From assembly GCA_016217735.1 (NCBI GenBank), contig JACRGQ010000013.1, positions 10,428-74,427 of the forward strand: 64,000 nt of DNA, written 5' to 3'. The translations under genes and the position numbers were made by a program. This document shows positions 1 to 64,000 of the stretch, one piece after another (positions within the stretch are counted from its first letter, which is position 1; each line of letters begins with the position of its first letter). The notes below the pieces were generated by a model. That model made no database searches and was not told the origin of the DNA. It worked only from the letters and a program-made list of their open reading frames with translations. This DNA comes from Nitrospinota bacterium. Its GTDB lineage: Bacteria > Nitrospinota_A > UBA7883 > JACRGQ01.

Positions 1-106
1 TTGCAACCGCGTTGCGGCGGTAAAGCCCCGTTCCGGCCAATGTCAGCAGGAAACAGAGCGCCGCGATGGCGGCGGGGAAAAAACCGGGTGACGGGCTGGC
101 GGACAT
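1..106 (-). CDS. Partial ORF running off the window start, with a hydrophobic N-terminus (MSASPSPGFFPAAIAALCFLLTLAG...) downstream of dnaN
   Basis: Reverse-complement reading from an ATG at ~104-106 continues open to position 1; identity unknown. Confidence 0.2.
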   Translation of the reverse strand, partial: MSASPSPGFFPAAIAALCFLLTLAGTGLYRRNAVA

Positions 107-155
107 AGGCGGATTTACAACGCTCCACGCCCGGTCATGCCATCCGCCCGCCGGA

Positions 156-1250
156 TCAGATGCGCATCGGCATGATGATGGAGAGATAATCGTCGTCGTC
201 CGTCGGCTTCACCAGCACGGCGTCGAGCTGCCCCTCCATCCTGAATATCACGTTCTCGCTGGCGACATGCGCCAGCGTATCGATCACATAGGCGCTGTTG
301 AGGCCGATGCGCAGCGGCTCGGCCTTGTATTCCACCTCTATCTCTTCGTGCGCTTCGCCCACGTCCGAGACTTCGCAGAAAATCTCCAGCTTCCCTTTTT
401 TGAAGCTGAAGTTCACCAGCCGGGATTTTTCGTCCGCCACGGTCGCCACGCGCTTGATCGCCTGGCGGGCCTTTTCGATGTTGATGACCGCCTCTTTGGT
501 GTTTTTCCGGGGAATGACCTGCTCGTAGTTCGGGAACGCCCCCTCCACCTCGCGGGTGAAGAAAACAAGCCCGCCCTTTTTGAAGAAGACGCGGTTGTCG
601 GACCGCACGATCTGCAGGGCGCCTTCCTCCTCGTCCAGCAGCTTCACGATTTCCATGACCGCTTTGCGGGCGATGATGACGGCGGTGGTATCCTTCACCG
701 GCAGTTCGACCGCGCGGTTGACGTAGGAGAGGCGGTGGCCGTCGGTGGCCACCACGCGGACGGCGTTCGGGAACAGCTCCAGGTGAATGCCGTTGAGCGT
801 CATCCGGCTTTCGTTTTGGCTGACGGCGTAGACCGTCTTTTTCAGCATGTCCTTGAACATCTCCGTGTCGAGGGAGATGAGCTTGTCCATCGGGAGCTTC
901 GGTTCTTCGGGGAATTCATCGGCGTCGATGGTGGCGAGCTTGAAGGCCGACTTGCCGCAGGTGACTTCGCAGCGGCCGGGGCCGGCAAAGCGGAAGGTCA
1001 CATCCTCGTCGGGAAGCTGACGGACGATATCGAACAGGCGGCGTCCCTGCAAGGCGACGGCTCCCGGCTCGGCGATGGCGGCGATGTATGAGCCTTTGAG
1101 GCCGATGTCGAAATCGGTGGCGAACGCCTCGATCCCCTCTTTGGTGGTTCTGAAAAGAACGTGGCTCAAAATCTGGTTTTTGGGGCTTAGGAAACCTTGC
1201 ACTCTCTGTAAACAGCGCAGCAGTTCGCTCTGCTTGATCCTGAATTCCAT
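156..1250 (-). CDS. dnaN: DNA polymerase III beta sliding clamp
   Basis: 364 aa, MEFRIKQSELL... with ATDGHRLSY and a three-domain clamp pattern; typical DnaN length. Confidence 0.95.
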   Translation of the reverse strand: MEFRIKQSELLRCLQRVQGFLSPKNQILSHVLFRTTKEGIEAFATDFDIGLKGSYIAAIAEPGAVALQGRRLFDIVRQLPDEDVTFRFAGPGRCEVTCGKSAFKLATIDADEFPEEPKLPMDKLISLDTEMFKDMLKKTVYAVSQNESRMTLNGIHLELFPNAVRVVATDGHRLSYVNRAVELPVKDTTAVIIARKAVMEIVKLLDEEEGALQIVRSDNRVFFKKGGLVFFTREVEGAFPNYEQVIPRKNTKEAVINIEKARQAIKRVATVADEKSRLVNFSFKKGKLEIFCEVSDVGEAHEEIEVEYKAEPLRIGLNSAYVIDTLAHVASENVIFRMEGQLDAVLVKPTDDDDYLSIIMPMRI

Positions 1251-1407
1251 CCTTATGGCACCTTTCCCTGAGAGAGTTGTTCGCCCTTGCGTTTCAACCG
1301 AATGCGATTATATGTATGTAAGCCTATGAAAATTAGCATAGATATGTTTCTATGTCAATAACTATGCGGAAAAGCGTATTTTTCGCCAAGGGGGGGCGTA
1401 ATCCAAG

Positions 1408-2490
1408 CTACAGCCAGCGCCTGAACAGCAAAAACAGCTTGGAGGCGATGGCCTGAAACCAAGGCGTCTCCTTAAGCGATTCCACCGTCACGGCTTTAGA
1501 GCTGTCAAAGCCGCGTAGCAGTTCCGCTTCCAGCAGGCGGCGGTTTTCCGGATGGGTGACGACGACATCCGCCTCCAGATCGTGCAGCAGCGAGCGGTAG
1601 TTCAGGTTGGTCGATCCCAGGCTTGCCCAATCGTCTATCACCTGCACTTTGGCGTGATAGAAGGAGGGGAGGTACTCGTAAATCTTCACCCCCGCGTTCA
1701 GCAGGCCCAGAAAATAGGTCGAGGCGAGCCACGGCATGAAAAACACGTCGGAGTTTTTGGGCACCATGATCCGCACGTCCACCCCGCGCCGCGCCGCATC
1801 GCACAGCGCGCGCACCAGGCCCAGCCGCGGCACGAAGTAGGCGCTGGCCAGCCATATCCGCTGCGTGGCGTTGCGCGATTGCTGAAGCAGGAGTTTGTAA
1901 TTCCGCCGCCGTTTCAGCAGCGTGTCGTTCAGGCGTATCCATTTTCCCTTTTGGTACGGCATCCGCCGGCGAAGCGCGGACGGCCGCGCAAGCTGCCTCC
2001 AGCGGGCGGCCCCCAGCCAGCATTTTGCAAAAGCCTGATCGAGGAGCGCGATCCATTTCCCCTCCACGCGGATGCCGTAATCCGTCCAATCGTTGTGCGC
2101 GATGTTCATGCTTCCCACATACGCCGTGCGCGAATCGAAGACCCAGCTCTTCCGGTGATTGCGCCGGTTGAGGCTGCGCGCGAACGCGAAAACGCTCCAC
2201 CAGCGCACCGGATGGTACACCTTTACGCCGACCGCCGTGCCGCTGAACCGGGCCGTCAACCCTTCCGCCGTTTGGAGGCAGCCGACGCCGTCCAGCAACA
2301 CCCGCACCGCCACGCCCCGTTCCGCCGCCCGGCGCAGCTCTTCCGCGATGCGGTTGCCGAGTTCGTCCATCTCGAAGATGTACGCCTCAACGTCGATGGT
2401 TTTTTCGGCCAGCGGTATCTCGCGGATGATGTCGGCGTAAAAGTCGCGGCTGCTGAAATAGATTTTTTCCGAATCCCAATGCGCCATCAC
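1408..2490 (-). CDS. Phospholipase D-family protein, cardiolipin synthase-like (two HKD motifs)
   Basis: HRKSWVFD and HAKVQVIDDWASLGSTNLN match two HxKx4D motifs; 360 aa. Confidence 0.8.
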   Translation of the reverse strand: MMAHWDSEKIYFSSRDFYADIIREIPLAEKTIDVEAYIFEMDELGNRIAEELRRAAERGVAVRVLLDGVGCLQTAEGLTARFSGTAVGVKVYHPVRWWSVFAFARSLNRRNHRKSWVFDSRTAYVGSMNIAHNDWTDYGIRVEGKWIALLDQAFAKCWLGAARWRQLARPSALRRRMPYQKGKWIRLNDTLLKRRRNYKLLLQQSRNATQRIWLASAYFVPRLGLVRALCDAARRGVDVRIMVPKNSDVFFMPWLASTYFLGLLNAGVKIYEYLPSFYHAKVQVIDDWASLGSTNLNYRSLLHDLEADVVVTHPENRRLLEAELLRGFDSSKAVTVESLKETPWFQAIASKLFLLFRRWL

Positions 2491-2532
2491 CGCATTCTAT
2501 CCCGGATTACTCCCCGCGTCGCCGTTCCCTTC

Positions 2533-2684
2533 CCGGTGGGTACACAATTGGGGAGGCGCGGAAAGATTTTTCACTCCGCGCCGGATATGGCCTATAGGCC
2601 ACATTGTGTACATCATGCCGCAAGGCATGAGCCCTCCATTGGCGCCAATGCGCCAACGTACCCATTAAAATGGGTACCCACCGG
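2533..2684. repeat. Structured intergenic element, family 2, copy X (GGTGGGTACACAATTG ... GTACCCACCGGG with several internal hairpins)
   Basis: Outer inverted repeat CCGGTGGGTAC / GTACCCACCGG. Internal palindromes ggcctataggcc, catgccgcaaggcatg, ttggcgccaatgcgccaa, tacccattaaaatgggta. Related copy at 21682-21775. Confidence 0.5.
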
Positions 2685-2759
2685 GAACGGCTTAGGTGGG
2701 TATGGACTTCGTTTGGCGTATCGGCGTGCGCCGCCGGTATCGGGCGTTTGGCGCGGGCC

Positions 2760-3677
2760 TTACTTCCAGACTGCGGTGATCGGGAAGGATTTTGCGTCCT
2801 CGCGCCCCATATCCCCCAGTTGAAAATTGTCTTCCACCGTGCGGAGCAGGTTGTAGTGGTCATAGACCGTGTCATCCGTCGTTCCCGCCCGGATCATGGA
2901 GCCGAGGAAAACGGTATAGACCGGGCTGTTGCCGGTTTTGCTTTCATCGAACGTCACCACCACCAGCGTCTTTGCCAACTCCGGCCGGGCGAGAAGCGGC
3001 TCCAAAAAACCTTTCAGCCAATTCGACGCATACGCTATGGAGGTGTCGTGTCCGTCGTTATCCATGTTGGGCACGAACAGCGAATAGCTGGGCAGGGGAA
3101 AAGGCAGGTTCGAGGCATCGGCTACATGTTGCAAGCAGCGCGGCCCGCGCGTGATGGGAGTGTAGGAGAGGAACGGGGCGTGTTTCCGCCCGTAGCGGCC
3201 CCGGTAGTCGCCAGTGAAGCAATTCGCCGGACCGCCCGGATAGTCTTCGGCGAATTGAGCCCAGCCAAGGCCCTTTGCCTCCAGGAGGTCGGCGATGGAG
3301 GAGACGTCCAGATTTTTTTGTGCGTTGCTGGTCGCGCCGAACGTCGATCCGCCCGTCAACGCAAGATAGTTTGGATAGGAGGGATGCCCCACGCCGTGAT
3401 AGTTGGCGAGGTATGCGCCCCGCCGCGCCAACTCCTTCATGTAGGGGTCTTGCAGGACGTCCGCGGCGTCCTGATTTTCAAGAATAATGATAAACACCTG
3501 GTCGAATTTGCGGCCACCGGGCCAATCAGCCGCGGCTTGGGCCGGAGTGGCGCTCGATGATTGTCCGGCGTTGGCCGCGCCGTTCGCCGGTTTGCCGGCA
3601 TGGCTTTGGGGCGCGGCGGTCAAAAGCGCGGCCACGAACGCCGCGCCGAAGAGCGAAGCGGAAACGGTTTTATTCAT
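2760..3677 (-). CDS. Secreted phosphoesterase-family protein (phospholipase C / acid phosphatase family)
   Basis: Signal peptide MNKTVSASLFGAAFVAALLTAAPQSHA. Conserved ILENQD, YPNYLALTGGS and VTFDE blocks typical of the phosphoesterase family. Confidence 0.7.
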   Translation of the reverse strand: MNKTVSASLFGAAFVAALLTAAPQSHAGKPANGAANAGQSSSATPAQAAADWPGGRKFDQVFIIILENQDAADVLQDPYMKELARRGAYLANYHGVGHPSYPNYLALTGGSTFGATSNAQKNLDVSSIADLLEAKGLGWAQFAEDYPGGPANCFTGDYRGRYGRKHAPFLSYTPITRGPRCLQHVADASNLPFPLPSYSLFVPNMDNDGHDTSIAYASNWLKGFLEPLLARPELAKTLVVVTFDESKTGNSPVYTVFLGSMIRAGTTDDTVYDHYNLLRTVEDNFQLGDMGREDAKSFPITAVWK

Positions 3678-3800
3678 AGATGCCCTCCACGCCGTCCAGA
3701 ATCGTGGAAGGGGGATGAAAAGTCAAACCGGTTGCGAGCACCGCGCAGGTTTCCGTTTTATATAATTTCTCTAAAGCCCGAATTTCAATATAGTTTAGTC

Positions 3801-4016
3801 GTGGATGCGCTGGTTGAAAGAGTAACGAACAGGATTGCCGAGGCGATACACCCGGATAAAATTATCCTGTTCGGCTCCCGCGCCAATGGCACGGCCACCG
3901 AGGAAAGTGACATCGACCTTGTGGTGGTCTATTCGGGGCCGAAAACCACGCGGGAAGTTCACCGCCTGTTCTTGCGGCGTGATTTCAGGCGTGCTGGAGC
4001 TTGCCTTTCGGCTTAA
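3801..4016 (+). CDS. Minimal nucleotidyltransferase (MNT-type antitoxin-like) domain protein, probably truncated or orphan
   Basis: ILFGSRANGTATEESDIDLVVV is an NTase GS...DxD signature. Putative GTG start; short C-terminus; no adjacent HEPN partner. Confidence 0.35.
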   Translation: MDALVERVTNRIAEAIHPDKIILFGSRANGTATEESDIDLVVVYSGPKTTREVHRLFLRRDFRRAGACLSA

Positions 4017-4040
4017 ATGCGGTCTTGCCTATCGAGCCTT

Positions 4041-4415
4041 TTAAACCGCGATTTCCAGGCTGATGCGCGTATAGCCCACTTGGGGCGCCGCTTCCCGTCG
4101 TCCTTTCTTTGCCCGATGCATTTCAACAAGGCCGAGGTTTTCCAGCAAGGAAACGTCCGTCATCACGTTTTTCATATTTCGCCCGGAAAACCGCGAAAGC
4201 TCCTGCAAACTCTTCGGCTGTTTTTCCCGGATAAGATGGAGCAGTTCCAGGCGTTTCGGCGTTAACGCCTTGCGAAAACCGGCAAGGCTTTCAAAGTAAA
4301 CCCCTTTTTCGGATTTCACCTTTTCGCCCCGCTCGGCCGCCTCACCGGCTTTCACGAAATCATCCAGCGCCGCTTTCGCGCCCTTGATCCCGATGCGCAC
4401 CTTCTTCACTTTCAT
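4041..4415 (-). CDS. Small winged-helix DNA-binding protein of the type found as antitoxin partners of RelE/ParE-like toxins
   Basis: 124 aa, MKVKKVRIGIKGAKAALDDF...LTPKRLELLHLIREKQPKSLQELSRFSGRNMKNV; family assignment from memory. A 38-codon toxin-like remnant (…ARDEFKGLRKLADDFYKDIEKYKKGLL) overlaps its start. Confidence 0.45.
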   Translation of the reverse strand: MKVKKVRIGIKGAKAALDDFVKAGEAAERGEKVKSEKGVYFESLAGFRKALTPKRLELLHLIREKQPKSLQELSRFSGRNMKNVMTDVSLLENLGLVEMHRAKKGRREAAPQVGYTRISLEIAV

Positions 4416-4680
4416 AAAAGCCCCTTTTTGTACTTCTCGATGTCCTTATAAAAATCGTCCGCCAGTTTACGAAGCCCTTTGAATTCGTCCCGCGCTTTCA
4501 CTAATGGTATATTATGCCACCAATACAATCAATTCAAGTCATCTATGTACCGCGATATTGTCAATCATGGTTAGAAGCCGTCCCGCGCGAAAAGCTGTCG
4601 ATATTTTGGGGAATAGTGTTAAAATCCTATTCTTTATGAGTGCGAAAGGCTTAAACGGCGATTGCATATTTGGAGGATTT

Positions 4681-4806
4681 ATGGCGGATAACGAACAGTC
4701 AGGAAAGCCGGGCTCGGGCAAGTGGATATTTGCCGCCATTCTCATCGCGATAGCCATTTTCATTGGCGTCAGCGTTGGCTACAAGATCATCACACGGGGT
4801 CCGTGA
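4681..4806 (+). CDS. Small single-TM membrane protein (41 aa) upstream of the ABC transporter
   Basis: Strong RBS tttGGAGGatttATG; MADNEQSGKPGSGKWIFAAILIAIAIFIGVSVGYKIITRGP has one hydrophobic helix. Confidence 0.35.
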   Translation: MADNEQSGKPGSGKWIFAAILIAIAIFIGVSVGYKIITRGP

Positions 4807-4846
4807 TTTCCCGAAAACAATAGACTAAAACACCGGAGAGAGCATC

Positions 4847-5824
4847 ATGAAGGCGGTAGAGACCCATTCCCTGCGCCACACCTATCCCGCCCGCAGCGAT
4901 GCAAAAGCGGGGATGGCGCTCAAGGGGATTGATTTTTCAGTCGATCCGGGGGATATCTTCGGCTTTCTGGGGCCGAACGGTTCCGGCAAGACGACCCTCT
5001 TTAAAATCTTTTCCACCCTCATCGAGCCGTCCGAAGGCTCCGTTTTTATCTTCGGCCACGATGCGGTGAAGGGCGTGGACGAGGCCCGCAAGATGATGGG
5101 GGTTGTTTTTCAGCACCCGAGCCTCGACAAAATGTTGACCGTCGAGGAAAACCTGACCTTTCACGGCCACTTGTACGGACTCTCCGGCGCTCCGCTGAAA
5201 AAGCGGGTGGAGGAAATGATGGATCGCTTCGGGCTTACCCCGCGGCGCGGCGAATCCGTCCAGCACCTTTCCGGCGGCTACCGGCGGCGCGTGGAACTTG
5301 CCAAGGGGCTGATTCACAGTCCCACGCTGCTCATCCTGGACGAGCCGTCCACCGGGCTGGACCCGGCGGCGCGGCGCGAGTTCTGGGAAACCATTACCGC
5401 GCTCAAAAAGAAAAACGGGATGACCGTGCTGGTGACAACCCACCTCGGCGAAGAGGGGGATCGGTGCGACCGGCTGGCTATCATGTACGAAGGCGAGGTC
5501 ATCGCCGCCGGCACGCCCGACCAATTGAAGGCCGGCATCGGCGGCGACGTGGTAACAATCCACAGCGCCGAGCCGGATATGCTGCTCGATACGCTTGATG
5601 CCAAATTCGGCGTCCGTCCGGTGCTGCTGGACGGCGTTATACGGATGGAACTGCCGCGCGGGCACGAAATGATCCCAAAAATAGTGGAGGCGTTCCCCGG
5701 CAAGATCACCGCCATCAGCGTGGGCAAGCCGACGCTGGAAGACGTATTCGTCCACAAAACCGGCCGGATGCTCTGGCTGGAAGGGGAGGGGACCGCCGCC
5801 CCGAAGGAGGCCAAAGGTGAATAA
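4847..5824 (+). CDS. ABC transporter ATP-binding protein (ABC-2 exporter family)
   Basis: Walker A GPNGSGKTT, signature LSGGYRRRV, Walker B LLILDEPSTGLD. Confidence 0.9.
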   Translation: MKAVETHSLRHTYPARSDAKAGMALKGIDFSVDPGDIFGFLGPNGSGKTTLFKIFSTLIEPSEGSVFIFGHDAVKGVDEARKMMGVVFQHPSLDKMLTVEENLTFHGHLYGLSGAPLKKRVEEMMDRFGLTPRRGESVQHLSGGYRRRVELAKGLIHSPTLLILDEPSTGLDPAARREFWETITALKKKNGMTVLVTTHLGEEGDRCDRLAIMYEGEVIAAGTPDQLKAGIGGDVVTIHSAEPDMLLDTLDAKFGVRPVLLDGVIRMELPRGHEMIPKIVEAFPGKITAISVGKPTLEDVFVHKTGRMLWLEGEGTAAPKEAKGE

Positions 5825-6596
5825 TCTGATGCTCGCGGTATGGTCGCTGTGGCGGCGCGAGATGATCCGTTTCTACCGCGACCGGAGCCGCGTTATCGGC
5901 GGGCTGGTGCCCCCCGTTATTTTCTGGTTTTTCATCGGCAGCGGCCTTTCCGGCAGCTTCAGCGTGGGGAGCGGCGAGACGGTTCTCAACTACCGCCAGT
6001 ATTTTTTCCCCGGCACACTGGTGCTGATTTTCCTTTTCACCGCCGTGTTTTCCACCATTTCCATCATCGAAGACCGGCGCGAGGGATTCTTGCAGTCGGT
6101 GCTGGTGGCGCCGGTGCCGCGGCTGGCAATCGTGCTGGGCAAGCTGTTCGGCAGCGCTTCGCTCGCCTTTCTGCAGGGGATGCCGTTCCTTATCGCCGCG
6201 CCGTTCATTGGACTTAACCTTACCGCCTCGTCGCTCCTCATCTCGCTCTTTATCCTGTTCGGCGTGGCTTTTTCGCTGGCGGGCGTCGGCTTCCTCATCG
6301 CGTGGCGGCTGGACAGCACACAGGGGTTCCACGCCATCATGAACATGGGGCTAATCCCGCTCTGGCTGCTTTCCGGCGCGCTCTTCCCGATCCACAACAT
6401 TCCCGGTTGGCTCTCCACGGTGGTGCGCCTGAATCCGCTCACCTATTGCATCGCGGCGCTGCAGCACGAGCTGTTCGTTCCCGGGGCGATACCCGATCTC
6501 CCTCCGCTCTGGTTCTGCGTGTCGGTCATCGCCGCTTTTTCATCGGCCACCCTTTTTGCGGCCGTATTCATCACCCGCAGGGGAAGGGATCGATAA
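5817..6596 (+). CDS. ABC-2 type transporter permease
   Basis: 259 aa polytopic membrane protein; 8-nt overlap with the ATPase gene. Confidence 0.8.
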   Translation: MNNLMLAVWSLWRREMIRFYRDRSRVIGGLVPPVIFWFFIGSGLSGSFSVGSGETVLNYRQYFFPGTLVLIFLFTAVFSTISIIEDRREGFLQSVLVAPVPRLAIVLGKLFGSASLAFLQGMPFLIAAPFIGLNLTASSLLISLFILFGVAFSLAGVGFLIAWRLDSTQGFHAIMNMGLIPLWLLSGALFPIHNIPGWLSTVVRLNPLTYCIAALQHELFVPGAIPDLPPLWFCVSVIAAFSSATLFAAVFITRRGRDR

Positions 6597-7036
6597 TGGA
6601 TAACGGCATTATTCACCTGTTGCCGCATTTTCAGGCGTTCTGCAACAGCGCGTCCACCGCGTTGCTGCTCTGCGGCGGTTATTTCATCGCTAAAAAGAAG
6701 GATAAAGAAACCCACAAGAAATGCATGGCGGGGGCGTTTCTCGCCTCGACGCTGTTTCTTGTTTCCTACCTCACGTATCACTCCGTCGCCGGCGGCTTGA
6801 AGTTCGGCGGCCAGGGAACCGTGCGCGGCATTTATTTCTTTATTCTCGGCACACACACCATCTTGGCGGCGGTCGCGCTGCCGATGATACTGGTGACGTT
6901 TTACCGGGCGCTGAAAGAGAACTTCGAGAAGCACAAGAAAATAGCTCCCTGGACGCTTGGGGTTTGGCTGTATGTTTCCGTCACCGGCGTGGTGATTTAC
7001 GTGATGCTCTATCACCTCTATCCGGGAACCCGTTAG
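6596..7036 (+). CDS. DUF420 family membrane protein
   Basis: Internal ATG at 6596 after the permease stop; the MDNGIIHLLPHF...SYLTYH pattern resembles DUF420. Confidence 0.6.
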   Translation: MDNGIIHLLPHFQAFCNSASTALLLCGGYFIAKKKDKETHKKCMAGAFLASTLFLVSYLTYHSVAGGLKFGGQGTVRGIYFFILGTHTILAAVALPMILVTFYRALKENFEKHKKIAPWTLGVWLYVSVTGVVIYVMLYHLYPGTR

Positions 7037-7049
7037 CGGTAATCCGGCG

Positions 7050-8381
7050 ATGCGGGAAAATGGCGGGCGCTACCATCTGCTCACCTTCGGGTGCCAGATG
7101 AACAAATACGATTCGGAAAAAATCGAGGGGCTGCTCGCCCGCGAAGGGTTGACCGCCACGGCCAACCCGGAAGAAGCCGACCTCATTCTGCTCAACACCT
7201 GCTCCATCCGCGACAAGGCGGAGCACAAGGTTTTTTCGAAGCTCGGCATTTTGAGCGCCGCAAAGCGGCCGGATCAGCTTATCGCGCTTGGCGGCTGCAT
7301 GGCATCCCTCCGCAAGGAGGATATTTTCCGCCGCGCCCCGATGGTCGACATGGTCTTCGGGCCGGACGCCATCGAGCGGCTGCCGCAGATGATAGGCGAT
7401 TTCCGGGCCACCCGCGCGCGGCAGATCGATGTCGCCTTCAACGATACCGCCACATGGGACCGTCCGGAAGACGGCGCGGTGCGTGAAAGCGCCACGGTGG
7501 CGTGGGTCGGCATCATGAAGGGGTGCGATAACCGCTGCACTTATTGCGTGGTGCCGGATACCCGCGGGCCGGAGGTGAGCCGTCCGGCCGGTTCCATCCT
7601 TGCTGAGGTCAAAGGGCTGGCCGCCAAGGGGTATAAGGGGATCAATCTGCTGGGGCAGAATGTGAACAGCTACGGCAAAGGGCTGCCGTCATCCGCCGGT
7701 TTTCCCGGCCTGCTCCGGATGGTGAACAAGGTGGAGGGGGTGGAGCGGATACGATTCATGACCTCCCATCCGAAAGACCTCAACGACGGGCTTATCGCCG
7801 CGATGATGGAATGCAAAAAGGTCTCTCCTTCGTTCCACCTGCCGTTGCAGGCGGGGAGCGACCGCATCCTCGGCCTGATGCGCCGCGGCTATACCGCCGC
7901 CGAATATATGGAAAAAATCCGCCGTCTGAAAAATGCGGCGCCGCACATCACCATCTCCGCCGACATCATGATCGGTTTTCCCGGCGAAACGGAAGCGGAG
8001 TTTTTGGATACCATCCGGGTGATGGAGGAGGTGGCGTTCGACTCGCTTTTCCTCTTCAACTATTCGCCGCGCCCCGGCACTCCCTCCGCCGAATGCACGG
8101 ATATGGTGCCGCGCGCCGTCTCGCGGGAGCGTTTTGACCGGGCGATGCTGCTGCAAAGAAAAATCGTCGCGCAAAAGAACATGTTATTGGTGGGCACGAC
8201 GCAGCAGGTGCTTTGCGAAGGGGCGGCCGAACGGCCGGGCGCGGTCTATGGACGGACGCCGGGGAACCATCTGGTCGTTTTCGAGGGGGAGCCGTTGCTG
8301 GCGGGGCGGACATTGCCGGTAACAATCACCTCTTTTTCGGGGTACAATTTGTCTGGTACATTGGCGCAGGGAGGATTGTAG
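7050..8381 (+). CDS. miaB: tRNA-i6A37 methylthiotransferase MiaB (radical SAM MTTase)
   Basis: N-terminal LLTFGCQMNKYDSE MTTase domain, radical SAM core CDNRCTYC, C-terminal TRAM domain; 443 aa. Confidence 0.9.
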   Translation: MRENGGRYHLLTFGCQMNKYDSEKIEGLLAREGLTATANPEEADLILLNTCSIRDKAEHKVFSKLGILSAAKRPDQLIALGGCMASLRKEDIFRRAPMVDMVFGPDAIERLPQMIGDFRATRARQIDVAFNDTATWDRPEDGAVRESATVAWVGIMKGCDNRCTYCVVPDTRGPEVSRPAGSILAEVKGLAAKGYKGINLLGQNVNSYGKGLPSSAGFPGLLRMVNKVEGVERIRFMTSHPKDLNDGLIAAMMECKKVSPSFHLPLQAGSDRILGLMRRGYTAAEYMEKIRRLKNAAPHITISADIMIGFPGETEAEFLDTIRVMEEVAFDSLFLFNYSPRPGTPSAECTDMVPRAVSRERFDRAMLLQRKIVAQKNMLLVGTTQQVLCEGAAERPGAVYGRTPGNHLVVFEGEPLLAGRTLPVTITSFSGYNLSGTLAQGGL

Positions 8382-8387
8382 AAGGCG

Positions 8388-8894
8388 ATGGACAAGGACG
8401 GCACACGCATTGAAATGAAGGTCGAGGGACTCACGCTCGACCCGGTGACCAATATGCCGATCATCATCCTCAAGGATATCGAGGGGCGGCGCACGCTCCC
8501 CATCTGGGTCGGCATTTTCGAGGCGAACGCCATCGCCCTCGAAATGGAGAAGATCAACACGCCGCGTCCCATGACGCACGACCTCATCCGGAACATCCTC
8601 GACGGCATCGACGCCAAGGTGAAATACGTCTGCGTGAACGACCTGCGCGATAACACCTTTTACGCCGAAATAGGCCTGATCCTGCACGGTATGGACGTGA
8701 AGATCGATTCCCGCCCGTCCGACGCGATAGCCGTGGCGCTGCGGATGAAAGCGCCGATCATGGTGGCGCTGAAAGTGGTGGAGGAGGCCCGCAGCTTCGA
8801 TGTGCGGCCCGAAAACCAGATAGGCGAAAACGATCAGTGGAAGGGATGGCTGGACAACATCAAGCCGTCCGATTTTGGCAACATCGACCAGTAG
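8388..8894 (+). CDS. Bifunctional nuclease (BFN/DUF151) domain protein
   Basis: LPIWVGIFEANAIALEM...RPMTHDL block typical of PF02577. Confidence 0.7.
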   Translation: MDKDGTRIEMKVEGLTLDPVTNMPIIILKDIEGRRTLPIWVGIFEANAIALEMEKINTPRPMTHDLIRNILDGIDAKVKYVCVNDLRDNTFYAEIGLILHGMDVKIDSRPSDAIAVALRMKAPIMVALKVVEEARSFDVRPENQIGENDQWKGWLDNIKPSDFGNIDQ

Positions 8895-8931
8895 CGTCGG
8901 CGGCCCGCCGCATGATAACCGGTGTAAAAGG

Positions 8932-9291
8932 ATGGCGGGAGTGAAAACGTTATTAGCCATTGCCGTTGCTCTGTCTTGCATTGGGGGGGATGCGGCGGCC
9001 GGCGTGATGGCGCAATGCGTCGACGACGCATCCCGTTTTTGCTCGAATGTGAAACAGAAAAATGTGTATACCTGTTTGCGAAAACATGCGTCCCAGCTCT
9101 CCTTCGGCTGTGCTGATGCGATGGGGCAGGGGGCCGGCGGTCCATCCGGCGCTTCCTGTCAAAATGATGCGTTGCGGCTCTGCAAATCCGGCAAACTGAA
9201 TAAGGGGACACGGCGGTGCCTTGAGCGGAATTTCGACCAACTCACCCCCAATTGCCAGGCCTATTTTTACCATCTGGGATGGGTTCGCTGA
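8932..9291 (+). CDS. Small secreted cysteine-rich protein with two tandem four-Cys repeats
   Basis: Signal peptide MAGVKTLLAIAVALSCIGG; repeats C-x7-C-x10-C-x11-C and C-x7-C-x11-C-x11-C. Confidence 0.5.
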   Translation: MAGVKTLLAIAVALSCIGGDAAAGVMAQCVDDASRFCSNVKQKNVYTCLRKHASQLSFGCADAMGQGAGGPSGASCQNDALRLCKSGKLNKGTRRCLERNFDQLTPNCQAYFYHLGWVR

Positions 9292-9319
9292 ATCGGATGG
9301 TTTCGGGAAGGGTTGAACT

Positions 9320-12300
9320 TTGAAACACGAGGACTTCGTACACCTCCACCTGCACAGCGAATACTCGCTGCTGGACGGGGCGATACGCTTCGACAACCTC
9401 CTTAAAAAAGCCGAGGAGTTCAAGATGCCCGCCGTGGCCGTCACCGACCACGGCAACCTCTTCGGGGCCATCGAGTTTTACCAAAAAGGGATGAAAAGCC
9501 CCGTCAAGCCGATCGTCGGCTGTGAAATCTACATCACCGGCGGCAGCCGGCACGACCGCGGCGGCGTGGCGGGGGGCGACGGTGAAAACGATCCCAACAC
9601 CTATCACCTCATTCTGCTCATCCAAAACCTCAAGGGTTACCGCAACCTCTGCAAGATAGCCTCCGCCGCCTACACGGAAGGGTTCTACTACAAGCCGCGC
9701 ATCGACAAGGAGTACCTGGCGCAACACAACGAGGGGCTGATCGCCCTCACCGCCTGCATTAAAGGCGAAGTGCCGCGCAAGATACTCAAAGGGGACGACG
9801 CCGCCACGGAAAAGGCGCTCGGCTTTTACAAAGACGTTTTCGGCGACCGGCTTTATCTGGAACTGCAAAACCACGGCATCCCCGAACAGCGCAAGGTGAA
9901 CACCGCGCTCATCGAGATGTCGAAAAAGCACAGCCTGAAGCTGGTGGCCACCAACGACTGCCACTACATGGAGCAGAGCCACTGGGAGGCGCACGACGCC
10001 ATGCTCTGCATCGGCACCGGCAAGATGATCAGCGATACCAACCGGATGCGCTACAGCGCCCACGAGTTCTACTTCAAATCGCCCGACGAGATGCGGATGC
10101 TTTTCAAGGAAGTGCCGGAGGCGATCACCAACACCCGCGAAGTGGCCGACCGTTGCAACCTCGATCTCAAGCTGGGGGAATATCACCTGCCGGCCTATAC
10201 CGTCCCCTCCGAGGAACCGCCGCAGCAGTTCATGGAAAGTCTCGTGGACCACAACCTCACCCTGCGGCTGGAGGAAAGCCGTAAGCGGGGGGACGTCATC
10301 GGCGAAGAACAGGAAAAAGAGTACCGCGAACGGATGCGGATGGAGCTGGCGGTCATCAAGAAAATGAACTTCGCCGGCTACTTCCTCATCGTCTGGGATT
10401 TCGTGAACTACGCGAAGACCCAGAACATCCCCGTCGGGCCCGGCCGCGGTTCCGCCGCCGGCTCGCTGGTGGCCTGGACGCTTGGCATCACCGACCTCGA
10501 CCCCATCAAGTACGGCCTTCTCTTTGAACGGTTCCTGAATCCCGACCGCATATCGATGCCGGATATCGATATCGACTTCTGCATGAACCGGCGGGGCGAG
10601 GTGATCAAATACGTCACCGACAAATACGGCGCGAAAAACGTGGGGCAGATCATCACCTTCGGCACCATGAAGGCCCGCGCCGTCATCCGCGATGTGGGGC
10701 GCGTGATGGGCGTCCCCTACGGCGAGGTGGACGGCATCGCCAAGCTGGTGCCGGAAGAGCTGAAAATGACGCTCGCCAAGGCCATCGAGATGGAGCCGAA
10801 GCTGGCCGACATGGAAAAGAAAGACCCGCAGGTGAAAAAGCTGCTGGAGATCGCCAAGGTGCTGGAAGGCATCTCGCGCCACGCCAGCGTACACGCCGCG
10901 GGCGTGGTTATCGCGCCGGGCGATCTCACCGACTTTGTCCCGCTTTACAAAACGAACAAGGACGAAGTGGTGACCCAGTTCACCATGAAATATATCGAGG
11001 AACTGGGGCTGCTCAAGATGGACTTTCTCGGCCTGCGCACGCTCACCGTCATCGATTGGACGGTGAAAAGCATACGGAAGGGCAAGGCCGCCGCGTTCGA
11101 TATCAGAGCGATACCGATGGATGACCCGGCGACGTTTAAACTGCTGCAGGATGCGCGCACGCTGGGGGTCTTCCAGCTCGAATCGAGCGGCATGCGCGAC
11201 CTGATGCGCAAGCTCAAGCCCGAGCACTTCACCGACATTATCGCGCTTGTCGCCCTTTTCCGTCCCGGCCCGCTCAACTCCGGCATGGCCGACAGCTTTA
11301 TCCACCGCAGGCACGGCACCGAGAAGGTGGAGAACATCGTGCCGCAACTGGGCGAAATACTGAAAGAAACCCACGGCGTCATGGTTTATCAGGAACAGGT
11401 CATGAAGATCGCCAACGAACTGGCCGGCTTCACCATGGCGCAGGCCGATACGCTGCGCAAGGCAATGGGGAAAAAAGACGCCAAAACGATGGAGAAGCTG
11501 CGCCACGATTTCGTGGATGGGTGCAAGAAAAACAAAATCGCCGAGGAGAAGGCCGCCACCATCTTCGGGCAGATACAGGAATTCGCCGAATACGCCTTCA
11601 ATAAATCCCATTCCGCGGCCTACGCGCTGGTGAGCTATCAGACCGCGTACCTCAAGACGAACTACCCCGAGGAGTACATGGCCTCGCTGCTCACCTCCGA
11701 ACGGGACAGCACCGACAAAGTGGTGCTCTACCTCAACGAGTGCCGCGATCTCGGCATACCGGTACTCCCGCCCGACATCAATGAATCGGAGGTGGACTTC
11801 GGCGCGCTCGCGGGAAAAATCGTTTTCGGCCTGGCCGCCGTGAAGGGGGTCGGCGTCGGCGCCGTATCCGAGATCATCCGCGCGCGGCAGGAGGGAGCGC
11901 CGTTCGCGTCGCTTACCGAGTTCGCCCGGCGCATCGACGGCAAGCAGGTGAACCGGCGCGTGTTCGAGGCGCTCATCAAGTGCGGCGCGTTCGACCGGCT
12001 GAACAAAAACCGCGCCGCGCTTTTCGATTCGCTGGACAGCGTGACGGCGGAGGCCGCCAAAGACCGCGAAGAGACCCAGATGGGACAATCCAACATGTTC
12101 GCCGCCATCGAGACCGCCGCCGACCGCGAGAAGCGGCTCATCAGGGATTTGCCGGACTGGCCGCAGGCCGAACGGTTGCAGCACGAAAAAGAGGCGCTCG
12201 GCTTTTATATAACCGGCCATCCGATGGAGCGCTACCTGCAAGACCAGAAGCGGCTTGCCACCCATCAGGCGGGACAGTTGGCCGACACCGTCAATAAACA

Positions 12301-12796
12301 GGAAGTGCGGTTATGCGGCGTGGTGAGCGCCCTGCGCACCCAATTGACCAAGAAAAAAGAGAAGATGGCCTACGTTACGCTGGAAGACATGAGCGGCAGC
12401 GCGACCATGCTCGTCTGGCCCAATACGCTGGCCGAGACGTTCCAGTACCTCGAATCGAACGAGGCGCTTTTCATCAAGGGGAAAATCGACCGTGACGAGA
12501 ACGATGTCAAGGTCATCGCGGACGAGATCATGCCGATAAAGGCCGCCAAGGAAAAATTCACCAATGCCATCCACCTTAATCTGCAAGTGGTGGGGTTGGA
12601 AGACACCGTGCTGAATGACCTCAAGCAGCTCGCCGCGCGCCACCGGGGGAACAGCAAGCTGGTGCTGCACTTCACCTTTCCGGATAGGAAACGGATGCAG
12701 GTGAACGCCTCCGACCGTTACAAGGTCGCAGCCAACGAATCGCTGCTGGCGGAATTTGAAAAGATCCTCGGCCCCTCCTCCGTCTACTGCTCCTAA
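9320..12796 (+). CDS. dnaE: DNA polymerase III alpha subunit
   Basis: 1158 aa; PHP domain start HLHLHSEYSLLDGA; polymerase core; OB-fold C-terminus. Confidence 0.97.
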   Translation: MKHEDFVHLHLHSEYSLLDGAIRFDNLLKKAEEFKMPAVAVTDHGNLFGAIEFYQKGMKSPVKPIVGCEIYITGGSRHDRGGVAGGDGENDPNTYHLILLIQNLKGYRNLCKIASAAYTEGFYYKPRIDKEYLAQHNEGLIALTACIKGEVPRKILKGDDAATEKALGFYKDVFGDRLYLELQNHGIPEQRKVNTALIEMSKKHSLKLVATNDCHYMEQSHWEAHDAMLCIGTGKMISDTNRMRYSAHEFYFKSPDEMRMLFKEVPEAITNTREVADRCNLDLKLGEYHLPAYTVPSEEPPQQFMESLVDHNLTLRLEESRKRGDVIGEEQEKEYRERMRMELAVIKKMNFAGYFLIVWDFVNYAKTQNIPVGPGRGSAAGSLVAWTLGITDLDPIKYGLLFERFLNPDRISMPDIDIDFCMNRRGEVIKYVTDKYGAKNVGQIITFGTMKARAVIRDVGRVMGVPYGEVDGIAKLVPEELKMTLAKAIEMEPKLADMEKKDPQVKKLLEIAKVLEGISRHASVHAAGVVIAPGDLTDFVPLYKTNKDEVVTQFTMKYIEELGLLKMDFLGLRTLTVIDWTVKSIRKGKAAAFDIRAIPMDDPATFKLLQDARTLGVFQLESSGMRDLMRKLKPEHFTDIIALVALFRPGPLNSGMADSFIHRRHGTEKVENIVPQLGEILKETHGVMVYQEQVMKIANELAGFTMAQADTLRKAMGKKDAKTMEKLRHDFVDGCKKNKIAEEKAATIFGQIQEFAEYAFNKSHSAAYALVSYQTAYLKTNYPEEYMASLLTSERDSTDKVVLYLNECRDLGIPVLPPDINESEVDFGALAGKIVFGLAAVKGVGVGAVSEIIRARQEGAPFASLTEFARRIDGKQVNRRVFEALIKCGAFDRLNKNRAALFDSLDSVTAEAAKDREETQMGQSNMFAAIETAADREKRLIRDLPDWPQAERLQHEKEALGFYITGHPMERYLQDQKRLATHQAGQLADTVNKQEVRLCGVVSALRTQLTKKKEKMAYVTLEDMSGSATMLVWPNTLAETFQYLESNEALFIKGKIDRDENDVKVIADEIMPIKAAKEKFTNAIHLNLQVVGLEDTVLNDLKQLAARHRGNSKLVLHFTFPDRKRMQVNASDRYKVAANESLLAEFEKILGPSSVYCS

Positions 12797-12881
12797 CCCG
12801 CCCGCTCCCGTGCTCGTCCCCGTTCTTGTCCTTGTCCTTGTCCCCGCTCCCCCTTCTTCTCTTTATTTCCCGATGCAATAT

Positions 12882-12911
12882 TTGACAACATCTTTCTAAT
12901 TAACGCATAAT
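12882..12911 (+). promoter_or_regulatory. Sigma70-like promoter (TTGACA-N18-CATAAT) driving the low-GC three-gene operon
   Basis: Perfect -35 TTGACA and near-consensus -10 CATAAT about 45 nt upstream of the GGAAGGGG RBS and ATG. Confidence 0.4.
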
Positions 12912-12956
12912 TAATCAGTAACATTATTTGTTGCTAGGCTTGGAAGGGGAAGATTG

Positions 12957-13388
12957 ATGTTTCAAACGGAAGTCAAGTTAGTTGACGTGTTTATTTCCTG
13001 CTTTCAGTCATGTTCTTCACTGAGGGCGACTCACAATATAGTCCGGGAGTTTGACTATGTTTCAGGGCGAACGGATATTTTATCTCTAAATACAGAAAAT
13101 GAAATAATCGCATTTGAGGCTAAGTTGACCAATTGGCGGAAAGCAATTCATCAAGCTTGGCGGAATACCAGCTTTGCCAATCAGGTGTATGTTGTGTTGC
13201 CTCGCACACGTTCTAGTGGTGCAATGAAAAACAAAGCTGAGTTTGATGAGCGTGGTGTGGGACTCTGTGTGGTTGATGATGGTGGTGGTGTGGAGGTTGT
13301 CATACCTTGTTCACGCAACAAACCATTAATTCCGTGGCTTAACCGCAAAGCGATGGACGCACTGGTTGGTAATGCCTGTTTCCACTAA
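12957..13388 (+). CDS. Small PD-(D/E)xK nuclease-fold-like protein (Hjc/restriction-endonuclease-like core)
   Basis: …GRTDILSLNTENEIIAFEAKLT… gives D…ExK spaced as in PD-(D/E)xK cores; about 143 aa; low GC; 23-nt overlap with the next gene. Confidence 0.5.
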   Translation: MFQTEVKLVDVFISCFQSCSSLRATHNIVREFDYVSGRTDILSLNTENEIIAFEAKLTNWRKAIHQAWRNTSFANQVYVVLPRTRSSGAMKNKAEFDERGVGLCVVDDGGGVEVVIPCSRNKPLIPWLNRKAMDALVGNACFH

Positions 13389-14229
13389 CACCCCCGCCCA
13401 ATTAGCAAAAAGTATTTGCGCCGATAAAGGCCTGACTTTCATTGGCGAGAAGGGGACGGGTGCTTTTAAGAATACGTTTCTCGTAAAAAAAAATAATGAT
13501 GAGCTGGCATTAAAGCTCATCATTCGCGGTGCAGATAATGCACGAATTGAACGTGAAATTGCGGCACTGAAGGTGTGTAATCACCCTAACATCTGTCGTT
13601 TGTTAGAAACGGGCATGATTAATGACGGTATGAAGCCAGTAATCTATCTGATTGAGGAGTTTCTGCCAGGAGGAACGCTAACGGATCATCTCTCAAACGG
13701 CTGTCTCCAACCGCCTGAAATTATTCAACTCGCGATTAGCCTCACTGAAGCTATTGCGCATTTAGCTGGACACCGTATTACTCACCGCGATATAAAGCCT
13801 GATAACATTATGTTTCGCGCTGATGGGATGCCGGTGCTTGTCGACCTCGGGATTGCTAGGCATCTTGAAGCAAGCTCTCTAACCATGACATTTCTTATGC
13901 ATGGGCCAGGCACACCTCTTTATGCTCCACCTGAGCAACTGTTGAATGACAAGCCCTTGATTGACTGGCGAAGCGATCAGTTTTCATTAGGCGTTACCCT
14001 GTCCTATGCCGCATTTGGCAGGCACCCTTTTGCCGAGAATGACTCTTTAGAGCGTACCGTGGAGCGTGTTGCCAACCGATTATCATCCTCGGCTGATTTT
14101 AAAAAATTAGCACAAGTGCATGGGCTTGATGCATTAATAAAAATGGTCGAACCTTGGCCTGTGAAACGTTTTGCACGGCCGGAAATATTGATGCAGGCAT
14201 GGCGCGATAGCGGAGGGGGGAGGACATGA
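13366..14229 (+). CDS. Hanks-type Ser/Thr protein kinase, kinase domain only
   Basis: Gly-loop GEKGTGAFK, Lys in LALKLI, HRDIKPDN catalytic loop, DLG (DFG variant), GTPLYAPPE activation segment; 287 aa. Confidence 0.85.
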   Translation: MVMPVSTNTPAQLAKSICADKGLTFIGEKGTGAFKNTFLVKKNNDELALKLIIRGADNARIEREIAALKVCNHPNICRLLETGMINDGMKPVIYLIEEFLPGGTLTDHLSNGCLQPPEIIQLAISLTEAIAHLAGHRITHRDIKPDNIMFRADGMPVLVDLGIARHLEASSLTMTFLMHGPGTPLYAPPEQLLNDKPLIDWRSDQFSLGVTLSYAAFGRHPFAENDSLERTVERVANRLSSSADFKKLAQVHGLDALIKMVEPWPVKRFARPEILMQAWRDSGGGRT

Positions 14230-15398
14230 GCACTTACCATCAGATGGGGCACAACTCAGAGGGTATGATCGTTGAGCCACAGTTGGGGCAATTTGCGGGC
14301 GCAATTCTTAGCCCGGTAAATTATTCGCTCGATAATACGGTTGCACAATGCGCTAGATTTCGAGACGTCAAGGCGGACATCGATATAATATTCGACCCAC
14401 AGCTTTACGTTCCCTCTGCTGACCGCGGTAAACTTCAGTATTGGCCTCATAAGCCCAACGATATTGATACTGCCGATCAGAGTTCTCTTGAATGGTGGAG
14501 AGTTGCAATAGCCAAGATCATTGATGTCTGCAAATTCTTCAAGCCCGCTGGGTTGTGTAGCCCGGCTTTTTTACCCAGAACTTTTGATGATGTGTACTAC
14601 AATTTGCTTGTTGATATAGGTGATGTTACATCGCAACAAATAGATGCTGATGAAGAGCTTAAATTAGGAACTCGTTCCTTTCTTACGGCACTGGTCAATT
14701 TAAATGACCTAGGAAGGAGTCAACGCTACTTGCAAGTCGGTTCAATTCTTTCGCGTTACAAAGGAGGGGATATTTATCTCGTATTTGTTGATGAAGAAAT
14801 TCCCCGCAACGAACGATCCGACTCAGGTGCCCTTGAAGGTGCGGCGCGACTGATACGGGTGTTAACTCAATCCGGGTTCCGCGTTACTGTTGGGTTTACT
14901 TCCTCAGAAATGGTGCTGTGGAAAGCTGCTGGTGCAACAAATGTTGCGACCGGAAAATATTTTAATCTGCGCCGTTTTACAAGGGAGCGCTGGGAGGACG
15001 AAGAATCAAGTGGCGGCAGAAATATCGGCTACTGGTTTGAACCCGCACTACTGGCATTTCTCAGAGAAGCCGACATACGCCGTTATAGGCAGGAATTTGC
15101 GATTGACCCGTCTCATGCTGCAAACCCATTTAGCAATTCAATTATTGGAAAATTAGATGCTGCCGAGCGGGAAGCGTGGGTAGCGGATTCATGGCGGCAA
15201 TTCTTGCATTGGTTTGCCCATTGCGAGACCGTCATTGGAAATGATTTTGCTAAATGTTCCGAGATGGTTTCGAATGCCGCTGACACATGGCATGCTGTAA
15301 AAGGTGCCAAGCTGATATTTGAAGAAGAGCGGAACAATGGAGATTGGGTCAGAGCTTGGAAGATTGTTCTTAATGAATTAGAGCGACGCCCCGATTAG
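14226..15398 (+). CDS. Hypothetical 390-aa protein, third gene of the kinase operon
   Basis: ATGA overlap with the kinase gene stop; low GC; no recognisable motifs. Confidence 0.6.
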   Translation: MSTYHQMGHNSEGMIVEPQLGQFAGAILSPVNYSLDNTVAQCARFRDVKADIDIIFDPQLYVPSADRGKLQYWPHKPNDIDTADQSSLEWWRVAIAKIIDVCKFFKPAGLCSPAFLPRTFDDVYYNLLVDIGDVTSQQIDADEELKLGTRSFLTALVNLNDLGRSQRYLQVGSILSRYKGGDIYLVFVDEEIPRNERSDSGALEGAARLIRVLTQSGFRVTVGFTSSEMVLWKAAGATNVATGKYFNLRRFTRERWEDEESSGGRNIGYWFEPALLAFLREADIRRYRQEFAIDPSHAANPFSNSIIGKLDAAEREAWVADSWRQFLHWFAHCETVIGNDFAKCSEMVSNAADTWHAVKGAKLIFEEERNNGDWVRAWKIVLNELERRPD

Positions 15399-15448
15399 AC
15401 CAAATTGTCATTTGCGAGGATCAGGGCTTGCTTTGTGGCATTTCATCA

Positions 15449-15715
15449 TCAAGCGGCACTTTCCCGCTCCACGTTCCAGCCGGGGAACAGGATCACGGCT
15501 GGATGGCATTTCAGCGCACGCGCAATCGTCTTTGCCCGCTCCACTCCCAGCTTTATCCTTCCGTTCTCGATGCCGGAAATGGTGGATTGCGGTATGCCGG
15601 TGGCCTTTGCCAAGTCGGCTTGGCTCATCTCCTGAAGCTCGCGCAATACGCGCACCGATTCCCCGGCGCTCATTTCCACGCGCGCTTTGGCCGGGGCAAA
15701 TCCTTTTTTCGCCAT
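15449..15715 (-). CDS. XRE-family HTH antitoxin (HigA-like)
   Basis: MSQADLAKATGIPQSTISGIENGR is an HTH_XRE signature; immediately downstream of a RelE-like toxin on the same strand. Confidence 0.75.
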   Translation of the reverse strand: MAKKGFAPAKARVEMSAGESVRVLRELQEMSQADLAKATGIPQSTISGIENGRIKLGVERAKTIARALKCHPAVILFPGWNVERESAA

Positions 15716-15719
15716 GACA

Positions 15720-15998
15720 TCACCTCCTGTAATCGTGGGGCGTAACCGTAACTACATACACCGACACTTCGGCTTCCTTTACTTCGTACACAACGCGGTA
15801 TTGCAGATTAAGCCTGCTGGAGCGGCAACCGCGCCACTCACCGCGTAACGCCTCATCGTGAAAGCCCTTAATGAGCCGCAAGCCATGAATACCTGAGTAG
15901 CGGACAACGTCTTTCCATTTTTCGTAACGTTTCAGCAGCTCATCGGGAAGCCGGTCAAGCTGTTTTTGCGCCTCGCGGCTTTCGTAAATACGCCACAT
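15720..15998 (-). CDS. RelE/ParE-superfamily toxin (HigB-like, toxin-first arrangement)
   Basis: 92 aa, C-terminal YRVVYEVKEAEVSVYVVTVTPHDY typical of RelE/ParE. Confidence 0.7.
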   Translation of the reverse strand: MWRIYESREAQKQLDRLPDELLKRYEKWKDVVRYSGIHGLRLIKGFHDEALRGEWRGCRSSRLNLQYRVVYEVKEAEVSVYVVTVTPHDYRR

Positions 15999-16026
15999 AC
16001 CAAATATATACTATATTAATTAGGGT

Positions 16027-16239
16027 ATGTCTAGTTTGGAATTTCCAATTCCTCCACCCCCGTTTACCGCGGGGGAATCAAGAGCTGTTGGGCAAATTGG
16101 AAGAAATGGAGCGCTGGTCGCATTTGGAGGTTTTGGCGGAGGTGAAGGTATTGGCGTTTTTGGACGAAATGGAGGAAGTTTTTTCGCGAAAACGAAAAAA
16201 CCGATATTCCGTAACATTAAGATGCAGATTGCCAGATAG
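16027..16239 (+). CDS. Possible small Gly-rich peptide ORF in an AT-rich spacer (speculative)
   Basis: 70-aa ORF with GRNGALVAFGGFGGGEGIGVFGRNGGSFF; weak RBS; could be spurious. Confidence 0.15.
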   Translation: MSSLEFPIPPPPFTAGESRAVGQIGRNGALVAFGGFGGGEGIGVFGRNGGSFFAKTKKPIFRNIKMQIAR

Positions 16240-16271
16240 TTTCGCCCCGGGTGGATGGCTGCGCGGCGGTG

Positions 16272-17807
16272 TTATTTTTTGGCGGGCATCCGCACACGCT
16301 GGCTGAACCAGGTAAGGCCGATGAGGAAGAGGAAGATGACGCCGGTGAGGAAGAAGACGTCGTCCGTCGCCAGCATCACCGCCTGTCTATCCACTATGCG
16401 CGAGACCGTCTGGAGGGCCGCCTCGAATCCCATCCCCATCTCCTCCATTTTATCCCGCATGAAGTTCCACGCCGGGTTGTAGGGGGAGGTGTTCTCGGCC
16501 AGCATCGTCCGGTGGTGGCCGATACGGCCATCCCACAGTGTTATCACCAGCGAGGTGCCGAAGCTGCCGCCGAGTATCCTTACGAAGTTCGTCATTCCGG
16601 CGGCGCTGGCTACCTTGTCGTGCGGTATGTGGGAGAGCGAGATGGTGGTCATCGGCACGAAGAAGCAGGCCATTCCCAGCCCTTGCATCAGGCGGGGAAG
16701 CGCAACGCCGCCGAAGGTGATGTCGGTGTTGAACGACGCCTGCCAAAAGCTGGTGAGCGCGAAAACGGAGAAGGCGAAAGTTGCCACCCACCGCAGGTCG
16801 GCGCGGTGGAGGTTGGCCGCCACGATGGGGGTGAGGATGAGCGTAAAGACGCCGATGGGGGCGCTGGCGAGTCCCGCCCACAGGGCGGTGTAGCCCATCT
16901 GCGTCTGCAGCCAGAGCGGTATCAGCACCGCGTTGCCGAAAAAGGCCATGTAGCCGAGGCTGAGGGCGGCGGTCGCCACGGTGTAGTTCCGGTTCCTGAA
17001 AAGCGTGAGGTCGACGATCGGGTGTTCCTCCATCAGTTCCCATGCGATGAAAAAGACGAAGCCCACGAACGCCGTCACCGCCAGCGCGGTGATCTTGGGG
17101 GAATCGAACCAGTCCTCCTGCTGCCCCATGTCGAAGCAGAGCTGAAGGCTTCCCACCCAGATGGCCAGCAGCGCCAGCCCCACCTTGTCCACTGGCTGTT
17201 TCACGATGGCGGTTTCGCGCTCCTTCAGCACGTTCCATGTGATGTAGGCGCAAGCGAAGCCGACCGGCACGTTGATGTAGAAAATCCACTCCCAGCCGTG
17301 GTTGTCGGTGATCCACCCCCCCATGATCGGGCCGATGATCGGCGCGACGACGGTGGTGATGGACCAAAAGCCGAGCGCCATCCCTTTTTTCTCGGGGGGG
17401 TAACATTTCAGCAGCAGCGCCTGCGAGATGGGGATCATCGGCCCCGCCACGGCCCCTTGCAGGGCGCGGAAGTTCACCAGCGTTTCAAAGGTGGGGGCCA
17501 GCCCGCAGAGTATCGAGGCGAAGCTGAAAAGGAGCGTACAGGTGACGAAAAGCCGCACCTCGCCGAACCGGCGCGCCAGCCAGCCGGAGAGCGGCACCAC
17601 GATGGCGGTGGCCACGGCGTAGGAGGTGATGATCCACGTTCCCTGATTGGGGCTGACCGAAAGATCGCCCGCGATGTGCGGGATGGAAACGTTGGCGATG
17701 GTTGTGTCCAGCACGTTCATGAATGTCGCCAGCGCCAGCGATACGGTGGCGATGGCAAGCGGCGCGCCGGTGAGGTAGGGGTGTCGCGGAGCCGCCTGCG
17801 GCCGCAC
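16272..17807 (-). CDS. emrB: MFS drug/H+ antiporter, DHA2 (EmrB/QacA) family, 14 TM
   Basis: 511 aa with conserved MFS motifs; gene pair with an upstream HlyD-family gene. Confidence 0.85.
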   Translation of the reverse strand: MRPQAAPRHPYLTGAPLAIATVSLALATFMNVLDTTIANVSIPHIAGDLSVSPNQGTWIITSYAVATAIVVPLSGWLARRFGEVRLFVTCTLLFSFASILCGLAPTFETLVNFRALQGAVAGPMIPISQALLLKCYPPEKKGMALGFWSITTVVAPIIGPIMGGWITDNHGWEWIFYINVPVGFACAYITWNVLKERETAIVKQPVDKVGLALLAIWVGSLQLCFDMGQQEDWFDSPKITALAVTAFVGFVFFIAWELMEEHPIVDLTLFRNRNYTVATAALSLGYMAFFGNAVLIPLWLQTQMGYTALWAGLASAPIGVFTLILTPIVAANLHRADLRWVATFAFSVFALTSFWQASFNTDITFGGVALPRLMQGLGMACFFVPMTTISLSHIPHDKVASAAGMTNFVRILGGSFGTSLVITLWDGRIGHHRTMLAENTSPYNPAWNFMRDKMEEMGMGFEAALQTVSRIVDRQAVMLATDDVFFLTGVIFLFLIGLTWFSQRVRMPAKK

Positions 17808-17809
17808 GG

Positions 17810-18979
17810 TCAGCGCGCCTCCGCCACCGGGGCCATTTTCAGGTTTTTGGCGATGATCGCGGAGATGAGTTCGTCGGCGCCCGCATCCTCGGCGTCATAC
17901 ACGGTGGTGGCGAGTTCGTGCTTGGCGGTTCCGGGCTGAAGCGGGCCGCCGTTGCCGTGAATATCGACGGTGGCGGCGAGCGAAAGCCCCACCACGAGGG
18001 GATGCTGCTTAAGCTCTTCCGGCATGAGCGATATTTTCACCGGTACGCGCTGCACCACCTTGATCCAGTTGCCGGTGGCGTTTTGCGCCGGAAGGACTGA
18101 AAAAACGGAGCCGGTTCCGGCGCCGATCCCCACCACCGTGCCGTGGAAGCGGACGCCGCGGCCGTACATGTCCGAAACGATTTCCACCGGCTGGCCGGCG
18201 CGCATCCGTTTGAGCTGGTTCTCCTTGAAGTTCGCCTCCACGCTCAGCGCGTCGACCGGCACCACCGCCATGAGCGGCTTGCCGGGGACGGCCCGTTCCC
18301 CCAGTTGCACGGCGCGCCGCGCCACATAGCCGCTCACCGGCGCCGCCAGATTCATCCGTTGCAAGGCCACATACGCTTCGCGCACCTTTGTCTTCGCCGT
18401 CGCCACATGCGGGTTGTCCTCGGCGCGGTTCCCCGCGGCGGTGATTTGTGCTTCGGCCAGCTCGTGCCGCGCGAGGCGGACGGCGTTTTGGGCATTCTCG
18501 TATTCCAGGCGGGCGTGGTCGTACGCCTCCTGCGTGACGGCGCGGTCGCCGAACAGTTTTTCGCGCCGTTCAAAATCGGTTTTCGTTTTTTGCAGGTCGG
18601 CCTCCCGCATGGCAAGGCGCGCCAGCCGGGTTTTCACCCCTTCCAGCGTATTTCCCGCCTGGCGCACCGCCACCGCCAGTTCGCTCTCCGCTTTTTCCAG
18701 GGCGATTTTCGCGTCGGTGCCGTCCATCCGCACCAGCGTATCCCCCTGTTTCACGAAGTCGGTGTTATCGGCCATGATGGCCACCACCGTGCCGCCGGCC
18801 TGGGGGGTGATGGAGACGAGGTTGCCGGCGACGTAGGCGTTGTCGGTATATTCGTAAAACCGTCCGCTCGTCCACCACCAGCCGCCCCATGCCGCGCCGG
18901 CGATGGCGAAGACCGCGGCGATCCTGAGCATGACCGTTATCCGTCCGCCGTTGGCGGGCCGCTGTTTGGTTTCTTCCAT
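17810..18979 (-). CDS. emrA: HlyD-family membrane fusion protein (EmrA-like)
   Basis: 389 aa, N-terminal TM, coiled coil, C-terminal beta-barrel domain; precedes emrB. Confidence 0.85.
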   Translation of the reverse strand: MEETKQRPANGGRITVMLRIAAVFAIAGAAWGGWWWTSGRFYEYTDNAYVAGNLVSITPQAGGTVVAIMADNTDFVKQGDTLVRMDGTDAKIALEKAESELAVAVRQAGNTLEGVKTRLARLAMREADLQKTKTDFERREKLFGDRAVTQEAYDHARLEYENAQNAVRLARHELAEAQITAAGNRAEDNPHVATAKTKVREAYVALQRMNLAAPVSGYVARRAVQLGERAVPGKPLMAVVPVDALSVEANFKENQLKRMRAGQPVEIVSDMYGRGVRFHGTVVGIGAGTGSVFSVLPAQNATGNWIKVVQRVPVKISLMPEELKQHPLVVGLSLAATVDIHGNGGPLQPGTAKHELATTVYDAEDAGADELISAIIAKNLKMAPVAEAR

Positions 18980-19019
18980 GTGCGCCGTTTTTCTTATCAG
19001 CGTGGAGCGGTGCCGGCGG

Positions 19020-19811
19020 TCAGCCGTTCATGAAGCCGAGACCCACAACGACCTGCAGGTAGGGGCCGGTGAAAGAAGGGGAGGGGCCGCCGCTCGCGCC
19101 CCCTTCGGTGCTTTGCCAGTCGCCGATGGGGGCGGAGAAAAGGTATCCCGCGCGGAACCCGAAGGTGAACGGCACATGGGTGCCGGCTCCCGTCTCGGTG
19201 AGCGGCGTGAATCCGTCCGCCGCGATGGCGATGTTGAAGACGGCCGAATTGTAGGCGAGTTGCGCGCCGCGCTTGGGATCCGCCAGCGTCTGGTCGAAAG
19301 TGGGGGAGCCGGTGGATTGTATGTTGAGCGCGAGGGTGCCGATGCCGATTCCCGCCATCGGGTAGATCATGTAGCTGTCGGAGCGCCGCACCACGTAGCC
19401 CGCGTTCACCACGAGGTAGCCGCCGGTTACATAGAGGCTATACGCGCCGCTGGAGATTTTTTGCTGGTTCATCCAGTGCAGCTCGCCGCCGGCGATCCAG
19501 TCATCTATCACGGCGTGGGCGCCGATGCCGAGCATGACGAAGTTTTTATCGATGGTGGAGTAGCCGTTGGCTTTCAAGCGGTTGTTGAGCGCGTCGAGGT
19601 CGAGGGAATTGTTCCCCAGCATCAGGTAAACTGCCGCGCCGTGCCGGTTTTTCACGAAGCGGATATCGGTGTTCGGTTTTTGATCTTCGCCGGATTCGGC
19701 TTCGGCCCCGGCGGAAAAATCCCCCGCCCACGCGGGGGTGGCGATCAGCAGCGTCAGGAGACAAAGGGCGGCAATGCGTGTTTTCAAAGTGTACCTCCAA
19801 CTGTTATGCAT
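19020..19811 (-). CDS. Outer-membrane beta-barrel protein (porin/OmpW-like)
   Basis: Signal peptide …ALCLLTLLIATPAWAG; alternating hydrophobic beta-strand pattern; C-terminal GLGFMNG. Confidence 0.5.
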   Translation of the reverse strand: MHNSWRYTLKTRIAALCLLTLLIATPAWAGDFSAGAEAESGEDQKPNTDIRFVKNRHGAAVYLMLGNNSLDLDALNNRLKANGYSTIDKNFVMLGIGAHAVIDDWIAGGELHWMNQQKISSGAYSLYVTGGYLVVNAGYVVRRSDSYMIYPMAGIGIGTLALNIQSTGSPTFDQTLADPKRGAQLAYNSAVFNIAIAADGFTPLTETGAGTHVPFTFGFRAGYLFSAPIGDWQSTEGGASGGPSPSFTGPYLQVVVGLGFMNG

Positions 19812-19883
19812 TCATTGTACCTCAATGAGCGGCGAAGGGAAGGTGTCACGCCGGGATTGCGGCGGGAGGGGTTCAGCCGGGGA

Positions 19884-21638
19884 TCACACGGCGGTGAGGC
19901 GCAGCACTTCCTCGAAGGTGGTTATCCCTTCGGCCATTTTCCGCGCGGCGTTCTCCTTCAGCGTTCTCATGCCGCTTTTGCGGGCCATCTCCTTGATCGC
20001 CGTGTCGGGGGTTTTGCCGTCGATCAGTTGGCGGATGTCGTTGCTCACCTCCAGCACCTCGTGGACGCCGGTGCGCCCGTGGTAGCCGGTGGAGCGGCAG
20101 TGGTCGCACCCCGTCCCTTTTTTGAGGCGCACCGGTCCACTGGCGGAAAGGCCGAAGCTTTTAAGTTCGTCCGCGGTATGCTCGATATCGGCGATGCAGC
20201 GGGGGCAGATCATCCGCACCAAACGTTGCGCCACCACGCCGATGAGCGAGCTTTTGACCAGATACGGCTCGATGCCGATGTCGTACAGGCGCGTCAGGGA
20301 CGATACGGTGTCGTTGGTGTGCAGGGTGGAAAGGACAAGGTGCCCGGTGAGCGCCGCCTGCACGGCGTTCTGGGCCGTTTCGTGGTCGCGGATCTCGCCG
20401 ATCATGATGACGTCCGGGTCTTGGCGCAGGATGGCGCGCAGGGCGGCGGCGAAGGTGAACTCGATGACCGGCTGCACCGCCACCTGATTGAACTCCGGCA
20501 CCACCATTTCCACCGGGTCTTCGATGGTGACGATGTTGCGGTCGGGCGACTCGATGTATTTGAGGGACGAGTAGAGCGTGTTCGTCTTTCCCGATCCGGT
20601 GGGGCCGGTGACGAGGATGATGCCGTGGGGCCGCGCCAGGAAGCGTTGATAGCGTTCCAGTTCCTCGGGATAGAGGCCGAGCGCGCCGAGTCCGCGCAAG
20701 GCCATCTCGGCGTCGAAAATGCGGATGACCGCCTTCTCCCCGAAGACGGTGGGGAGGATGGAAACGCGCATCTCGCTTTCCTTTCCCTCCTTTTGCACCT
20801 TGATGCGGCCGTCCTGCGGGCGGCGCTTTTCCGATACGTCGAGCCGGGCCAATATCTTGATGCGCGAGAGCACCGCGCCATGCACGGCGCGGGGGATGCG
20901 CTGCGTTTCGTTCAGCGCGCCGTCGATGCGCATCCGCACCACGGTCTCCTCCCGCTTTGGCTCAATGTGGATGTCGCTGGCGCGGTTGGCCAGCGCATAG
21001 TGCAGGATCAGTTCCACCGCGTTTTGGATATGCTTGTCGGAGGAACTGATCTCTTCTTCCGATTTGAGGCGGCTCAGTTGCTCCAGATCGGAAAGCGCGG
21101 CGCCGGCGGAGACCCCCTTCTCCGCCTCGCGCATGGTGGCGCGGAAGCCGTAGAACTGGTTGATGATCCGCTCAATATCGCTCCGCGCCGCGATCACCCG
21201 GTTGATGTCGAGACCGGAAAGTTTTTTTATCTGCTCCAACGCCTCGCCCGTTTCCGGGTCGGCCACGGCGACGGTCAGCGCTCCCTCCGTTTTTTCCAGC
21301 GGCACCACCATATGCCACAGGGCGAACGGGCGGGTGATGGTGCCGGCCACGATATTGCCGTCCAGTTCCAGCGGATCGATGCGGCGGAACGGCAGGCCGA
21401 ATTCCCGCGCCACGGCGCGTGTGATCGCCTCTTCGTCCAGCGGTTTGCCGCCGGCGGTGAAATTGAGGGCGGCGATGAAGGGAATCGGCAGTTTAGGTAT
21501 TTTTTCTTTTTCGCTCCGGCGGCGGTGACGGCCCCGCTGCTCCCACGCGCGGCGGATATGCTCGCTTTGCGTGGCGGTAATCGCTTTCTGGCGTAGCAAC
21601 AGGTCGGTGAGTTTTTCAATGTTATTGATGACGGTCAT
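19884..21638 (-). CDS. Type II secretion / type IV pilus assembly ATPase (GspE/PilB/MshE family), orphan
   Basis: T2SE_Nter-like N-terminus, Walker A GPTGSGKT, tetracysteine CPRC…CDHC; no adjacent GspF or pilin genes. Confidence 0.88.
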   Translation of the reverse strand: MTVINNIEKLTDLLLRQKAITATQSEHIRRAWEQRGRHRRRSEKEKIPKLPIPFIAALNFTAGGKPLDEEAITRAVAREFGLPFRRIDPLELDGNIVAGTITRPFALWHMVVPLEKTEGALTVAVADPETGEALEQIKKLSGLDINRVIAARSDIERIINQFYGFRATMREAEKGVSAGAALSDLEQLSRLKSEEEISSSDKHIQNAVELILHYALANRASDIHIEPKREETVVRMRIDGALNETQRIPRAVHGAVLSRIKILARLDVSEKRRPQDGRIKVQKEGKESEMRVSILPTVFGEKAVIRIFDAEMALRGLGALGLYPEELERYQRFLARPHGIILVTGPTGSGKTNTLYSSLKYIESPDRNIVTIEDPVEMVVPEFNQVAVQPVIEFTFAAALRAILRQDPDVIMIGEIRDHETAQNAVQAALTGHLVLSTLHTNDTVSSLTRLYDIGIEPYLVKSSLIGVVAQRLVRMICPRCIADIEHTADELKSFGLSASGPVRLKKGTGCDHCRSTGYHGRTGVHEVLEVSNDIRQLIDGKTPDTAIKEMARKSGMRTLKENAARKMAEGITTFEEVLRLTAV

Positions 21639-21681
21639 GGGGGCTATTCTACCGCACGGCGGTACTGATTGTGAAAACGGA

Positions 21682-21775
21682 GGTAGGTACACAATTCATT
21701 GTGTACGTTGGCGCGTAGCGCCAACCTGTCGGCCACTTGGGCCGATGTACAGGCTGAAAGCCTGTACCCACCGGG
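21682..21775. repeat. Structured intergenic element, family 2, copy Y
   Basis: GGTAGGTACACAATTCATTGTGTAC…TTGGCGCGTAGCGCCAA…GTACCCACCGGGG shares its ends and hairpins with the 2533-2684 element; lies just upstream of the gspE-like start. Confidence 0.5.
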
Positions 21776-21783
21776 GAGGGGAA

Positions 21784-22452
21784 TCAGAATTTCTCTTTCA
21801 CCGATTCTTCGGCGCCGCGCAGGCGGGCGCGCCACGCTTTGTACGCCTCGGTGAACACCGCGTTATCGGCCACGCCGATCTCCAGCGCCGCCACGTTTCC
21901 TTCCTTCACCGGCCGCACCCGCACCTCGTACCGGCCTTGCACGCCGTAGTAGATGTGCTGGTTCCGGTCAAAATCCTTCACGTCGTACAAGCCGTACTTC
22001 TCCATATACTTGTCGAGAAAGCGGGCGGGGGAAACCAGCGGGTCGGCGGCGCAGGCGAGGTAACGGTAGCTGTAAAGGATGCGGCGCTCGCCTTCTTTGC
22101 GCGGAATGGCCAGAAACACGGCTTCCACCGGCTTGCCGCATCGATCCGCGCCGCCCAACGCGGCGATGGTTGCCGGTATGCGGCGGATAAAGCGGTCGAA
22201 TCCATCGAATCCGCGGGGGCGCTGTATCGTGAGGGTGAAATCGGTTTTTCCCTTTTGCTCCAGATCGAAAAAAACGCCGGCCGTTTTTTCGGCGAATCCG
22301 GCGTAGGCGGCGTTGAACCGTTCCCACTCCGCGCCGGTGGGGAGCGAAAGGTAATCCACCTTGTTTTCGTGGGGCGGCGGGGCGGGTTTCTCCGCGGCGG
22401 CCGCGGCCAGCGGCATCGCGCAAATCAGGAACAGGAAAAGAACGCGCCGCAT
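21784..22452 (-). CDS. Secreted hypothetical protein
   Basis: Signal peptide MRRVLFLFLICAMPLAAAAA; no recognised domain. Confidence 0.5.
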   Translation of the reverse strand: MRRVLFLFLICAMPLAAAAAEKPAPPPHENKVDYLSLPTGAEWERFNAAYAGFAEKTAGVFFDLEQKGKTDFTLTIQRPRGFDGFDRFIRRIPATIAALGGADRCGKPVEAVFLAIPRKEGERRILYSYRYLACAADPLVSPARFLDKYMEKYGLYDVKDFDRNQHIYYGVQGRYEVRVRPVKEGNVAALEIGVADNAVFTEAYKAWRARLRGAEESVKEKF

Positions 22453-22459
22453 CGTGCCG

Positions 22460-22834
22460 CTACCGTTCAAAGCTGACCGATGCGTCGTAGACCACCACGC
22501 CGAAGTTTTTCATCTTCAGATGATACGCCGGCACCTCGAACCAGTAAAGGGCGGTTTTTCCCGGCGTGTGCGGACCGGGCGTGACGCGCATCGCGGGCTT
22601 ATGGGGGTTCGCCGCCAACTGGAACTTGTACGGGCGGTTGTCATCGTATCCGTAGACCCATCCGAAAATCTGGGCGATGTTCCGGCCGCTTTGGTTGAGC
22701 ACCGGGAAAATAACCCCATTTTTGCGGATACGCCCCTCTTTTTTCACCTCCGGCGCGATGGTCAGGTAGGCGGCGCGCGCCTCCCCGGCCGTCAGCAGGG
22801 CAAGACACAGAACCGGCGCAAAAAGACTTCTCAT
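22460..22834 (-). CDS. Secreted hypothetical protein
   Basis: Signal peptide MRSLFAPVLCLALLTAGEARA. Confidence 0.45.
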   Translation of the reverse strand: MRSLFAPVLCLALLTAGEARAAYLTIAPEVKKEGRIRKNGVIFPVLNQSGRNIAQIFGWVYGYDDNRPYKFQLAANPHKPAMRVTPGPHTPGKTALYWFEVPAYHLKMKNFGVVVYDASVSFER

Positions 22835-22937
22835 TATTATACGTATCGGCGGGGGCGGATTTTTTCTAAAGACCCGTTTATTCAATGTTTATTCAATGAA
22901 ATTGCCATGCCCTCCGCAACGGTATACAATCGCGGGT

Positions 22938-25373
22938 ATGGTGGAAAAGTTCATTTGCATCCACGCCCATTTTTACCAGCCGCCGCGTGAAAATCCCTGG
23001 CTGGAAGAGGTGGAGGCGGAGGAATCGGCCGCGCCGTTTCACGATTGGAACCAGCGGATCACCAAGGAATGCTACGCTCCCAACACCGCCGCCCGCGTCC
23101 TCGGCAAAGGGGGGAAAATCGCCGGCATCGTCAGCAACTACGAAAAGGTGAGTTTCAACTTCGGCCCCACCCTCCTTTCATGGATGGAGCGGCACGACCC
23201 GGATACCTACCACCAAATACTGGAGGCGGACCGGGCAAGCATCCGCACCCGCAACGGCCACGGCAACGCCATCGCGCAGGTGTACAACCATTCCATCATG
23301 CCGCTCAACAGCCGCCGCGACAAGGAGACCCAGATTATCTGGGGGATAAAGGATTTTGAATTCCGGTTCGGCCGCAAGCCGGAAGGGCTCTGGTTCGCCG
23401 AAACGGCGGTGGACGCCGAAAGCCTCGCCATCGCCGCGGCGCACGGCATCAAATACACCATCCTTTCCCCCCGTCAGGCGCGGTGCGTCCGTCCGCTGAA
23501 AGGAACCGGCGCCGTGCCGTGGACCGACGTGAACGGCAATCCCGACACGTGCCGCCCCTATCTGTACCGGCCCGACGAGAAGCACGAGATTGCGCTGTTC
23601 TTTTACGATGGCGACGCCGCGCACAGCATCGCCTTTGAAGGGGCCTTGTTCGATGGCGTGAAGATGGCGGAAATGCTGCTGGGCCGTTTCAGGCCGGAGG
23701 CGGAAAAAGAGCCGCAACTGGTGCATGTGGCCACCGACGGCGAGTCCTACGGCCACCACCACAAGTTCGGCGAAATGGCGCTGGTCTCCGCCTTGGCGGA
23801 ACTGGAGAAACGCGCCGACGTGGCCATCACCAACTACGGCCAGTACCTCGAAAGAAATCCCCCGCGATGGGAGGCCGACATCTTCCCGAACAGCTCGTGG
23901 AGCTGCATGCACGGCGTGGAGCGGTGGAAAAGCGACTGCGGGTGCAACACCGGCGGCGAAGCGGGCTGGAACCAGAAGTGGCGCGCGCCGCTGCGCGAGG
24001 CGTTGAACAGCCTGAAGAAAACGGTGGACGCCGTTTACGAAGAGGGGCTGGGGCGCTTTCTCCTCGACCCGTGGGAGGCGCGCAACGATTACATCGAAGT
24101 GAACCTCAAGCGGAGCGAAGACCGCGTCAAGGGCTTCTTCACCCGCCACCAGAAAACCCCGCTCTCCGACGAACAGACGGTGACGGCCCTCAAGCACCTC
24201 GAAATGCAGAAAATGGCGATGCGGATGTTCACCTCCTGCGGCTGGTTCTTCAGCGACATAGCGGGCCTCGAATCGATGCAGATACTCAAATACGCCGCCC
24301 GCGCCATCGATCTGGCGCAGGAGCTTTCGCTCAAGCCGGTGGAAGGGGAGTTCATTAAAATATTGGAGCAGGCCAAAAGCAACATACGGAAGAACGGCAC
24401 CGGGGGCGAGATATACCGCCGCCACATAATCCCGATGCGGTTGAATCCGATGCGGATGGCGGCGCACGCCATCATCACCGATTCGCTCGGCTCCCCCCGG
24501 GAGGGGCTGATGGAGGTCTATTGCTACCGGGTGGAAATGCATGACCGCGCGCACGAGACCTATCTGGAATCGGCGCTGACGACCGGCATGCTGGACATCC
24601 GCAACGCATACACCCTCGAATCGCGCAAGCTCACCTTCTGCCTGCTCCATTTCGGCATGCACGATTTCAACTGCTTCATCCATCCGTTTTTTGAAACCGC
24701 GGATTACCAGGCCGCCAAGGAAGAAGTGATCGAGGCGTACCACCGCCGCTCCATCCCCGAGTTGATCCGCACGGTGGAAAAATACTTCGGCCAGACCTAT
24801 TACACGGTCACCGCGCTTTTCAACGACCAGCGCCGCCGCGTGATGGAGCAGCTCATCGCCCCGCATCTCAGCCAGTTCGCCGAGACCTACGAATCGCTGT
24901 TCAACGCGAACCGCGCACTGATGGATTTCCACGCCAGCATCAACGTGCCGGTGCCGGCCGAATTCAGGATCGCCGCGCGGTACGTTTTTGAAAAACAGCT
25001 TGGCAGGCTTTTTGTCAGCACATCGACAAGCGTCGACCATGCGGCGATGGCCTCCATCATTTCCGAGGCGGCCCGGTGGGGCCTTACCCTGGATCACCAG
25101 CGTCTCGCCGAAAATATGACCGCCTGGCTTGAGTATCATGCCGCGCACACCTGCGCCGACCGCGAGCACAGCACCGCAACGCTGGTGTCCGCCGTCATGG
25201 AAGAAGCTGCGGCGAACGGCGTAACGCTGGACGTAAGGAAAATGCAAAACCTTCTTTATCCCCATTACCTCGCGTTCATAACCCCGGCCCATCCCCAGCA
25301 TAAAACGCTCCACGGCATCAAGGATTTCGGCCGCGTCCTGGAACTTTTTGATTTCCTCCTCCCCCCCGCCTGA
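22938..25373 (+). CDS. Glycoside hydrolase family 57 protein (alpha-glucan acting) with C-terminal extension
   Basis: N-terminal ICIHAHFYQPPRENPW and the HGVERWKSDCGC region are typical of GH57. Confidence 0.8.
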   Translation: MVEKFICIHAHFYQPPRENPWLEEVEAEESAAPFHDWNQRITKECYAPNTAARVLGKGGKIAGIVSNYEKVSFNFGPTLLSWMERHDPDTYHQILEADRASIRTRNGHGNAIAQVYNHSIMPLNSRRDKETQIIWGIKDFEFRFGRKPEGLWFAETAVDAESLAIAAAHGIKYTILSPRQARCVRPLKGTGAVPWTDVNGNPDTCRPYLYRPDEKHEIALFFYDGDAAHSIAFEGALFDGVKMAEMLLGRFRPEAEKEPQLVHVATDGESYGHHHKFGEMALVSALAELEKRADVAITNYGQYLERNPPRWEADIFPNSSWSCMHGVERWKSDCGCNTGGEAGWNQKWRAPLREALNSLKKTVDAVYEEGLGRFLLDPWEARNDYIEVNLKRSEDRVKGFFTRHQKTPLSDEQTVTALKHLEMQKMAMRMFTSCGWFFSDIAGLESMQILKYAARAIDLAQELSLKPVEGEFIKILEQAKSNIRKNGTGGEIYRRHIIPMRLNPMRMAAHAIITDSLGSPREGLMEVYCYRVEMHDRAHETYLESALTTGMLDIRNAYTLESRKLTFCLLHFGMHDFNCFIHPFFETADYQAAKEEVIEAYHRRSIPELIRTVEKYFGQTYYTVTALFNDQRRRVMEQLIAPHLSQFAETYESLFNANRALMDFHASINVPVPAEFRIAARYVFEKQLGRLFVSTSTSVDHAAMASIISEAARWGLTLDHQRLAENMTAWLEYHAAHTCADREHSTATLVSAVMEEAAANGVTLDVRKMQNLLYPHYLAFITPAHPQHKTLHGIKDFGRVLELFDFLLPPA

Positions 25374-25482
25374 TCTTTTTTATCATGTGTCCGTGCGTCA
25401 TTTGACAGGATGGCGGTACGGGCATAGCATGGAGATGAAGGGGCGTATGGGCTTTCTCTCTAATAAAAAGGAGGGTTTTCAC

Positions 25483-26607
25483 ATGTCCGGGGTCAAAGAT
25501 CAGGTAAAACTTCTCACCAGCGTCGACCGGCGCGAATTCATGGGTCTATGCGCGCAAATCTCCGTCGTCCTCGGGCTTGGCAACGATATGGTGCCGAAGA
25601 TCGCGGAAGCCCTCGAAGCGGCCGCCCGCAAGCCCTCCATCATCTGGCTCCACTTCCAGGAGTGTACCGGCGACTCGGAGGCGTTTCTCCGCACCACCAG
25701 TCCGTCGGTGGCGGAACTGGTGCTTGACGTCCTTTCCATCGACTACCACGAAACGATCATGGCCGCATCGGGTGACCAGGCGGAGCAGAACCTCGCCAAG
25801 GCGATAAAAGAGAACAAGGGGAAATATCTTGTCGTCTGTGAAGGGGCGATTCCGCTGGCCACCCCGCCAGGTCCCGCCGGTCTCAAAGGAGGGTATCTCA
25901 CCATCGGCAACAAGACCGGCCTCCAAATTGCCGAAGAGGTTTGCCGCGACGCGGCCGCCGTCATCTGCGTGGGGAACTGCTCCAGCTACGGCGGCGTACA
26001 GGCCCAGCGCCCCAATCCCACCGGCGCGGTGGGGGTGGGGGAAGCGCTTGGAATCAAAACCGTCAACATCCCGGCCTGCCCCCACAACCCGGTCAACTCC
26101 ATCGCCACCATCGTGAATTACCTGCTCCTCGGCACCTTGCCGCCGACCGACCGCTTCGGCCGCCCGCTCTTCGCCTATGAAGAGCGGATACACGACCAGT
26201 GTACCCGCCGCTCGCACTTCGACGCGGGCCAGTTCGTGACCGAGTGGGGGAGCGAGGAGGCCAAGAAAGGCTTCTGCCTTTACAAGATGGGGTGCAAAGG
26301 GCCGCAGACCTATAACAACTGCAACAAGGCCCGCTATAACGACCACACCGGCTGGCCCATCGGCGCCGGGCATGGCTGCGTCGGTTGCTCCGAGCCGAAG
26401 TTCTGGGACACCATGTCCCCCTTCTACAAGCGGCTCGATAATATAGAGGTTCCCTTTGGCGGCGTGGAAGCCACCGCCGACAAGGTGGGGCTGGTCCTTA
26501 CCGGGGCGGCGGTCGCGGGGGCGGCGGTGCACGCGGTCTACACGTTCAACAAGAAAAAAGAGCATGAAGAGCGCATCATCGATCGGGAAAAGAAGGAGGG
26601 TAAGTAA
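25483..26607 (+). CDS. [NiFe] hydrogenase small subunit (group 1, Tat-exported)
   Basis: RBS aaggagg; twin-arginine motif DRREFMG; FeS-cluster cysteine pattern; C-terminal TM anchor. Confidence 0.92.
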   Translation: MSGVKDQVKLLTSVDRREFMGLCAQISVVLGLGNDMVPKIAEALEAAARKPSIIWLHFQECTGDSEAFLRTTSPSVAELVLDVLSIDYHETIMAASGDQAEQNLAKAIKENKGKYLVVCEGAIPLATPPGPAGLKGGYLTIGNKTGLQIAEEVCRDAAAVICVGNCSSYGGVQAQRPNPTGAVGVGEALGIKTVNIPACPHNPVNSIATIVNYLLLGTLPPTDRFGRPLFAYEERIHDQCTRRSHFDAGQFVTEWGSEEAKKGFCLYKMGCKGPQTYNNCNKARYNDHTGWPIGAGHGCVGCSEPKFWDTMSPFYKRLDNIEVPFGGVEATADKVGLVLTGAAVAGAAVHAVYTFNKKKEHEERIIDREKKEGK

Positions 26608-28266
26608 ATGGGAACCCGCGTAGTCATCGACCCGATCACCAGAATCGAAGGCCACCTCCGCATCGAAGTGGAAATTGAAAACGGCAAGGTCAAGGATGCG
26701 TGGAGCAGCGGCACCATGTTCCGCGGCTTCGAAATCTTCATGCGCGACCGCGATCCGCGCGACGCGTGGTACATTACCCAGCGCGTCTGCGGCGTCTGCA
26801 CCACCGTGCACGCGCTCACCTCGGTGCTCTGCGTGGAAAACGCCATCGGCATCGAGGTGCCGGATAACGCGCGCCTTATCCGCAACCTCATCATGGGAAG
26901 CCAGTATCTGCACGATCACATCGTCCACTTCTATCACCTCCACGCGCTGGATTGGGTGGACGTGGTCAACGCCCTGAAAGCCGACCCGAAGAAGACAGCC
27001 GAACTTGCCCACGCCATCAATCCGCATTCGCAACGGAGCGGGGAGGGGGACTTTCAAGCGGTGCAGGACAGGGTCAAGGCGTTTGTGAACGCGGGCCAGC
27101 TCGGCCCCTTTGATAACGCCTACTGGGGGCACCCGGCCTACAGGCTGCCGCCGGAAGCGGATCTGATGGCGGTGAGCCACTACCTCGACGCCCTGACGCT
27201 GCAGGCGAAGGCGGCCCGGATGCACGCCGTCTTCGGCGGAAAAAACCCGCACCCGCAAAGCTATGTGGTGGGCGGGATGACCTGCGTACAGGATCTGACC
27301 CCGGATCGGCTGGCCGAATTCATCTATCTCATGAAAGAGACTGTGGATTTCGCCCAGAACGTCTACATCCCCGACCTGCTGGCGGTGGCGCCCTTCTACA
27401 AGGAATGGGCCGGTATCGGCGGCGGGGTGGGGAACTACCTTGCCTACGGCATGCTGCCCGAAAACACCAAGGACGACCCGAACAACCTTTTCTTCCCGCG
27501 CGGCGTGGTGATGAACAGGGATTTGGGAAATCCCCAAAAGCTGGATCAGGCGAAGATCATGGAGCATGTGGCGCACTCTTTCTACGAAGGGGCTGCGCCG
27601 CGCCACCCCTCGGTGGGGGAAACCAAGCCGTACTTCACCGGCATCAACACCGCCGACAAGGACGGCAAGTACAGTTGGCTCAAGAGTCCGCGCTACGACG
27701 GCAAGGCGATGGAGGTCGGCCCGCTGGCCCGGCTGGTCGTCGGCTACGCCGCCGGCCACAAGCAGATCAAGGCGGCCGTGGACGGCACGCTGAAACAGCT
27801 CGGCCTTCCCGCCACGATCCTTTTCTCAACGCTTGGACGGACCGCCGCCCGCGGCATCGAGACCAAGGTGATGGCGGACAAGATGCAGCAGTGGGTGGAC
27901 GAACTGCTGGCGAATATCAAGCGGGGCGATCTCAGCACCTTCGCCAGCTATAAGATGCCCGACAGGGCGAGCGGCTTTGGCATGACCGAAGCGCCCCGCG
28001 GCGCCCTCGGCCACTGGATCGATATCAGGGGGGGGCTGATACACAACTACCAGCTTGTGGTGCCGACCACATGGAACGGTTCGCCGCGCGACGCCACGGG
28101 TCAGCGCGGGGCCTTCGAGGAAGCTCTCGTCGGCACGCCGGTGCATGATCCGAAGAAACCGCTGGAGATACTCCGCACCATCCATTCGTTCGATCCGTGC
28201 CTGGCCTGCTCGGTGCATGTGATAGACCCGAAGACCAACGAAGTGCATGTAACAAAGGCGGCGTAA
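26608..28266 (+). CDS. [NiFe] hydrogenase large subunit
   Basis: RIEGH, RVCGVCTTVH and C-terminal DPCLACSVH Ni-binding motifs, with a 15-aa C-terminal extension for protease processing. Confidence 0.95.
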   Translation: MGTRVVIDPITRIEGHLRIEVEIENGKVKDAWSSGTMFRGFEIFMRDRDPRDAWYITQRVCGVCTTVHALTSVLCVENAIGIEVPDNARLIRNLIMGSQYLHDHIVHFYHLHALDWVDVVNALKADPKKTAELAHAINPHSQRSGEGDFQAVQDRVKAFVNAGQLGPFDNAYWGHPAYRLPPEADLMAVSHYLDALTLQAKAARMHAVFGGKNPHPQSYVVGGMTCVQDLTPDRLAEFIYLMKETVDFAQNVYIPDLLAVAPFYKEWAGIGGGVGNYLAYGMLPENTKDDPNNLFFPRGVVMNRDLGNPQKLDQAKIMEHVAHSFYEGAAPRHPSVGETKPYFTGINTADKDGKYSWLKSPRYDGKAMEVGPLARLVVGYAAGHKQIKAAVDGTLKQLGLPATILFSTLGRTAARGIETKVMADKMQQWVDELLANIKRGDLSTFASYKMPDRASGFGMTEAPRGALGHWIDIRGGLIHNYQLVVPTTWNGSPRDATGQRGAFEEALVGTPVHDPKKPLEILRTIHSFDPCLACSVHVIDPKTNEVHVTKAA

Positions 28267-28291
28267 CCGCCAAAGCCGATACGGGGGCCAT

Positions 28292-28990
28292 ATGGTCATT
28301 TTGCTGGAAATGGTAAAGGTAAAGACCGCCGGTGTGCGCGCGTTGCACTGGGTGATCTTCTTAGCCACCGTCTCGCTCGTGCTGACCGGCCTGTATATAG
28401 CCGATCCGTTCTGGCTTTCCGGCACGGGCGAGGCGTACCAAACGTTCGTCATGGCGAAGATACGGTTGATACACTTCCTCTCGGCAATCGCGCTGGATGT
28501 GGCCTTCCTCGTGCGGCTCTACATCGCGTTTTTCTCGCTCTTCCATACCGACTGGCGCGAAGTGCTCCCGACCCCCGGCAACCTGAAAGAGGCATGGAAG
28601 TCATTCCGCTTCTACTGGACGCTGGAAGGGGAGCAGAAGGACTACCGCTGGATCGACCCGTTCGACGGGATCACCTTCCACCTGTTGCACCTTATTCTGA
28701 TACTCCAACTGTTCACCGGATTCGCGCTCTACGTCTCCGGCATCGAACTCACCGCCGGCATCTATGGCATCTGGGCCAAAACCCTGCATTTTGCAACCGA
28801 CTGGACCCTCGTGGTCTTTGGCGGGCTGCCGGGAGTGCGCCTGATGCACCATTTCACGCTCTGGCTGGTGGTGAGCGGCGCGTTTTTGCACATCTACCAT
28901 CAGGTCTGGAAAACCATAAAACTGCAACGTGCCGACATCAGCGCCATCGTCAACGGCTACAAGCTGATGGCCGTGAAGCGTGGGAAATAA
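28292..28990 (+). CDS. Ni/Fe-hydrogenase b-type cytochrome subunit
   Basis: About 230-aa four-TM protein with conserved His residues, directly after the large subunit. Confidence 0.8.
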   Translation: MVILLEMVKVKTAGVRALHWVIFLATVSLVLTGLYIADPFWLSGTGEAYQTFVMAKIRLIHFLSAIALDVAFLVRLYIAFFSLFHTDWREVLPTPGNLKEAWKSFRFYWTLEGEQKDYRWIDPFDGITFHLLHLILILQLFTGFALYVSGIELTAGIYGIWAKTLHFATDWTLVVFGGLPGVRLMHHFTLWLVVSGAFLHIYHQVWKTIKLQRADISAIVNGYKLMAVKRGK

Positions 28991-29495
28991 CATCGCAACC
29001 CCCATCACGGTGCTCGGCATCGGCAACATCCTGATGCGGGACGATGGCCTCGGCATACGGGCGCTGGAAGCCCTGCGGCGGGATTTTTCGTTTCCGGGCA
29101 ATGTAACGCTCATCGACGGCGGCACCACCATCTTTCACAACATGGAGATATTCACCGCCGCGGAAAAAATGATCGTGTTCGACGCCGTGAAGCTGGACGG
29201 CCCGCCGGGAACCGTCTACGCCTTCAACTCGGATGAATACCGGGTGAAGCTCCCGCGCAAAGCCACCTCGCACGACGTGGGTGTGCTCAATACCCTTTCG
29301 ATAATGGAACTGGTGGGCAAAAAGCCGCCGGAAGTGATTATCATCGGCGTGCAGCCGAAGGAATACGACACATGGAGCGAGGAACTTACCCCCGAAGTGG
29401 CCGCCGCCATTCCCGAAATGGTCCGCCGCGCCGTCGAACAGCTTGCGAAGTGGGGGATGAATATCATGCAAAACAAGGGTAAATTTGCATTGTAA
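28980..29495 (+). CDS. Hydrogenase maturation endopeptidase (HyaD/HupD family)
   Basis: VLGIGNILMRDDGLGIRALEAL is a typical HycI/HyaD start; 171 aa. Confidence 0.85.
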   Translation: MGNNIATPITVLGIGNILMRDDGLGIRALEALRRDFSFPGNVTLIDGGTTIFHNMEIFTAAEKMIVFDAVKLDGPPGTVYAFNSDEYRVKLPRKATSHDVGVLNTLSIMELVGKKPPEVIIIGVQPKEYDTWSEELTPEVAAAIPEMVRRAVEQLAKWGMNIMQNKGKFAL

Positions 29496-29510
29496 AATTA
29501 TTGCGGTATA

Positions 29511-29717
29511 ATGAAAATTATGGAAAAGGATGTTCTTCAAAAAGAAAACGTTGAGTGTTTGGAAACTCTTTATTTTGAGATTATGAATCCCCAAAACCCA
29601 TTTTTTAACAAGGAAATCGCTCCATCTCCTCCATCGCTGTCGCTTAACCAACCTTCATTGCTTACAACAGTTGAAAGCATTACAACTTATAGCGCTTACG
29701 AAAATCAGCACACCTAA
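29511..29717 (+). CDS. Small ORF (68 aa) translationally coupled (TAATG) to the Clp-fold protease gene
   Basis: Low-GC; its stop overlaps the downstream ATG by 1 nt; a TATAAT box overlaps its first ATG. Confidence 0.3.
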   Translation: MKIMEKDVLQKENVECLETLYFEIMNPQNPFFNKEIAPSPPSLSLNQPSLLTTVESITTYSAYENQHT

Positions 29718-30643
29718 TGCCCAACTGGAATGATGTCCTCTCAGAGATCGGGAAATATAAACAAGAATTCATACAAAACGCAAACCAATCTGTAGATATT
29801 GTCCGAAGAAAATATTTAAAGCTTCTTTTCGAAGAAACCGACCGAAACATCATCGCTTACTATTCAGGATTTCTTTCAAAGCCCGGCATTGAACAATCGC
29901 AAATATCTGATGAAGATAAGAATGCATTTATGATGGCTATACATAAACTTGACCGGTCGAAAGGGCTGGACCTCATTATTCACAGCGAGGGTGGAAGCAT
30001 AGCCGCCACGGAATCTATTGTTGACTATCTTCATCGGATGTTTGGAAGTGACATCAGAGCTATCGTCCCTCAAATTGCCATGTCGGCTGGTACAATGCTG
30101 GCTTGTTCTTGCAAAGAAATCATTATGGCAAAGCACTCCAACATCGGCCCAATTGATCCTTGGTTACGTGGCGTTCCGGCCCAAGGAGTAAAGGGGGAAT
30201 TTAAACGTGCATTTGAGGAAATAAAAGCAGACCCGGCAAAGCTTGCCGTTTGGCAACCGATATTGATGAAATACCAGCCTACATTTCTCAGCCAATGTGA
30301 AAATGCAATTGATTGGGCCCACACTTTCGTTAAAAATCAGCTAACTGAAATTATGTTTAGCGGAAAGGATGATGCCGTTTTACTTGCCACCAATGTTGTT
30401 ACTGCGCTTAGTAATTATGATGAAAACAAATCTCATGGCCGACATATTCATTTTGATGAGGCATTTGCGATTGGGCTAAATGTTAAGCTGATTGAAAATG
30501 ATTGCAGTGATAAATACCAAGACCTTTTATTGACGGTACATCACTGTTTTATGCACAGTCTTACCAACACGCCGTCATATAAAATGATCGAAAATCATAA
30601 CGGCGTGGCCTTCGTTAAGCAACTTGTAACAGGACAATCTTAG
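29717..30643 (+). CDS. ClpP/crotonase-fold serine protease (SDH-family / S49-like), cytoplasmic or secreted
   Basis: LIIHSEGGSIAATESIVDYL and AMSAGTMLA match the ClpP-fold oxyanion and Ser blocks; 308 aa; low GC. Confidence 0.65.
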   Translation: MPNWNDVLSEIGKYKQEFIQNANQSVDIVRRKYLKLLFEETDRNIIAYYSGFLSKPGIEQSQISDEDKNAFMMAIHKLDRSKGLDLIIHSEGGSIAATESIVDYLHRMFGSDIRAIVPQIAMSAGTMLACSCKEIIMAKHSNIGPIDPWLRGVPAQGVKGEFKRAFEEIKADPAKLAVWQPILMKYQPTFLSQCENAIDWAHTFVKNQLTEIMFSGKDDAVLLATNVVTALSNYDENKSHGRHIHFDEAFAIGLNVKLIENDCSDKYQDLLLTVHHCFMHSLTNTPSYKMIENHNGVAFVKQLVTGQS

Positions 30644-30662
30644 GAAGTTGTTGGGCTAAAAT

Positions 30663-31067
30663 CTATCCTTTCGGGACGGGGCGGGGAGTGCCGTGTTCGT
30701 CCACGGCGACGTAGACCACTTTCGCCTCCGTCACCTTCACGCATTTGCCGTTGTTTACCCGCTCGGCGTAGACGGTTATATCCATCGTGATGGAGGTGGT
30801 GCCGATGGCGATGCAGTCGGCGTAGCAACTGACGAGATCGCCCACATAGACCGGCTTTTTGAAGACGACCTCTTTCACCGCCACGGTGGCGACCCGGCCT
30901 TGCGCGATTCGCATCGCGTCAATCGAGCCGGCGATGTCGACCTGCCCCAATATCCAGCCGCCGAAGATGTCCCCCTTGAAGTTGGTGTCCTTCGGCATGG
31001 CCGCCACGCGCAGCGCCGGCTGTTTCCCGGGCGGGAGTTCGCAATAATCCTCTTTGAGGTTGTTCAT
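30663..31067 (-). CDS. Acyl-CoA thioesterase (hotdog fold, YciA-like)
   Basis: AMPKDTNFKGDIFGGWILGQVD is a conserved YciA motif. Confidence 0.75.
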   Translation of the reverse strand: MNNLKEDYCELPPGKQPALRVAAMPKDTNFKGDIFGGWILGQVDIAGSIDAMRIAQGRVATVAVKEVVFKKPVYVGDLVSCYADCIAIGTTSITMDITVYAERVNNGKCVKVTEAKVVYVAVDEHGTPRPVPKG

Positions 31068-31137
31068 ATTTCCCAAGTATATCATTATCACCGTTCCTAA
31101 AAACCGATAGCGCCAACCATTCCCTTCCACGGGGCCG

Positions 31138-31995
31138 TCAGTAAAGCCGGGCCATCAGTCCTTTGATCTTTTCCATGTCGACGTCGCGCTCCACCAGCGG
31201 TTTTGCATCCCCGATGACGGTGGCCACATATCCGGGCCGCGGGTTTTTATAGATGACCCCCAGCGGTATTTTTTCATCCCACTCGAACGCTTTCGCCAGC
31301 GCCTTCATCCGGTCCGCGGGATCGTGTTCCGGTCCCAGCCGGTAGGCGCGTTGCTGGTACCACTGGTAGGTGTTCACCTTGTTAAAGGAGACGCAGGGCT
31401 GCAACACGTCGATCAGCGCGAAGCCGCCGCACTCCATCGCCTGCCCGATGAGTTCCGCCGTGAGGTCGATTTCTTTGGAAAAACTTCGGGCCACGAACGG
31501 CGCGCCGAGCGCGATGGCCACCGCCAGCGGATTGAACGGCGTAAGTATCACCCCGTCCGGTTGCAGCTTCGTTTTCATCCCTTTGTCCGAAGTGGGGGAG
31601 GCCTGTCCCTTGGTGAGGCCGTACACCTGATTGTTATGCACGATGAGCGTCATCTCGGTGTTGCGGCGTATGGCGTGGATGAAATGGTTCCCCCCTTCGC
31701 CGTACACGTCGCCGTCGCCGCTGGTGACGATGACCGTCAGCCGGTGGTTGGCCGTTTTCGCGCCGAAGGCGGGCGGAAGCGCCCTGCCGTGCAGCCCGTT
31801 AAAGCCGTTGGTCTTGAGATAGTGCGGCAGCTTCGCCGCCTGCCCGATGCCGGATACGGTGAGCACCTCTTCCGGTTTTTTGCCGGCGCGCGTCAGCGCC
31901 TTTTCCACCGAGCTAAGGATGGCGAAATCGCCGCAGCCGGGGCACCACGCTTTTTCCCCTTCATAGCGAAACGCGTTTGAATTTTCCATTGCCAT
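31138..31995 (-). CDS. 2-oxoacid:ferredoxin oxidoreductase beta subunit (TPP-binding)
   Basis: CPGCGDF…GDGD TPP-binding pattern; 285 aa. Confidence 0.85.
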   Translation of the reverse strand: MAMENSNAFRYEGEKAWCPGCGDFAILSSVEKALTRAGKKPEEVLTVSGIGQAAKLPHYLKTNGFNGLHGRALPPAFGAKTANHRLTVIVTSGDGDVYGEGGNHFIHAIRRNTEMTLIVHNNQVYGLTKGQASPTSDKGMKTKLQPDGVILTPFNPLAVAIALGAPFVARSFSKEIDLTAELIGQAMECGGFALIDVLQPCVSFNKVNTYQWYQQRAYRLGPEHDPADRMKALAKAFEWDEKIPLGVIYKNPRPGYVATVIGDAKPLVERDVDMEKIKGLMARLY

Positions 31996-33694
31996 GCACC
32001 TCTTTCAGCCTGTCTATGATAAAGCGGGCGGTAATGGGCCGTCCGTCATACCGCGTTACTGGCACGCCGGTTCGTATCCCGGTTTCGCGCGCCAGCAGCC
32101 GCGCCAGTTGTCCGGTAAAGTTTCCCTCCACCGTGTGAAGCGTTTCCTTCTTTGCCAGCAGAGCGCGGGCTTCGCCGGACGGGAACGGCGCCAGCCGGTT
32201 GAAGTGCGCCATGCCCGCTTTAATGCCAGCCCCATTCAGCGCGTCCACCGCCTCGCGCGCCGCGCCATAGGCGGTTCCCCAGCAGGCGAGCGTGATAAGC
32301 GGCTTTTTGGCGCCGTACCATGTCGGCGCGCCCGGCTCTTTGGCCATCCCTTTCAGCTTGCGGAACCGCTTTTCCACCATCGCGCGGACGATGCCGGGGT
32401 CTTCGGTGATGTGGCCGTCCTCCTCATGCAAGTGGCTGTCGTACATCACCCGTGCGCCCGGTGTGCCATACGGCAGACGGGGTGAAACGCCGTTGGGCGT
32501 GAGGCTGTACCGTTTGTAGGGATCGGGAAGTTTCGCGGGATCGGCCAGGTAATTTTTAAAGCGCACCCTTGCGGCATTGAACCGGTCAAGCGTCACATAG
32601 CTGTCCACCAACTGTTGATCTCCCAGCAGAAATACCGGCACCTGATACTTGTCCGCCAGATTCATGGCATGGATGGCGGTGTAAAACGCCTCTTCCGCCG
32701 TGCCGGGGGCGAAGACGAAACGGGGGAATTCACCGTGGCCGATGTTCAGCGCAAGGTCGAGATCCTCCTGCCCCGTGCGTGTGGGCAGTCCCGTGGCGGG
32801 GCCGGGACGCATGATGTTGGCGATCACCACCGGCGTTTCGGCTATTCCGGCGAGGCTGATTCCCTCCGCCATGAGATCCAGCCCGCCACCCGATGTGGTA
32901 ACGGCGGTACGCACCCCCGCGGCGGAAGCTCCCAGCGCCATGTTCACGGCGGCGATCTCGTCTTCGGCCTGCTCGGAAAGAATGCCCAGCTCCGCCGCGT
33001 TGGCGGTAACGTAGTTGAAGATGGAGGTGGAGGGGGACATCGGATACGCGCTGACGAAGCGGAGTCCGCCGGCCATCATGCCGAGGCCGATGGCTTGGGC
33101 TCCGTTTATCAGCATGCGCGTTTTTTGCTTTACCGGTTGAAGCGGGCGCGTGGTCTCGGCATAGTACCGCGCAATATGGCGGTGGCCCGCTTGCGCGGCG
33201 GCAATATTTTTTTCAACGGCCTCGTTCCCCTTTTTGCCGAAATGTTCCCGCAGCAGCGCATCCACCCCCGCCATGCCGATTTCGAGGAGGGCGGCGATGG
33301 CCCCCAAGGCCACGGCGTTGGCATACACCGGGTTTCCCGCCTCATTGGCGAAGCGGTTCATCGGCACTCCGGCGAACCGGACGCCGTTGACGGTGGGCGG
33401 TGTGTGGTCGCTGTCATGCAGCACGATGCCCCCGGCGGTCAGCTCGCGCAGGTGTTCGTCCATGCTCCGGCGGTCAAGCGCGGCGAGGATGTCCGCCGCG
33501 GGCTGGGGCGCGAAGACCGGGTCGGCGTCGATGCATATCTGGATGAAGTTATGGCCGCCCCGGACGCGCGACATGTAGTCCTGCGTGGCCAGCAGGCGGT
33601 AGCCCGCGCGGGCGAGCAGCTTCAGCAACAGATCGGATACGGTGACGAGTCCCTGTCCGGCCATGCCGCCGAGCGTGAGCGTTGTCTGTGGCAT
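31961..33694 (-). CDS. 2-oxoacid:ferredoxin oxidoreductase alpha subunit (fused gamma/alpha, KorA-like)
   Basis: About 577 aa with an N-terminal gamma-like domain and a pyruvate-flavodoxin oxidoreductase core; overlaps the beta-subunit gene. Confidence 0.85.
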   Translation of the reverse strand: MPQTTLTLGGMAGQGLVTVSDLLLKLLARAGYRLLATQDYMSRVRGGHNFIQICIDADPVFAPQPAADILAALDRRSMDEHLRELTAGGIVLHDSDHTPPTVNGVRFAGVPMNRFANEAGNPVYANAVALGAIAALLEIGMAGVDALLREHFGKKGNEAVEKNIAAAQAGHRHIARYYAETTRPLQPVKQKTRMLINGAQAIGLGMMAGGLRFVSAYPMSPSTSIFNYVTANAAELGILSEQAEDEIAAVNMALGASAAGVRTAVTTSGGGLDLMAEGISLAGIAETPVVIANIMRPGPATGLPTRTGQEDLDLALNIGHGEFPRFVFAPGTAEEAFYTAIHAMNLADKYQVPVFLLGDQQLVDSYVTLDRFNAARVRFKNYLADPAKLPDPYKRYSLTPNGVSPRLPYGTPGARVMYDSHLHEEDGHITEDPGIVRAMVEKRFRKLKGMAKEPGAPTWYGAKKPLITLACWGTAYGAAREAVDALNGAGIKAGMAHFNRLAPFPSGEARALLAKKETLHTVEGNFTGQLARLLARETGIRTGVPVTRYDGRPITARFIIDRLKEVHGNGKFKRVSL

Positions 33695-33782
33695 AATCGC
33701 CTCCCGATAAAGGAATCCATGACAAATGCCGCCGAACACAACGCGGCCGCCCCGCGCCGTGGCGGGGCCGGCCGGAACGTTG

Positions 33783-34385
33783 TTATTTCAACAGGCGGTT
33801 TTCCACGGTCTTCCAGTTGATGTTCGTGAAGAAATCGTCGATGTAGCGCCCCCGTTCGGTCGGTTTCAGGTAGGCGGTCCACGCGTGTTCCCACACGTCC
33901 ATCACGAGGAGAGGCGCGAAGCCGGCGGGATGCCCTTCTTCATGCAGGCCTATCCAGTGGTTGCTCAAAAAGCCGGTATCGGGATCCTTGTACAGGATTG
34001 CCCAGCCGACGCCGCGCATTGCCGCGATCTTGCGGAATTCGATTTCCCAGTTTTCCCAGCAACCGAAGGCTTCATCAAAGGCGGCCTTCACCGCGGAGCC
34101 GGGTTCGCCGCGGCCGCCGAGGTTATCGAAATACAGCTCGTGCAATCTCATGCCGTTGTATTCGAAGCCGAGGCGGCGGACAAGCTCGCAGAACTCCGTC
34201 GAGCCGGCCTCGCCTTTTTCCACGATGCCGGCGATCTTTTCGCGCAGCAGGTTCGTGTTCGTCACGTAGCCGTTGTAGAGTTTCAGGTGCTCGTCGATCT
34301 CGGTTTGCGTTATCCCGCGCAGCTTGTCAAGCCCCGGAAATGTTTTGGGTGCATATTTGGTCAGTGTTTCTAATAGCGGAGACAT
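33783..34385 (-). CDS. Fe/Mn superoxide dismutase
   Basis: 200 aa with the conserved DVWEHAWTAYL C-terminal motif. Confidence 0.9.
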   Translation of the reverse strand: MSPLLETLTKYAPKTFPGLDKLRGITQTEIDEHLKLYNGYVTNTNLLREKIAGIVEKGEAGSTEFCELVRRLGFEYNGMRLHELYFDNLGGRGEPGSAVKAAFDEAFGCWENWEIEFRKIAAMRGVGWAILYKDPDTGFLSNHWIGLHEEGHPAGFAPLLVMDVWEHAWTAYLKPTERGRYIDDFFTNINWKTVENRLLK

Positions 34386-34677
34386 AAAATTCCTCCAGCG
34401 GCGGCGCGCGGAATGCGCGCGCCGTCAAAAGGGGTTTTGTTCTTGAGTGGTTCCGTTTTGGAAAGCGGCCGGCCGTGAGCCGTCCGCCGTATTTGCGCAA
34501 AAAATGCCCCCCTGCCCGATTTGCGAAATTGATTCGCCCGAAACTCCCGCTGCCATTGGGCAGGAGCATATACTTCTCCTTCTTTACTTGCCTCCATTTT
34601 ACACCCGTTTCGTGAAATGGTGTGGGAGCAGGGGGATTTGATCCGGCGTTTGGCGCCCCATAAAACGGGAAATATGG

Positions 34678-34695
34678 GATAATAAATGCATTATC
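34678..34695. promoter_or_regulatory. Fur/PerR-family-like inverted repeat GATAAT-N6-ATTATC about 60 nt upstream of rubrerythrin
   Basis: Perfect 6-6-6 palindrome in the divergent sod/rubrerythrin intergenic region. Confidence 0.35.
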
Positions 34696-34755
34696 AGGCG
34701 CGCGAAGAGGCGCGCCCAAACTGCATCAACGATATCTACCTGAAAGGAGCATCCA

Positions 34756-35289
34756 ATGAAAAAATGGAAATGCCAAGTTTGCGGATACATTCACACCGGC
34801 AACGAAGCGCCGGACAGCTGCCCCGTTTGCTACTCTCCCAAATCGAAGTTCGTGGAAGCGACCGGTGCCGAGCAGATGAATCTTGCGGGCTACCTCGACG
34901 CGAACATCAAAGGGGAAACCTGGGAAGTGACCCACTATATGGCGATGGCGCTGAAGGCGCAGACGCTCGGCATGCCGGAAGTGGCGGAAACGCTCTTGCG
35001 GATAGCCGGGGAAGAGGCCTATCACGGCAGCAACTTCATCCTGCGCGGGCACAAGGCGGCGGGTCTCAAGGGCAAGATAGACACCAGCAGCCAGCTTGCC
35101 GACGACCTGAAGAAAGATATGGAAATGATGCTCAAAGGCGAGTACGGCGCGCACAAGGGAAAGAACGAGGCGGCCGCGATGGCGCGGGCGGAAGGGTTTG
35201 ACGAGTTGGCCGGCTTTTTCAAGATAGCGGCGGAAGACGAATCACGCCACGCCAAGATGCTGGAAGGGCTTTTGAAAAAGTACTTTTAA
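34756..35289 (+). CDS. Rubrerythrin with N-terminal rubredoxin-like domain (reverse rubrerythrin)
   Basis: CQVCGY…CPVC rubredoxin motif N-terminal to a ferritin-like ExxH di-iron domain. Confidence 0.9.
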   Translation: MKKWKCQVCGYIHTGNEAPDSCPVCYSPKSKFVEATGAEQMNLAGYLDANIKGETWEVTHYMAMALKAQTLGMPEVAETLLRIAGEEAYHGSNFILRGHKAAGLKGKIDTSSQLADDLKKDMEMMLKGEYGAHKGKNEAAAMARAEGFDELAGFFKIAAEDESRHAKMLEGLLKKYF

Positions 35290-35298
35290 TTGATGTTT

Positions 35299-35366
35299 TG
35301 TCATTCTGAGCCAACGGTGAAGAATCCCTTTCCGGAAAGAGATCCTTCGCTACGCTCAGGATGACA
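35299..35366. repeat. Palindromic intergenic repeat, family 1, copy A (TGTCATTCTGAGC…GAAGAATCCCTTTCCGGAAAGAGATCCTTC…GCTCAGGATGACA)
   Basis: About 68-nt nested inverted repeat between convergent genes; near-identical copies at 42436-42514 and 56302-56369 (inverted). Confidence 0.6.
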
Positions 35367-35419
35367 AAAAAAACGGCGCGGCTTTTTGGGCCGCGCCGGG
35401 TATGTGCGTGGAATGCGAC

Positions 35420-36277
35420 TTAGATTTCGTACGGGGGGCGCATGGCGCGCAGGGCCGCCACCCGCTTTTCCATCGGCGGATGCGTGCTGAAAAGGCTCAG
35501 CAGGCCGCCGCCCGTGAGCGGGCTGACGATGAACATGTGGGCCGTCGCCGGTTCCGCGTCCATCGGGATGACCTGTGCGCCGCGGCTGATCTTTTCCAGC
35601 GCCGAGGCGAGCGCCTCGGGGTTCCGCACCAGCGCCGCGCCGGTCCGGTCCGCGCCGTATTCGCGCGTGCGGCTGATGGCCATCTGCACCAGCATTGCCG
35701 CGATCGGGGCAAGGATCATCATCAGTATCATCACCGCCGGGTGCGAGCCGCCTTCGCGGTCATTGCCGCGTCCGCCGCCGAAGATCATCGCCCACTGCGC
35801 CATGTTCGCCAGCATGCTGATGGCGCCGGCGATGGTGGCCGCTATGGTGCCGATGAGAATGTCGCGGTTTTTAACGTGCGCGATTTCGTGCGCCAGCACG
35901 CCCGCCAACTCGTCCTTCGACAGCATCCGCATGATGCCGTCGGTGACCGCCACCGCCGCATGCTCCGGATTGCGTCCGGTGGCGAAGGCGTTGGGCTGCT
36001 CCGACGGAATGATATAAATCTTGGGCATCGGGATGCCGGCCGCCTGCGTGATCTGCCGTACCGTGGTGTGCAGTCCCGGCGCATCGGCCTCGGAAACCTC
36101 ACGCGCGTTGTACATCCTGAGAACGATCTTGTCGCTCCAGTAGTATGAAACGAAGTTCATTATAACGGCGAAGGCAAAGGCCATCACCATGCCGCTCTGC
36201 CCTCCCAAGGCGCTTCCCGCCGCCACAAGGATGACGGACATTGCCGCAAGAAGAAAGGTCGTCTTAAGAATGTTCAT
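35420..36277 (-). CDS. htpX: Zinc metalloprotease HtpX
   Basis: HEIAHV HExxH motif, N-terminal TM segments, typical [10 protein letters not shown] start with RBS GGAGG. Confidence 0.9.
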
Positions 36278-36483
36278 CGCTGTACTGGATCCTCCAATAT
36301 GGTTATTTATGGATTGATAAGACCTCCCGGAAAGGAAGTCAATGCTGACTGATACCCCACATGATTGAACCAATAATAACACATTTTAGTCAGATATTAA
36401 CCTGTGCGGCACGAAAATAAACCGAATATTAAGGGCGGGGTTGCCAGAAGCATTGGGGAATATGGTTCGGAGTTTGAGGGCTA

Positions 36484-36517
36484 TAAAAAAAGACCCGGAA
36501 CAGCGGACTGTTCCGGG
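36484..36517 (-). terminator. Rho-independent terminator for the cupin gene
   Basis: CCCGGAAC-N8-GTTCCGGG hairpin followed by a 7-nt U-tract on the minus strand. Confidence 0.5.
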
Positions 36518-36543
36518 CCGTGCGTATATGCGGGAAAAACCGA

Positions 36544-36891
36544 TTAGCGTTTTTCCATGCCAGCCGGCTGCTTGGTTACCTGCTGGGCGATCAGGTCGCC
36601 CTTGCCGTTGTCAATGAGGTCATGCCACACATTGGCGGGGGCGACCACAACGGAACCGGGGCCCACTTGGATGACTTCTTCCTTGCCATCGTCCAGCTTG
36701 AATGTGCCGGTGCCCGCAATCACGGTGAATATCTGGTCACCGGTGGGGTGTTTGTGATAGCCGATGCCCTGCTTGGCCTTGTAGTAGTACACATCAAGGG
36801 TCAGCACATCGGTCTTCACCAAGGTGACTTTGCTCACCGTCCCGTCAGTAAATACTTTGCTCTTATTGATATCGTTCTGTTGTATGGCCAT
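36544..36891 (-). CDS. Cupin-domain protein
   Basis: G(x)5HxH…P…H cupin motif region (GYHKHPTGDQIF…WHDLIDNG); 115 aa. Confidence 0.7.
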   Translation of the reverse strand: MAIQQNDINKSKVFTDGTVSKVTLVKTDVLTLDVYYYKAKQGIGYHKHPTGDQIFTVIAGTGTFKLDDGKEEVIQVGPGSVVVAPANVWHDLIDNGKGDLIAQQVTKQPAGMEKR

Positions 36892-37000
36892 AGTGTATCT
36901 CCTGTTGAAAAAACTGTTTACAACCCAATACGCAAATTAAACCACGGGAATATCGTATCCCGATAATGTAACAGGGTCAATTGACCCCGGTTGTTGTTTA

Positions 37001-37882
37001 TCAGCGGGCGCCGCCCGGACTTTGGGCGGGGGGCGTTTCGTTAACCTCCGGGCTGTTGCCGGAAAGTTCGGGTACCCGCATCACGCCCGCTTTTTCATGT
37101 TTTTTCTCGTAGAGCAGGATGAGGCTGATGCGCCGGTTCCGCTCGTCGCGCGGGTTGTATTTAATCAGCGGTTCGGTGTCGGCGTAGCCCACCACCCGCG
37201 CGATGCGGTAGGGGTCGATGCCGTTTTCCTCCAGCAGCTTGCGCGCGGACAGGGCGCGGTTGGCGGATATTTCCCAGTTGGTGACGCCGTTGACGTTATA
37301 CGGAGTGGCGTCGGTGTGCCCTTCCAGCGCCACGCGGTTGGTGGTCTCCTTGATGTTGTCCGAGATCATCTTCATCACTCTTTTGCATTTTTCGGTGGGG
37401 ACGACGCTGCCCGGCTCGAACATCCGGCTTCCCTCCTTGTCCACCAGCTGGATGCGGACGCCCCCTTCGAAGATGTCGATCATCACCTGGTCCTTGAGTT
37501 CGTCGAACTTCTCGGTGACCGCGCCGGTGATCTTGTCTTTCATCTGCTCGGCGGTCACTTCGGATGCGGCCCCCTTGGTAAGATCCATGTTTTGGGGCGT
37601 TTGCTGGTTGCCGCCGGGTTGCGCCACGATCCCTTTGGTTCCCTCGAAGAAGGATGAGCCGGATTCCTTGAAGACGGAGAACTGCTTGAAGTACTCCGCC
37701 ATAACGATCCGTTTTTCCGGCGAGACCATGGCAAGCAGCCAAAGCAGCAGGAAGAAGGCCATCATGGCGGTCACGAAGTCGGCGTACGCCACTTTCCACG
37801 ATCCGCCGTGGGCGCCTCCGTGCCCCTTCTTCACTTTTTTGATGATGATGGGCTGTTTGCCGTCTTTTTTCGGATCGGCCAT
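37001..37882 (-). CDS. motB: MotB-like stator protein with OmpA/peptidoglycan-binding domain
   Basis: N-terminal TM with conserved Asp context (YADFVTAMMAFFLLLW) and a C-terminal OmpA-like domain. Confidence 0.8.
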   Translation of the reverse strand: MADPKKDGKQPIIIKKVKKGHGGAHGGSWKVAYADFVTAMMAFFLLLWLLAMVSPEKRIVMAEYFKQFSVFKESGSSFFEGTKGIVAQPGGNQQTPQNMDLTKGAASEVTAEQMKDKITGAVTEKFDELKDQVMIDIFEGGVRIQLVDKEGSRMFEPGSVVPTEKCKRVMKMISDNIKETTNRVALEGHTDATPYNVNGVTNWEISANRALSARKLLEENGIDPYRIARVVGYADTEPLIKYNPRDERNRRISLILLYEKKHEKAGVMRVPELSGNSPEVNETPPAQSPGGAR

Positions 37883-37885
37883 TAA

Positions 37886-38743
37886 TTATTTCTTAACCTT
37901 TGAAATGGCGGTTTCCACTTCCGCGAAGGATGGACGCACCTGATGCGGGATGACACGGCGGCCGAATTCCACGGCCACCTGCGGCGCCTCGCCCCGGACG
38001 AACGCCACGAGGATCACTTTGAGCATCATCAGGTATTGGTGGTCTTCGGTGGCGAGCGCCTCGAGGTTTTTGGACATCGGCCCGACGTAGCCGTAGCAGA
38101 GCAGCACGCCGAGGAAGGTGCCGACCAGGGCCGCGCCAACGTGGTGTCCCAGCACGGAGGGCGGCTCGTCGATCTTGCCCATGGTGATAACGACGCCGAG
38201 CACCGCCGCCACGATACCGAGGCCGGGCAGCGCGTCCGCCACGTTGCCGATAACCTTCGACGGGGTGAGCGCCTCTTCGTGGTGGGCTTCCAGTTCGGCG
38301 TCCAGCAGCGCGTCCAGATCGTGGGCCGCGATGGAGGTGCTCATCACCGTGCGGAGCGTATCGGTGACGAAATCGAGAAAGCCGTGATTGGCGCTGAACT
38401 TCTTGTACTTTTTAAAGATGGGGCTGTTTTTCGGTTTTTCCACGTCTTCTTCGATGGAGATCAGCCCTTCGCGGCGTATCTTGAAAAATATCTCGCTCAT
38501 CAGGCTCAGCGCTTCCAGGTAATCGGCCTTTCCGTAGGTTTTGCCGCTGAGTATCCGCTTTATGTCGGCGAACACCAGCTTGATGATCTTGGGCGGAGCC
38601 TGGATGATGAAGCCGCCGAGGGCCGCGCCGCCGATGATGAGCAGTTCCGCCGGCTGCAAAAGAACCGAGAAGTTGCCGTGTTCGAGGGCATACCCCCCCA
38701 GCACACATCCGAGAACGACGATGGCGCCGATTACCGCAAACAT
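37886..38743 (-). CDS. motA: MotA-like proton-channel stator protein
   Basis: 285 aa, four-TM MotA/TolQ/ExbB family; immediately upstream of motB. Confidence 0.8.
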   Translation of the reverse strand: MFAVIGAIVVLGCVLGGYALEHGNFSVLLQPAELLIIGGAALGGFIIQAPPKIIKLVFADIKRILSGKTYGKADYLEALSLMSEIFFKIRREGLISIEEDVEKPKNSPIFKKYKKFSANHGFLDFVTDTLRTVMSTSIAAHDLDALLDAELEAHHEEALTPSKVIGNVADALPGLGIVAAVLGVVITMGKIDEPPSVLGHHVGAALVGTFLGVLLCYGYVGPMSKNLEALATEDHQYLMMLKVILVAFVRGEAPQVAVEFGRRVIPHQVRPSFAEVETAISKVKK

Positions 38744-39340
38744 CTATTCGACACTCCTTCGGTTTTCCCGGAGTTCCCGGAAGATTTCACGCTGGCGCAA
38801 AAATACATAGTGAATAAGTCTATCCCGGATTTCCTCGTCCATGGGGGAAAAGTTCACCCACAGCCGCCCCTGTTCCGCCTTTACCGCCTTGCCGTAAATG
38901 TAGAGCGCCACCGGCGGGGCAACCGGGAGCATCATCTTCATCTCCACCCTGTCGCCCGGCGCGGCCGGCGCGGCAAACGGAAGGCAGATGCCGCCGCCGC
39001 TCAATTCCACCGAAAGGTGTGGCATGTGGCAAAACTCCTCCCGTTCCTTTTCCAGCAGGCTGAGGATGGCGTCAAGTTTCGCGTTGAGCATCCGCAGCCA
39101 CGCCGAAAGTAATCTATCGTCATGTTCCGGCAAATCCTTGAACTCCGCCTGGAGCAGGTCGGTGGAAACGCGGGATTTAAGTTCCTCCGCGTCGGCCGGG
39201 AGCACCCGCGCCTCAATCGGAATGAACGCGTCCACCTTGGAGTAATCCCCGTGGACGGAACTTTCCCATTGCTCTTTTTTTTGTTCTTCCATATCGCCGA
39301 TGTTGATTACTTTACCATACGGCTGAACGGCTGCCACCAA
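38744..39340 (-). CDS. PilZ-domain protein co-transcribed with motAB (possible c-di-GMP brake); canonical RxxxR not evident
   Basis: ELSGGGICLPF…GDRVEMKMMLP…GRLWVNF matches the PilZ DxSxxG beta-barrel core. Confidence 0.55.
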   Translation of the reverse strand: MVAAVQPYGKVINIGDMEEQKKEQWESSVHGDYSKVDAFIPIEARVLPADAEELKSRVSTDLLQAEFKDLPEHDDRLLSAWLRMLNAKLDAILSLLEKEREEFCHMPHLSVELSGGGICLPFAAPAAPGDRVEMKMMLPVAPPVALYIYGKAVKAEQGRLWVNFSPMDEEIRDRLIHYVFLRQREIFRELRENRRSVE

Positions 39341-39466
39341 TCGTTTTACCCCGATGCACTCTAATGAAACGTTTCACTTTATCCGTTTGCGCCGCAAATA
39401 CCCCGGCGGCGCAAACGCATTTGTAAACAGTCAATTATTGGGCCTTGCGGCCCCTATAAGAGAATA

Positions 39467-40240
39467 TCAAACCAGACGGAGGAGTAGCAACCCTAAAAGA
39501 GCCGCCAGCCCGGCGGGAACGATCACCTCGCCCGTGGCGCTTCCGAGCAGCAGCAGGTGGTAGATGAAGAGAAAATCCTGCTTCAGCGACATTTTGCTGC
39601 TTCCCTCCGTCCGCTGGTTGAAGACGTAGGGTACCTCGATGCTTTTTGTAAATTTCCCCCGCACCAGCACTTCGAGGAAAATCTTGAAGCCGGTCGGCGA
39701 GAGTTTTTTCAGGTTTACCCGGTCCGCCTTGAAGAGGAAACAGCCAGTGGTGGTGTCGTGAATCCCCCAGAGCGTTTTGGGGAGCAGTATTTTGGCTATG
39801 ATGTTCGCCACGTTCGATATGACCACGCGGTACCACGCCCAGTCCTGGGTGCCGCCCCCCTCCACCTTGCGGCTGGCGATGGCCATGTCGGCGTTTTCCC
39901 GCACCGCCGCTTCGTACAGGCGGCGGATGATGTCGGGCGGATGCTGCAGGTCGGAATCGATGACGGCGAAATGCGCGCCGCCCGCCGCTTCCCAGCCGCG
40001 CACCACGGCGGTGGCAAGCCCCCGCTCGGTGGTGCGGCATATCACCTTGAGGCCGGGATAGCGTTCTTTGAGAGCTTCGGCGGTCTTGGCGGTGCCGTCC
40101 GGCGAGTTGTCGTCCACCACGATCATCTCCACGGTCACGCCGCTCCCGGCAAAGCTGCCGTGCACGCGGCGGAGCAGTTCGGCGATGTTCTTCGCCTCGT
40201 TGTAGGTGGGCATTACCAGTGAAATTGCGGGGGCCGTCAT
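39467..40240 (-). CDS. GT2 polyprenol-phosphate glycosyltransferase (dolichol-P-mannose synthase-like)
   Basis: SLVMPTYNEAKNI…VVDDNSPDGT…DSDLQHPP GT2 motifs with C-terminal TM helices; start at an internal ATG. Confidence 0.8.
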   Translation of the reverse strand: MTAPAISLVMPTYNEAKNIAELLRRVHGSFAGSGVTVEMIVVDDNSPDGTAKTAEALKERYPGLKVICRTTERGLATAVVRGWEAAGGAHFAVIDSDLQHPPDIIRRLYEAAVRENADMAIASRKVEGGGTQDWAWYRVVISNVANIIAKILLPKTLWGIHDTTTGCFLFKADRVNLKKLSPTGFKIFLEVLVRGKFTKSIEVPYVFNQRTEGSSKMSLKQDFLFIYHLLLLGSATGEVIVPAGLAALLGLLLLRLV

Positions 40241-40290
40241 GCGGGGAAGTCTACCAGAAACCGCGCGCCGCGCGAAACGCCATTCCGTTT

Positions 40291-40320
40291 TTAACCACGA
40301 ATAACACGAATAGCACGAAG
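40291..40320. promoter_or_regulatory. Three tandem 9-bp iterons (NNNCACGAA) upstream of the GT2 gene
   Basis: aaCCACGAATaaCACGAATagCACGAAGag; a similar array occurs at 57026-57060. Confidence 0.3.
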
Positions 40321-40393
40321 AGGGAAGAATTTCGCCGGATATTTGGGCAATATAGCGGTATGCGGTAGAATAATTCAGGCGAGGATATAGAAA

Positions 40394-40684
40394 ATGACCA
40401 TGGAAACATTGCTCAAAGAGAAGCGGCGGGAAATCCTGCGCATTGCCCGTGAGTATGGTGCGAGCAGAATCCGTATATTTGGTTCCGTCGCGCGGGGTGA
40501 AGACCGGCCCGATAGCGATGTCGATTTTCTTGTCGAAATGGAAGATGGGCGCAGCCTTCTCGACATCGGCGGCATGCAAATGGACCTTCAAGACCTGTTG
40601 GGAAGGAAGGTGGATGTTGTTACCGAAAAAGGGATGCGCCCTCGGATAAAAGACAGGGTATCAAAAGAAGCCGTTTCCCTATGA
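40394..40684 (+). CDS. MntA-type nucleotidyltransferase antitoxin
   Basis: IFGSVARGEDRPDSDVDFLVE is the NTase GS/DxD motif; 4-nt overlap with the downstream HEPN gene. Confidence 0.8.
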   Translation: MTMETLLKEKRREILRIAREYGASRIRIFGSVARGEDRPDSDVDFLVEMEDGRSLLDIGGMQMDLQDLLGRKVDVVTEKGMRPRIKDRVSKEAVSL

Positions 40685-41013
40685 GGGATGACCGCCAGCG
40701 CATTCTGGATATTCTGGAAGCGATAGAGAAGATCGAAAAGCATACCTGTGGCGGCAAAACGGCATTTGAAGAAGACGAACTGATCCAAACATGGGTTGTC
40801 TACCACCTTCAGATCATCGGCGAAGCGGCCAGCAAGATTTCCGACGCCGGCAAAGAAAAATATTCCGCGGTTCCCTGGCGCAAAATAATCGGCATGAGGA
40901 ATACCCTTGTTCACGGATATTTTGGGGTGGATGCCGATGTCGTGTGGGCGGCTGTGAAGAATGACTTGCCAGCCCTCAAGGAATCGCTTGGGAATCCCCC
41001 ATTACCGCTATAG
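40681..41013 (+). CDS. HepT-type HEPN toxin (DUF86)
   Basis: RNTLVHGY is the HEPN Rx4-6H motif; 110 aa. Confidence 0.8.
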   Translation: MRDDRQRILDILEAIEKIEKHTCGGKTAFEEDELIQTWVVYHLQIIGEAASKISDAGKEKYSAVPWRKIIGMRNTLVHGYFGVDADVVWAAVKNDLPALKESLGNPPLPL

Positions 41014-41592
41014 TTTCCTGATATATGAAGAAGTATCGGCCTTGCCCGTGCTTGTAACCACACCATTAAAGTTGTGAAGTTGTGAATTTGCTTTTTCTGA
41101 ATAGGTGGTTAACTCTTTTTTGAGATCTTCATAAAGCCGTTTTGCTTCCTCATTGTTATACGTTGCACACACCTTGTCACAGAATTCAATAAGGTGTTTA
41201 TTAAGTACTGGGGTTATTTTAGAATATTTCTTGAGCCAGTCAATATTTCCCTCAAAGCGCGATTCCGTGAGGTGGACAAGCCTTTGACTAGAATTTGTGT
41301 AAAAATCACCAAATCGTGTTTCTATTTTCCAGTTTAAATCAAACTTGCCTAACCAAACGTCATTTTCAAAATGCCTCTTGTCCATGGTGAAGAATTCAAC
41401 TAAGCATCGGCAATGGGCTATGTAGCTGTCCAATGTGGCCTGCCACTCAACTCTTTCCCTATCACTTCCACTTCTCTTTTTCCCAAAGGAACTGTCTGTA
41501 AGAAGCAACAAGGTCTCGTTCATCATCCACGCTTCAAATTGGATGTGTTTGTGGCGATCTATAAGGTAGTTTCCATCTTTATTGCTATTCAT
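41008..41592 (-). CDS. AT-rich orphan hypothetical protein (194 aa), likely horizontally acquired
   Basis: Markedly lower GC than its flanks; convergent with the HepT/MntA pair; no recognised motif. Confidence 0.5.
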   Translation of the reverse strand: MNSNKDGNYLIDRHKHIQFEAWMMNETLLLLTDSSFGKKRSGSDRERVEWQATLDSYIAHCRCLVEFFTMDKRHFENDVWLGKFDLNWKIETRFGDFYTNSSQRLVHLTESRFEGNIDWLKKYSKITPVLNKHLIEFCDKVCATYNNEEAKRLYEDLKKELTTYSEKANSQLHNFNGVVTSTGKADTSSYIRKL

Positions 41593-41687
41593 GGCAAAAC
41601 ATTATACATGAAAGGCTATGTGGCTGTTGCTGTCGTGTCGGGAGGGTGGTGTTTGGGGGTAGGGGCAACGTTTTACTTGTTGGGTTA

Positions 41688-42413
41688 TCAGCCTTTCTGG
41701 AGGTCGCTGGGGAGTTGCAAGGTGATGCCGTTGACGGCGGAGGAGCGCGGGCCGGCGAGGAAGAGGATCGCGTCGGCCACCTGCTCCGGTTTCAGCTTCG
41801 GGCCGTCGAAGCCGGGGAAGGCGTCGCGCAGCATGCCGGTGTCCACCGCGCCGGGGGCCACCGCGTTCACGCGGATGCCGTATTGTTTTCCTTCTTCCGC
41901 CAAGGCTTCGGTGATGCCGATCACGGCAAACTTCGACGCGCAGTAGACCGAGAACCCCGGAAACTTCTTCGCCCCCTGCACACCCGAAAGGGACGATACG
42001 CTGACGATGCTGCCTCCCTTGGCCTTCATCAGCCCAAACGCCTCGCGGCAGCAGAGGAAGACAGCGGCGGCGTTCACCTGCATCACGCGGTGGTACTCCG
42101 CCATCGAAACATCCTCGACGTACGCGCCGGAAAAAACCCCGGCGTTGTTCACCAAAATATCGAGCGTTCCATACATGGTTTGGATATGCGCGAAAAGGGC
42201 GATGACCGCTTTTTCGTCCGCCATGTCGCATTCAACCGTTTCGGCTTCGCCGCCGGCATCGGCAATCAGCCGCGCGGTTTCGTTCAACTCGTTCTCCGAG
42301 CGCGCGCAGACGATCACCCGCGCCCCCTCTTTGGCCAGCAACAGCGCCACGGCCCGGCCTATGCCGCGCCCCGCGCCGGTCACCAGCGCCGTTTTTCCGT
42401 CAAGCGGTCCCAT
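41688..42413 (-). CDS. SDR-family oxidoreductase (FabG-like)
   Basis: TGAGRGIGRA Rossmann motif and YCASKFA catalytic YxxxK. Confidence 0.85.
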   Translation of the reverse strand: MGPLDGKTALVTGAGRGIGRAVALLLAKEGARVIVCARSENELNETARLIADAGGEAETVECDMADEKAVIALFAHIQTMYGTLDILVNNAGVFSGAYVEDVSMAEYHRVMQVNAAAVFLCCREAFGLMKAKGGSIVSVSSLSGVQGAKKFPGFSVYCASKFAVIGITEALAEEGKQYGIRVNAVAPGAVDTGMLRDAFPGFDGPKLKPEQVADAILFLAGPRSSAVNGITLQLPSDLQKG

Positions 42414-42435
42414 GCCGCTTATTTTACCCCCTTCT

Positions 42436-42514
42436 TGTCATTCTGAGCATTGCGAAGAATCCCTTTCCGGGAAAAGATTAAGAAAGAGATACTTCCCCTA
42501 CGGCTCAGGATGAC
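42436..42514. repeat. Palindromic intergenic repeat, family 1, copy B (with central insertion)
   Basis: TGTCATTCTGAGCATTGCGAAGAATCCCTTTCCGG…GGCTCAGGATGAC. Confidence 0.6.
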
Positions 42515-42519
42515 CGGGA

Positions 42520-43599
42520 TTACGCCCGGTCGAGCCATTCCGTCAGCGGCGCGATTACCCGCTCCCAGCGGTAATGCCGCTCCACCCGCTCCACCCCCGC
42601 CGCGCCGAGCCGCCGCCTCTCGCCGGCATTTTGCAGCAGATGTGCGATACGTTCGGCCAGCGCGGGAAAATCGTCCTCCTCCGCCAGCAGCGCCTCCGAC
42701 CCGTCGCGCGATACCTCCGGCACCGCCCCGGCGCGGAAGGCGGCGATGGGAAGACCCGCGGCCATCGCCTCCAACAGCACCACCCCAAAATTCTCCTGCA
42801 TGCTCGGCAGGCAGAACACATCGGCGGCGCGGTATAGCGGAGCCAGCGCGGGGCCGGGGGGGATATGCCCCAACATTTCAACCGACGGCGTTAGCCCGCG
42901 CTCACGCACCAGCATGCACAGCCGCTCGAACTCCAGCCCATCACCGGCCACCATCAGCCGCGCCTCCGGGACTTTTTTCAACACCAGCGGCCAAGCGTCG
43001 GCGATGAGGCGGTCAACGCTTTTGCGCCGGTAAAGGCGCGCCACGCAGAGCAGGGTGGGGCGCGCGTCCGTCCGGGGGGGCGCGGCGCTCAGCCACGCGC
43101 GCCAATCGTCCAGAAAAAGCCCGTTGTTCATCACCCGTATTTTCGCGGCGGGGAGGCCATAGAGCGCCGCCGCCTTGCGGGCGGTGTACTCGCTCGACAC
43201 GAAAACCGCCGCCGCTTTTTCCGCGGTGCGCCGCTCCATCCGCGCCAGAAGCCGCACGGCCCCGCCGATCAAGCCGCGCTCGAAGCGGATGATATCGGCG
43301 TACAGCGCCTGCAGCATGCAGGCGTACGGCACATTGTGGGGAAAGAAAAATCCGTCCTGGTCGAATGCCACGTTCGGCATCCGCTCACGGCGGCCCATGC
43401 CGTCCCCGATGCGATAACCGAACGCCAGCCGCTGAAAAGTCGTGAGGAGATAGTTTTCGGAGGATGCGGTGAAATCGAGCGTTTCCACCCCAACGCCGCG
43501 TTGCCGCAACGCGGCGATGACGCCGTTCGCCACCGCCGAGGTGCCGCTGCCGAATCCCCCTTCGAGGGGCCATGAAGTGACGATGCGGCAGCGTTTCAT
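42520..43599 (-). CDS. Glycosyltransferase family 4
   Basis: C-terminal EGFGLVLLEAMAAGLPIAA GT4 motif; start at an internal MKRCRIV. Confidence 0.8.
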   Translation of the reverse strand: MKRCRIVTSWPLEGGFGSGTSAVANGVIAALRQRGVGVETLDFTASSENYLLTTFQRLAFGYRIGDGMGRRERMPNVAFDQDGFFFPHNVPYACMLQALYADIIRFERGLIGGAVRLLARMERRTAEKAAAVFVSSEYTARKAAALYGLPAAKIRVMNNGLFLDDWRAWLSAAPPRTDARPTLLCVARLYRRKSVDRLIADAWPLVLKKVPEARLMVAGDGLEFERLCMLVRERGLTPSVEMLGHIPPGPALAPLYRAADVFCLPSMQENFGVVLLEAMAAGLPIAAFRAGAVPEVSRDGSEALLAEEDDFPALAERIAHLLQNAGERRRLGAAGVERVERHYRWERVIAPLTEWLDRA

Positions 43600-43613
43600 G
43601 GCGCCGCCGCCGG

Positions 43614-44177
43614 CTATTTCTTGCGCTTCATCAAGTCGTCGAAATAGGCGACGATTTCGGGATCGTTCCACTCCCGCATTCCATCCGCCTGTGAAACGAT
43701 CTCCCCCTTGGGATTGATGACGAAGGTGGACGGCAACGAACTGACCCCGTACCTGTTGGATGCATCGCTGTCGGGATCGTGGAATATCTCGAAGGTGAGT
43801 CCGTATTGTTTAACGAATCTTTTCACCTTGTCGGGGCCGCCGCGGTCCACCGACACCGCCAGCACCACCATGTTCTTCGCCTTGAATTTTTTCGAGAATT
43901 CCTCCATCGAGGGCATCTCCGCCACGCAGGGGGAGCACCAGGTGGCCCAGAAATTCAGCAGCACCCATTTTCCCCGGTAGTCGCTTAATCGCGCATTGCC
44001 GCCCCCTAAACGGTTGAGCGTCAGATCCGGGGCCGGAGCACTTTCCTTGGCCGAAGCCTCCGCGTCGAAGTGGTCATGGGGATAGAAGGTGAACGAGGCC
44101 CCGTATCCCAATGCCACCGCCAGCGCCGCCAACAGCAGGCGGCGCGGCTTACGCAGCAGCAAAAGGGCGGATTTCAA
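43614..44177 (-). CDS. TlpA/ResA-like thiol-disulfide oxidoreductase (thioredoxin fold)
   Basis: [13 protein letters not shown] CxxC motif; N-terminal TM/signal. Confidence 0.8.
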
Positions 44178-44401
44178 AACACCTGCTCGACGGATGTGAT
44201 TCCCGCGACCTTTTCCACGAGCGCCCGCTCAATGCCGAGCTTCAGCGTGTAGGTGGAAGAAGGGCACGCGCCGCACGCGCCGACCAAGCGGACGGAAACG
44301 ACGCCTTCCTGTACATCCACCAGTTCCACATCGCCGCCATCGGCATTCAGCGCCGGGCGTATCGATTCCAAGACTTTTTCAACCTGCTCTTTCACTTCCA
44401 T
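44174..44401 (-). CDS. NifU C-terminal domain (Nfu-type Fe-S scaffold) protein
   Basis: [11 protein letters not shown] CxxC motif; 75 aa. Confidence 0.8.
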
Positions 44402-44615
44402 GATTTTTCCTTTCCCGCATAAATGCGGACTGTTGTTACTCTTATCATTTCATTTTATCCACTGTATCCCGATTATTCAAGTAGAGCCGGGAAATCGGGG
44501 AAATGTTCAATTGATTGTATTTGCAGGGCTAAATTTTAGGCTTCGGCGTTATTTCTTTGTAATACAATGGCTTGCTGATAAGCGCAATTTGCAGAATTGG
44601 CATCGTGTGGAACGG

Positions 44616-45905
44616 TTACCGGCGTTCGAAGAGGGCGAGGGTCTCCACATGGAAGGTGTTGGGGAACATGTCGAGCGGCTGGGCCGAGATCAGCTGAAAT
44701 CCGTTTTCGCAGATGTCTTTAGCGTCGCGCGCCAGCGACGGCGGGTCGCACGACACATAGACGACCCGTTCTTTCGCCAGCAGCTTCAGCCACCGGCCTA
44801 TCCCTTTCGCGCCGGCGCGGGGCGGGTCGAGCAGCACCGTGTCGAACATCCGCTTTTCCCGCGTCATCCGCTGAACGTTGCGGACGGCGTCCCCCGGTAT
44901 AAACTCCGCCGGAAGATTCAGGCGCGCCGCGTTCCTCTCGGCGTCTTCCACGGCGAAGCGGGAGTGCTCCACGCCGGTTACTTTCAGTCCCGCGGCCGCC
45001 AGCGGGAAGGCGAGGTTCCCCATGCCGCAGTAGAGGTCGAGCGCCGTTTTCCCTTTTGCCGGGGCGGCCAGTTTTTTGGCCTTCTCGACCAACAGCCGGT
45101 TGCCGCCGGGATTCACCTGCGAAAAAACGGTGGGGCCGTATTCCAGCGCGATGCCGCCGCCGATATTGACCGAAAGAATGTCTTCGCCGTAGACCGCCAA
45201 GTCGTGTCCCGACGCGATGGAAAGTCCCGCCGCGCCGGGTATCGCATCCAGCATCGCCTCGGCGAACGCATGCTCCGGCATTTTGCGCATCGCCAGCCGC
45301 AGCCGGGCGAGAGCGGCCGGGTAGCCGGTCTCTATGACGATATCTTCGATGGCGGGAACGTCCGCGTGATGCGCGTCCAGAAAAACGCGCAGCTCGCCGA
45401 TCACTTTGTTGATGCCGTCATTCGCCACCGCGCAGCGGCTGATGTTCACGATGTCGTTTGTCCGCGCCCGGTGATAGCCGAGCAGCAGGCTGCCGCCGCC
45501 GATGCCGCAGTGGAGTTTTATCCGGCTGCGGTAGCCGAGTTCCGCCAGCGACGGGGCGCAGGGGGAGACGTCGGCCTTCAGTTTGGCGATGTGCATGAAC
45601 TGTTCCCCCACGATGGACTGCTTGGCGGCAAGCTGCGCTTCATAGCCGAGCGCCATCCAGGGGCAGCCGCCGCAATCGTCCACATAGGGGCAGACGGGCG
45701 CGCGCCGCAGCGGCGAGGGGCTTTCCACCTTTGCCACCGACGCTTCGATGAAGCGGGGCTGTTCTTTCGTCACGCGGGCCAGCACACGATCGCCGGGAAA
45801 GGCGCCCGTCACAAAAACAATCTTCCCCTCGTGGCGGCCCACGCCGGCGCCGCCGAAGGCAAGCTTCTCTATTTCAATGGAAAACACGCTGTTCATCCGC
45901 GGCAC
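44616..45905 (-). CDS. rlmD: 23S rRNA (uracil-C5)-methyltransferase RlmD/RumA family
   Basis: N-terminal TRAM domain, Fe-S Cys cluster, C-terminal class-I MTase DLYCGMGN. Confidence 0.8.
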   Translation of the reverse strand: MPRMNSVFSIEIEKLAFGGAGVGRHEGKIVFVTGAFPGDRVLARVTKEQPRFIEASVAKVESPSPLRRAPVCPYVDDCGGCPWMALGYEAQLAAKQSIVGEQFMHIAKLKADVSPCAPSLAELGYRSRIKLHCGIGGGSLLLGYHRARTNDIVNISRCAVANDGINKVIGELRVFLDAHHADVPAIEDIVIETGYPAALARLRLAMRKMPEHAFAEAMLDAIPGAAGLSIASGHDLAVYGEDILSVNIGGGIALEYGPTVFSQVNPGGNRLLVEKAKKLAAPAKGKTALDLYCGMGNLAFPLAAAGLKVTGVEHSRFAVEDAERNAARLNLPAEFIPGDAVRNVQRMTREKRMFDTVLLDPPRAGAKGIGRWLKLLAKERVVYVSCDPPSLARDAKDICENGFQLISAQPLDMFPNTFHVETLALFERR

Positions 45906-45936
45906 TATACCCCGCGCGGCCCCGTTTTCGGCGTTT

Positions 45937-46773
45937 TTAAAAATTGCCGGAGCGGTAGTCCTCGAACGCTTGTTTCAATTCCTTCTGTGTGTTCATCACG
46001 AAGGGGCCGTACCGCGCCACCGGCTCGTTCAGCTTTTTCGCCGCCAGCAGCAGGAAACGCGCACCCTCCGGCCCCGCCGTGATGCGTACCCCATCGCCGT
46101 CGTCGCCGAGCGCCGCCAGCGCCGTCTGTTGCACGGCCGTGCCGCCCATCTTCGCGCTTCCTTGAAAAAGATAGGCAAACGCGGAGTGAGTGTCCGGCAA
46201 CCCGTGCTCGTAAACGCCGCCCGGCGGCAGCGTTACATCCAGATAGAGCGGCGCGGTGACCACCCCCCGCACCGGCCCCGTTGCGCCGTCCGCTTCGCCG
46301 GCGATCACGCGCACCAACGCGCCGTCGGCGCGTTTCACCAGCGGCACATCCTCCGGCTCGATGTTCTGGTAACGCGGCGGCATCATTTTATCCGCGGCGG
46401 GGAGGTTTACCCAGAGTTGGAATCCCCAGATGAGGCCGTCTTTCTGTTTGGGCATTTCGGAATGGATGATGCCGCGCCCGGCGGTCATCCACTGCACGCC
46501 GCCGCCCCCGCGCAGAACGCCCCGGTTGCCGTGGTTGTCGGCGTGCTCCATCAGCCCCGCCAGCATATAGGTAACGGTTTCGAATCCCCGGTGCGGGTGA
46601 TCGGGAAAACCGGCGATGTAGTCGCCGGGAGTGTCGCTGCGGAATTCGTCCAGCATGAGGAACGGGTCGAGCTGCTCCAGTCCCTCCGTGCCGAGGCTGC
46701 GCACCAGTTGCACTCCCGCCCCGTCGGTCACCCGCTTTCCCCGTATCACTTTATCCACGGTTCGTGTTTTCAT
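45937..46773 (-). CDS. Pirin-family protein
   Basis: Bicupin with HPHRGFETVTY signature; RBS GGAG before an internal ATG. Confidence 0.8.
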   Translation of the reverse strand: MKTRTVDKVIRGKRVTDGAGVQLVRSLGTEGLEQLDPFLMLDEFRSDTPGDYIAGFPDHPHRGFETVTYMLAGLMEHADNHGNRGVLRGGGGVQWMTAGRGIIHSEMPKQKDGLIWGFQLWVNLPAADKMMPPRYQNIEPEDVPLVKRADGALVRVIAGEADGATGPVRGVVTAPLYLDVTLPPGGVYEHGLPDTHSAFAYLFQGSAKMGGTAVQQTALAALGDDGDGVRITAGPEGARFLLLAAKKLNEPVARYGPFVMNTQKELKQAFEDYRSGNF

Positions 46774-46975
46774 GGCATGCTCCTTTGATATATCTTCACG
46801 ATGCGCCTTTTCGCCGATTTTGGCAATGTACCCCGGTGCGTGGCGCGCCGCCGCAAGGTGGTGTATCATAAAAAAATGGCGCGGGGCGTTTGCACCCGCT
46901 TTATCACGATAAAACGGGTTCCGCGTTTTTTGCGCCGACGCTTTGGATGAGAGAGCACTACGGAAAGGAAATCAG

Positions 46976-48283
46976 ATGTCCACCCAATTGATATATGCAA
47001 ATAACGGACAGATCACCCCGCAGATGGAGCAGGTGGCCGCCGACGAGGGGCTGCATCCGGAAGAGGTGCGCCAGCTTGTGAAAGACGGCGTGGCGGTTAT
47101 CCCCCAAAACAACGCCCGCGCCTTCCACGCCAAGGGCATCGGTCAAAAAATGCGCGTCAAGACCAACGCCAACCTCGGTACCAGCGCCGACGAGATGCAT
47201 GTGGCGGAGGAACTGGAAAAGCTCCGCGCCGCCATCGAGGCGGGGGCCGACGCGGTGATGGATCTCTCCACCGGCGGCGACATCCACGCCATCCGCCGCG
47301 AGATCATCAAAAATTCCTCCGTGATGGTCGGCACCGTGCCGATCTACCAGGCAGCCTGTGAAAACATCGCCGGCGAAAAAACGCTGGCCGAAATAAACGC
47401 GGAGGACATTTTCAAAACCGTCGAGCAGCACGCGAAGGACGGGGTGGATTTCATCACCGTCCACTGCGGCGTGACCAAAGAGGTGGTGAAGCGGATCGAG
47501 AACGAAGGGCGGCTGCTCGATATCGTCAGCCGCGGCGGCGCGTTGCACGCCAAATGGATACGCTACACCAAACAGGAAAATCCGCTTTACGAGCAGTATG
47601 ACCGCCTGCTGGAGATCGCCCGCGCGCACGACATGACGCTGTCGCTGGGCGACGGGCTGCGTCCCGGCTGCCTGGCCGACGCCACCGACCGCGCGCAGGT
47701 GCAGGAGACCATCATCCTGGGCGAGTTGGCCGACAGGGCGCGCCGCGCCGGGGTGCAGGTGATGATCGAAGGGCCGGGCCATATGCCGCTGGACCAGATA
47801 GAGGCCAACATCATCCTGATGAAGCGGCTTACGCACAATACCCCGTTCTATGTGCTGGGGCCGCTGGTCACCGACGTGGCCCCCGGCTACGATCACATCA
47901 CCGCCGCCATCGGCGGGGCGATTGCCGCCCGCGCGGGGGCCGATTTCCTCTGCGTGGTGACCCCCGCCGAGCACCTCCGCCTGCCGTCCGTCGACGACAT
48001 CCGGGAAGGGGTGATCGCCGCCCGCATCGCCGGGCACGCCGCCGACATCTGCAAGGGGATCAAGGGGGCGATGGATTGGGATAACAAGATGGCCCGCGCC
48101 CGCAAGACGTTCGATTGGGATTACCAGGTAAAAGGCTCCATCTATCCGCCGAAGGCGGCGGCCTACCGCGCCAGCAGCAAGCCGGAAGACGATTCCGTCT
48201 GCACCATGTGCAGCGCCCTCTGCGCGTACAAGCATGGCGACATGGGCGGCGCCGGCAACGGCAATGGCAACGGCCCGCACTAA
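46976..48283 (+). CDS. thiC: Phosphomethylpyrimidine synthase ThiC
   Basis: About 435 aa radical-SAM ThiC with conserved C-terminal CTMCSALC cluster motif. Confidence 0.92.
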   Translation: MSTQLIYANNGQITPQMEQVAADEGLHPEEVRQLVKDGVAVIPQNNARAFHAKGIGQKMRVKTNANLGTSADEMHVAEELEKLRAAIEAGADAVMDLSTGGDIHAIRREIIKNSSVMVGTVPIYQAACENIAGEKTLAEINAEDIFKTVEQHAKDGVDFITVHCGVTKEVVKRIENEGRLLDIVSRGGALHAKWIRYTKQENPLYEQYDRLLEIARAHDMTLSLGDGLRPGCLADATDRAQVQETIILGELADRARRAGVQVMIEGPGHMPLDQIEANIILMKRLTHNTPFYVLGPLVTDVAPGYDHITAAIGGAIAARAGADFLCVVTPAEHLRLPSVDDIREGVIAARIAGHAADICKGIKGAMDWDNKMARARKTFDWDYQVKGSIYPPKAAAYRASSKPEDDSVCTMCSALCAYKHGDMGGAGNGNGNGPH

Positions 48284-48357
48284 CCGCGGGATGGATCGAC
48301 GGTGCCGGTTGGATGTCATGGAATGGAAATGACAATGTTTCCGGTTTTCATTTCCTT

Positions 48358-48378
48358 CCCCTCCTTCGCAAGGAGGGG
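48358..48378 (+). other. Perfect 9-bp hairpin CCCCTCCTT-cgc-AAGGAGGGG (no U-tract) in the thiC 3' region
   Basis: Direct reading; near-copy of the terminator hairpin 30 nt downstream. Confidence 0.5.
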
Positions 48379-48409
48379 ATACAGGGGAGGTTCTGCAACC
48401 CCTCCTGCA

Positions 48410-48441
48410 CCTCCCCTTGGAAAGGGGAGGAATTATTTTTT
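48410..48441 (+). terminator. Rho-independent terminator of thiC
   Basis: CCTCCCCTT-gga-AAGGGGAGG hairpin followed by AATTATTTTTT. Confidence 0.55.
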
Positions 48442-48471
48442 CCCGAACTCCATGTTTAACGTCCGTCCGCG

Positions 48472-49191
48472 ATGAGAATCTGGCCCGTCGCGGGAACCCT
48501 CGGCGTTGGCGCGCAATTCGCCATCACCGGCGCGGATGCAAAGCATATTCACGACGTTTTGCGTTACCGTCCCGGCGACCGGCTGAAGGTTTGCGATGAC
48601 GATTGCAAAAGTTTTTGGGCCGAGATCACGGCGATAACGCGCGGCGAAGTATCGCTCATCGCCCGCGAGGAACTGCCAGAGGAAAAAAAACGGCTTCCCG
48701 AAGTGGTTCTGGCAATGTCGCTGAACAAGGCGGCCGTGTTGGAGATAGCGGTGCAAAAAGCGGTGGAGCTAGGCTGTACCTGGTTTCTGCCGGTGGTCAC
48801 CCGCTATTCGATGGGGGTGGATATTTCTCCCGCCAAGCTGGAACGGCTCCGCAAAATAGCGCACGAGGCGGGCAAACAGTGCGGGCGGAGCTCATTGATG
48901 CCGGTGGCGGAGCCGGTGCAACTGGACGAGATGCCGGAGGCCGATCTCCGCATCGTCCTGTGGGAAGAGGAAAAAAGCCGCCCGCTGAAAGAGGCGTTGG
49001 CCGCCGCGAAAAATCCAAAAAGCGTGCTGGTGCTTATCGGCCCCCAGTCGGGCTTCGCCGAAGACGAGGTGGCGTTCCTCAAGGAACTCGGCTTTATTTC
49101 GGCGGGACTGGGACCGCTGATACTGCGCGCCGAGACGGCCGCCATCGCCGCCGCCGCCGTTGTGGCCTACCACTTCGGCAAACTTGATTAA
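48472..49191 (+). CDS. rsmE: 16S rRNA (uracil1498-N3)-methyltransferase RsmE
   Basis: 239 aa, PUA-like N-terminus and SPOUT C-terminus pattern. Confidence 0.8.
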   Translation: MRIWPVAGTLGVGAQFAITGADAKHIHDVLRYRPGDRLKVCDDDCKSFWAEITAITRGEVSLIAREELPEEKKRLPEVVLAMSLNKAAVLEIAVQKAVELGCTWFLPVVTRYSMGVDISPAKLERLRKIAHEAGKQCGRSSLMPVAEPVQLDEMPEADLRIVLWEEEKSRPLKEALAAAKNPKSVLVLIGPQSGFAEDEVAFLKELGFISAGLGPLILRAETAAIAAAAVVAYHFGKLD

Positions 49192-49197
49192 CCTCAG

Positions 49198-50400
49198 ATG
49201 AAAATTCCCCATTCCGAAGCCTCCAGAAAATCGCGCGGCATCACGTCGTTCATGGCGATGGACGTGGCGGAGCACGCGAAAGAACTCCAACGCTCCGGGC
49301 GGAGCATTATCCGCTTCGAGCTGGGCGAGCCGGACTTCGAGACTCCCAAAGTGGCGGCGGACGCGGGCATTCGCGCCATACAGGAGGGGAAGACCAAGTA
49401 CACCCCGTCGCTCGGCACGATGGAATTGCGCGGGGAGATTTGCCGCTTCCACAAAGAACAGTATGGCGTGTCGGTGGAAACGGAGCGGGTGGTGGTGGCG
49501 AACGGTTCGTCCGCCGCGCTCTTTCTCACCTTCGCCGCGCTGCTCAACAAAGGGGACGAGGTGATAATGGGCGACCCGCATTACGCCTGCTACCCAAACT
49601 ATGTATCGTTCCTCGACGGCAGGCCGGTCTTTGTCCCGCTGTTCGAGAAGGAAGGATTCAAGCTGACCGCCGCGAAAATAAAAAAGGCGCTGACGAAAAA
49701 AACAAAGGCGGCGCTCATCAATTCGCCGGGCAACCCGACCGGCGTGGTGCTGCCGCCGGTGGAACTGCGGCGGATAGCCCAGCTCGGCGTCACCATTGTG
49801 TCGGACGAGGTGTATCACGGCCTGTCGTATGTGGGGCGCGACCGCTCGATACTGGAATTTACCGATAACGCGTTCGTCATCGGCGGTTTTTCCAAACGGT
49901 GGGCCATGACCGGCTGGCGCATCGGTTACGTCATCGCCCCGCCGGAATACATCCGCGCGATCCAGAAGGTGCAGCAGAATTTTCAGATTTCGCCCGGCGC
50001 GATATCGCAGGAGGCGGCGCTGGCGGCGTTGCGTTACGGCTTGAAGGATGCCGAGAGGATGCGGAAGGAGTACGCCAAACGCCGCACGGTGATGGTGGAG
50101 GGGCTGCGCGGCATCGGCTTTCCGGTGAAGGCCGAGCCGCAGGGGGCGTTTTATGTGCTTACCTCCTGCGCGTTTTTGGATGGCGATTCAAAGCGGCTGG
50201 CGTTCAGGATTTTGGACGAGGCGGGGGTGGCGGTCACTCCCGGCGCCGATTTCGGCCGCCTGGGGGAGGGGCACCTGCGCTTCAGCTACGCCACCGGCGT
50301 GAAAGACATCCGCGAGGGGCTGCGGCGGCTGGGCGCGTTCATCAAAAAAGAGCGGGCATCCGGCAAAAGCGGCCTTGCCTTATCGCGCGGGAAAGGGTAA
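49198..50400 (+). CDS. PLP-dependent aminotransferase, class I (aspartate aminotransferase-like)
   Basis: GEPDF motif and SFSKRWAMTGWRIGY PLP-lysine region. Confidence 0.85.
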   Translation: MKIPHSEASRKSRGITSFMAMDVAEHAKELQRSGRSIIRFELGEPDFETPKVAADAGIRAIQEGKTKYTPSLGTMELRGEICRFHKEQYGVSVETERVVVANGSSAALFLTFAALLNKGDEVIMGDPHYACYPNYVSFLDGRPVFVPLFEKEGFKLTAAKIKKALTKKTKAALINSPGNPTGVVLPPVELRRIAQLGVTIVSDEVYHGLSYVGRDRSILEFTDNAFVIGGFSKRWAMTGWRIGYVIAPPEYIRAIQKVQQNFQISPGAISQEAALAALRYGLKDAERMRKEYAKRRTVMVEGLRGIGFPVKAEPQGAFYVLTSCAFLDGDSKRLAFRILDEAGVAVTPGADFGRLGEGHLRFSYATGVKDIREGLRRLGAFIKKERASGKSGLALSRGKG

Positions 50401-50410
50401 ATACAATCCC

Positions 50411-52129
50411 ATGAATTACACAAGAGAAGAACTGTTAAAACCGTTTACACGAAAATTCCTCCCGCCCGAATTCGCCGTCACCGGCACGGACGCCATCAAG
50501 CCGTGGGTGGATCACCTGCTGGAGCGCCCGCTGCATTCCGCCGGCGAACTGCAGGATTGGCTGGAGGATTACTCCGAACTGGAGGCGGCGCTGGGGGAGG
50601 ACTCCAATCTCCGCTACGTCGCCATGACCTGCGACACGAAGGACAAGGCCAAGACGGACGCGTATCTCCAGTTCGTGCGCGAGATACAGCCGAAGCTGAC
50701 CGAATGGAGCGACGCGCTCAATAAAAAGTTCTACGGTTCGCCGCACCGCGTAAAACTTGATACTTCCCGCTACGGACGGCTGACGCTCATGATCGGCGTC
50801 AGCATCGAGCTGTTCATCGAAAAGAACATTCCGCTCGACGTGAAGCTTGCGGAGATGTCGCAGCAGTACCAGTCCATCACCGGCTCGTGGAGCGTGGAGT
50901 TCGACGGCGAAAAGCGGACGATGCCGCAGATGAGCCGCTACCAGCTCAAAACCGACCGCGCGGTGCGTGAAAGCGCCTGGCGTGCCACCGCCGCCCGGCG
51001 GCTGGAGGACGCCGAAAAACTGGACGTCCTTTTCGACGAGATGGTGAAAACGCGCCACGAATACGCCCTGAATCTGGGCCTGGCCGATTACCGCGCCTAC
51101 TCATTCAAGGCGAAGCTGCGCGATTACACCCCGGACGATTGCCTCCGCTTCCACGACGCAATAGAAAAATCGGCCGTGCCGGTGGCGCGCCGCATCATGG
51201 AAAAACGCAAGGCCGAGATGAAGCTCGATTCGCCGCGGCCCTGGGATACCGCCGTCGATCCGCTGGGAAGGCCGCCGCTGGAGCCGTTCAAGGAGGTGTC
51301 GCACCTGCAACGGGGCGTCGGCCAAATGTTCGACAAAATCGACGGACGCCTGGGGGCGATGTTCAACGCCATCGGCGAGACGATGGACCTCGACAGCCGC
51401 GACGGGAAGGCTCCCGGTGGCTACCAGACGACGTTCGAGGAGCGGCGCATACCGTTCATCTTCACCAACGCGGCGGGCGTTCACGGTGATGTGACCACCC
51501 TGCTGCACGAGGGGGGGCACGCCTTCCACACGTTGCAAAGCCGCCGCGATCCGCTGATCTGGTACCGCCATGCCGCGATGGAGTTTTCCGAAGTCGCCAG
51601 CATGACGCAGGAGCTTTTGGGCAACGGCCATGTGACGGTGTTCTACGATGATCCCGCCGCCGCCAAACGCGCCATGTACGAGCAGCTTGAGCGGACGGCG
51701 GATATTTTTCCGTGGGTCGCCACGGTGGACGCCTTCCAGCACTGGATTTATACGAACCCCGCGCACACCCGCGAGGAACGCGCCGCGAAATGGCTGGAGA
51801 TTTCCAAACGGTTCGAGACGGGGGTGGACTGGAGCGGCCTTGATCCCAACATCCGCAAGTTCGCGTGGCACCGGCAGCTTCACATCTTTGAGGTGCCGTT
51901 CTACTACATTGAATATGCCATCGCGCAGCTTGGCGCGTTGCAGATTTACCGCGAGTACAAAAAGGACCCGCGAAAAGCGGTGGACGCCTACCTGAAGGCG
52001 CTGGCGCTCGGCGGCGGCAAGGGGCCGAAGGAACTGTTCGCGGCGGCGGGGGTGAAGTTCGATTTCTCGCTCGACATGCTGGGGCGGCTCATGGCGATGG
52101 TGGAAGAGGAAATGGCCGCCCTCAAATAG
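50411..52129 (+). CDS. pepF: Oligoendopeptidase F-like M3 family metallopeptidase
   Basis: HEGGHAFH HExxH motif; about 570 aa. Confidence 0.85.
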   Translation: MNYTREELLKPFTRKFLPPEFAVTGTDAIKPWVDHLLERPLHSAGELQDWLEDYSELEAALGEDSNLRYVAMTCDTKDKAKTDAYLQFVREIQPKLTEWSDALNKKFYGSPHRVKLDTSRYGRLTLMIGVSIELFIEKNIPLDVKLAEMSQQYQSITGSWSVEFDGEKRTMPQMSRYQLKTDRAVRESAWRATAARRLEDAEKLDVLFDEMVKTRHEYALNLGLADYRAYSFKAKLRDYTPDDCLRFHDAIEKSAVPVARRIMEKRKAEMKLDSPRPWDTAVDPLGRPPLEPFKEVSHLQRGVGQMFDKIDGRLGAMFNAIGETMDLDSRDGKAPGGYQTTFEERRIPFIFTNAAGVHGDVTTLLHEGGHAFHTLQSRRDPLIWYRHAAMEFSEVASMTQELLGNGHVTVFYDDPAAAKRAMYEQLERTADIFPWVATVDAFQHWIYTNPAHTREERAAKWLEISKRFETGVDWSGLDPNIRKFAWHRQLHIFEVPFYYIEYAIAQLGALQIYREYKKDPRKAVDAYLKALALGGGKGPKELFAAAGVKFDFSLDMLGRLMAMVEEEMAALK

Positions 52130-52197
52130 TTTTTTTGAGGTGAACTCGGCCCTCTGTGGTTGCTTGCTCTCGGTAGGGTCGACATTCTTGTCGGCCA

Positions 52198-52225
52198 TTG
52201 CCCCCGGAGGGGGCAAGCATTTTTA
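52198..52225 (+). terminator. Rho-independent terminator of pepF
   Basis: TTGCCCCC-gga-GGGGGCAA hairpin followed by GCATTTTTA. Confidence 0.5.
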
Positions 52226-52300
52226 AAAAGTCGGCCTTAACGGGCCGATGACACGCAGGAACGCGTGTCCTACCGGGAAAAAAGCCGAATCGATCTTTGG

Positions 52301-52543
52301 CTACCTTGTATGTTTATGCGGGGGCGGGGCGTGATGCCCCTTCTCCGCCGTTTCTTCGATAAGGCCGAGTATGCGCGGGGTGCAGCGCTTGCCGCCGCAG
52401 CTGCCGCTTCCCGCGCCGGTCGCTTTACGCAGCCCCGCCAGCGTGTGGATACCGGCGGCGAGGTGTTTCATGAAGACTTTTTTCTTGATTCCCTTGCACA
52501 GGCAGACCGGCTTCAGCCCCTCGATGATTTCCTTTTCGTCCAT
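52301..52543 (-). CDS. BFD-like [2Fe-2S]-binding domain protein
   Basis: CLCKGI…GSCGGKRC cysteine pattern typical of BFD-like domains. Confidence 0.55.
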   Translation of the reverse strand: MDEKEIIEGLKPVCLCKGIKKKVFMKHLAAGIHTLAGLRKATGAGSGSCGGKRCTPRILGLIEETAEKGHHAPPPHKHTR

Positions 52544-52588
52544 GCGGCGAGTATAGCAGACGGGGAACCGCACCGATGCGCCATTGGG

Positions 52589-53407
52589 CTATTTCCCCGC
52601 GCGGAGGTTCGTTCCCACGTTGGGCGGCACGATCATCAATGTGCAGTTGGCCGACTTGGAGCAATTTTCCACCGCGCCGGAAAACGCTTTTACCCCTTCA
52701 AGCTGCACAAAGAGATCGGGTGAAAGCCCCATCGCCATCCGGTAGGCGTTGTCCGCCTCCGCGCGCTTGATCTCGGCGGCCTTCCGTATCTCCTGCGCCA
52801 GCGCCCGTTGCCGCTCGGTGTTTTGAAGCTGCTGCTGGGTCGCCGTGGCGGTGATCGCGGTCATCACTTCGTCGGTCGGGATAATGCGTCCCACCGTCAC
52901 CGACATCACATCCACCGGGATTTGGCTGGCGGTGACGATGGCGATAATTTCCTTTTTCGCCTCCAGCGCCATCGCCTCGTTCGCTTCGGTGGAAGAGACC
53001 AGCTGGTTCATGTCGTATTTCTTGCAGAGATTGCGGACGACCGTGCGGAACGGCTCCTTCACGTTCATGCTGTACCAGTTGTCGCCGAACTTTTCCACCA
53101 GTTGCGGCGCGTTGCGGATCTGGGTCTTGATGTAGACGTTGAAGTGAACCGGCACGTTATCCTTTGACATCATATCGCTGAACAGTTCGTCGTACTGCAC
53201 CGGCTTGACATCAACCAGCGTGGCGTCGGTGCTCCACCATGCCCAGGTGAGGCCGGTTCCCACCGGTTCCGGGCGTACGCCGCCATGGCCGAAGAAATAG
53301 GGGCGGTCCGTCAGCACCGCGTTTTCGCCCGGGCCGATGGAGACCGCATGACAGGCGGCGAAAAATGGCAATAAAAACAGAACAAGGATTACTTTATGCG
53401 ATTTCAT
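52589..53407 (-). CDS. SPFH/band-7 (prohibitin-like) domain lipoprotein
   Basis: Signal/lipobox LLPFFAAC; SPFH core with coiled-coil AE-rich segment. Confidence 0.75.
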   Translation of the reverse strand: MKSHKVILVLFLLPFFAACHAVSIGPGENAVLTDRPYFFGHGGVRPEPVGTGLTWAWWSTDATLVDVKPVQYDELFSDMMSKDNVPVHFNVYIKTQIRNAPQLVEKFGDNWYSMNVKEPFRTVVRNLCKKYDMNQLVSSTEANEAMALEAKKEIIAIVTASQIPVDVMSVTVGRIIPTDEVMTAITATATQQQLQNTERQRALAQEIRKAAEIKRAEADNAYRMAMGLSPDLFVQLEGVKAFSGAVENCSKSANCTLMIVPPNVGTNLRAGK

Positions 53408-53495
53408 TTTTAAAACCTCTTGGATGTTTAGCGGCGCTTCATGATGAAAATACTATGCTTCGAGATAGAACGTGTCAAGTTCCCGTTTTTGTCCT

Positions 53496-55289
53496 TCATT
53501 CCCGCTTGACCGATTGCTCAGCTGTTCCCCCATCCGCGGCGGGCGCGCCGCCGTGGCGGGTGAACTGCATTTCGTAAACCCGCTTGTAAGCCCCCCCCGC
53601 GTTCAGCAGTTCGTCGTGCGTTCCCTGTTCCACGATGCTTCCCTTGTCCAGCACGATGATGGTGCGGGCGTTCTTGATGGTGGAGAGGCGGTGGGCGATG
53701 ACGAAGGTGGTGCGGTTCTGTATCAGGTTGTTAAGCGCCTTCTGCACTTCGATTTCCGATTTGGTGTCCAGCGCGGAGGTGGCTTCGTCCAAAATGAGGA
53801 TGGCCGGGTTTTTCAGCAGGGCGCGGGCGATGGATATCCGCTGGCGCTGGCCGCCGGAAAGGCGCGCGCCGCGCTCGCCGATGACGGTATCGTACCCCAT
53901 CGGCATTTCCATGATGAAATCGTGCGCGTAGGCGGCGCGGGCGGCGGCCTCTATCCGTTCACGCGGAATATCGCTGTGGCCGTAGGCGATGTTGTTGCGC
54001 ACCGTGTCGTTAAAAAGGAACACCTCCTGCGTGACGATGCCGATCTGTCCGCGCAGCGAGGCCAGCGTGGCGTGGCGGATGTCGGCCCCGTCGAACAGAA
54101 TCCGCCCTTCCACCGGGTCGTAAAAGCGGGGGATGAGGTCGACCAGCGTCGATTTTCCCGCGCCGCTGGTGCCGACGATGGCGAGGACGGCCCCGGCGGG
54201 AACGGCGAGTTCCACCCGGCGCAGCACCGGTTCGTTGTGGTAGGCGAATGAAACGTTTTCGAACCGTACTTCGCGCGCCACCGGGGCTATCGGCTTCGCG
54301 TCCGGCGCATCGGCGATCTCGGAGGGCGTATCGAGGATTTCAAACACGCGGGAGGCGGCCCCCATCGCCTGCTGGATTTTGTTGTACACCCGGCTCAGCT
54401 TGTTTATGGGCGCGAAGACCATGAACATCGCGGTGAGGAAGGAGAAGAAGTTCCCCACGGTGCTGTGCCCGTCGATCACCTGCATGCCGCCGTACCAGAT
54501 GATGGCCCCCACGCCGAACGCGCCGAGAAACTCCAGCAGCGGCGAGGAAAGCTCGTTTATCTTTATCGTCTTGAGCATGGTGCGGAAAAAGCCCTCGTTG
54601 TGCTCCTTGAACCGCGTCACCTCGTACCGTTCCATGCCGAAGGCCTTCACCACCCGCACGCCGGAAAACGCCTCGTGCATCAGCGAGGTGAGGTCGGCCA
54701 TCCGCTCCTGCGTGTTGCGGCTGATGGCGCGGAGTTTCCGCCCCAGCTTGCCGATCAGCAGCGCGGCGAAGGGAAAGGTGACCAGCACGAACAGCGAAAG
54801 CTTCGGGTCGCGGTAGACCAGCACCCCCAGCAGCGCGGCGGCGGTGAAACTTTCGCGGAAGAGATCGTACACCACGATGGAGATGGTGTCCTGTATCACG
54901 TTCACGTCGTTCACGATGCGCGAGACCAGCTTGCCGGTGGTGTGCCGGTGGTAGAAGGAGAGGGAAAGCCCCTGCATGTGGCCGTACAGATCGTTGCGTA
55001 TGTCGCGCACCGTCATCTGGCCGATCTTCTGCATCAGCATGCTGGCGTAATACCGCCCGATGCCGCGCAGCAGGTAGATGCCGACGATGGCGGCCGGCAG
55101 CAGCATCAGCAGGTTGCGGTCCTTCTTGATGAAGATGTCGTCCATCAGCGGCTGGATGAGGAACGCCGCGCCCCCCGCGGTGGAAGAGATCACCGCCATG
55201 CCGATGGCCGCCAGCACGAACGATCCCATGTACGGGCGGAGGTAGCGCAACAGCCGCCGGTAGTCGCGCATCGTGTTTTCAGCCGTCAT
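53496..55289 (-). CDS. msbA: ABC transporter fused permease/ATPase, MsbA-like lipid exporter
   Basis: Six-TM N-terminal domain plus GTSGAGKST, LSGGQRQRISIARA, LILDEATSALD; next to a heptosyltransferase-like gene. Confidence 0.85.
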   Translation of the reverse strand: MTAENTMRDYRRLLRYLRPYMGSFVLAAIGMAVISSTAGGAAFLIQPLMDDIFIKKDRNLLMLLPAAIVGIYLLRGIGRYYASMLMQKIGQMTVRDIRNDLYGHMQGLSLSFYHRHTTGKLVSRIVNDVNVIQDTISIVVYDLFRESFTAAALLGVLVYRDPKLSLFVLVTFPFAALLIGKLGRKLRAISRNTQERMADLTSLMHEAFSGVRVVKAFGMERYEVTRFKEHNEGFFRTMLKTIKINELSSPLLEFLGAFGVGAIIWYGGMQVIDGHSTVGNFFSFLTAMFMVFAPINKLSRVYNKIQQAMGAASRVFEILDTPSEIADAPDAKPIAPVAREVRFENVSFAYHNEPVLRRVELAVPAGAVLAIVGTSGAGKSTLVDLIPRFYDPVEGRILFDGADIRHATLASLRGQIGIVTQEVFLFNDTVRNNIAYGHSDIPRERIEAAARAAYAHDFIMEMPMGYDTVIGERGARLSGGQRQRISIARALLKNPAILILDEATSALDTKSEIEVQKALNNLIQNRTTFVIAHRLSTIKNARTIIVLDKGSIVEQGTHDELLNAGGAYKRVYEMQFTRHGGAPAADGGTAEQSVKRE

Positions 55290-56302
55290 AATCTCTCTTT
55301 CACGGCGGCGGCCGCTTCGTCGGCGGTCAGCCGGTCCATGCAATCCCAATACGGGCATTGTTCTTTAACGCACACGTCGCACATTGGCACGTCGGGGCGC
55401 AGGGCGGCGTCGCGCGTTCCTATCGGGCCCCACCGCCGCGGCAGGCAAACCCGGATAGGGCAGTATATCCCAACGGCGGGAGTGCCGACAGCCCCGGCGA
55501 TGTGCAACGGCCCGGTGCTGGGGGCGACGAAAACGTCGAGCCTGTGTATGAAAGCGGCCAGTTCCTTGAGGTGCGCCCCCGCAAACCGTTTTGGCGTTGT
55601 GGCGCAGGCCGCCGCCACCGCGTCGACGATTCCGGCATCCGCCGCGCCTCCCATAAGGATGACGTTGTTTCCCTCGGCGCCCAGGATGTCGATCAGCCGG
55701 GCGTACTGCTCCGGCTTCCAGTTGCGCGCGCTTCCCCCCATGCCGGGGAATACGCCGATGTTTTTCCGTGACGGATCGAGCAACGCCGCCGCCGCGCCGA
55801 TGGCGTCCGGCGTAACGGGAAGCATGCTTCTCCGCAGCGGCGGAACGCCGAGCGGCGCGAGGAGATCGAGATTGTAATCCGCTTCGTGCCTCTCCCCCCG
55901 GCTGCGGCGCTGGGGGATGGCGGTGTTGTAAAAGATGCGCGCCAGCTTGCTGGCGGGGCCGATGCGCACCGGCACCCCCGCGCGCCACACGGCGAGCGAT
56001 ACCCAAAAATCGGAGTACAGGTGCAGCGCCGCGTCGAATTTTTTGAGGCGCAGGATGCCAGCCAGCGGCGCGGTGTTATTCCACGACGGCTTCTCGTCGG
56101 TATCCAGCGTGAGCAGTTCGTCGATGGCGGGGTGCCCCTCCAATAGCGGCGCGACCGTCGGCCGCACCAGCATGGCGATTTTCCAGCCCGGTTTTTCCAT
56201 GCGCAGCGACACCAGCACCGGGGTGGATAGGATCACGTCGCCGATGCGGTCGGGACGGATGACAAGGATGCGCGCGTTATCGGGCAGAACTATCGGCCCC
56301 AT
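55286..56302 (-). CDS. Glycosyltransferase family 9 (ADP-heptose:LPS heptosyltransferase-like) with C-terminal Cys cluster
   Basis: ILVIRPDRIGDVILSTP N-terminus typical of GT9; C-terminal CDVCVKEQCPYWDC. The annotated N-terminal extension is a translation of repeat copy C. Confidence 0.8.
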   Translation of the reverse strand: MGPIVLPDNARILVIRPDRIGDVILSTPVLVSLRMEKPGWKIAMLVRPTVAPLLEGHPAIDELLTLDTDEKPSWNNTAPLAGILRLKKFDAALHLYSDFWVSLAVWRAGVPVRIGPASKLARIFYNTAIPQRRSRGERHEADYNLDLLAPLGVPPLRRSMLPVTPDAIGAAAALLDPSRKNIGVFPGMGGSARNWKPEQYARLIDILGAEGNNVILMGGAADAGIVDAVAAACATTPKRFAGAHLKELAAFIHRLDVFVAPSTGPLHIAGAVGTPAVGIYCPIRVCLPRRWGPIGTRDAALRPDVPMCDVCVKEQCPYWDCMDRLTADEAAAAVKERL

Positions 56303-56369
56303 GTCATCCTGAGCCGCAGGCGAAGGATCTCTTTCCGGAACGGGATTCTTCGCTACGCTCAGAATGACA
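56302..56369. repeat. Palindromic intergenic repeat, family 1, copy C (inverted relative to copy A), abutting the GT9 start codon
   Basis: Reverse complement TGTCATTCTGAGCGTAGCGAAGAATCCCGTTCCGGAAAGAGATCCTTCGCCTGCGGCTCAGGATGACA. Confidence 0.6.
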
Positions 56370-56406
56370 GGCATAACTGGTTTTTTACCACCTAGCTGGC
56401 ATCCTG

Positions 56407-56967
56407 CTAGTGCGGCATCTGCCCGGCGCCGTGGCCGAGGCGGGAGTAGAAGCGGCTCAACACCGGGTCGGGGAAGAAGAGGTCGCTTTCATCGAGGTAT
56501 TTCAAAACGGAAAGCGCCCAGTACGCCTCGTCCGGCGTTTCGATGATGGCGGTTTCGTTTCCCTTGTAGCGTTCCATCGCCTCGGCCACCGCTTCGTTCA
56601 TCGGCGGGCCTTGCCGCCGGGCGGTGATGGAAAGGGGCCGCAGCGGGCTGAGATGGAAAATCTTGAGCCCCGCCAGTTCCGCCGGCAGATCGCCGCTTGC
56701 AAATTCCTCTATCGGTATGCCGTCGGCGTCGGGGATGTGCGGGCCGCCCAGCGTGGCGATGTATATCGGCGCGGCCTGGATGCGCGCCTGCTCGGCGGTG
56801 CCGGTGCGCACGGAACTCATGCCGTTGGCGTGCGGCCCCACCACCACGAAATGCCAGATGCCGTCCTCCACGTTGAAGGGGCGGCGGTGGACGATAGTCC
56901 CCTCCAGCACCTCTTGCGCCTTGTCCATTTTTTTGCGGTCGCTGTGCCGCAACGATACCCGTTTCAT
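56407..56967 (-). CDS. Hypothetical protein (186 aa)
   Basis: ORF with good coding bias; no recognised motif. Confidence 0.5.
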   Translation of the reverse strand: MKRVSLRHSDRKKMDKAQEVLEGTIVHRRPFNVEDGIWHFVVVGPHANGMSSVRTGTAEQARIQAAPIYIATLGGPHIPDADGIPIEEFASGDLPAELAGLKIFHLSPLRPLSITARRQGPPMNEAVAEAMERYKGNETAIIETPDEAYWALSVLKYLDESDLFFPDPVLSRFYSRLGHGAGQMPH

Positions 56968-57025
56968 ATGGCTTTAGTTTAGAGTTATTCCCCGCGCGGG
57001 GCAAGGCGGGAACTTCGGGAAAAGA

Positions 57026-57145
57026 TTTAACCACGAAGAACACAAAAGACACGAATAAAGAAAAAAGAGCGGTTTAAAAGGAAAATGTATTTTTATCCCC
57101 TTCTTCTGTAACTTTATATTCGTGTTATTCGCGGCCTTCGTGGTC
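57026..57145. promoter_or_regulatory. CACGAA 9-bp iteron array (57026-57060) and its inverted partner (57118-57145) flanking an AT-rich spacer
   Basis: TTTAACCACGAAGAACACAAAAGACACGAATAAAG … ATTCGTGTTATTCGCGGCCTTCGTGGTC; related to the 40291-40320 array. Confidence 0.35.
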
Positions 57146-58691
57146 AAAACTTCAGGAAGCGGCCGTCGGGGCGGACGCCGACGCGGTAGCCCGCATCGAG
57201 CGAGGCGAGGATAAGCTCCACCCGTTCATAGCCGCGCCGCTCGTTGTTGTTATACAGCGCCACGGCGAGGTGGTGATGTTTTCCGCCGCTCCACCAGCGG
57301 GCAAAAGCTTCCGGCTCGAAGTGCGCGCCGGGATAGACCGCCACCTCGACGGGCAGCCCCCACCGCCGCACGGCCTCCGCCCCCGCCCCGTTGGTAACGA
57401 CGGTGATGGCCGCATGCGGAAAATATTTCGCCAGCGTGCGGGCGGCGAGATGGCTTTGATAATCGGGGGCGGAACGGAACAGCAGGATGGAGGTTATTTT
57501 ATCCGGCTGCGTGAAGGTGCGCTTAAGCGTGGCCAGCATGTCGCCCGCATATGCGTCCGGCCGCACGGTGAAGTATTCGTGCAGCGATGGACAGCCGCTT
57601 TGGATGCATCCTTTCATTTCGCCCCGTATGAACGATGCGCGCAAATCTTGCGCCGCCGGGCCGTTCCAGATTTCGTCGAAAGATTGCTCCCGCACGTTGC
57701 CCAATATGGTGGAGTTGGCGCAGCAGCAGAGCACGTTGCCGTTTTCGTGAATGTCTCCCGTCACCCACGGCGCGGGGCAAACCGCTTCCGCGTCGGTTGG
57801 CGCAACCTTTCGCGCGGCGGTCTCCAGGAAGCAGGCCTGATCCTCCACCTCAATGCCGTGTTCGGCGTAAATCTTTTCCAGCGCGGCGCGGATGCCCGCC
57901 AGTTCAGCCGCGCCGAATTTGTTGGCATCAAAGACCTCCAGCGCCATTTCACCCTGAAACGAGCGGACGATTTTTTCCACTTCGGTGATGTCGCTGGGCG
58001 TTGTTTGCCCCTCCTTCGCCGCCATCTCCTGTTCCAGCACCTGCTGGTAATCGAAGCCGAGCACGTTGTTGAGCTTTACGATGCACTGCTTGTGGCCGCC
58101 CACCGCCGCCAGTTTTTCCGCCACGGCGGGAAGGCCGCGCACGGTGGCGTTCATCAGGATGGTGTTGAAGTTGATGCGGGGCGCATCGTCTTTGCCGAGG
58201 CCGCGTTCGCGTTTCATCCGGGCGAGGCGTTCCACGTTCTCCAGCACCGTCGGCAGCAGCGGCTTGCCCCGGATTTTTTCGTAGATGGCGGGATCGACGG
58301 TATCGATGGAGAAGTGGATGCTCTCGAACCGCTCCAGCGCCAGCTTCGCCATAGCCCCGTTCATCAGCGTGCCGTTGGTGTAGGCGTTTATCTTGAGGTG
58401 CGTGTGGTGCTTGATGAGCGCGTCGAATATTTGGGCCGCTTCGGGGTTGGCGTTTTCGCCCATCCAGAGCGGTTCGCCCCCGGCCAGGAACACGCGCTGC
58501 GCTTTTTCCAGCCACCGGTCGATGGCATTAGGGTCGATGGTCACCGGCAAGCCGTCCACCAGCGAGTGGCCGCACATGAAGCAGGCGAGGTTGCACCTGC
58601 CGGTGGAAAGGATCGTCAGGTGCGTCGGCCCGCTTTGGGGGGCGATGACCCGTTTCTCCCAGTCGCCGTATGCGGGGTGATCGTATCTCAA
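57144..58691 (-). CDS. Radical SAM protein with SPASM/twitch domain and C-terminal extension
   Basis: CNLACFMC CxxxCxxC; SPASM cysteines CPAPW…LCCCANS…CIQSGC; about 150-aa extra C-terminal domain. Confidence 0.8.
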   Translation of the reverse strand: MRYDHPAYGDWEKRVIAPQSGPTHLTILSTGRCNLACFMCGHSLVDGLPVTIDPNAIDRWLEKAQRVFLAGGEPLWMGENANPEAAQIFDALIKHHTHLKINAYTNGTLMNGAMAKLALERFESIHFSIDTVDPAIYEKIRGKPLLPTVLENVERLARMKRERGLGKDDAPRINFNTILMNATVRGLPAVAEKLAAVGGHKQCIVKLNNVLGFDYQQVLEQEMAAKEGQTTPSDITEVEKIVRSFQGEMALEVFDANKFGAAELAGIRAALEKIYAEHGIEVEDQACFLETAARKVAPTDAEAVCPAPWVTGDIHENGNVLCCCANSTILGNVREQSFDEIWNGPAAQDLRASFIRGEMKGCIQSGCPSLHEYFTVRPDAYAGDMLATLKRTFTQPDKITSILLFRSAPDYQSHLAARTLAKYFPHAAITVVTNGAGAEAVRRWGLPVEVAVYPGAHFEPEAFARWWSGGKHHHLAVALYNNNERRGYERVELILASLDAGYRVGVRPDGRFLKF

Positions 58692-60064
58692 GATTTGTCC
58701 TCTGCCTCGCGCGCCGCTTCATCGCAGCCCAGCCAGTTTACATATTCGCAGTACGGCGCGTACAGTATCGCTTTCAGCGGGGCCATTCCGCGCTGTTCGG
58801 CGAGGAAGCGGCGGAACGACGCGGCGCGTCCGGGAAGTTTCTTGTAAAAGGCGCGGCAGACTTCGCATTCCTTCCCTCTTAGATAAGTGGAAAAAAGCGT
58901 GCGGTGGTGCTTCAGGCAGCGGGCAAAGTTGTCGAACATCGACGTGTTGTGCGAATGGTGGACCGCCGCATCGGGCCGGTAAGCGATGGCAAGGCCGCGC
59001 CGTTGCATCTCGCGCGCCCAAAGTCCGTCTTCCCCCCAGCCGACGTGTTCGTCGAACGGCAGATCAAGTACCAGCTTGCGCGGCATTGCGGCGTTGGCGT
59101 TGCTGAAGAAGGGATTGTCCCGGCTCCGCATCGGCTTTGGGCCGAAGGCGTCGCTTAAAATCTTGGCCTCGAAGTGTCCGTTCCACCCTTCTATCGGGAG
59201 TTCGCGCCCGTAAACGCCCGCCACCGTGTCATCCGCGAGCGGAGCGGTGAGCGCGGTCAGCCACTCGCGGTGCGCCGGGACGGCGTGGGCGCTGAGGTTC
59301 ACGACGATGCGCCCGCGCGCCAGCCGCGCGCCGAGGTTCAGCGCCGCGCCATAACTGAACGCGCGTTTGCCCACGCTGAAGAGGCGCACCGGGTGGCGCA
59401 GCGCGATCTCCCGCGTGGCGTCGGTCGATTCGGAATCGATGACGATCACCTCGCCGGAAAAACCGATTTGGGAAAAGACCATCTCCAGCGTTTTGCCGAT
59501 ATGGGATTCTTCGTTGTAGCTGCGGATGACGACGGATACGCCGACCACGCCGCCGGCGGAATCATCCCTGATCGTCCGGTAGTCCAACGTGCCGGGAAAA
59601 ACGGGGCGCGGCACCTTATCGCCGGTGAAGCCGAGGAAGGGGCGCGCAACGCCGAGCAGCGCGATGACCGCCGCGTGCCACCGTTCCTCCGGGCTGAGCA
59701 AAAGCGAAAATGCGCCGCGTTCCAGCGTCCGCAACGTGCCGTCCGGCAGGTGTTCAATAATTTCGCCGTCGAATATCCAGCGGACAAAAAGCCGGAGAAG
59801 GCCGTACCCTTCGCCGTCCGGGTTGTTGAGCGGCAGCACGATGGTTGCCGCATCGATGGCGCGTACGGCGTTCCATATGTTCGCCCCGCTTTGAATGGAG
59901 AAGGGGCCGTTCCCCCAGCTTATGTAGTTTTTTTCGGCGGCGAACGGCGAAGCGTCAGGCCCGGCAAACCAGATATGTTCTTTGGAAAATCCGGCGAGCG
60001 CCGCATCGGCGGCCGCCCGCGTTTGCGCGGCGGGGGCCGTGCAGAAAACCACCGCCCGCTTCAT
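58688..60064 (-). CDS. Glycosyltransferase family 2 with about 200-aa N-terminal extra domain
   Basis: VSVVIRSYNE…VIDSESTD GT2 DxD region; 4-nt overlap with the rSAM gene. Confidence 0.75.
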   Translation of the reverse strand: MKRAVVFCTAPAAQTRAAADAALAGFSKEHIWFAGPDASPFAAEKNYISWGNGPFSIQSGANIWNAVRAIDAATIVLPLNNPDGEGYGLLRLFVRWIFDGEIIEHLPDGTLRTLERGAFSLLLSPEERWHAAVIALLGVARPFLGFTGDKVPRPVFPGTLDYRTIRDDSAGGVVGVSVVIRSYNEESHIGKTLEMVFSQIGFSGEVIVIDSESTDATREIALRHPVRLFSVGKRAFSYGAALNLGARLARGRIVVNLSAHAVPAHREWLTALTAPLADDTVAGVYGRELPIEGWNGHFEAKILSDAFGPKPMRSRDNPFFSNANAAMPRKLVLDLPFDEHVGWGEDGLWAREMQRRGLAIAYRPDAAVHHSHNTSMFDNFARCLKHHRTLFSTYLRGKECEVCRAFYKKLPGRAASFRRFLAEQRGMAPLKAILYAPYCEYVNWLGCDEAAREAEDKS

Positions 60065-60066
60065 CG

Positions 60067-62721
60067 CTACCGGGTTTCGGCCTCGATGTAGATGTATTCG
60101 CCGCGCGTGAGTTTTTGGGCGATCATCGCTTCTTCCGTTTTTTTCAGGTCGGCCAGCAGCGCGATATCCGCTTTGGAGAAGTCGATGGCGGCGGCGACAA
60201 GGCCGGTGAAGGCGATGTGCGAGCTGTGCGCCACCACATCCATGTGGCGGCGGATGGTCTCTTCCAGCAGAAAGCTCCCCACGTCTTCGTAGGGGGAGAG
60301 CGCTTCGTCAAGGTGCGGGCCGTTTCCGTTTCCATTTGCGTTGCGCGGCAGGTGGACCAGCCGCGCGGTGCCGAGGAACGAATTCGCCAATTCACCGTGC
60401 TCTTTCGTGTTGCCCCCCCCGTGGTCGAAGGCGACCAGCCGTCCGCCCGGATTCAGCGCTTTTTTCACGGCGCGCATCAGGCGCGCGAGGTCGGCGATGT
60501 GGTGGAGCGAATCCCACGCCACGATGCGGTCGAAGGTGCGCCCGCTTTCTTCCAAAAATTTTAGCGCGTCCCCTTGCAGGTATTCGATCTTCACGCCGTT
60601 TTTGGCGGCGTATTGTTTCGCGGTCTCTATCCGGTCGCGGCTCACGTCGATGCCGGTCACTTTCTTGCCGCGCCGCGCCAGTTCAAGGGCCAGCCACCCC
60701 GCACCGCAGCCGATCTCCAGCACGGTTTCCACCTCCGGCTTCGCCACGGCGTCTATCAGCCGCTGTTTTTCGGCACCGCGCAAGACGGCTTCCACCTTCG
60801 GGTCGGCCCAAAAGTCGTTCAATTGCGCCACTTTGGTGGCATGTTGCAGGTCGACCCACGGGGCGGTCACCGCGCCGTTGCCGGAGAAATCTTTTTCAAA
60901 CTTGTCCCAGAACGCCGATTCGATGTCCAGCGTCGCGCCCTGGTCGAGCAGTATCCAGTAAAATCGCCGCGCCATCAGGTGGTTGGGGTTGAGGTGCATG
61001 CAGTGTTCAAAGTGGCGGCGGGCCGTGGCGGTATCGCCGTCCTGATACGCCATCCAGCCGAGGTGGAAGTGCGCCGCCGCGCCGTGCTGTATGGCGTCGT
61101 CGTAATCGGCGGCGGTGGCAACGATGTACTGGAATATCTCGCGCGCTTTCTCGAAAAAGCCGAGCCGCTCGTGAACGGAGGCGACGACGTGGCGCGCGCG
61201 CAGCACCTGCGGGTGGGCGTTTATGATGCCGTCCGCCATTGCCAGCGTCGCTTCGTTATCGCCGGTGTTAAAGAGGGCGGTGAGGTGTTGCAGTTTTTTG
61301 CGCACTTCGTCCCGCTGTCCGGGCGGCAGCCACGTTTTTTCCGCCGCGATGCAGCGGGTGGCGACCGCCGCCTTGCCGTGCGTGGCCTTCTCGAAGCGCT
61401 TCCACATGATCTCGACGGTCCCCTTTATCTCCTCGGCGGAGTAATTGGGGTACGAGAGCACCGAGCCGTTGATGCCGTTGAACTCTTCCGGGTCGTCGGT
61501 GGTGAGCCAGCCGTGCTCTTTCGCTTTTTCGTGGAACGGGGTGCCGGGGTGCGGCACGGCGATGGATGCCTGCCAACTGGATAGAAGCCCCTGCTCCAGC
61601 AGCTTCGCGCCGTATTCGATGGTCGCCACGTCCCCCGCGCGGGTGCTGCCGGACGCGCCGATGATGAACGTGCCGTACATCTCGATGTCCAGCTTCTTCG
61701 CCTCGCGCAAAATCTCCTGCAGGCGGTCGGCCTTCGTTTTGCGGCCGATGCTTTCGCTGGTGGCGGGGTCGATGGTCTCGATGCCGATGCGCAGCTTGTA
61801 GTAGCCGGCCTTTTTCAGCTTTTCCAGAATCTCTTCGTCCAGCCGCTGGTGGTTCGCCATCGCCTCGTAGTGCAGATCGCTGTTGCCGCTTTGGATGATG
61901 GCGTCGCACAGTTCCAGCGCCGCGCTCTTCTTTACGATGTGCGTCTCCTCGTCGAAGAACACCCCCTCGATGGACGGGTACTTGCGGCGCAGCGTGGTTA
62001 TTTCGTTGATGATGCGCGCGGGACTGCGGGGCCGCCAGTTCGGTTTCTCGTAGTAGACGGTTCCCGCCACGCAGAAATCGCAGCTATAGGGGCAGCCGCG
62101 GCTGCCGTGTATCTCGATGGATGTGTACTTGGTCCAGCGGCAGCCGCCGGGGTATGCGTAATCGATGCGGCGGATGTCGTCGTCTTCCGGGTCGGGGAGG
62201 GAATCGATGTCCAGCACCTTGCGGTACCCGTTGGGATGGAGGCCCGGTATGGTTTTGGGATCGCCGCCGCGCAGGATGTCGCGCACCGTCTCTTCGTACT
62301 CGCCCACGCAGGCGTAATCGCAACCGTCGGCCAGCACCTGCGCCGGGAAGACGGTGGAGTACTGCCCGGTCATGATGATGGTGGCGCCGAATTTCTGCTT
62401 GATCGCGCGGGCCACTTTCATCGTCTCGTGGTAAGTGACGGTGTCGGTCTCGAATATCACCACGTCCGGCTTCTGCCACTCCAGCCAGCGGATGTACTCC
62501 TCGGCGGTGAAGCGCAGCCATGTGCCGTCGATCATCTTGATGGCGTGTTGCGGAAAATCGCGCTTGAGCAGGCTGCTGAGGTAGGCGAGTTGGTACGGGA
62601 AGAAGATGAAAACCGGGTAGTTATGGAAAATGGAGGTCCACCGGCTGGGAAAGGGGCAGGGATAGCGGTTGCCCGGAAATTTCCCCGGCGGGTTGGCGAT
62701 AATGATTTTTTTCTGTTTCAA
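60067..62721 (-). CDS. Fusion protein: B12-binding radical SAM domain + TPR-like region + class-I SAM methyltransferase domain
   Basis: N-terminal B12-binding fold, CPYSCDFC CxxxCxxC, central TPR-like helices, C-terminal VLEIGCGAGWLALELA motif I; 884 aa. Confidence 0.75.
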   Translation of the reverse strand: MKQKKIIIANPPGKFPGNRYPCPFPSRWTSIFHNYPVFIFFPYQLAYLSSLLKRDFPQHAIKMIDGTWLRFTAEEYIRWLEWQKPDVVIFETDTVTYHETMKVARAIKQKFGATIIMTGQYSTVFPAQVLADGCDYACVGEYEETVRDILRGGDPKTIPGLHPNGYRKVLDIDSLPDPEDDDIRRIDYAYPGGCRWTKYTSIEIHGSRGCPYSCDFCVAGTVYYEKPNWRPRSPARIINEITTLRRKYPSIEGVFFDEETHIVKKSAALELCDAIIQSGNSDLHYEAMANHQRLDEEILEKLKKAGYYKLRIGIETIDPATSESIGRKTKADRLQEILREAKKLDIEMYGTFIIGASGSTRAGDVATIEYGAKLLEQGLLSSWQASIAVPHPGTPFHEKAKEHGWLTTDDPEEFNGINGSVLSYPNYSAEEIKGTVEIMWKRFEKATHGKAAVATRCIAAEKTWLPPGQRDEVRKKLQHLTALFNTGDNEATLAMADGIINAHPQVLRARHVVASVHERLGFFEKAREIFQYIVATAADYDDAIQHGAAAHFHLGWMAYQDGDTATARRHFEHCMHLNPNHLMARRFYWILLDQGATLDIESAFWDKFEKDFSGNGAVTAPWVDLQHATKVAQLNDFWADPKVEAVLRGAEKQRLIDAVAKPEVETVLEIGCGAGWLALELARRGKKVTGIDVSRDRIETAKQYAAKNGVKIEYLQGDALKFLEESGRTFDRIVAWDSLHHIADLARLMRAVKKALNPGGRLVAFDHGGGNTKEHGELANSFLGTARLVHLPRNANGNGNGPHLDEALSPYEDVGSFLLEETIRRHMDVVAHSSHIAFTGLVAAAIDFSKADIALLADLKKTEEAMIAQKLTRGEYIYIEAETR

Positions 62722-62978
62722 GGTTGCCTCAATATAGCTTTTTCGGCATCAAGAGGCAAAAACCTTACTTGAAACCGTGTTTTATTCCTTTGACGGATTT
62801 TTGCGGAAGATCGCCGCTATGGCGTTCTTGCCGACTCGCGCCCGGGTACAACAGGTTTAAGGAGCCGCAGGATTGGCAATTCAATCTGCGGCGGAAATGG
62901 TCGAAAGACCGCAACCTGTTGTTGGCCCACAAGGGTCAAGGTTTCTTGTTTCCTGCGGAAACAACCACAGGATAAATC

Positions 62979-63995
62979 CTATGGTACCCGGCAAAGGCCT
63001 TTGATATCGACGAAGCGGTAGTCGACGTTGAAGGCCCAGAACGCTTTGGCGTTCGCGCGGGCGGCGAAGGCGGTGACGTTCTTGTAAAAAAGAAGGTCGT
63101 TGGTATTGAAGCAGCAGACCAGCAGATCGTATACATCTTTTATCTTTTGCGCGTCGGCATCGGCAAAGCCGTTTTGCCCCAGCCGGATTACGTTTGCCGC
63201 GCCGTTGAAGGGGGCGGCATCCACCCCCGGCTGCAAAACGATGTCGATGGCGGCGTCGGGATAGAGTCGGCGCAGGGCGGAGAAACCGTCGGCGGCGTGC
63301 TCCATCGGCGAACTGCGGAGGAAGAGTATCCTCTTCGGCGCGGCGCGGTTCAGTTCGTAGAAGGAGAGGTGCGGCAGCGCGTCGCTGAATATCGACGGCC
63401 TCTTCACCGGATTTTTGCAAAAATCGAGCAGCGGTTTTAATGCTCGTTCCCAATGGAACGCCTTTTTTGCTTCTTTGATCCGTTTTCGCATCGCCTTGTT
63501 TTCCGCCGGGTGCGAGGCCATGTGGGCGATACGCTGGGCCAGCGCTTTGTCGTCGCCGAACGGGAAGATATGCCCCAGTTTGTTGTCCTCGATAAAGCCG
63601 CTTAATGTGTTGCCGGGATTGGTGAGCACCGGCAGGTTGCCCCAGAGGTAGTCCGCCACCCGGATGCGGAATGAGAAGCGGTTCTCGATGTGATCGCGGA
63701 ACGTGGCGATGCCGGCGTCGGCTTCGGTTAGGTAGTGCTCGTGCTCTTCATAGGGCACCCAATCGGCGTGGAAGAAAACATTCTTGCCCAGCAGCTTTTC
63801 GCGCGTGACGTAGCGCATCACTTCGGCGTACGCCTCGGTCGGCTTGCTGGTGGCGGGGTGCTTGTGCCCGGCGAATACCAGCTTCGCGCGCGGGCAGGTT
63901 TTCAAAAGCCGTTTCATCGCTTTCACCGGCGTGAGGCAGTCGTACCAGTTCCAGAGCGACCCGCCCCACACGATGATGAAATCTTTTTTTCCCAC
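62979..63995 (-). CDS. Glycosyltransferase-like protein (C-terminal GT-B half plus extra domain), N-terminus probably beyond the window
   Basis: GT1/GT4-like C-terminal region (…FAGHKHP…GIATFRDHIENRFSFRIRVADYLWGNLPVL); the ORF reaches the window edge. Confidence 0.45.
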   Translation of the reverse strand: MGKKDFIIVWGGSLWNWYDCLTPVKAMKRLLKTCPRAKLVFAGHKHPATSKPTEAYAEVMRYVTREKLLGKNVFFHADWVPYEEHEHYLTEADAGIATFRDHIENRFSFRIRVADYLWGNLPVLTNPGNTLSGFIEDNKLGHIFPFGDDKALAQRIAHMASHPAENKAMRKRIKEAKKAFHWERALKPLLDFCKNPVKRPSIFSDALPHLSFYELNRAAPKRILFLRSSPMEHAADGFSALRRLYPDAAIDIVLQPGVDAAPFNGAANVIRLGQNGFADADAQKIKDVYDLLVCCFNTNDLLFYKNVTAFAARANAKAFWAFNVDYRFVDIKGLCRVP

Positions 63996-64000
63996 GCCGG

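Follow-up and report, generated by a model that had tools for sequence, protein, structure and literature searches.

Recently gained head-to-head doublets matching CGTC/TGTC-tagged REPs in a Nitrospinota MAG

Background

Among small palindromic repeats of bacteria, REPINs and BIMEs are reportedly associated with RAYT (TnpA-REP) transposases, a connection credited to Bertels and Rainey in 2011 and to Ton-Hoang et al. in 2012. In the case of MITEs, the terminal inverted repeats (TIRs) match those of a parent IS, and target-site duplications are made. For a further group, the superfamily of CGTC/TGTC-tagged REPs, we know of no mobilising enzyme.

The REPIN/BIME and RAYT systems are reviewed in PMC6006769. 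The CGTC/TGTC-tagged REPs, comprising the families CGTC-1 to -4, were presented by Di Nocera, De Gregorio and Rocco (2013, BMC Genomics 14:522; PMC3733652). According to the family descriptions in that paper, a unit consists of an unpaired CGTC (or TGTC/CCTC) tag, a stem of 8-9 bp that opens with complementary A-T residues (positions one and two), a loop of 4-5 nt, and an unpaired 3-nt tail with the consensus CCA. HH dimers predominate, spacers are conserved and heterodimers are frequent, whereas TT and HT arrangements are rare; tens to thousands of copies occur per genome, and the descriptions name no associated transposase. They also assign Rickettsia RPE-4 and RPE-6 as well as Neisseria dRS3 to CGTC families (PMC3733652). 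The enzyme of phage Nf1 uses Neisseria dRS3 as its site (PMC3898611).

Results and discussion

We analysed a stretch of 64 kb (64,000 nt, in the following the window) from a Nitrospinota MAG, which contains three copies (A, B, C) of a small repeat. The features needed for the description are listed here; arm coordinates are matches of a covariance model (CM) of the arm, and HH designates a head-to-head pair with the tags outward.

35299..35366, unstranded: copy A, HH dimer of two REP arms with centre CCCTTTCCGGAAAGAG; arms at 35298-35329 (plus, T-type, 26 nt) and 35338-35367 (minus, C-type, 24 nt)
35374..35398, unstranded: bidirectional intrinsic-terminator-like hairpin CGGCGCGGC...GCCGCGCCG with an A-run and a T-run on either side
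42436..42514, unstranded: copy B, HH dimer; arms at 42435-42464 (plus, T-type, 24 nt) and 42485-42516 (minus, degenerate C-type, 26 nt, tag GGTC)
42471..42481, unstranded: stretch of about 11 nt, GAAAAGATTAA, in the middle of copy B, which represents an insertion or a partial duplication and is not in the orthologous copy of relative L156
52230..52252, minus: solo REP of a sibling TGTC-tagged type, TGTCATCGGCCCGTTAAGGCCGAC, intergenic
56302..56369, unstranded: copy C, HH dimer; arms at 56301-56332 (plus, C-type, 26 nt) and 56341-56370 (minus, T-type, 24 nt)
56300..56302, minus: ATG start codon of the GT9 heptosyltransferase gene, whose A is the terminal base of copy C
56370..56406, minus: 37 nt of extra DNA, which arrived with copy C and is missing at empty sites

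The initial annotation had placed three intergenic copies of a nested palindrome in the window, and all of them were found at these positions with the proposed outer (TGTCATYCTGAGC / GCTCAGRATGACA) and inner inverted repeats. The 12-mer GTCATYCTGAGC occurs exactly six times in the 64 kb, always within copies A, B and C, and a scan of the whole window with the covariance model of the arm detected exactly six arms (E-values from 1.6e-10 to 0.11) and none elsewhere. A comparison with the neighbouring genes confirmed that each copy is intergenic: Copy A lies 9 nt past the stop codon of a rubrerythrin gene and ahead of the bidirectional terminator, with convergent genes on either side; copy B lies 5 nt past the stop codon of a GT4 gene and 22 nt upstream of an SDR start; copy C is flanked by a 186-aa ORF and GT9. 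The terminator-like hairpin adjoins copy A, is kept in relatives, and is not part of the repeat. The solo REP belongs to the same superfamily as the three copies, though to a different family, and its type is also present in L134, from a related MAG. The inverse orientation that had been assigned to copy C holds with respect to copy A if the arm types (T/C) are compared; it does not hold if the arm lengths (26/24 nt) are compared.

Each copy consists of two inverted arms of 24-26 nt around a TTTCCGGAAA centre and is not a single unit. An arm forms a hairpin of its own, made up of an unpaired YGTC tag, the strand ATYCT, a tandem G·A/A·G step, a GC mini-stem of 2-3 bp closed by a GNA triloop (sometimes TTCG), the strand AGRAT, and a CYC tail. 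Among the six arms of the window, five carry the tag TGTC and the right arm of copy B carries GGTC; over 150 arms, GTC is invariant and the preceding base is mostly T or C. The stem comprises nine positions (ATYCTGAGC / GCGAAGRAT), seven of them Watson-Crick and two G·A/A·G, and its first two positions are A-T and T-A in 150 of 150 arms. At the Y/R positions, a pattern scan that left both free gave T-A 86 times, C-G 72 times, and other combinations twice. A reading of CUGA...GA as a hammerhead or k-turn was rejected upon inspection, as the required NGA and bulge are absent.

The pairing inside the arm is well supported by covariation. Across 150 distinct arms, 98.6% of the cells are paired, and 73 double-change cells were counted compared to 24 in shuffles, a value reached by none of 500 shuffles; slid controls collapse, and compensatory changes from G-C to A-T are seen in the mini-stem. 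The tags face outward, and a pair mostly combines two different arms: 13 of 17 doublets are heterodimers, with the centre conserved as TTTCCGGAAA. The dimers are HH in 19 cases and TT in two; there are 15 HT pairs, which partly stem from one nested array. These data show each copy to be a head-to-head pair of REP arms, i. e. a doublet resembling BIMEs and REPINs.

Folding of RNA and of DNA predicted a long hairpin for every copy and on both strands, as had been proposed, with RNA z-scores of -5.1 to -6.9 for copies A and C and of -3.2 to -3.5 for copy B. The description of the repeat as a nested palindrome forming one long double-stemmed hairpin has nevertheless to be revised, as the conserved, covarying pairing sits inside each arm, between its outer-left and inner-left halves; the differing arm types within a pair lead to mismatches in the long hairpin. 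The nearest-neighbour energies computed for single arms are unremarkable (z of about -1 to -1.9) and the inter-arm hairpin is predicted to be far more stable, so that either fold may be adopted in vivo.

The arm matches the described CGTC/TGTC-tagged REPs, and the doublets fit the "HH heterodimers" of Di Nocera et al. (2013); this assignment is made by described features and at the level of the superfamily. As far as the family descriptions in PMC3733652 extend, both share the (C/T)GTC tag, the A-T/T-A start of a stem of about nine positions, a short 3-nt tail, a preponderance of HH dimers with conserved spacers, which often are heterodimers, the lack of a flanking transposase, and an intergenic location that now and then overlaps gene ends. 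In contrast to the units described there, the stem contains the tandem G·A/A·G step, a GC mini-stem carries the GNA triloop (or TTCG) in place of a 4-5-nt loop, and the tail is CYC and not CCA. With its closing pair included, the GNA loop of 3 nt amounts to 5 nt. The hosts (Nitrospinota, CPR, Chloroflexota, Verrucomicrobiota, Clostridia, and contigs classed viral) lie outside the five phyla given in the 2013 descriptions.

With REPINs and BIMEs, the doublets have in common two inverted REP hairpins able to form one long hairpin, a conserved 5' tetranucleotide at the hairpin foot, high similarity within the family, and partner arms of different type, like Y and Z REPs. However, the tag is YGTC and not GTAG, and searches of the window and of the loci beside arms revealed no RAYT with such arms at its flanks, whereas a REPtron consists of a single-copy RAYT gene between matching REPs. 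Neisseria dRS3/NIME (ATTCCC-N8-GGGAAT; PMC3898611) and Rickettsia RPE-4/RPE-6 have the same ATTC...GAAT stem frame following a GTC tag, and dRS3/NIME as well as RPE-4/RPE-6, which reach high copy numbers in their host genomes, are likewise arm pairs around short spacers. Their stem interior and loop differ from those of the arm; moreover, dRS3 forms large clusters of arrays and is an integration target of phage Nf1, to which nothing comparable was seen here, and RPEs often lie in frame inside genes. Bacterial MITEs such as Correia/NEMIS, RUP, ERIC and Nezha are, like the doublets, small palindromes of intergenic DNA; both are co-transcribed and vary from strain to strain.

The copies are variable among relatives, too. 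Sites A, B and C all differ in occupancy, while the flanking genes are 79-88% identical at the DNA level. Compared with its relatives, the window is alone in carrying a copy at site C; the orthologous loci L152-L155 of three relatives are empty and show a gap of 7 nt. At site B, the window and GCA_040961205.1 carry a copy, and nzgw266 and WY2.bin26 have none (filled orthologous loci L156/L157; empty loci L158 and L159/L160). At site A, a different palindrome occupies the position in L156 and L158. In total, three doublets of the window face one in 93 kb of syntenic relatives, and in one related contig (L147) doublets repeatedly sit in the middle of other doublets. Between different MAGs, copies from non-orthologous sites share 93-97% identity, compared to 85-88% for flanking genes, which reflects either sequence constraint or recent spread. 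The comparison shows that the doublets are non-coding intergenic DNA, gained and lost at the time scale separating closely related Nitrospinota genomes. Presence and absence could also result from recombination or deletion and not from transposition.

These sites bear on the mode of spread. At filled versus empty sites B and C and at the nested insertions of L147, no target-site duplication was detected, and no parent IS with matching TIRs was found in about 1.3 Mb of loci. A MITE, i. e. a deletion derivative of a DDE transposon with the TGTCAT... arms as terminal inverted repeats, would agree with the small size, the inverted TG...CA termini, the intergenic location and the variable presence. 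We regard this origin, which the initial annotation had included, as highly improbable, as the arms form independent hairpins, found singly and in tandem as well, their stem covaries internally, which TIRs need not do, and the ORFs between distant inverted arms (about 1.3 Mb of loci) are phage structural or housekeeping genes, with no full-length element or transposase among them.

The empty target of site C already holds the 7 nt GGATGAC with which the arm ends, a hint that copying was driven by microhomology instead of being a clean transposition. The doublets might spread or persist by recombination, through gene conversion, through microhomology-mediated template switching, or with the help of a recombinase (site-specific or from a phage) that uses the arms as sites. 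Further arguments for such a route are the 37-nt flank that came with copy C, whose element-proximal part (within 56370..56406) is similar to the sequence flanking certain other copies (L133, L122), the lack of an associated transposase, the abundance of arms in contigs classed viral, and the role of dRS3, a member of the same superfamily, as a phage integration target (PMC3898611; PMC3733652). Microhomology explains neither the nested insertion into the centre of another doublet in L147 nor the unrelated sequences at insertion sites A and B, and no gene for a recombinase was detected near the copies; on balance, we consider recombination unlikely to be the driving force.

One set of local consequences concerns copy C, which adjoins the start codon of GT9. 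The NCBI protein identical to the GT9 of the window comprises 338 aa, hence the start is the ATG at 56302-56300; the 362-aa ORF that reads through copy C contains a spurious-looking N-terminal extension, as suspected before. The sole Shine-Dalgarno-like AGGA for GT9 lies within the arm stem of copy C. The insertion would thus have pushed two formerly adjoining genes 104 nt apart, provided GT9 with the first base of its start codon, and hidden the ribosome-binding region in a stem. Similarly, a very stable hairpin would be placed 5-9 nt past the rubrerythrin and GT4 stop codons. After insertion, the element would be co-transcribed with its neighbours, and effects there would be by-products.

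Could the doublets instead be kept for the flanking genes as a cis-acting RNA, e. g. a 3' stabiliser, terminator, processing site, translational regulator or sRNA precursor? The copies fold strongly, solo arms cluster 7-20 nt past ORF ends according to crude gene calls, and the left arm of copy A resembles a weak sigma-70 consensus (TTGTCA-16-AAGAAT). However, orthologous genes in close relatives lack the element, and, on the same crude gene calls, solo arms have no orientation bias relative to genes (32 same, 36 opposite). No U-tract follows the hairpin, and the arm stems give no RNA-strand signature, because G·U and A·C exceptions are equally common in them. The whole window had no Rfam match at gathering thresholds, and copy C gave chance-level matches only up to an E-value of 10. 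Retention as a cis-acting RNA is therefore quite improbable, and the dedicated regulatory RNA suggested initially is unlikely because of the presence/absence among close relatives and the missing orientation bias.

The repeat had also been taken to be specific to this lineage, which is not the case: the arm motif occurs in more than 120 IMG/VR contigs among the matches listed. Arms with a CCGG centre were found in MAGs assigned to Nitrospinales, Nitrospirales, Verrucomicrobiota, Gammaproteobacteria, Chloroflexota, Clostridia and others, and also in Patescibacteria/CPR MAGs (Candidatus Uhrbacteria, Candidatus Peregrinibacteria, Minisyncoccota). MAGs with the arm span about 10 phyla, a breadth that rests partly on MAG bins and IMG/VR calls and may include contamination. 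Strict pattern matches amounted to 11 loci in MAG nzgw267 and six in nzgw266. The database of cultured plasmids contributed one partial match (a Calothrix plasmid) and that of cultured phages no match to the arm. Literature searches with the literal DNA motif returned unrelated primer matches only, and those with pseudo-peptides from the mistranslated motif returned nothing.

Candidates for a mobilising enzyme were sought in the window and beside arms in 150 loci, where no homologues of Y1/RAYT, IS200 or GIY-YIG proteins were found. With tblastn queries modelled on IS608 TnpA and E. coli RAYT, a single RAYT was detected, in L134. Its clade was rejected as mobiliser: 80 metagenomic loci of this clade carry GTAG-type REPs (GTAGGGGCGGG-type) and one arm in 314 kb, i. 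e. the enzyme goes with those REPs and not with these arms. Small GIY-YIG nuclease genes, which may be linked to such repeats, were rejected as partners as well, as none was found near arms by regex search and tblastn. Clustering of the ORFs beside arms over the 150 loci gave only families of phage structural proteins.

Conclusion

The copies are real, recently gained, small selfish intergenic repeats of two inverted hairpin units, which bears out the earlier view of a REP-like, intergenic, hairpin-forming element. Taken together, the results are best explained by CGTC/TGTC-tagged REP doublets that are gained and lost and are probably spread by a trans-acting enzyme; we assign a probability of roughly 0.72 to this joint explanation. 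Such an enzyme would probably recognise the folded single-stranded arm with its 5' tag and would copy or move the doublet without target-site duplication. A precedent is provided by HUH/Y1 enzymes (RAYT, IS200-type) acting on GTAG REPs.

Possible, if doubtful, is a broader idea: the arm would be a nearly invariant single-strand hairpin module, distributed over about 10 phyla and phages by a widespread enzyme and not by lineage-specific RAYTs. The G·A step of this module may be a tandem sheared G·A, as proposed for the arm. If this is true, the recently active Nitrospinota lineage would be a place to find the long-missing mobiliser of CGTC-type REPs. In other respects, the repeat is an ordinary class of selfish intergenic DNA.

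For annotation, the doublets matter in that they make false N-terminal extensions and spurious small ORFs and can rebuild start regions, as exemplified by copy C at the heptosyltransferase gene of an LPS/glycosyltransferase cluster. The orphan superfamily of CGTC/TGTC-tagged REPs now extends to Nitrospinota, CPR, other uncultured lineages and contigs classed viral, and the clean pairs of filled and empty sites, together with the nested insertions, can be used to seek the enzyme or mechanism by which it spreads.

Structure of the repeat unit

A repeat search paired three intergenic copies in the window, at the coordinates that the initial annotation had reported. The 12-mer GTCATYCTGAGC occurs exactly six times, twice per copy, and a covariance model of the arm, the 24-26-nt hairpin unit carrying a YGTC tag, likewise finds six arms. 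Gene context was assigned from ORFs and Pfam.

Doublets and the adjoining hairpin in the window
35299-35366: copy A, T-type arm of 26 nt plus C-type arm of 24 nt; starts 9 nt past the stop of a rubrerythrin gene (+)
35374-35398: bidirectional terminator-like hairpin, 3' of copy A and followed by the stop of an M48 peptidase gene (-)
42436-42514: copy B, T-type arm of 24 nt plus degenerate C-type arm of 26 nt; 5 nt past a GT4 stop codon and 22 nt ahead of an SDR start ATG (two minus-strand genes)
56302-56369: copy C, C-type arm of 26 nt plus T-type arm of 24 nt; flanked by a minus-strand 186-aa ORF and a minus-strand GT9 heptosyltransferase gene

The real repeat unit is the arm, and each arm is a hairpin of its own. 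From the 5' end it reads YGTC, ATYCT, GA, GC(C), GNA or TTCG, (G)GC, GA, AGRAT, CYC: the tag is followed by five Watson-Crick pairs, these by a tandem G·A/A·G step and a GC mini-stem carrying a triloop, and the arm ends in a short tail. In a longer variant the tandem G·A step is present twice. Beyond this genome the motif is very common, as a scan of IMG/VR with the pattern GTCATYCTGAGC-N4-8-GAAGRATC gave at least 120 matches. At the Y/R positions, which the pattern leaves free, T stands with A in 86 and C with G in 72 of the matches listed, and only 2 show another combination. A sequence-only profile, containing no structural information, collected 152 distinct 30-mers; in these, a compensatory pair of the inner mini-stem is G-C in 134 and A-T in 11 cases, and the mini-stem is flanked by an invariant G..A and a near-invariant A..G. 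For 150 distinct arms scored against the structure .....(((((..((...))..)))))...., 98.6% of the cells are paired and 73 are double-change cells, compared to 24.4 in shuffles (none of 500 shuffles reached 73); the covariation signal collapses when the 3' partners are slid. Pairing is preserved in variants such as ATTCC/GGAAT, ACCCT/AGGGT, ATGCT/AGCAT and GTCCT/AGGAC.

In all three window copies the tags point outward, and each copy is a head-to-head heterodimer. Among adjacent arms of all fetched loci, 19 pairs have the tags outside and 2 inside; 13 of the 17 clean head-to-head dimers combine a T-type with a C-type arm. The copies also share a conserved doublet centre, C(C/T)C-TTTCCGGAAA-G(A/G)G. 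Single-stranded copies fold into long hairpins on both strands, with RNA energies of -30 to -38 kcal/mol (z -3.2 to -6.9) and DNA energies of -17 to -19 kcal/mol (z about -4). The copies had been described as one nested palindrome; this long hairpin is a by-product of the pairing of two inverted hairpin units. Because the partner arms differ, each of its stems always has a G·T or A·C mismatch, and its internal loop is asymmetric (5/7 nt). Single arms have modest nearest-neighbour energies (DNA -1.9 and -4.5 kcal/mol; RNA -4.6 and -10.3 kcal/mol; z about -1 to -1.9). Note that nearest-neighbour models underrate the stability of d(GCGAAGC)-type mini-hairpins and of sheared G·A pairs. According to the computed energies, the inter-arm hairpin is far stabler than the arm folds when the whole doublet is single-stranded. 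Both folds are possible, and covariation in the aligned sequences supports the arm fold.

Gain and loss among relatives

Orthologous loci were obtained via GT9 and GT4 homologues. Site C is empty in three relatives, whose GT9 is 85-89% (protein) and 86-88% (DNA) identical to that of the window; just 7 nt separate the 186-aa ORF from GT9. In the window the spacing is 104 nt, which the alignment divides into the doublet (68 nt) and another 37 nt. The sequence of the empty site is TAG-GGCGGGGATGAC-TGAACCG, with the ATG lying within GGATGAC, and the filled site ends with ...GCTCAGGATGACA-TGGGGCCG; comparison of the two indicates that the target already contained the terminal 7 nt of the arm. A public protein ([quoted passage not shown]), 100% identical to the GT9 of the window, has 338 aa, and we therefore accept the ATG at 56302-56300 as start. 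The 362-aa ORF running through copy C is an artefact, as the initial annotation had suspected of the N-terminal extension. The A of this ATG is the final base of copy C; GT9 now starts at a new ATG built from the last A of the arm.

Site B is filled in the window and in GCA_040961205.1 (L156/L157), where the right junctions, ...AATGACA|AGAAGGGGGTAAAATAA, coincide; the window copy has a central insertion of 11 nt that the L156 copy does not have. There is no doublet at this site in nzgw266 (L158, 44-nt gap) and WY2.bin26 (L159/L160, 14-nt gap). At site A, the relatives keep the terminator and carry another palindromic repeat where the doublet would be. A target-site duplication is not visible at any junction. 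In 93 kb of syntenic relatives, the arm covariance model finds the L156 doublet only.

In an nzgw265 contig (L147), doublets interrupt other doublets at the CCG|G centre, and this recurs two or three times in tandem. Between copies that occupy non-orthologous sites of different MAGs, identity is 93-97% (97% for copy C and L131), whereas flanking genes have 85-88% DNA identity. The element is a hairpin unit with a conserved tag which occurs in doublets, varies in presence between relatives, nests in itself and is kept better in sequence than the neighbouring genes. The doublets have been recently active in this Nitrospinota lineage.

A nested tandem array of TGTC doublets with a period of 156-196 nt occupies L147 3000-3481 and runs off the contig end. 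In L132 (365-545) and L134 (99-278), a doublet version of about 180 nt is centred on a conserved module, roughly 105 nt long, that includes several small hairpins (CCGCGGAATTATTTTTCAATCCGCGG..., TCCCCTTCAAGGGGA); the module may be another nested element.

A dedicated RNA function of the doublets is argued against by orthologous sites lacking the element, by solo arms without orientation bias (32 same, 36 opposite), by the missing U-tract after the hairpin, by equally frequent G·U and A·C exceptions and by an Rfam search without match. Local side effects on neighbouring genes are plausible: stable predicted hairpins lie 5-9 nt past two stop codons (rubrerythrin, GT4), and at copy C the previous 7-nt gene junction is gone, with AGGA and the A of the ATG sequestered in a predicted stem of about -38 kcal/mol.

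Distribution

A stricter pattern, the arm plus the CCGG centre, matched 31 stretches in a set of species-representative genomes. Most belong to three Nitrospinales groundwater MAGs (nzgw265/266/267); the remainder are labelled Candidatus Uhrbacteria, Candidatus Peregrinibacteria, Minisyncoccota, Verrucomicrobiota, Gammaproteobacteria/Thiotrichales, Nitrospirales, Caenarcanales, Chloroflexota and Clostridia. This breadth is an upper estimate, as MAG binning and IMG/VR classification can err. Even so, the element, matched in MAGs of many labels and in IMG/VR, is clearly not lineage-specific as had been proposed. The window is not among the 31 loci, but it shares 91% identity with one nzgw267 contig across 832 nt. 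A cultured phage collection gave no match and a cultured plasmid collection one partial match.

Doublets with the same unusual central insertion, GGAAAAAGAAGGGNNAGAGA, occur in a Candidatus Peregrinibacteria MAG (L124, 1694-1770) and in Nitrospinales nzgw266 (L150, 6426-6502). The two MAGs carry labels of different phyla; horizontal transfer of the doublet or mis-binning of a short contig would account for the match.

Classification and candidate mobilisers

Di Nocera et al. (2013; PMC3733652) describe a REP superfamily with short tails, predominantly head-to-head dimers ("termini outside"), conserved spacers and common heterodimers; Neisseria dRS3 as well as Rickettsia RPE-4 and RPE-6 belong to it. 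dRS3 is ATTCCC-N8-GGGAAT, with about 700 copies, and is the target of phage Nf1 (PMC3898611). The window elements agree with the CGTC/TGTC-tagged REPs, as described there, in tag, stem start, dimer and spacer, which bears out the REP-like reading of the initial annotation, but not in loop, tail or internal G·A step. They are orphan CGTC/TGTC-tagged REP dimers, assigned by the described features to the superfamily, which comprises four families. A related MAG contains a canonical TGTC-ATCCCGCA-CTTGA-TGCGGGAT-CCAG unit and a TGTCATCGGCCC-GCAA-GGGCCGAC unit. One copy of the latter type is present in the window, the solo TGTC-tagged REP TGTCATCGGCCCGTTAAGGCCGAC of a different family:

52230-52252 (-): solo REP, in an intergenic region of roughly 460 nt, with further small hairpins beside it (52150-52300); the same type occurs in L134

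By analogy with the RAYT and IS200-type HUH enzymes acting on GTAG REPs (PMC6006769), a trans-acting enzyme would recognise the folded single-stranded arm with its tag and then propagate the element. Our searches found no Y1, IS200 or GIY-YIG homologue, either in the window or close to arms; no gene family other than phage ones recurs beside arms, and there is no transposase between distant inverted arms. The only RAYT found is a RAYT-like Y1 transposase gene (GYDYS...HVHGI...YYEHIIRN) in the Nitrospinales MAG nzgw266 (L134, 1634-2266, minus strand). It is flanked by GTAGGGGCGGGTTT-AAACCCGCCCCTAC REP doublets (1030-1060, 1905-1985, 2430-2510), one of them inserted in frame in the gene. In 80 metagenomic loci of this RAYT clade (314 kb), those GTAG k-mers occur in 23-28 loci, and there is one arm only. 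The negative searches agree with the conclusion of the 2013 paper that CGTC-type REPs have no associated or dedicated transposase (PMC3733652). Since they are all negative, spread by recombination or template switching is a live alternative to such an enzyme; the GGATGAC microhomology at site C and the flank co-inserted there with the doublet are in keeping with it.

Other features of the window and significance

Further repeats and a gene pair accompany the doublets.

2650-2682 and 21682-21714: third palindromic family, GCGCCAACGTACCCATTAAAATGGGTACCCACC, with relatives such as TGGGTGGGTACGCGTTTTACCGTGTACATCCACCCA; also in L129 and L144
40290-40320 (+), 57026-57055 (+) and 57119-57146 (-): second repeat family, TTTAACCACGAA-N3-CACGAA-N3-CACGAA, with a 9-nt period
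about 40394-41013 (+): putative small HepT/MNT-type toxin-antitoxin pair between the SDR and GT2 genes

The GCGCCAACGTACCCATTAAAATGGGTACCCACC-type family fills the intergenic site of copy A in L156 (about 18590-18625) and L158. The CACGAA family, with 7 matches compared to 0.39 expected, may be an array of regulator-binding sites or one more dispersed repeat. Upstream of the 186-aa ORF, at 57.0-57.15 kb, two copies in facing orientation enclose about 60 nt of AT-rich DNA, and similar TTCGTG repeats adjoin TGTC arms in the viral locus L015. The toxin-antitoxin assignment is based on synteny with L156 and L158 (Pfam HepT-like and NTP_transf_2).

The doublets are of value mainly for annotation and for the clean set of sites, filled and empty, that they offer to a search for the mobiliser of this superfamily.

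Follow-up and report, generated by a model that had tools for sequence, protein, structure and literature searches.

The locus described here raises the question of why two radical-SAM enzymes are encoded among glycosyltransferases and what such a combination would make. It lies at the end of the window, the 64,000-nt stretch of DNA that we analysed, and consists of four genes, g1 to g4, that the preliminary description had read as a translationally coupled glycan-modification cluster. The cluster is real, is uncharacterised and comes from the metagenome-assembled genome of a nitrite-oxidising Nitrospinota bacterium. Apparently, its two radical-SAM enzymes and its sugar-transferring enzymes build an unusual sugar of the cell envelope, and are held together by TPR repeats and a small adaptor domain that we named X. 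The order and coupling of the genes, their domains and conservation, the swapping and fusion of domains and the surroundings of the relatives were read directly from the sequences.

All four genes are present as claimed, on the minus strand, to which all coordinates given here refer, g1 being represented by its 3' part (62979..>64000) because it is truncated by the window end. Both g2 (60067..62721, 884 aa) and g4 (57144..58691, 515 aa) have a TTG start, and g3 (58688..60064, 458 aa) lies between them. Translational coupling, which had been claimed for the whole set, holds for g2 and g3, whose junction is TAG-CG-ATG with a 2-nt gap, and for g3 and g4, which overlap by 4 nt (TTGA), but not for g1 and g2, which are 257 nt apart. 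This spacer (62722..62978) contains a hairpin right after the g1 stop and a promoter-like/RBS segment before the g2 TTG, with a promoter-like site, TTGCCT-17-TATATT (62759..62731), within the roughly 60 bp that precede the start. These last ~60 bp are almost invariant in loci L001 and L010, whereas the sequence farther upstream diverges. In L001, the full-length g1 orthologue (546 aa) abuts the upstream gene of a GT-C/TPR membrane protein with 1-nt spacing. In the close relatives L010 and L011, the 10 kb ahead of g2 gave no homologue of that protein or of g1, so the g2-g4 operon may work without the neighbouring core genes.

The g2 protein, identical to MBI5636756.1, is indeed the fusion that had been proposed. 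It begins with a B12-binding-like Rossmann domain (62275..62598, residues 42-149; PF02310, 36.9 bits with a cut-off of 32.1), for which cobalamin binding is predicted only, and continues with a radical SAM core (61657..62103, residues 207-355; PF04055, 60.8 bits), a TPR segment (60922..61314, about residues 470-600; TPR_2, 28.4 bits) carrying conserved H551, C574, H576 and H581, and a class I SAM methyltransferase domain with the motif GCGAGW (60070..60804, about residues 640-884; Methyltransf_25, 80.6 bits). When the conservation of the CxxxCxxC motif CPYSCDFC (62071..62094) was checked, its cysteines C210, C214 and C217 were invariant across 25 and 27 homologues (alignments A1 and A2). The methyltransferase fusion is dispensable, because the close relative L013 lacks exactly 855 bp of this region (60089..60942). 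Over ~290 aa, the domain shares homology with stand-alone enzymes that adjoin g2-like radical-SAM proteins in L008 (E 5e-42) and L027 (E 3e-44).

C- or P-methylation had been deduced from the class B architecture of g2, but this conclusion is not warranted. Among curated families HpnJ matches g2 best, near full-length (E 3.2e-45), the solved structure nearest to its radical SAM core is AprD4 (6fd2, E 1.8e-15), and no class B methylase was found with the g2 profile among solved structures at E<=1e-3. HpnJ is a proposed non-methylase (PMC9204698), AprD4 does not bind cobalamin (PMC12931638) and thus cannot settle cobalamin binding by g2, and none of HpnJ, BchE and AprD4 is a methylase (PMC9204698, PMC12931638). 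C-methylation by the cluster is unproven, as is the use of cobalamin. HpnJ being by far the best family, and the GT2 gene g3 being coupled to g2 as hpnI adjoins hpnJ (PMC9204698), the cluster might be thought to make the head group of a hopanoid or another membrane lipid, in a pathway where a lipid receives an amino sugar from a GT2 enzyme and a B12-domain radical-SAM enzyme contracts the ring. We regard this as very improbable: g2 scores 155 bits against the HpnJ cut-off of 577.6 bits and is therefore not an HpnJ orthologue, g3 has no match to the HpnI family, and neither a squalene-hopene cyclase nor an hpn gene was found among the examined ORFs of the window and the fetched loci.

The sugar-transferring enzymes are divergent. 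The GT1/GT4-like g1 was rightly described as glycosyltransferase-like with an extra domain, and it barely passes the cut-off of its family (Glycos_transf_1, 33 bits; cut-off 26.4), so it might not be an active transferase. The same doubt applies to g3, a GT2 protein with an N-terminal extra domain as had been noted (Glycos_transf_2, 67.4 bits), because its catalytic domain (58916..59539, residues 176-383) has S258-A-H260 at the position of the canonical DxD. A moderately hydrophobic linker helix (59621..59677, residues 130-148) precedes this domain. For g4, labelled a radical SAM/SPASM protein with a C-terminal extension, the radical SAM domain (46.7 bits; C33/C37/C40 at 58572..58595) and the extension are genuine. 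Its auxiliary-cluster domain (57591..57779, residues 305-367), despite a SPASM match of 41.5 bits, is better called twitch-like, because it has five conserved cysteines only (C305, C323, C324, C362 and C367) and not the seven-cysteine SPASM pattern. The single-cluster twitch domain is defined by BtrN, a carbohydrate-acting enzyme, which is also the nearest solved relative of this region (E 2.2e-9), and the argument that SPASM enzymes usually act on peptides is therefore not applicable. The g4 core also matches the SPASM half of a B12-radical-SAM fusion protein, P0055 (E 6e-13). The domains named in the preliminary description are thus all present, and its observation is partly confirmed, with the coupling of g1 and the SPASM label corrected.

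Some of these features would fit a protein substrate as well, and we counted the TPR domains, the oligosaccharyltransferase-type GT-C fold and the RiPP-like radical-SAM matches against a sugar-building role. The cluster might perform general protein glycosylation, with the GT-C protein as oligosaccharyltransferase and the TPRs binding proteins, or might resemble a RiPP system, with a peptide as the target of the radical-SAM enzymes and the GT2. Three oligosaccharyltransferases, STT3, AglB and PglB, are among the best fold matches of the membrane protein, and a TPR joined to a glycosyltransferase resembles OGT. In addition, g2 matches the RiPP radical-SAM families ApyD (2.3e-25) and a RiPP C-methyltransferase family (1.9e-11), the best NCBIfam match of g3 is the mycofactocin glycosyltransferase MftF (1.7e-19), and g4 weakly matches several peptide maturases. 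However, all of these RiPP-type family scores are far under the cut-offs, and the nearest solved relative of g4 is no peptide maturase. No small ORF resembling a precursor is conserved: those of 49 and 92 aa occur in L001 only, and the window gaps contain no conserved one. Moreover, the WWDYG-type periplasmic domain is absent, and the TPRs are probably cytoplasmic, whereas the substrates of oligosaccharyltransferases are periplasmic. A protein or peptide substrate is thus improbable in our judgement.

The three extra domains proved to be one ~115-aa Rossmann-like domain, X, which is not in Pfam or NCBIfam. It occupies the C-terminus of g1 (62982..63335, about residues 222-339 of the partial translation; HMM match, alignment A3), the N-terminus of g3 (59690..60064, residues 1-125) and the C-terminus of g4 (57147..57494, residues 400-515), where its AlphaFold2 model has a pLDDT of 94.8. 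An HMM built solely from the C-termini of unrelated B12-radical-SAM proteins matches the X domain of g1 with an E-value of 9e-4, which places it among the three best of the 530 ORFs in the window. X has 713 cluster representatives, occurring alone or joined to other enzymes, mostly glycosyltransferases and radical-SAM enzymes; the partners in 62 multi-domain representatives include GT1/GT4 (18), radical SAM (17), GT2 (6), MptE-like (3), DegT (1) and GT61 (1). Its nearest counterpart is the N-terminal half of GT9 heptosyltransferases, by resemblance and not by family membership, no single similarity test being significant.

Conservation speaks for a functional unit. The Nitrospinota core consists of a membrane protein of GT-C fold that carries a cytoplasmic TPR, the GT4-like protein, the B12-radical-SAM-TPR protein and the GT2-like protein, and these genes are syntenic in all 10 distinct loci carrying flanks, which are from Nitrospinota MAGs except L005 (record titled Nitrospirae). 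Between lineages X, TPR and direct fusion substitute for one another: the GT4-like protein ends in X in four lineages and elsewhere in a TPR that is a homologue of the membrane protein's own, and the GT2 domain either follows X or is joined straight after the radical-SAM-TPR protein, with X lost. Components of the cluster are fused elsewhere, as radical-SAM-TPR-GT2 and as B12-radical-SAM with a g4-like radical-SAM protein. More distant relatives, 43-48% identical to g2, occur in clusters for polysaccharides and nucleotide sugars, next to stand-alone homologues of the g2 methyltransferase, in Wzx/Wzy, NeuB/DegT and NDP-sugar settings. Such loci have Wzx/Wzy/Wzz (L008), nucleotidyltransferase, epimerase and Wzy genes (L027) or NeuB and DegT (L028), a context that argues against both the hopanoid and the protein readings. 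The same component set recurs in L029 (GHMP kinase, nucleotidyltransferase, DegT, GT2-TPR, X-GT4 and g4-like radical-SAM protein), where the B12-radical-SAM protein is distant from g2 (24% identity). Synteny, fusions and context together bear out the glycan-modification unit that had been proposed.

The downstream genes bear on a possible link to LPS. A 186-aa gene without family match (u186, 56407..56967), a GT9 heptosyltransferase-like gene (55286..56374; PF01075, 88.9 bits) and an MsbA-type ABC exporter gene (53496..55358; TIGR02203, 619 bits) follow g4, and the membership of the latter two in the system is uncertain. The cluster, with the GT9, might decorate the core or lipid A of LPS with an unusual C-methylated sugar, and MsbA might export the product. 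In favour, the window, L001, L010, L013 and L005, which branches deeply, all have u186-GT9-msbA next and in the same orientation, and the exporter exceeds the lipid A exporter equivalog cut-off (602). By fold and sequence, X comes closest to the acceptor-binding N-domains of LPS heptosyltransferases, and the membrane protein has among its fold matches ArnT, a GT-C that modifies lipid A. Nevertheless, we consider it unlikely. The adjacency to GT9 and msbA, and likewise that of u186, is limited to the two nearest lineages, the window's close relatives and that of L005 (60% identity), and most Nitrospinota loci have the four-gene core without adjoining GT9 or msbA (L006, L007, L014-L021). In addition, a 176-nt AT-rich gap and u186 separate g4 from the GT9 gene, the family of g2 gives no reason to expect C-methylation, and the methyltransferase domain of g2 can be lost. 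The neighbourhood of msbA and heptosyltransferase genes, from which the preliminary description had argued, is thus real but not phylum-wide, and a link to LPS is possible but weak.

On balance, we think it fairly probable that a membrane-anchored assembly line for glycoconjugates is conserved across Nitrospinota, with g1-g4 as its cytoplasmic enzymes. The carbohydrate-acting nearest solved relatives of both radical-SAM enzymes were counted for it; against it, the window cluster itself has no flippase, Wzx/Wzy or sugar-nucleotide gene. From comparative genomics we infer a physical complex, a class of substrate, an acceptor and each chemical step, as follows. The GT-C-fold membrane glycosyltransferase just beyond the window would be both anchor and final transferase, and would take its donor, linked to polyprenyl phosphate, at the periplasmic face. 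The GT4-like g1 and GT2-like g3 would make a lipid-linked or nucleotide-linked sugar, from which the radical-SAM domain of g2 may take a hydrogen atom. It could then rearrange or deoxygenate the sugar, as HpnJ or AprD4 might, or C-methylate it via cobalamin, the fused class I methyltransferase adding an optional O- or N-methyl group. A second radical step, e.g. a BtrN-like oxidation, would fall to g4, and the TPR repeats and the GT9-N-terminal-like X may be interchangeable docking or acceptor-binding modules that keep the enzymes together.

Parts of this cassette resemble known systems. The GT9 heptosyltransferases WaaC/WaaF and the GT9-like PnsB1 share with X the topology of their N-terminal (acceptor-binding) Rossmann domain, in agreement with weak sequence matches, but X lacks the donor-binding C-terminal domain and is not confined to one enzyme. 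The class B methylases GenK, Fom3 and TokK likewise have an N-terminal B12-binding-type Rossmann domain before a radical SAM core with CxxxCxxC; none is a close family match to g2, whose fused class I methyltransferase they do not need. AprD4 and BtrN, the aminoglycoside sugar-tailoring radical-SAM enzymes, have carbohydrate or cyclitol substrates, but they resemble g2 and g4 only remotely and over part of each protein, aminoglycoside pathway genes are absent here, and g4 has the additional X domain. In bacteriohopanepolyol cyclitol-ether biosynthesis, a B12-binding-domain radical-SAM enzyme also adjoins a GT2, and HpnJ works on a lipid-attached sugar (PMC9204698). In contrast, g2 reaches a quarter of the HpnJ family cut-off and carries a TPR segment and a methyltransferase domain, the GT2 does not resemble HpnI, hopanoid gene context is absent, and the cassette also has the GT-C and GT4-like proteins. 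Three-component periplasmic glycosylation, e.g. ArnC/ArnT and GtrB/Gtr, relies on a GT-C transferase working with a polyprenyl-phosphate glycosyltransferase of the GT2 family. Compared with these systems, our cluster has no identified flippase and g3 lacks the DxD and the C-terminal TM helices of GtrB and ArnC, whereas the GT-C protein has a cytoplasmic TPR domain and the cassette includes, as integral parts, two radical-SAM enzymes and a GT4-like protein.

Conserved synteny among Nitrospinota loci, gene fusions and the glycan clusters around relatives bear out the preliminary description, in which the minus-strand genes at 57144-64000 were read as a glycan-modification cluster. Chance juxtaposition of these genes was rejected because it is contradicted by the synteny and the fusions. 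The comparisons show that the genes are a functional unit and that this unit belongs to glycan metabolism. They also show that its enzymes either are covalently fused or bear TPR and X modules that can replace each other, X being a Rossmann-like domain of ~115 aa. The functional assignment of the cluster is entirely a matter of comparative inference.

The genes, all on the minus strand, are g1 (62979..>64000, cut by the window end), which encodes a GT4-like protein, g2 (60067..62721, 884 aa, TTG start), which encodes a B12-domain radical SAM protein, g3 (58688..60064, 458 aa), which encodes a GT2-like protein, and g4 (57144..58691, 515 aa, TTG start), which encodes a second radical SAM protein. 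All four had been thought to be translationally coupled. This holds for g2, g3 and g4, because only 2 nt lie between the stop of g2 and the start of g3 (TAG-CG-ATG) and g3 and g4 overlap in TTGA, but not for g1, whose stop is followed by a 257-nt spacer before g2. The last ~60 bp ahead of the g2 start were near-invariant in relatives despite otherwise different upstream DNA, and this segment contains TTGCCT-17-TATATT, which resembles a promoter, and the ribosome-binding site GAGG. Between g1 and g2, the 94%-identical relative L001 has an AT-rich insertion of ~600 bp (L001:9144..10000) that the window (62722..62978) lacks, with two small ORFs of 49 and 92 aa belonging to no family. On the 3' side of g4, a 176-nt AT-rich gap is followed by a gene for a 186-aa protein, a GT9 gene and msbA, the last above its equivalog cut-off in NCBIfam. 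The 186-aa protein (56407..56967) had no Pfam or NCBIfam match and is kept (55-94% identity) directly upstream of GT9-msbA wherever those follow the cluster; this arrangement was found only in the window group (the window and L001) and the deep-branching locus L005. An Rfam scan of 52-64 kb gave no RNA match, including no cobalamin riboswitch. Two more glycosyltransferase genes on the minus strand of the window (39467..40591 and 42520..43671), encoding an N-terminally extended GT2 (112.6 bits) and a typical GT4, may be part of other envelope pathways.

The domains first ascribed to the four proteins were recovered in Pfam and NCBIfam searches. In g2, which is 100% identical to MBI5636756.1, they comprise B12-binding, Radical_SAM, TPR and class I methyltransferase domains; the public annotation of the cassette proteins is generic. 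Radical SAM enzymes bind SAM at a [4Fe-4S] cluster ligated by a CxxxCxxC motif. The g2 protein belongs to this superfamily (PF04055, 60.8 bits, above the gathering score), and the cysteines of its motif (C210/C214/C217), poor conservation of which had been named as an argument against the reading, were invariant in alignments of 25 and 27 homologues. We know of no universal sequence signature for cobalamin binding; residues 42-149 form a predicted B12-binding Rossmann domain (PF02310, 36.9 bits vs. a cut-off of 32.1). The closest solved structure is AprD4, which shares a similar Rossmann domain yet binds no cobalamin (PMC12931638). The best curated family for g2 was HpnJ (TIGR03471, an equivalog model), a proposed ring-contracting non-methylase (PMC9204698), but the score was 154.9 bits, far below the cut-off of 577.6. 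We therefore rejected g2 as an HpnJ orthologue, and a role of the cluster in the hopanoid pathway is less likely than one in LPS decoration.

The C-terminus of g2 is a class I SAM methyltransferase (Methyltransf_25, 80.6 bits) with the SAM-binding loop EIGCGAGW, and its PDB matches were generic O-/C-/N-methyltransferases. Outside the window group, this fusion was seen in L005 alone. In L013, a close relative with 84% identity to g2 where the two can be compared, 60089..60942 is absent and the rest is collinear, the difference being a clean 855-bp indel (window 60089..60942 vs. L013:2171..2208) that removes exactly the methyltransferase domain and keeps the last ~7 codons. Because the deep-branching L005 has the domain, its absence in L013 looks like an in-frame loss. 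In the TPR segment (60922..61314, residues ~470-600), H551, C574, H576, H581, P579 and W589 were invariant or near-invariant among 27 homologues, in the motif AHFHLG...HFxxCMHLNPNH, and the conserved His and Cys suggest a putative metal site inside the TPR.

The g4 protein is also a member of the radical SAM superfamily (PF04055, 46.7 bits; C33/C37/C40 conserved). SPASM domains have seven Cys, arranged as CX9-15GX4C ... CX2CX5CX3C ... C, and two auxiliary clusters, while the twitch domain, as in BtrN, is a shortened auxiliary domain with one [4Fe-4S] cluster. In the preliminary description g4 was a radical SAM/SPASM protein with a C-terminal extension. The Radical_SAM domain and the extension, which is X, were confirmed and PF13186 (SPASM) was still matched at 41.5 bits, but the seven-Cys pattern was not found: in the alignment the CX2CX5CX3C block is missing from g4, and the five conserved auxiliary Cys (C305-x12-G-x4-C323, the adjacent C324, and C362-X4-C367) are compatible with one auxiliary cluster. 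The best NCBIfam match was a twitch-domain radical SAM family, the cut-off of which was not reached (76.9 bits vs. 170), and in the PDB BtrN ranked first (E 2.2e-9), with viperins and BlsE, a sugar-nucleoside decarboxylase, next. Given the Cys pattern and the twitch-family and BtrN matches, g4 is predicted to be twitch-like, with nearest characterised relatives that act on carbohydrates or nucleotides, not peptides. The idea of a canonical SPASM peptide maturase was rejected on account of the Cys pattern and of BtrN as the best solved match. Protein or RiPP modification is likewise less likely than LPS decoration. No conserved precursor-peptide gene lies beside the maturases; a small-ORF search of both intergenic gaps found no conserved small or precursor ORF, the 49- and 92-aa ORFs of L001 being absent from the window. 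The g4 gene is present in some lineages only.

The assignment of g1 to PF00534 (Glycos_transf_1, GT-B fold) is marginal: against a cut-off of 26.4 bits, the window fragment scored 33.0 and its full-length orthologue in L001 scored 31.9, and g1 had no PDB sequence match. The g3 protein matched PF00535 (Glycos_transf_2) at 67.4 bits vs. a cut-off of 23.3. The DxD motif, with which GT2 enzymes of the GT-A fold bind metal and nucleotide, was not found in g3, where the D-A-D of the GT2 structure 6yv7 aligns to S258-A-H260 (59287..59295), and the LSAHA of g3 is kept in all orthologues, including those fused to the radical SAM enzyme. The HHSHN of g3 (residues ~368-372, about 58949..58963) is conserved over the same range of proteins, and together with S-A-H it may form an unusual metal site or reflect a non-canonical activity. 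The linker helix from X to GT2 (residues 130-148; 59621..59677) has a Kyte-Doolittle value of 1.36, and 2.25 (TM-like) in the L005 orthologue, and may anchor g3 to the membrane.

The extra domains reported for g1, g3 and g4 proved to be real and to be one and the same domain, X. The X HMM was built from the C-terminal extensions of a clade of ~590-aa B12-domain radical SAM proteins only, with no window sequence included. When all 530 ORFs of the window were searched with it, the extra regions of g1, g3 and g4 came out as the three best matches (E 6e-4 to 1.3e-3), and these regions, C-terminal in g1 and g4 and N-terminal in g3, aligned in register in a multiple alignment. Pairwise BLASTP among them gave weak matches only (E 0.001 and 0.08), and the homology is based on the independent HMM and the multiple alignment, not on BLASTP. 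A weak HMM match at ORF 29717..30643 was a ClpP-like protease and was dismissed. At another locus (L026:7496..11779), paralogous B12-domain radical SAM-X proteins of 594 and 592 aa lie on either side of a 209-aa gene. No obvious glycan genes are close by, and a CobW-type gene follows 4.5 kb downstream, a context unlike the polysaccharide clusters.

X has no family in Pfam or NCBIfam, and a PDB sequence search gave nothing significant. Its AlphaFold2 model is a beta-alpha Rossmann-like domain (pLDDT 94.8), and it resembles the N-terminal domain of GT9, on which four independent tests agree, each weak alone. Weak PDB matches of the X profile include PnsB1 and 3tov; hhalign aligned X with residues 31-91 of the GT9 encoded in the window (P 0.003), and the recurring NCBIfam matches were heptosyltransferases only (best E 4.5e-4). 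GT9 heptosyltransferases consist of two Rossmann domains, the C-terminal one binding ADP-heptose (PF01075), whereas X consists of one domain of ~115 aa, has no PF01075 match and bears a weak likeness to the GT9 N-terminal domain only. The X profile had no relationship to the g2 family alignment, including the B12-binding domain. An exhaustive profile search returned 713 cluster representatives with X (148 at E<=1e-10), for which Pfam and NCBIfam hold no model. In the 62 multi-domain representatives the partners were GT1/GT4 (18), radical SAM (17, of which 8 had a B12 domain and 6 SPASM), GT2 (6), MptE-like (3) and methyltransferase (2), with DegT, GT61 and sulfatase as further partners, and many X proteins are stand-alone (160-200 aa). 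As judged from these partners, X is a putative accessory domain of glycan-pathway enzymes and a candidate new domain family that would mark them.

A family-alignment scan of the genome collection found 15 loci, all titled Nitrospinota except L012 (titled Nitrospirae), and a remote 16th match in Acidobacteriaceae. Among MAGs of Nitrospinaceae the family is common. The conserved core has four genes, for a ~780-aa membrane protein with a C-terminal TPR, a GT4-like protein, a B12-domain radical SAM-TPR protein and a GT2-like protein. The first lies beyond the window end; g1 is near-identical, over the part inside the window, to the L001 gene following the membrane-protein gene, and a homologue of the L001 membrane protein (P0170) has 87% identity. 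Two relatives at 90-91% identity (L010 and L011) had no membrane-protein or g1 homologue within 10 kb upstream of g2. The TM part of the membrane protein found no match in PDB or NCBIfam searches and only the fold comparison was informative, which points to a GT-C fold, at fold level only (AlphaFold2 pLDDT 90.9; Foldseek E 4e-6). Two Asp after TM1 (D33 and D35) are invariant, in keeping with the acidic residues that GT-C enzymes conserve in their first extracytoplasmic loop, and the Pfam PMT_2 cut-off was reached by one homologue only. Since homologues of ~1130 aa have a GT2 domain after the TPR with no TM helix between, and since the K+R distribution is compatible with a 10-TM N-in/C-in model, we infer that the TPR is cytoplasmic. 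At the C-terminus of the GT4-like protein, four lineages have X (the window, L001, L005 and L014) and the remaining ones have a TPR that is a homologue of the membrane protein's TPR. GT2 occurs in two arrangements, X-GT2 and a direct fusion behind the radical SAM-TPR protein; the fused form loses X and keeps the linker.

Relatives of the g2 core at 43-48% identity sit in clear glycan clusters, one with Wzx, Wzy, Wzz, GT2s and GT4s (L008), one with nucleotidyltransferase, epimerase, GT and Wzy genes (L027), and one with NeuB, DegT, a CMP-sugar synthetase and formyltransferases (L028). Stand-alone methyltransferases beside such relatives are homologous over ~290 aa to the g2 methyltransferase (E 3e-44 and 5e-42), and L008 has a fusion of the g2-like enzyme with a g4-like radical SAM protein (E 6e-13). 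The genes at 52.5-64 kb and the Nitrospinota loci include no Wzx, Wzy or chain-length regulator; Wzx/Wzy-type genes were confined to the surroundings of L008 and L027, which are more distant relatives. A further locus, L029, was reached via the X domain alone. It carries two epimerases, a GHMP kinase, a nucleotidyltransferase, DegT and a more distant B12-domain radical SAM protein (24% identity to the g2 core), together with GT2-TPR, X-GT4 and a g4-like radical SAM protein, and thus has the component set of the window cluster plus nucleotide-sugar biosynthesis genes. Its g4-like radical SAM/SPASM protein (L029:11861..13603) has an N-terminal extension of ~250 aa, cytidylyl/nucleotidyl-transferase-like by eye, which would hint at a role of this radical SAM family at the level of nucleotide sugars.

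In the mechanism we propose, TPR and X would assemble the enzymes or present a common acceptor, and assembly would take place on the GT-C membrane transferase, which would use a polyprenyl-phosphate-linked donor. The two radical enzymes, g2 and g4, would tailor the sugar skeleton, g2 by methylation or by an HpnJ/AprD4-type rearrangement or dehydration, and the methyltransferase would be an optional decoration, adding one O- or N-methyl group. Tentatively, and as a possibility rather than a probability, Nitrospinota and scattered other bacteria may have an undescribed glycan assembly line, in which radical SAM enzymes are a physical part of a glycosyltransferase complex on a GT-C scaffold, recruited via cytoplasmic TPR and the GT9-N-like X. 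The sugar that it makes would have an altered carbon skeleton (by C-methylation, ring contraction or deoxygenation) and would be produced on the carrier lipid, not at the nucleotide-sugar stage. The final acceptor could be the LPS core, another glycolipid, a polysaccharide or a protein; decoration of LPS, as considered in the preliminary description, would be a special case of this assembly line and is rather unlikely.

In the ocean, nitrite is oxidised mainly by Nitrospinota and, to our knowledge, very little has been described of their envelope chemistry. The phylum-wide cassette with radical SAM enzymes predicts an unusual surface sugar, which could double as a biomarker, and for this phylum, which is of ecological importance, the cluster would hold new biochemistry and a candidate domain family. 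The way in which X, TPR and covalent fusion stand in for one another yields a concrete hypothesis on how such multi-enzyme pathways are assembled. In the literature, reviews included, we found no description of the cassette or of the X domain, and none of a B12-domain radical SAM enzyme encoded in a cluster for surface polysaccharide or envelope glycan; methyltransferase, B12-domain radical SAM, twitch/SPASM radical SAM, GT2 and GT4, as a recurring module, may therefore be a pool of new sugar chemistry. Glycan biosynthesis clusters as such are of a known kind, and what would be new in this one is the integration of radical SAM enzymes, the GT-C scaffold with a cytoplasmic TPR, and a new adaptor domain.
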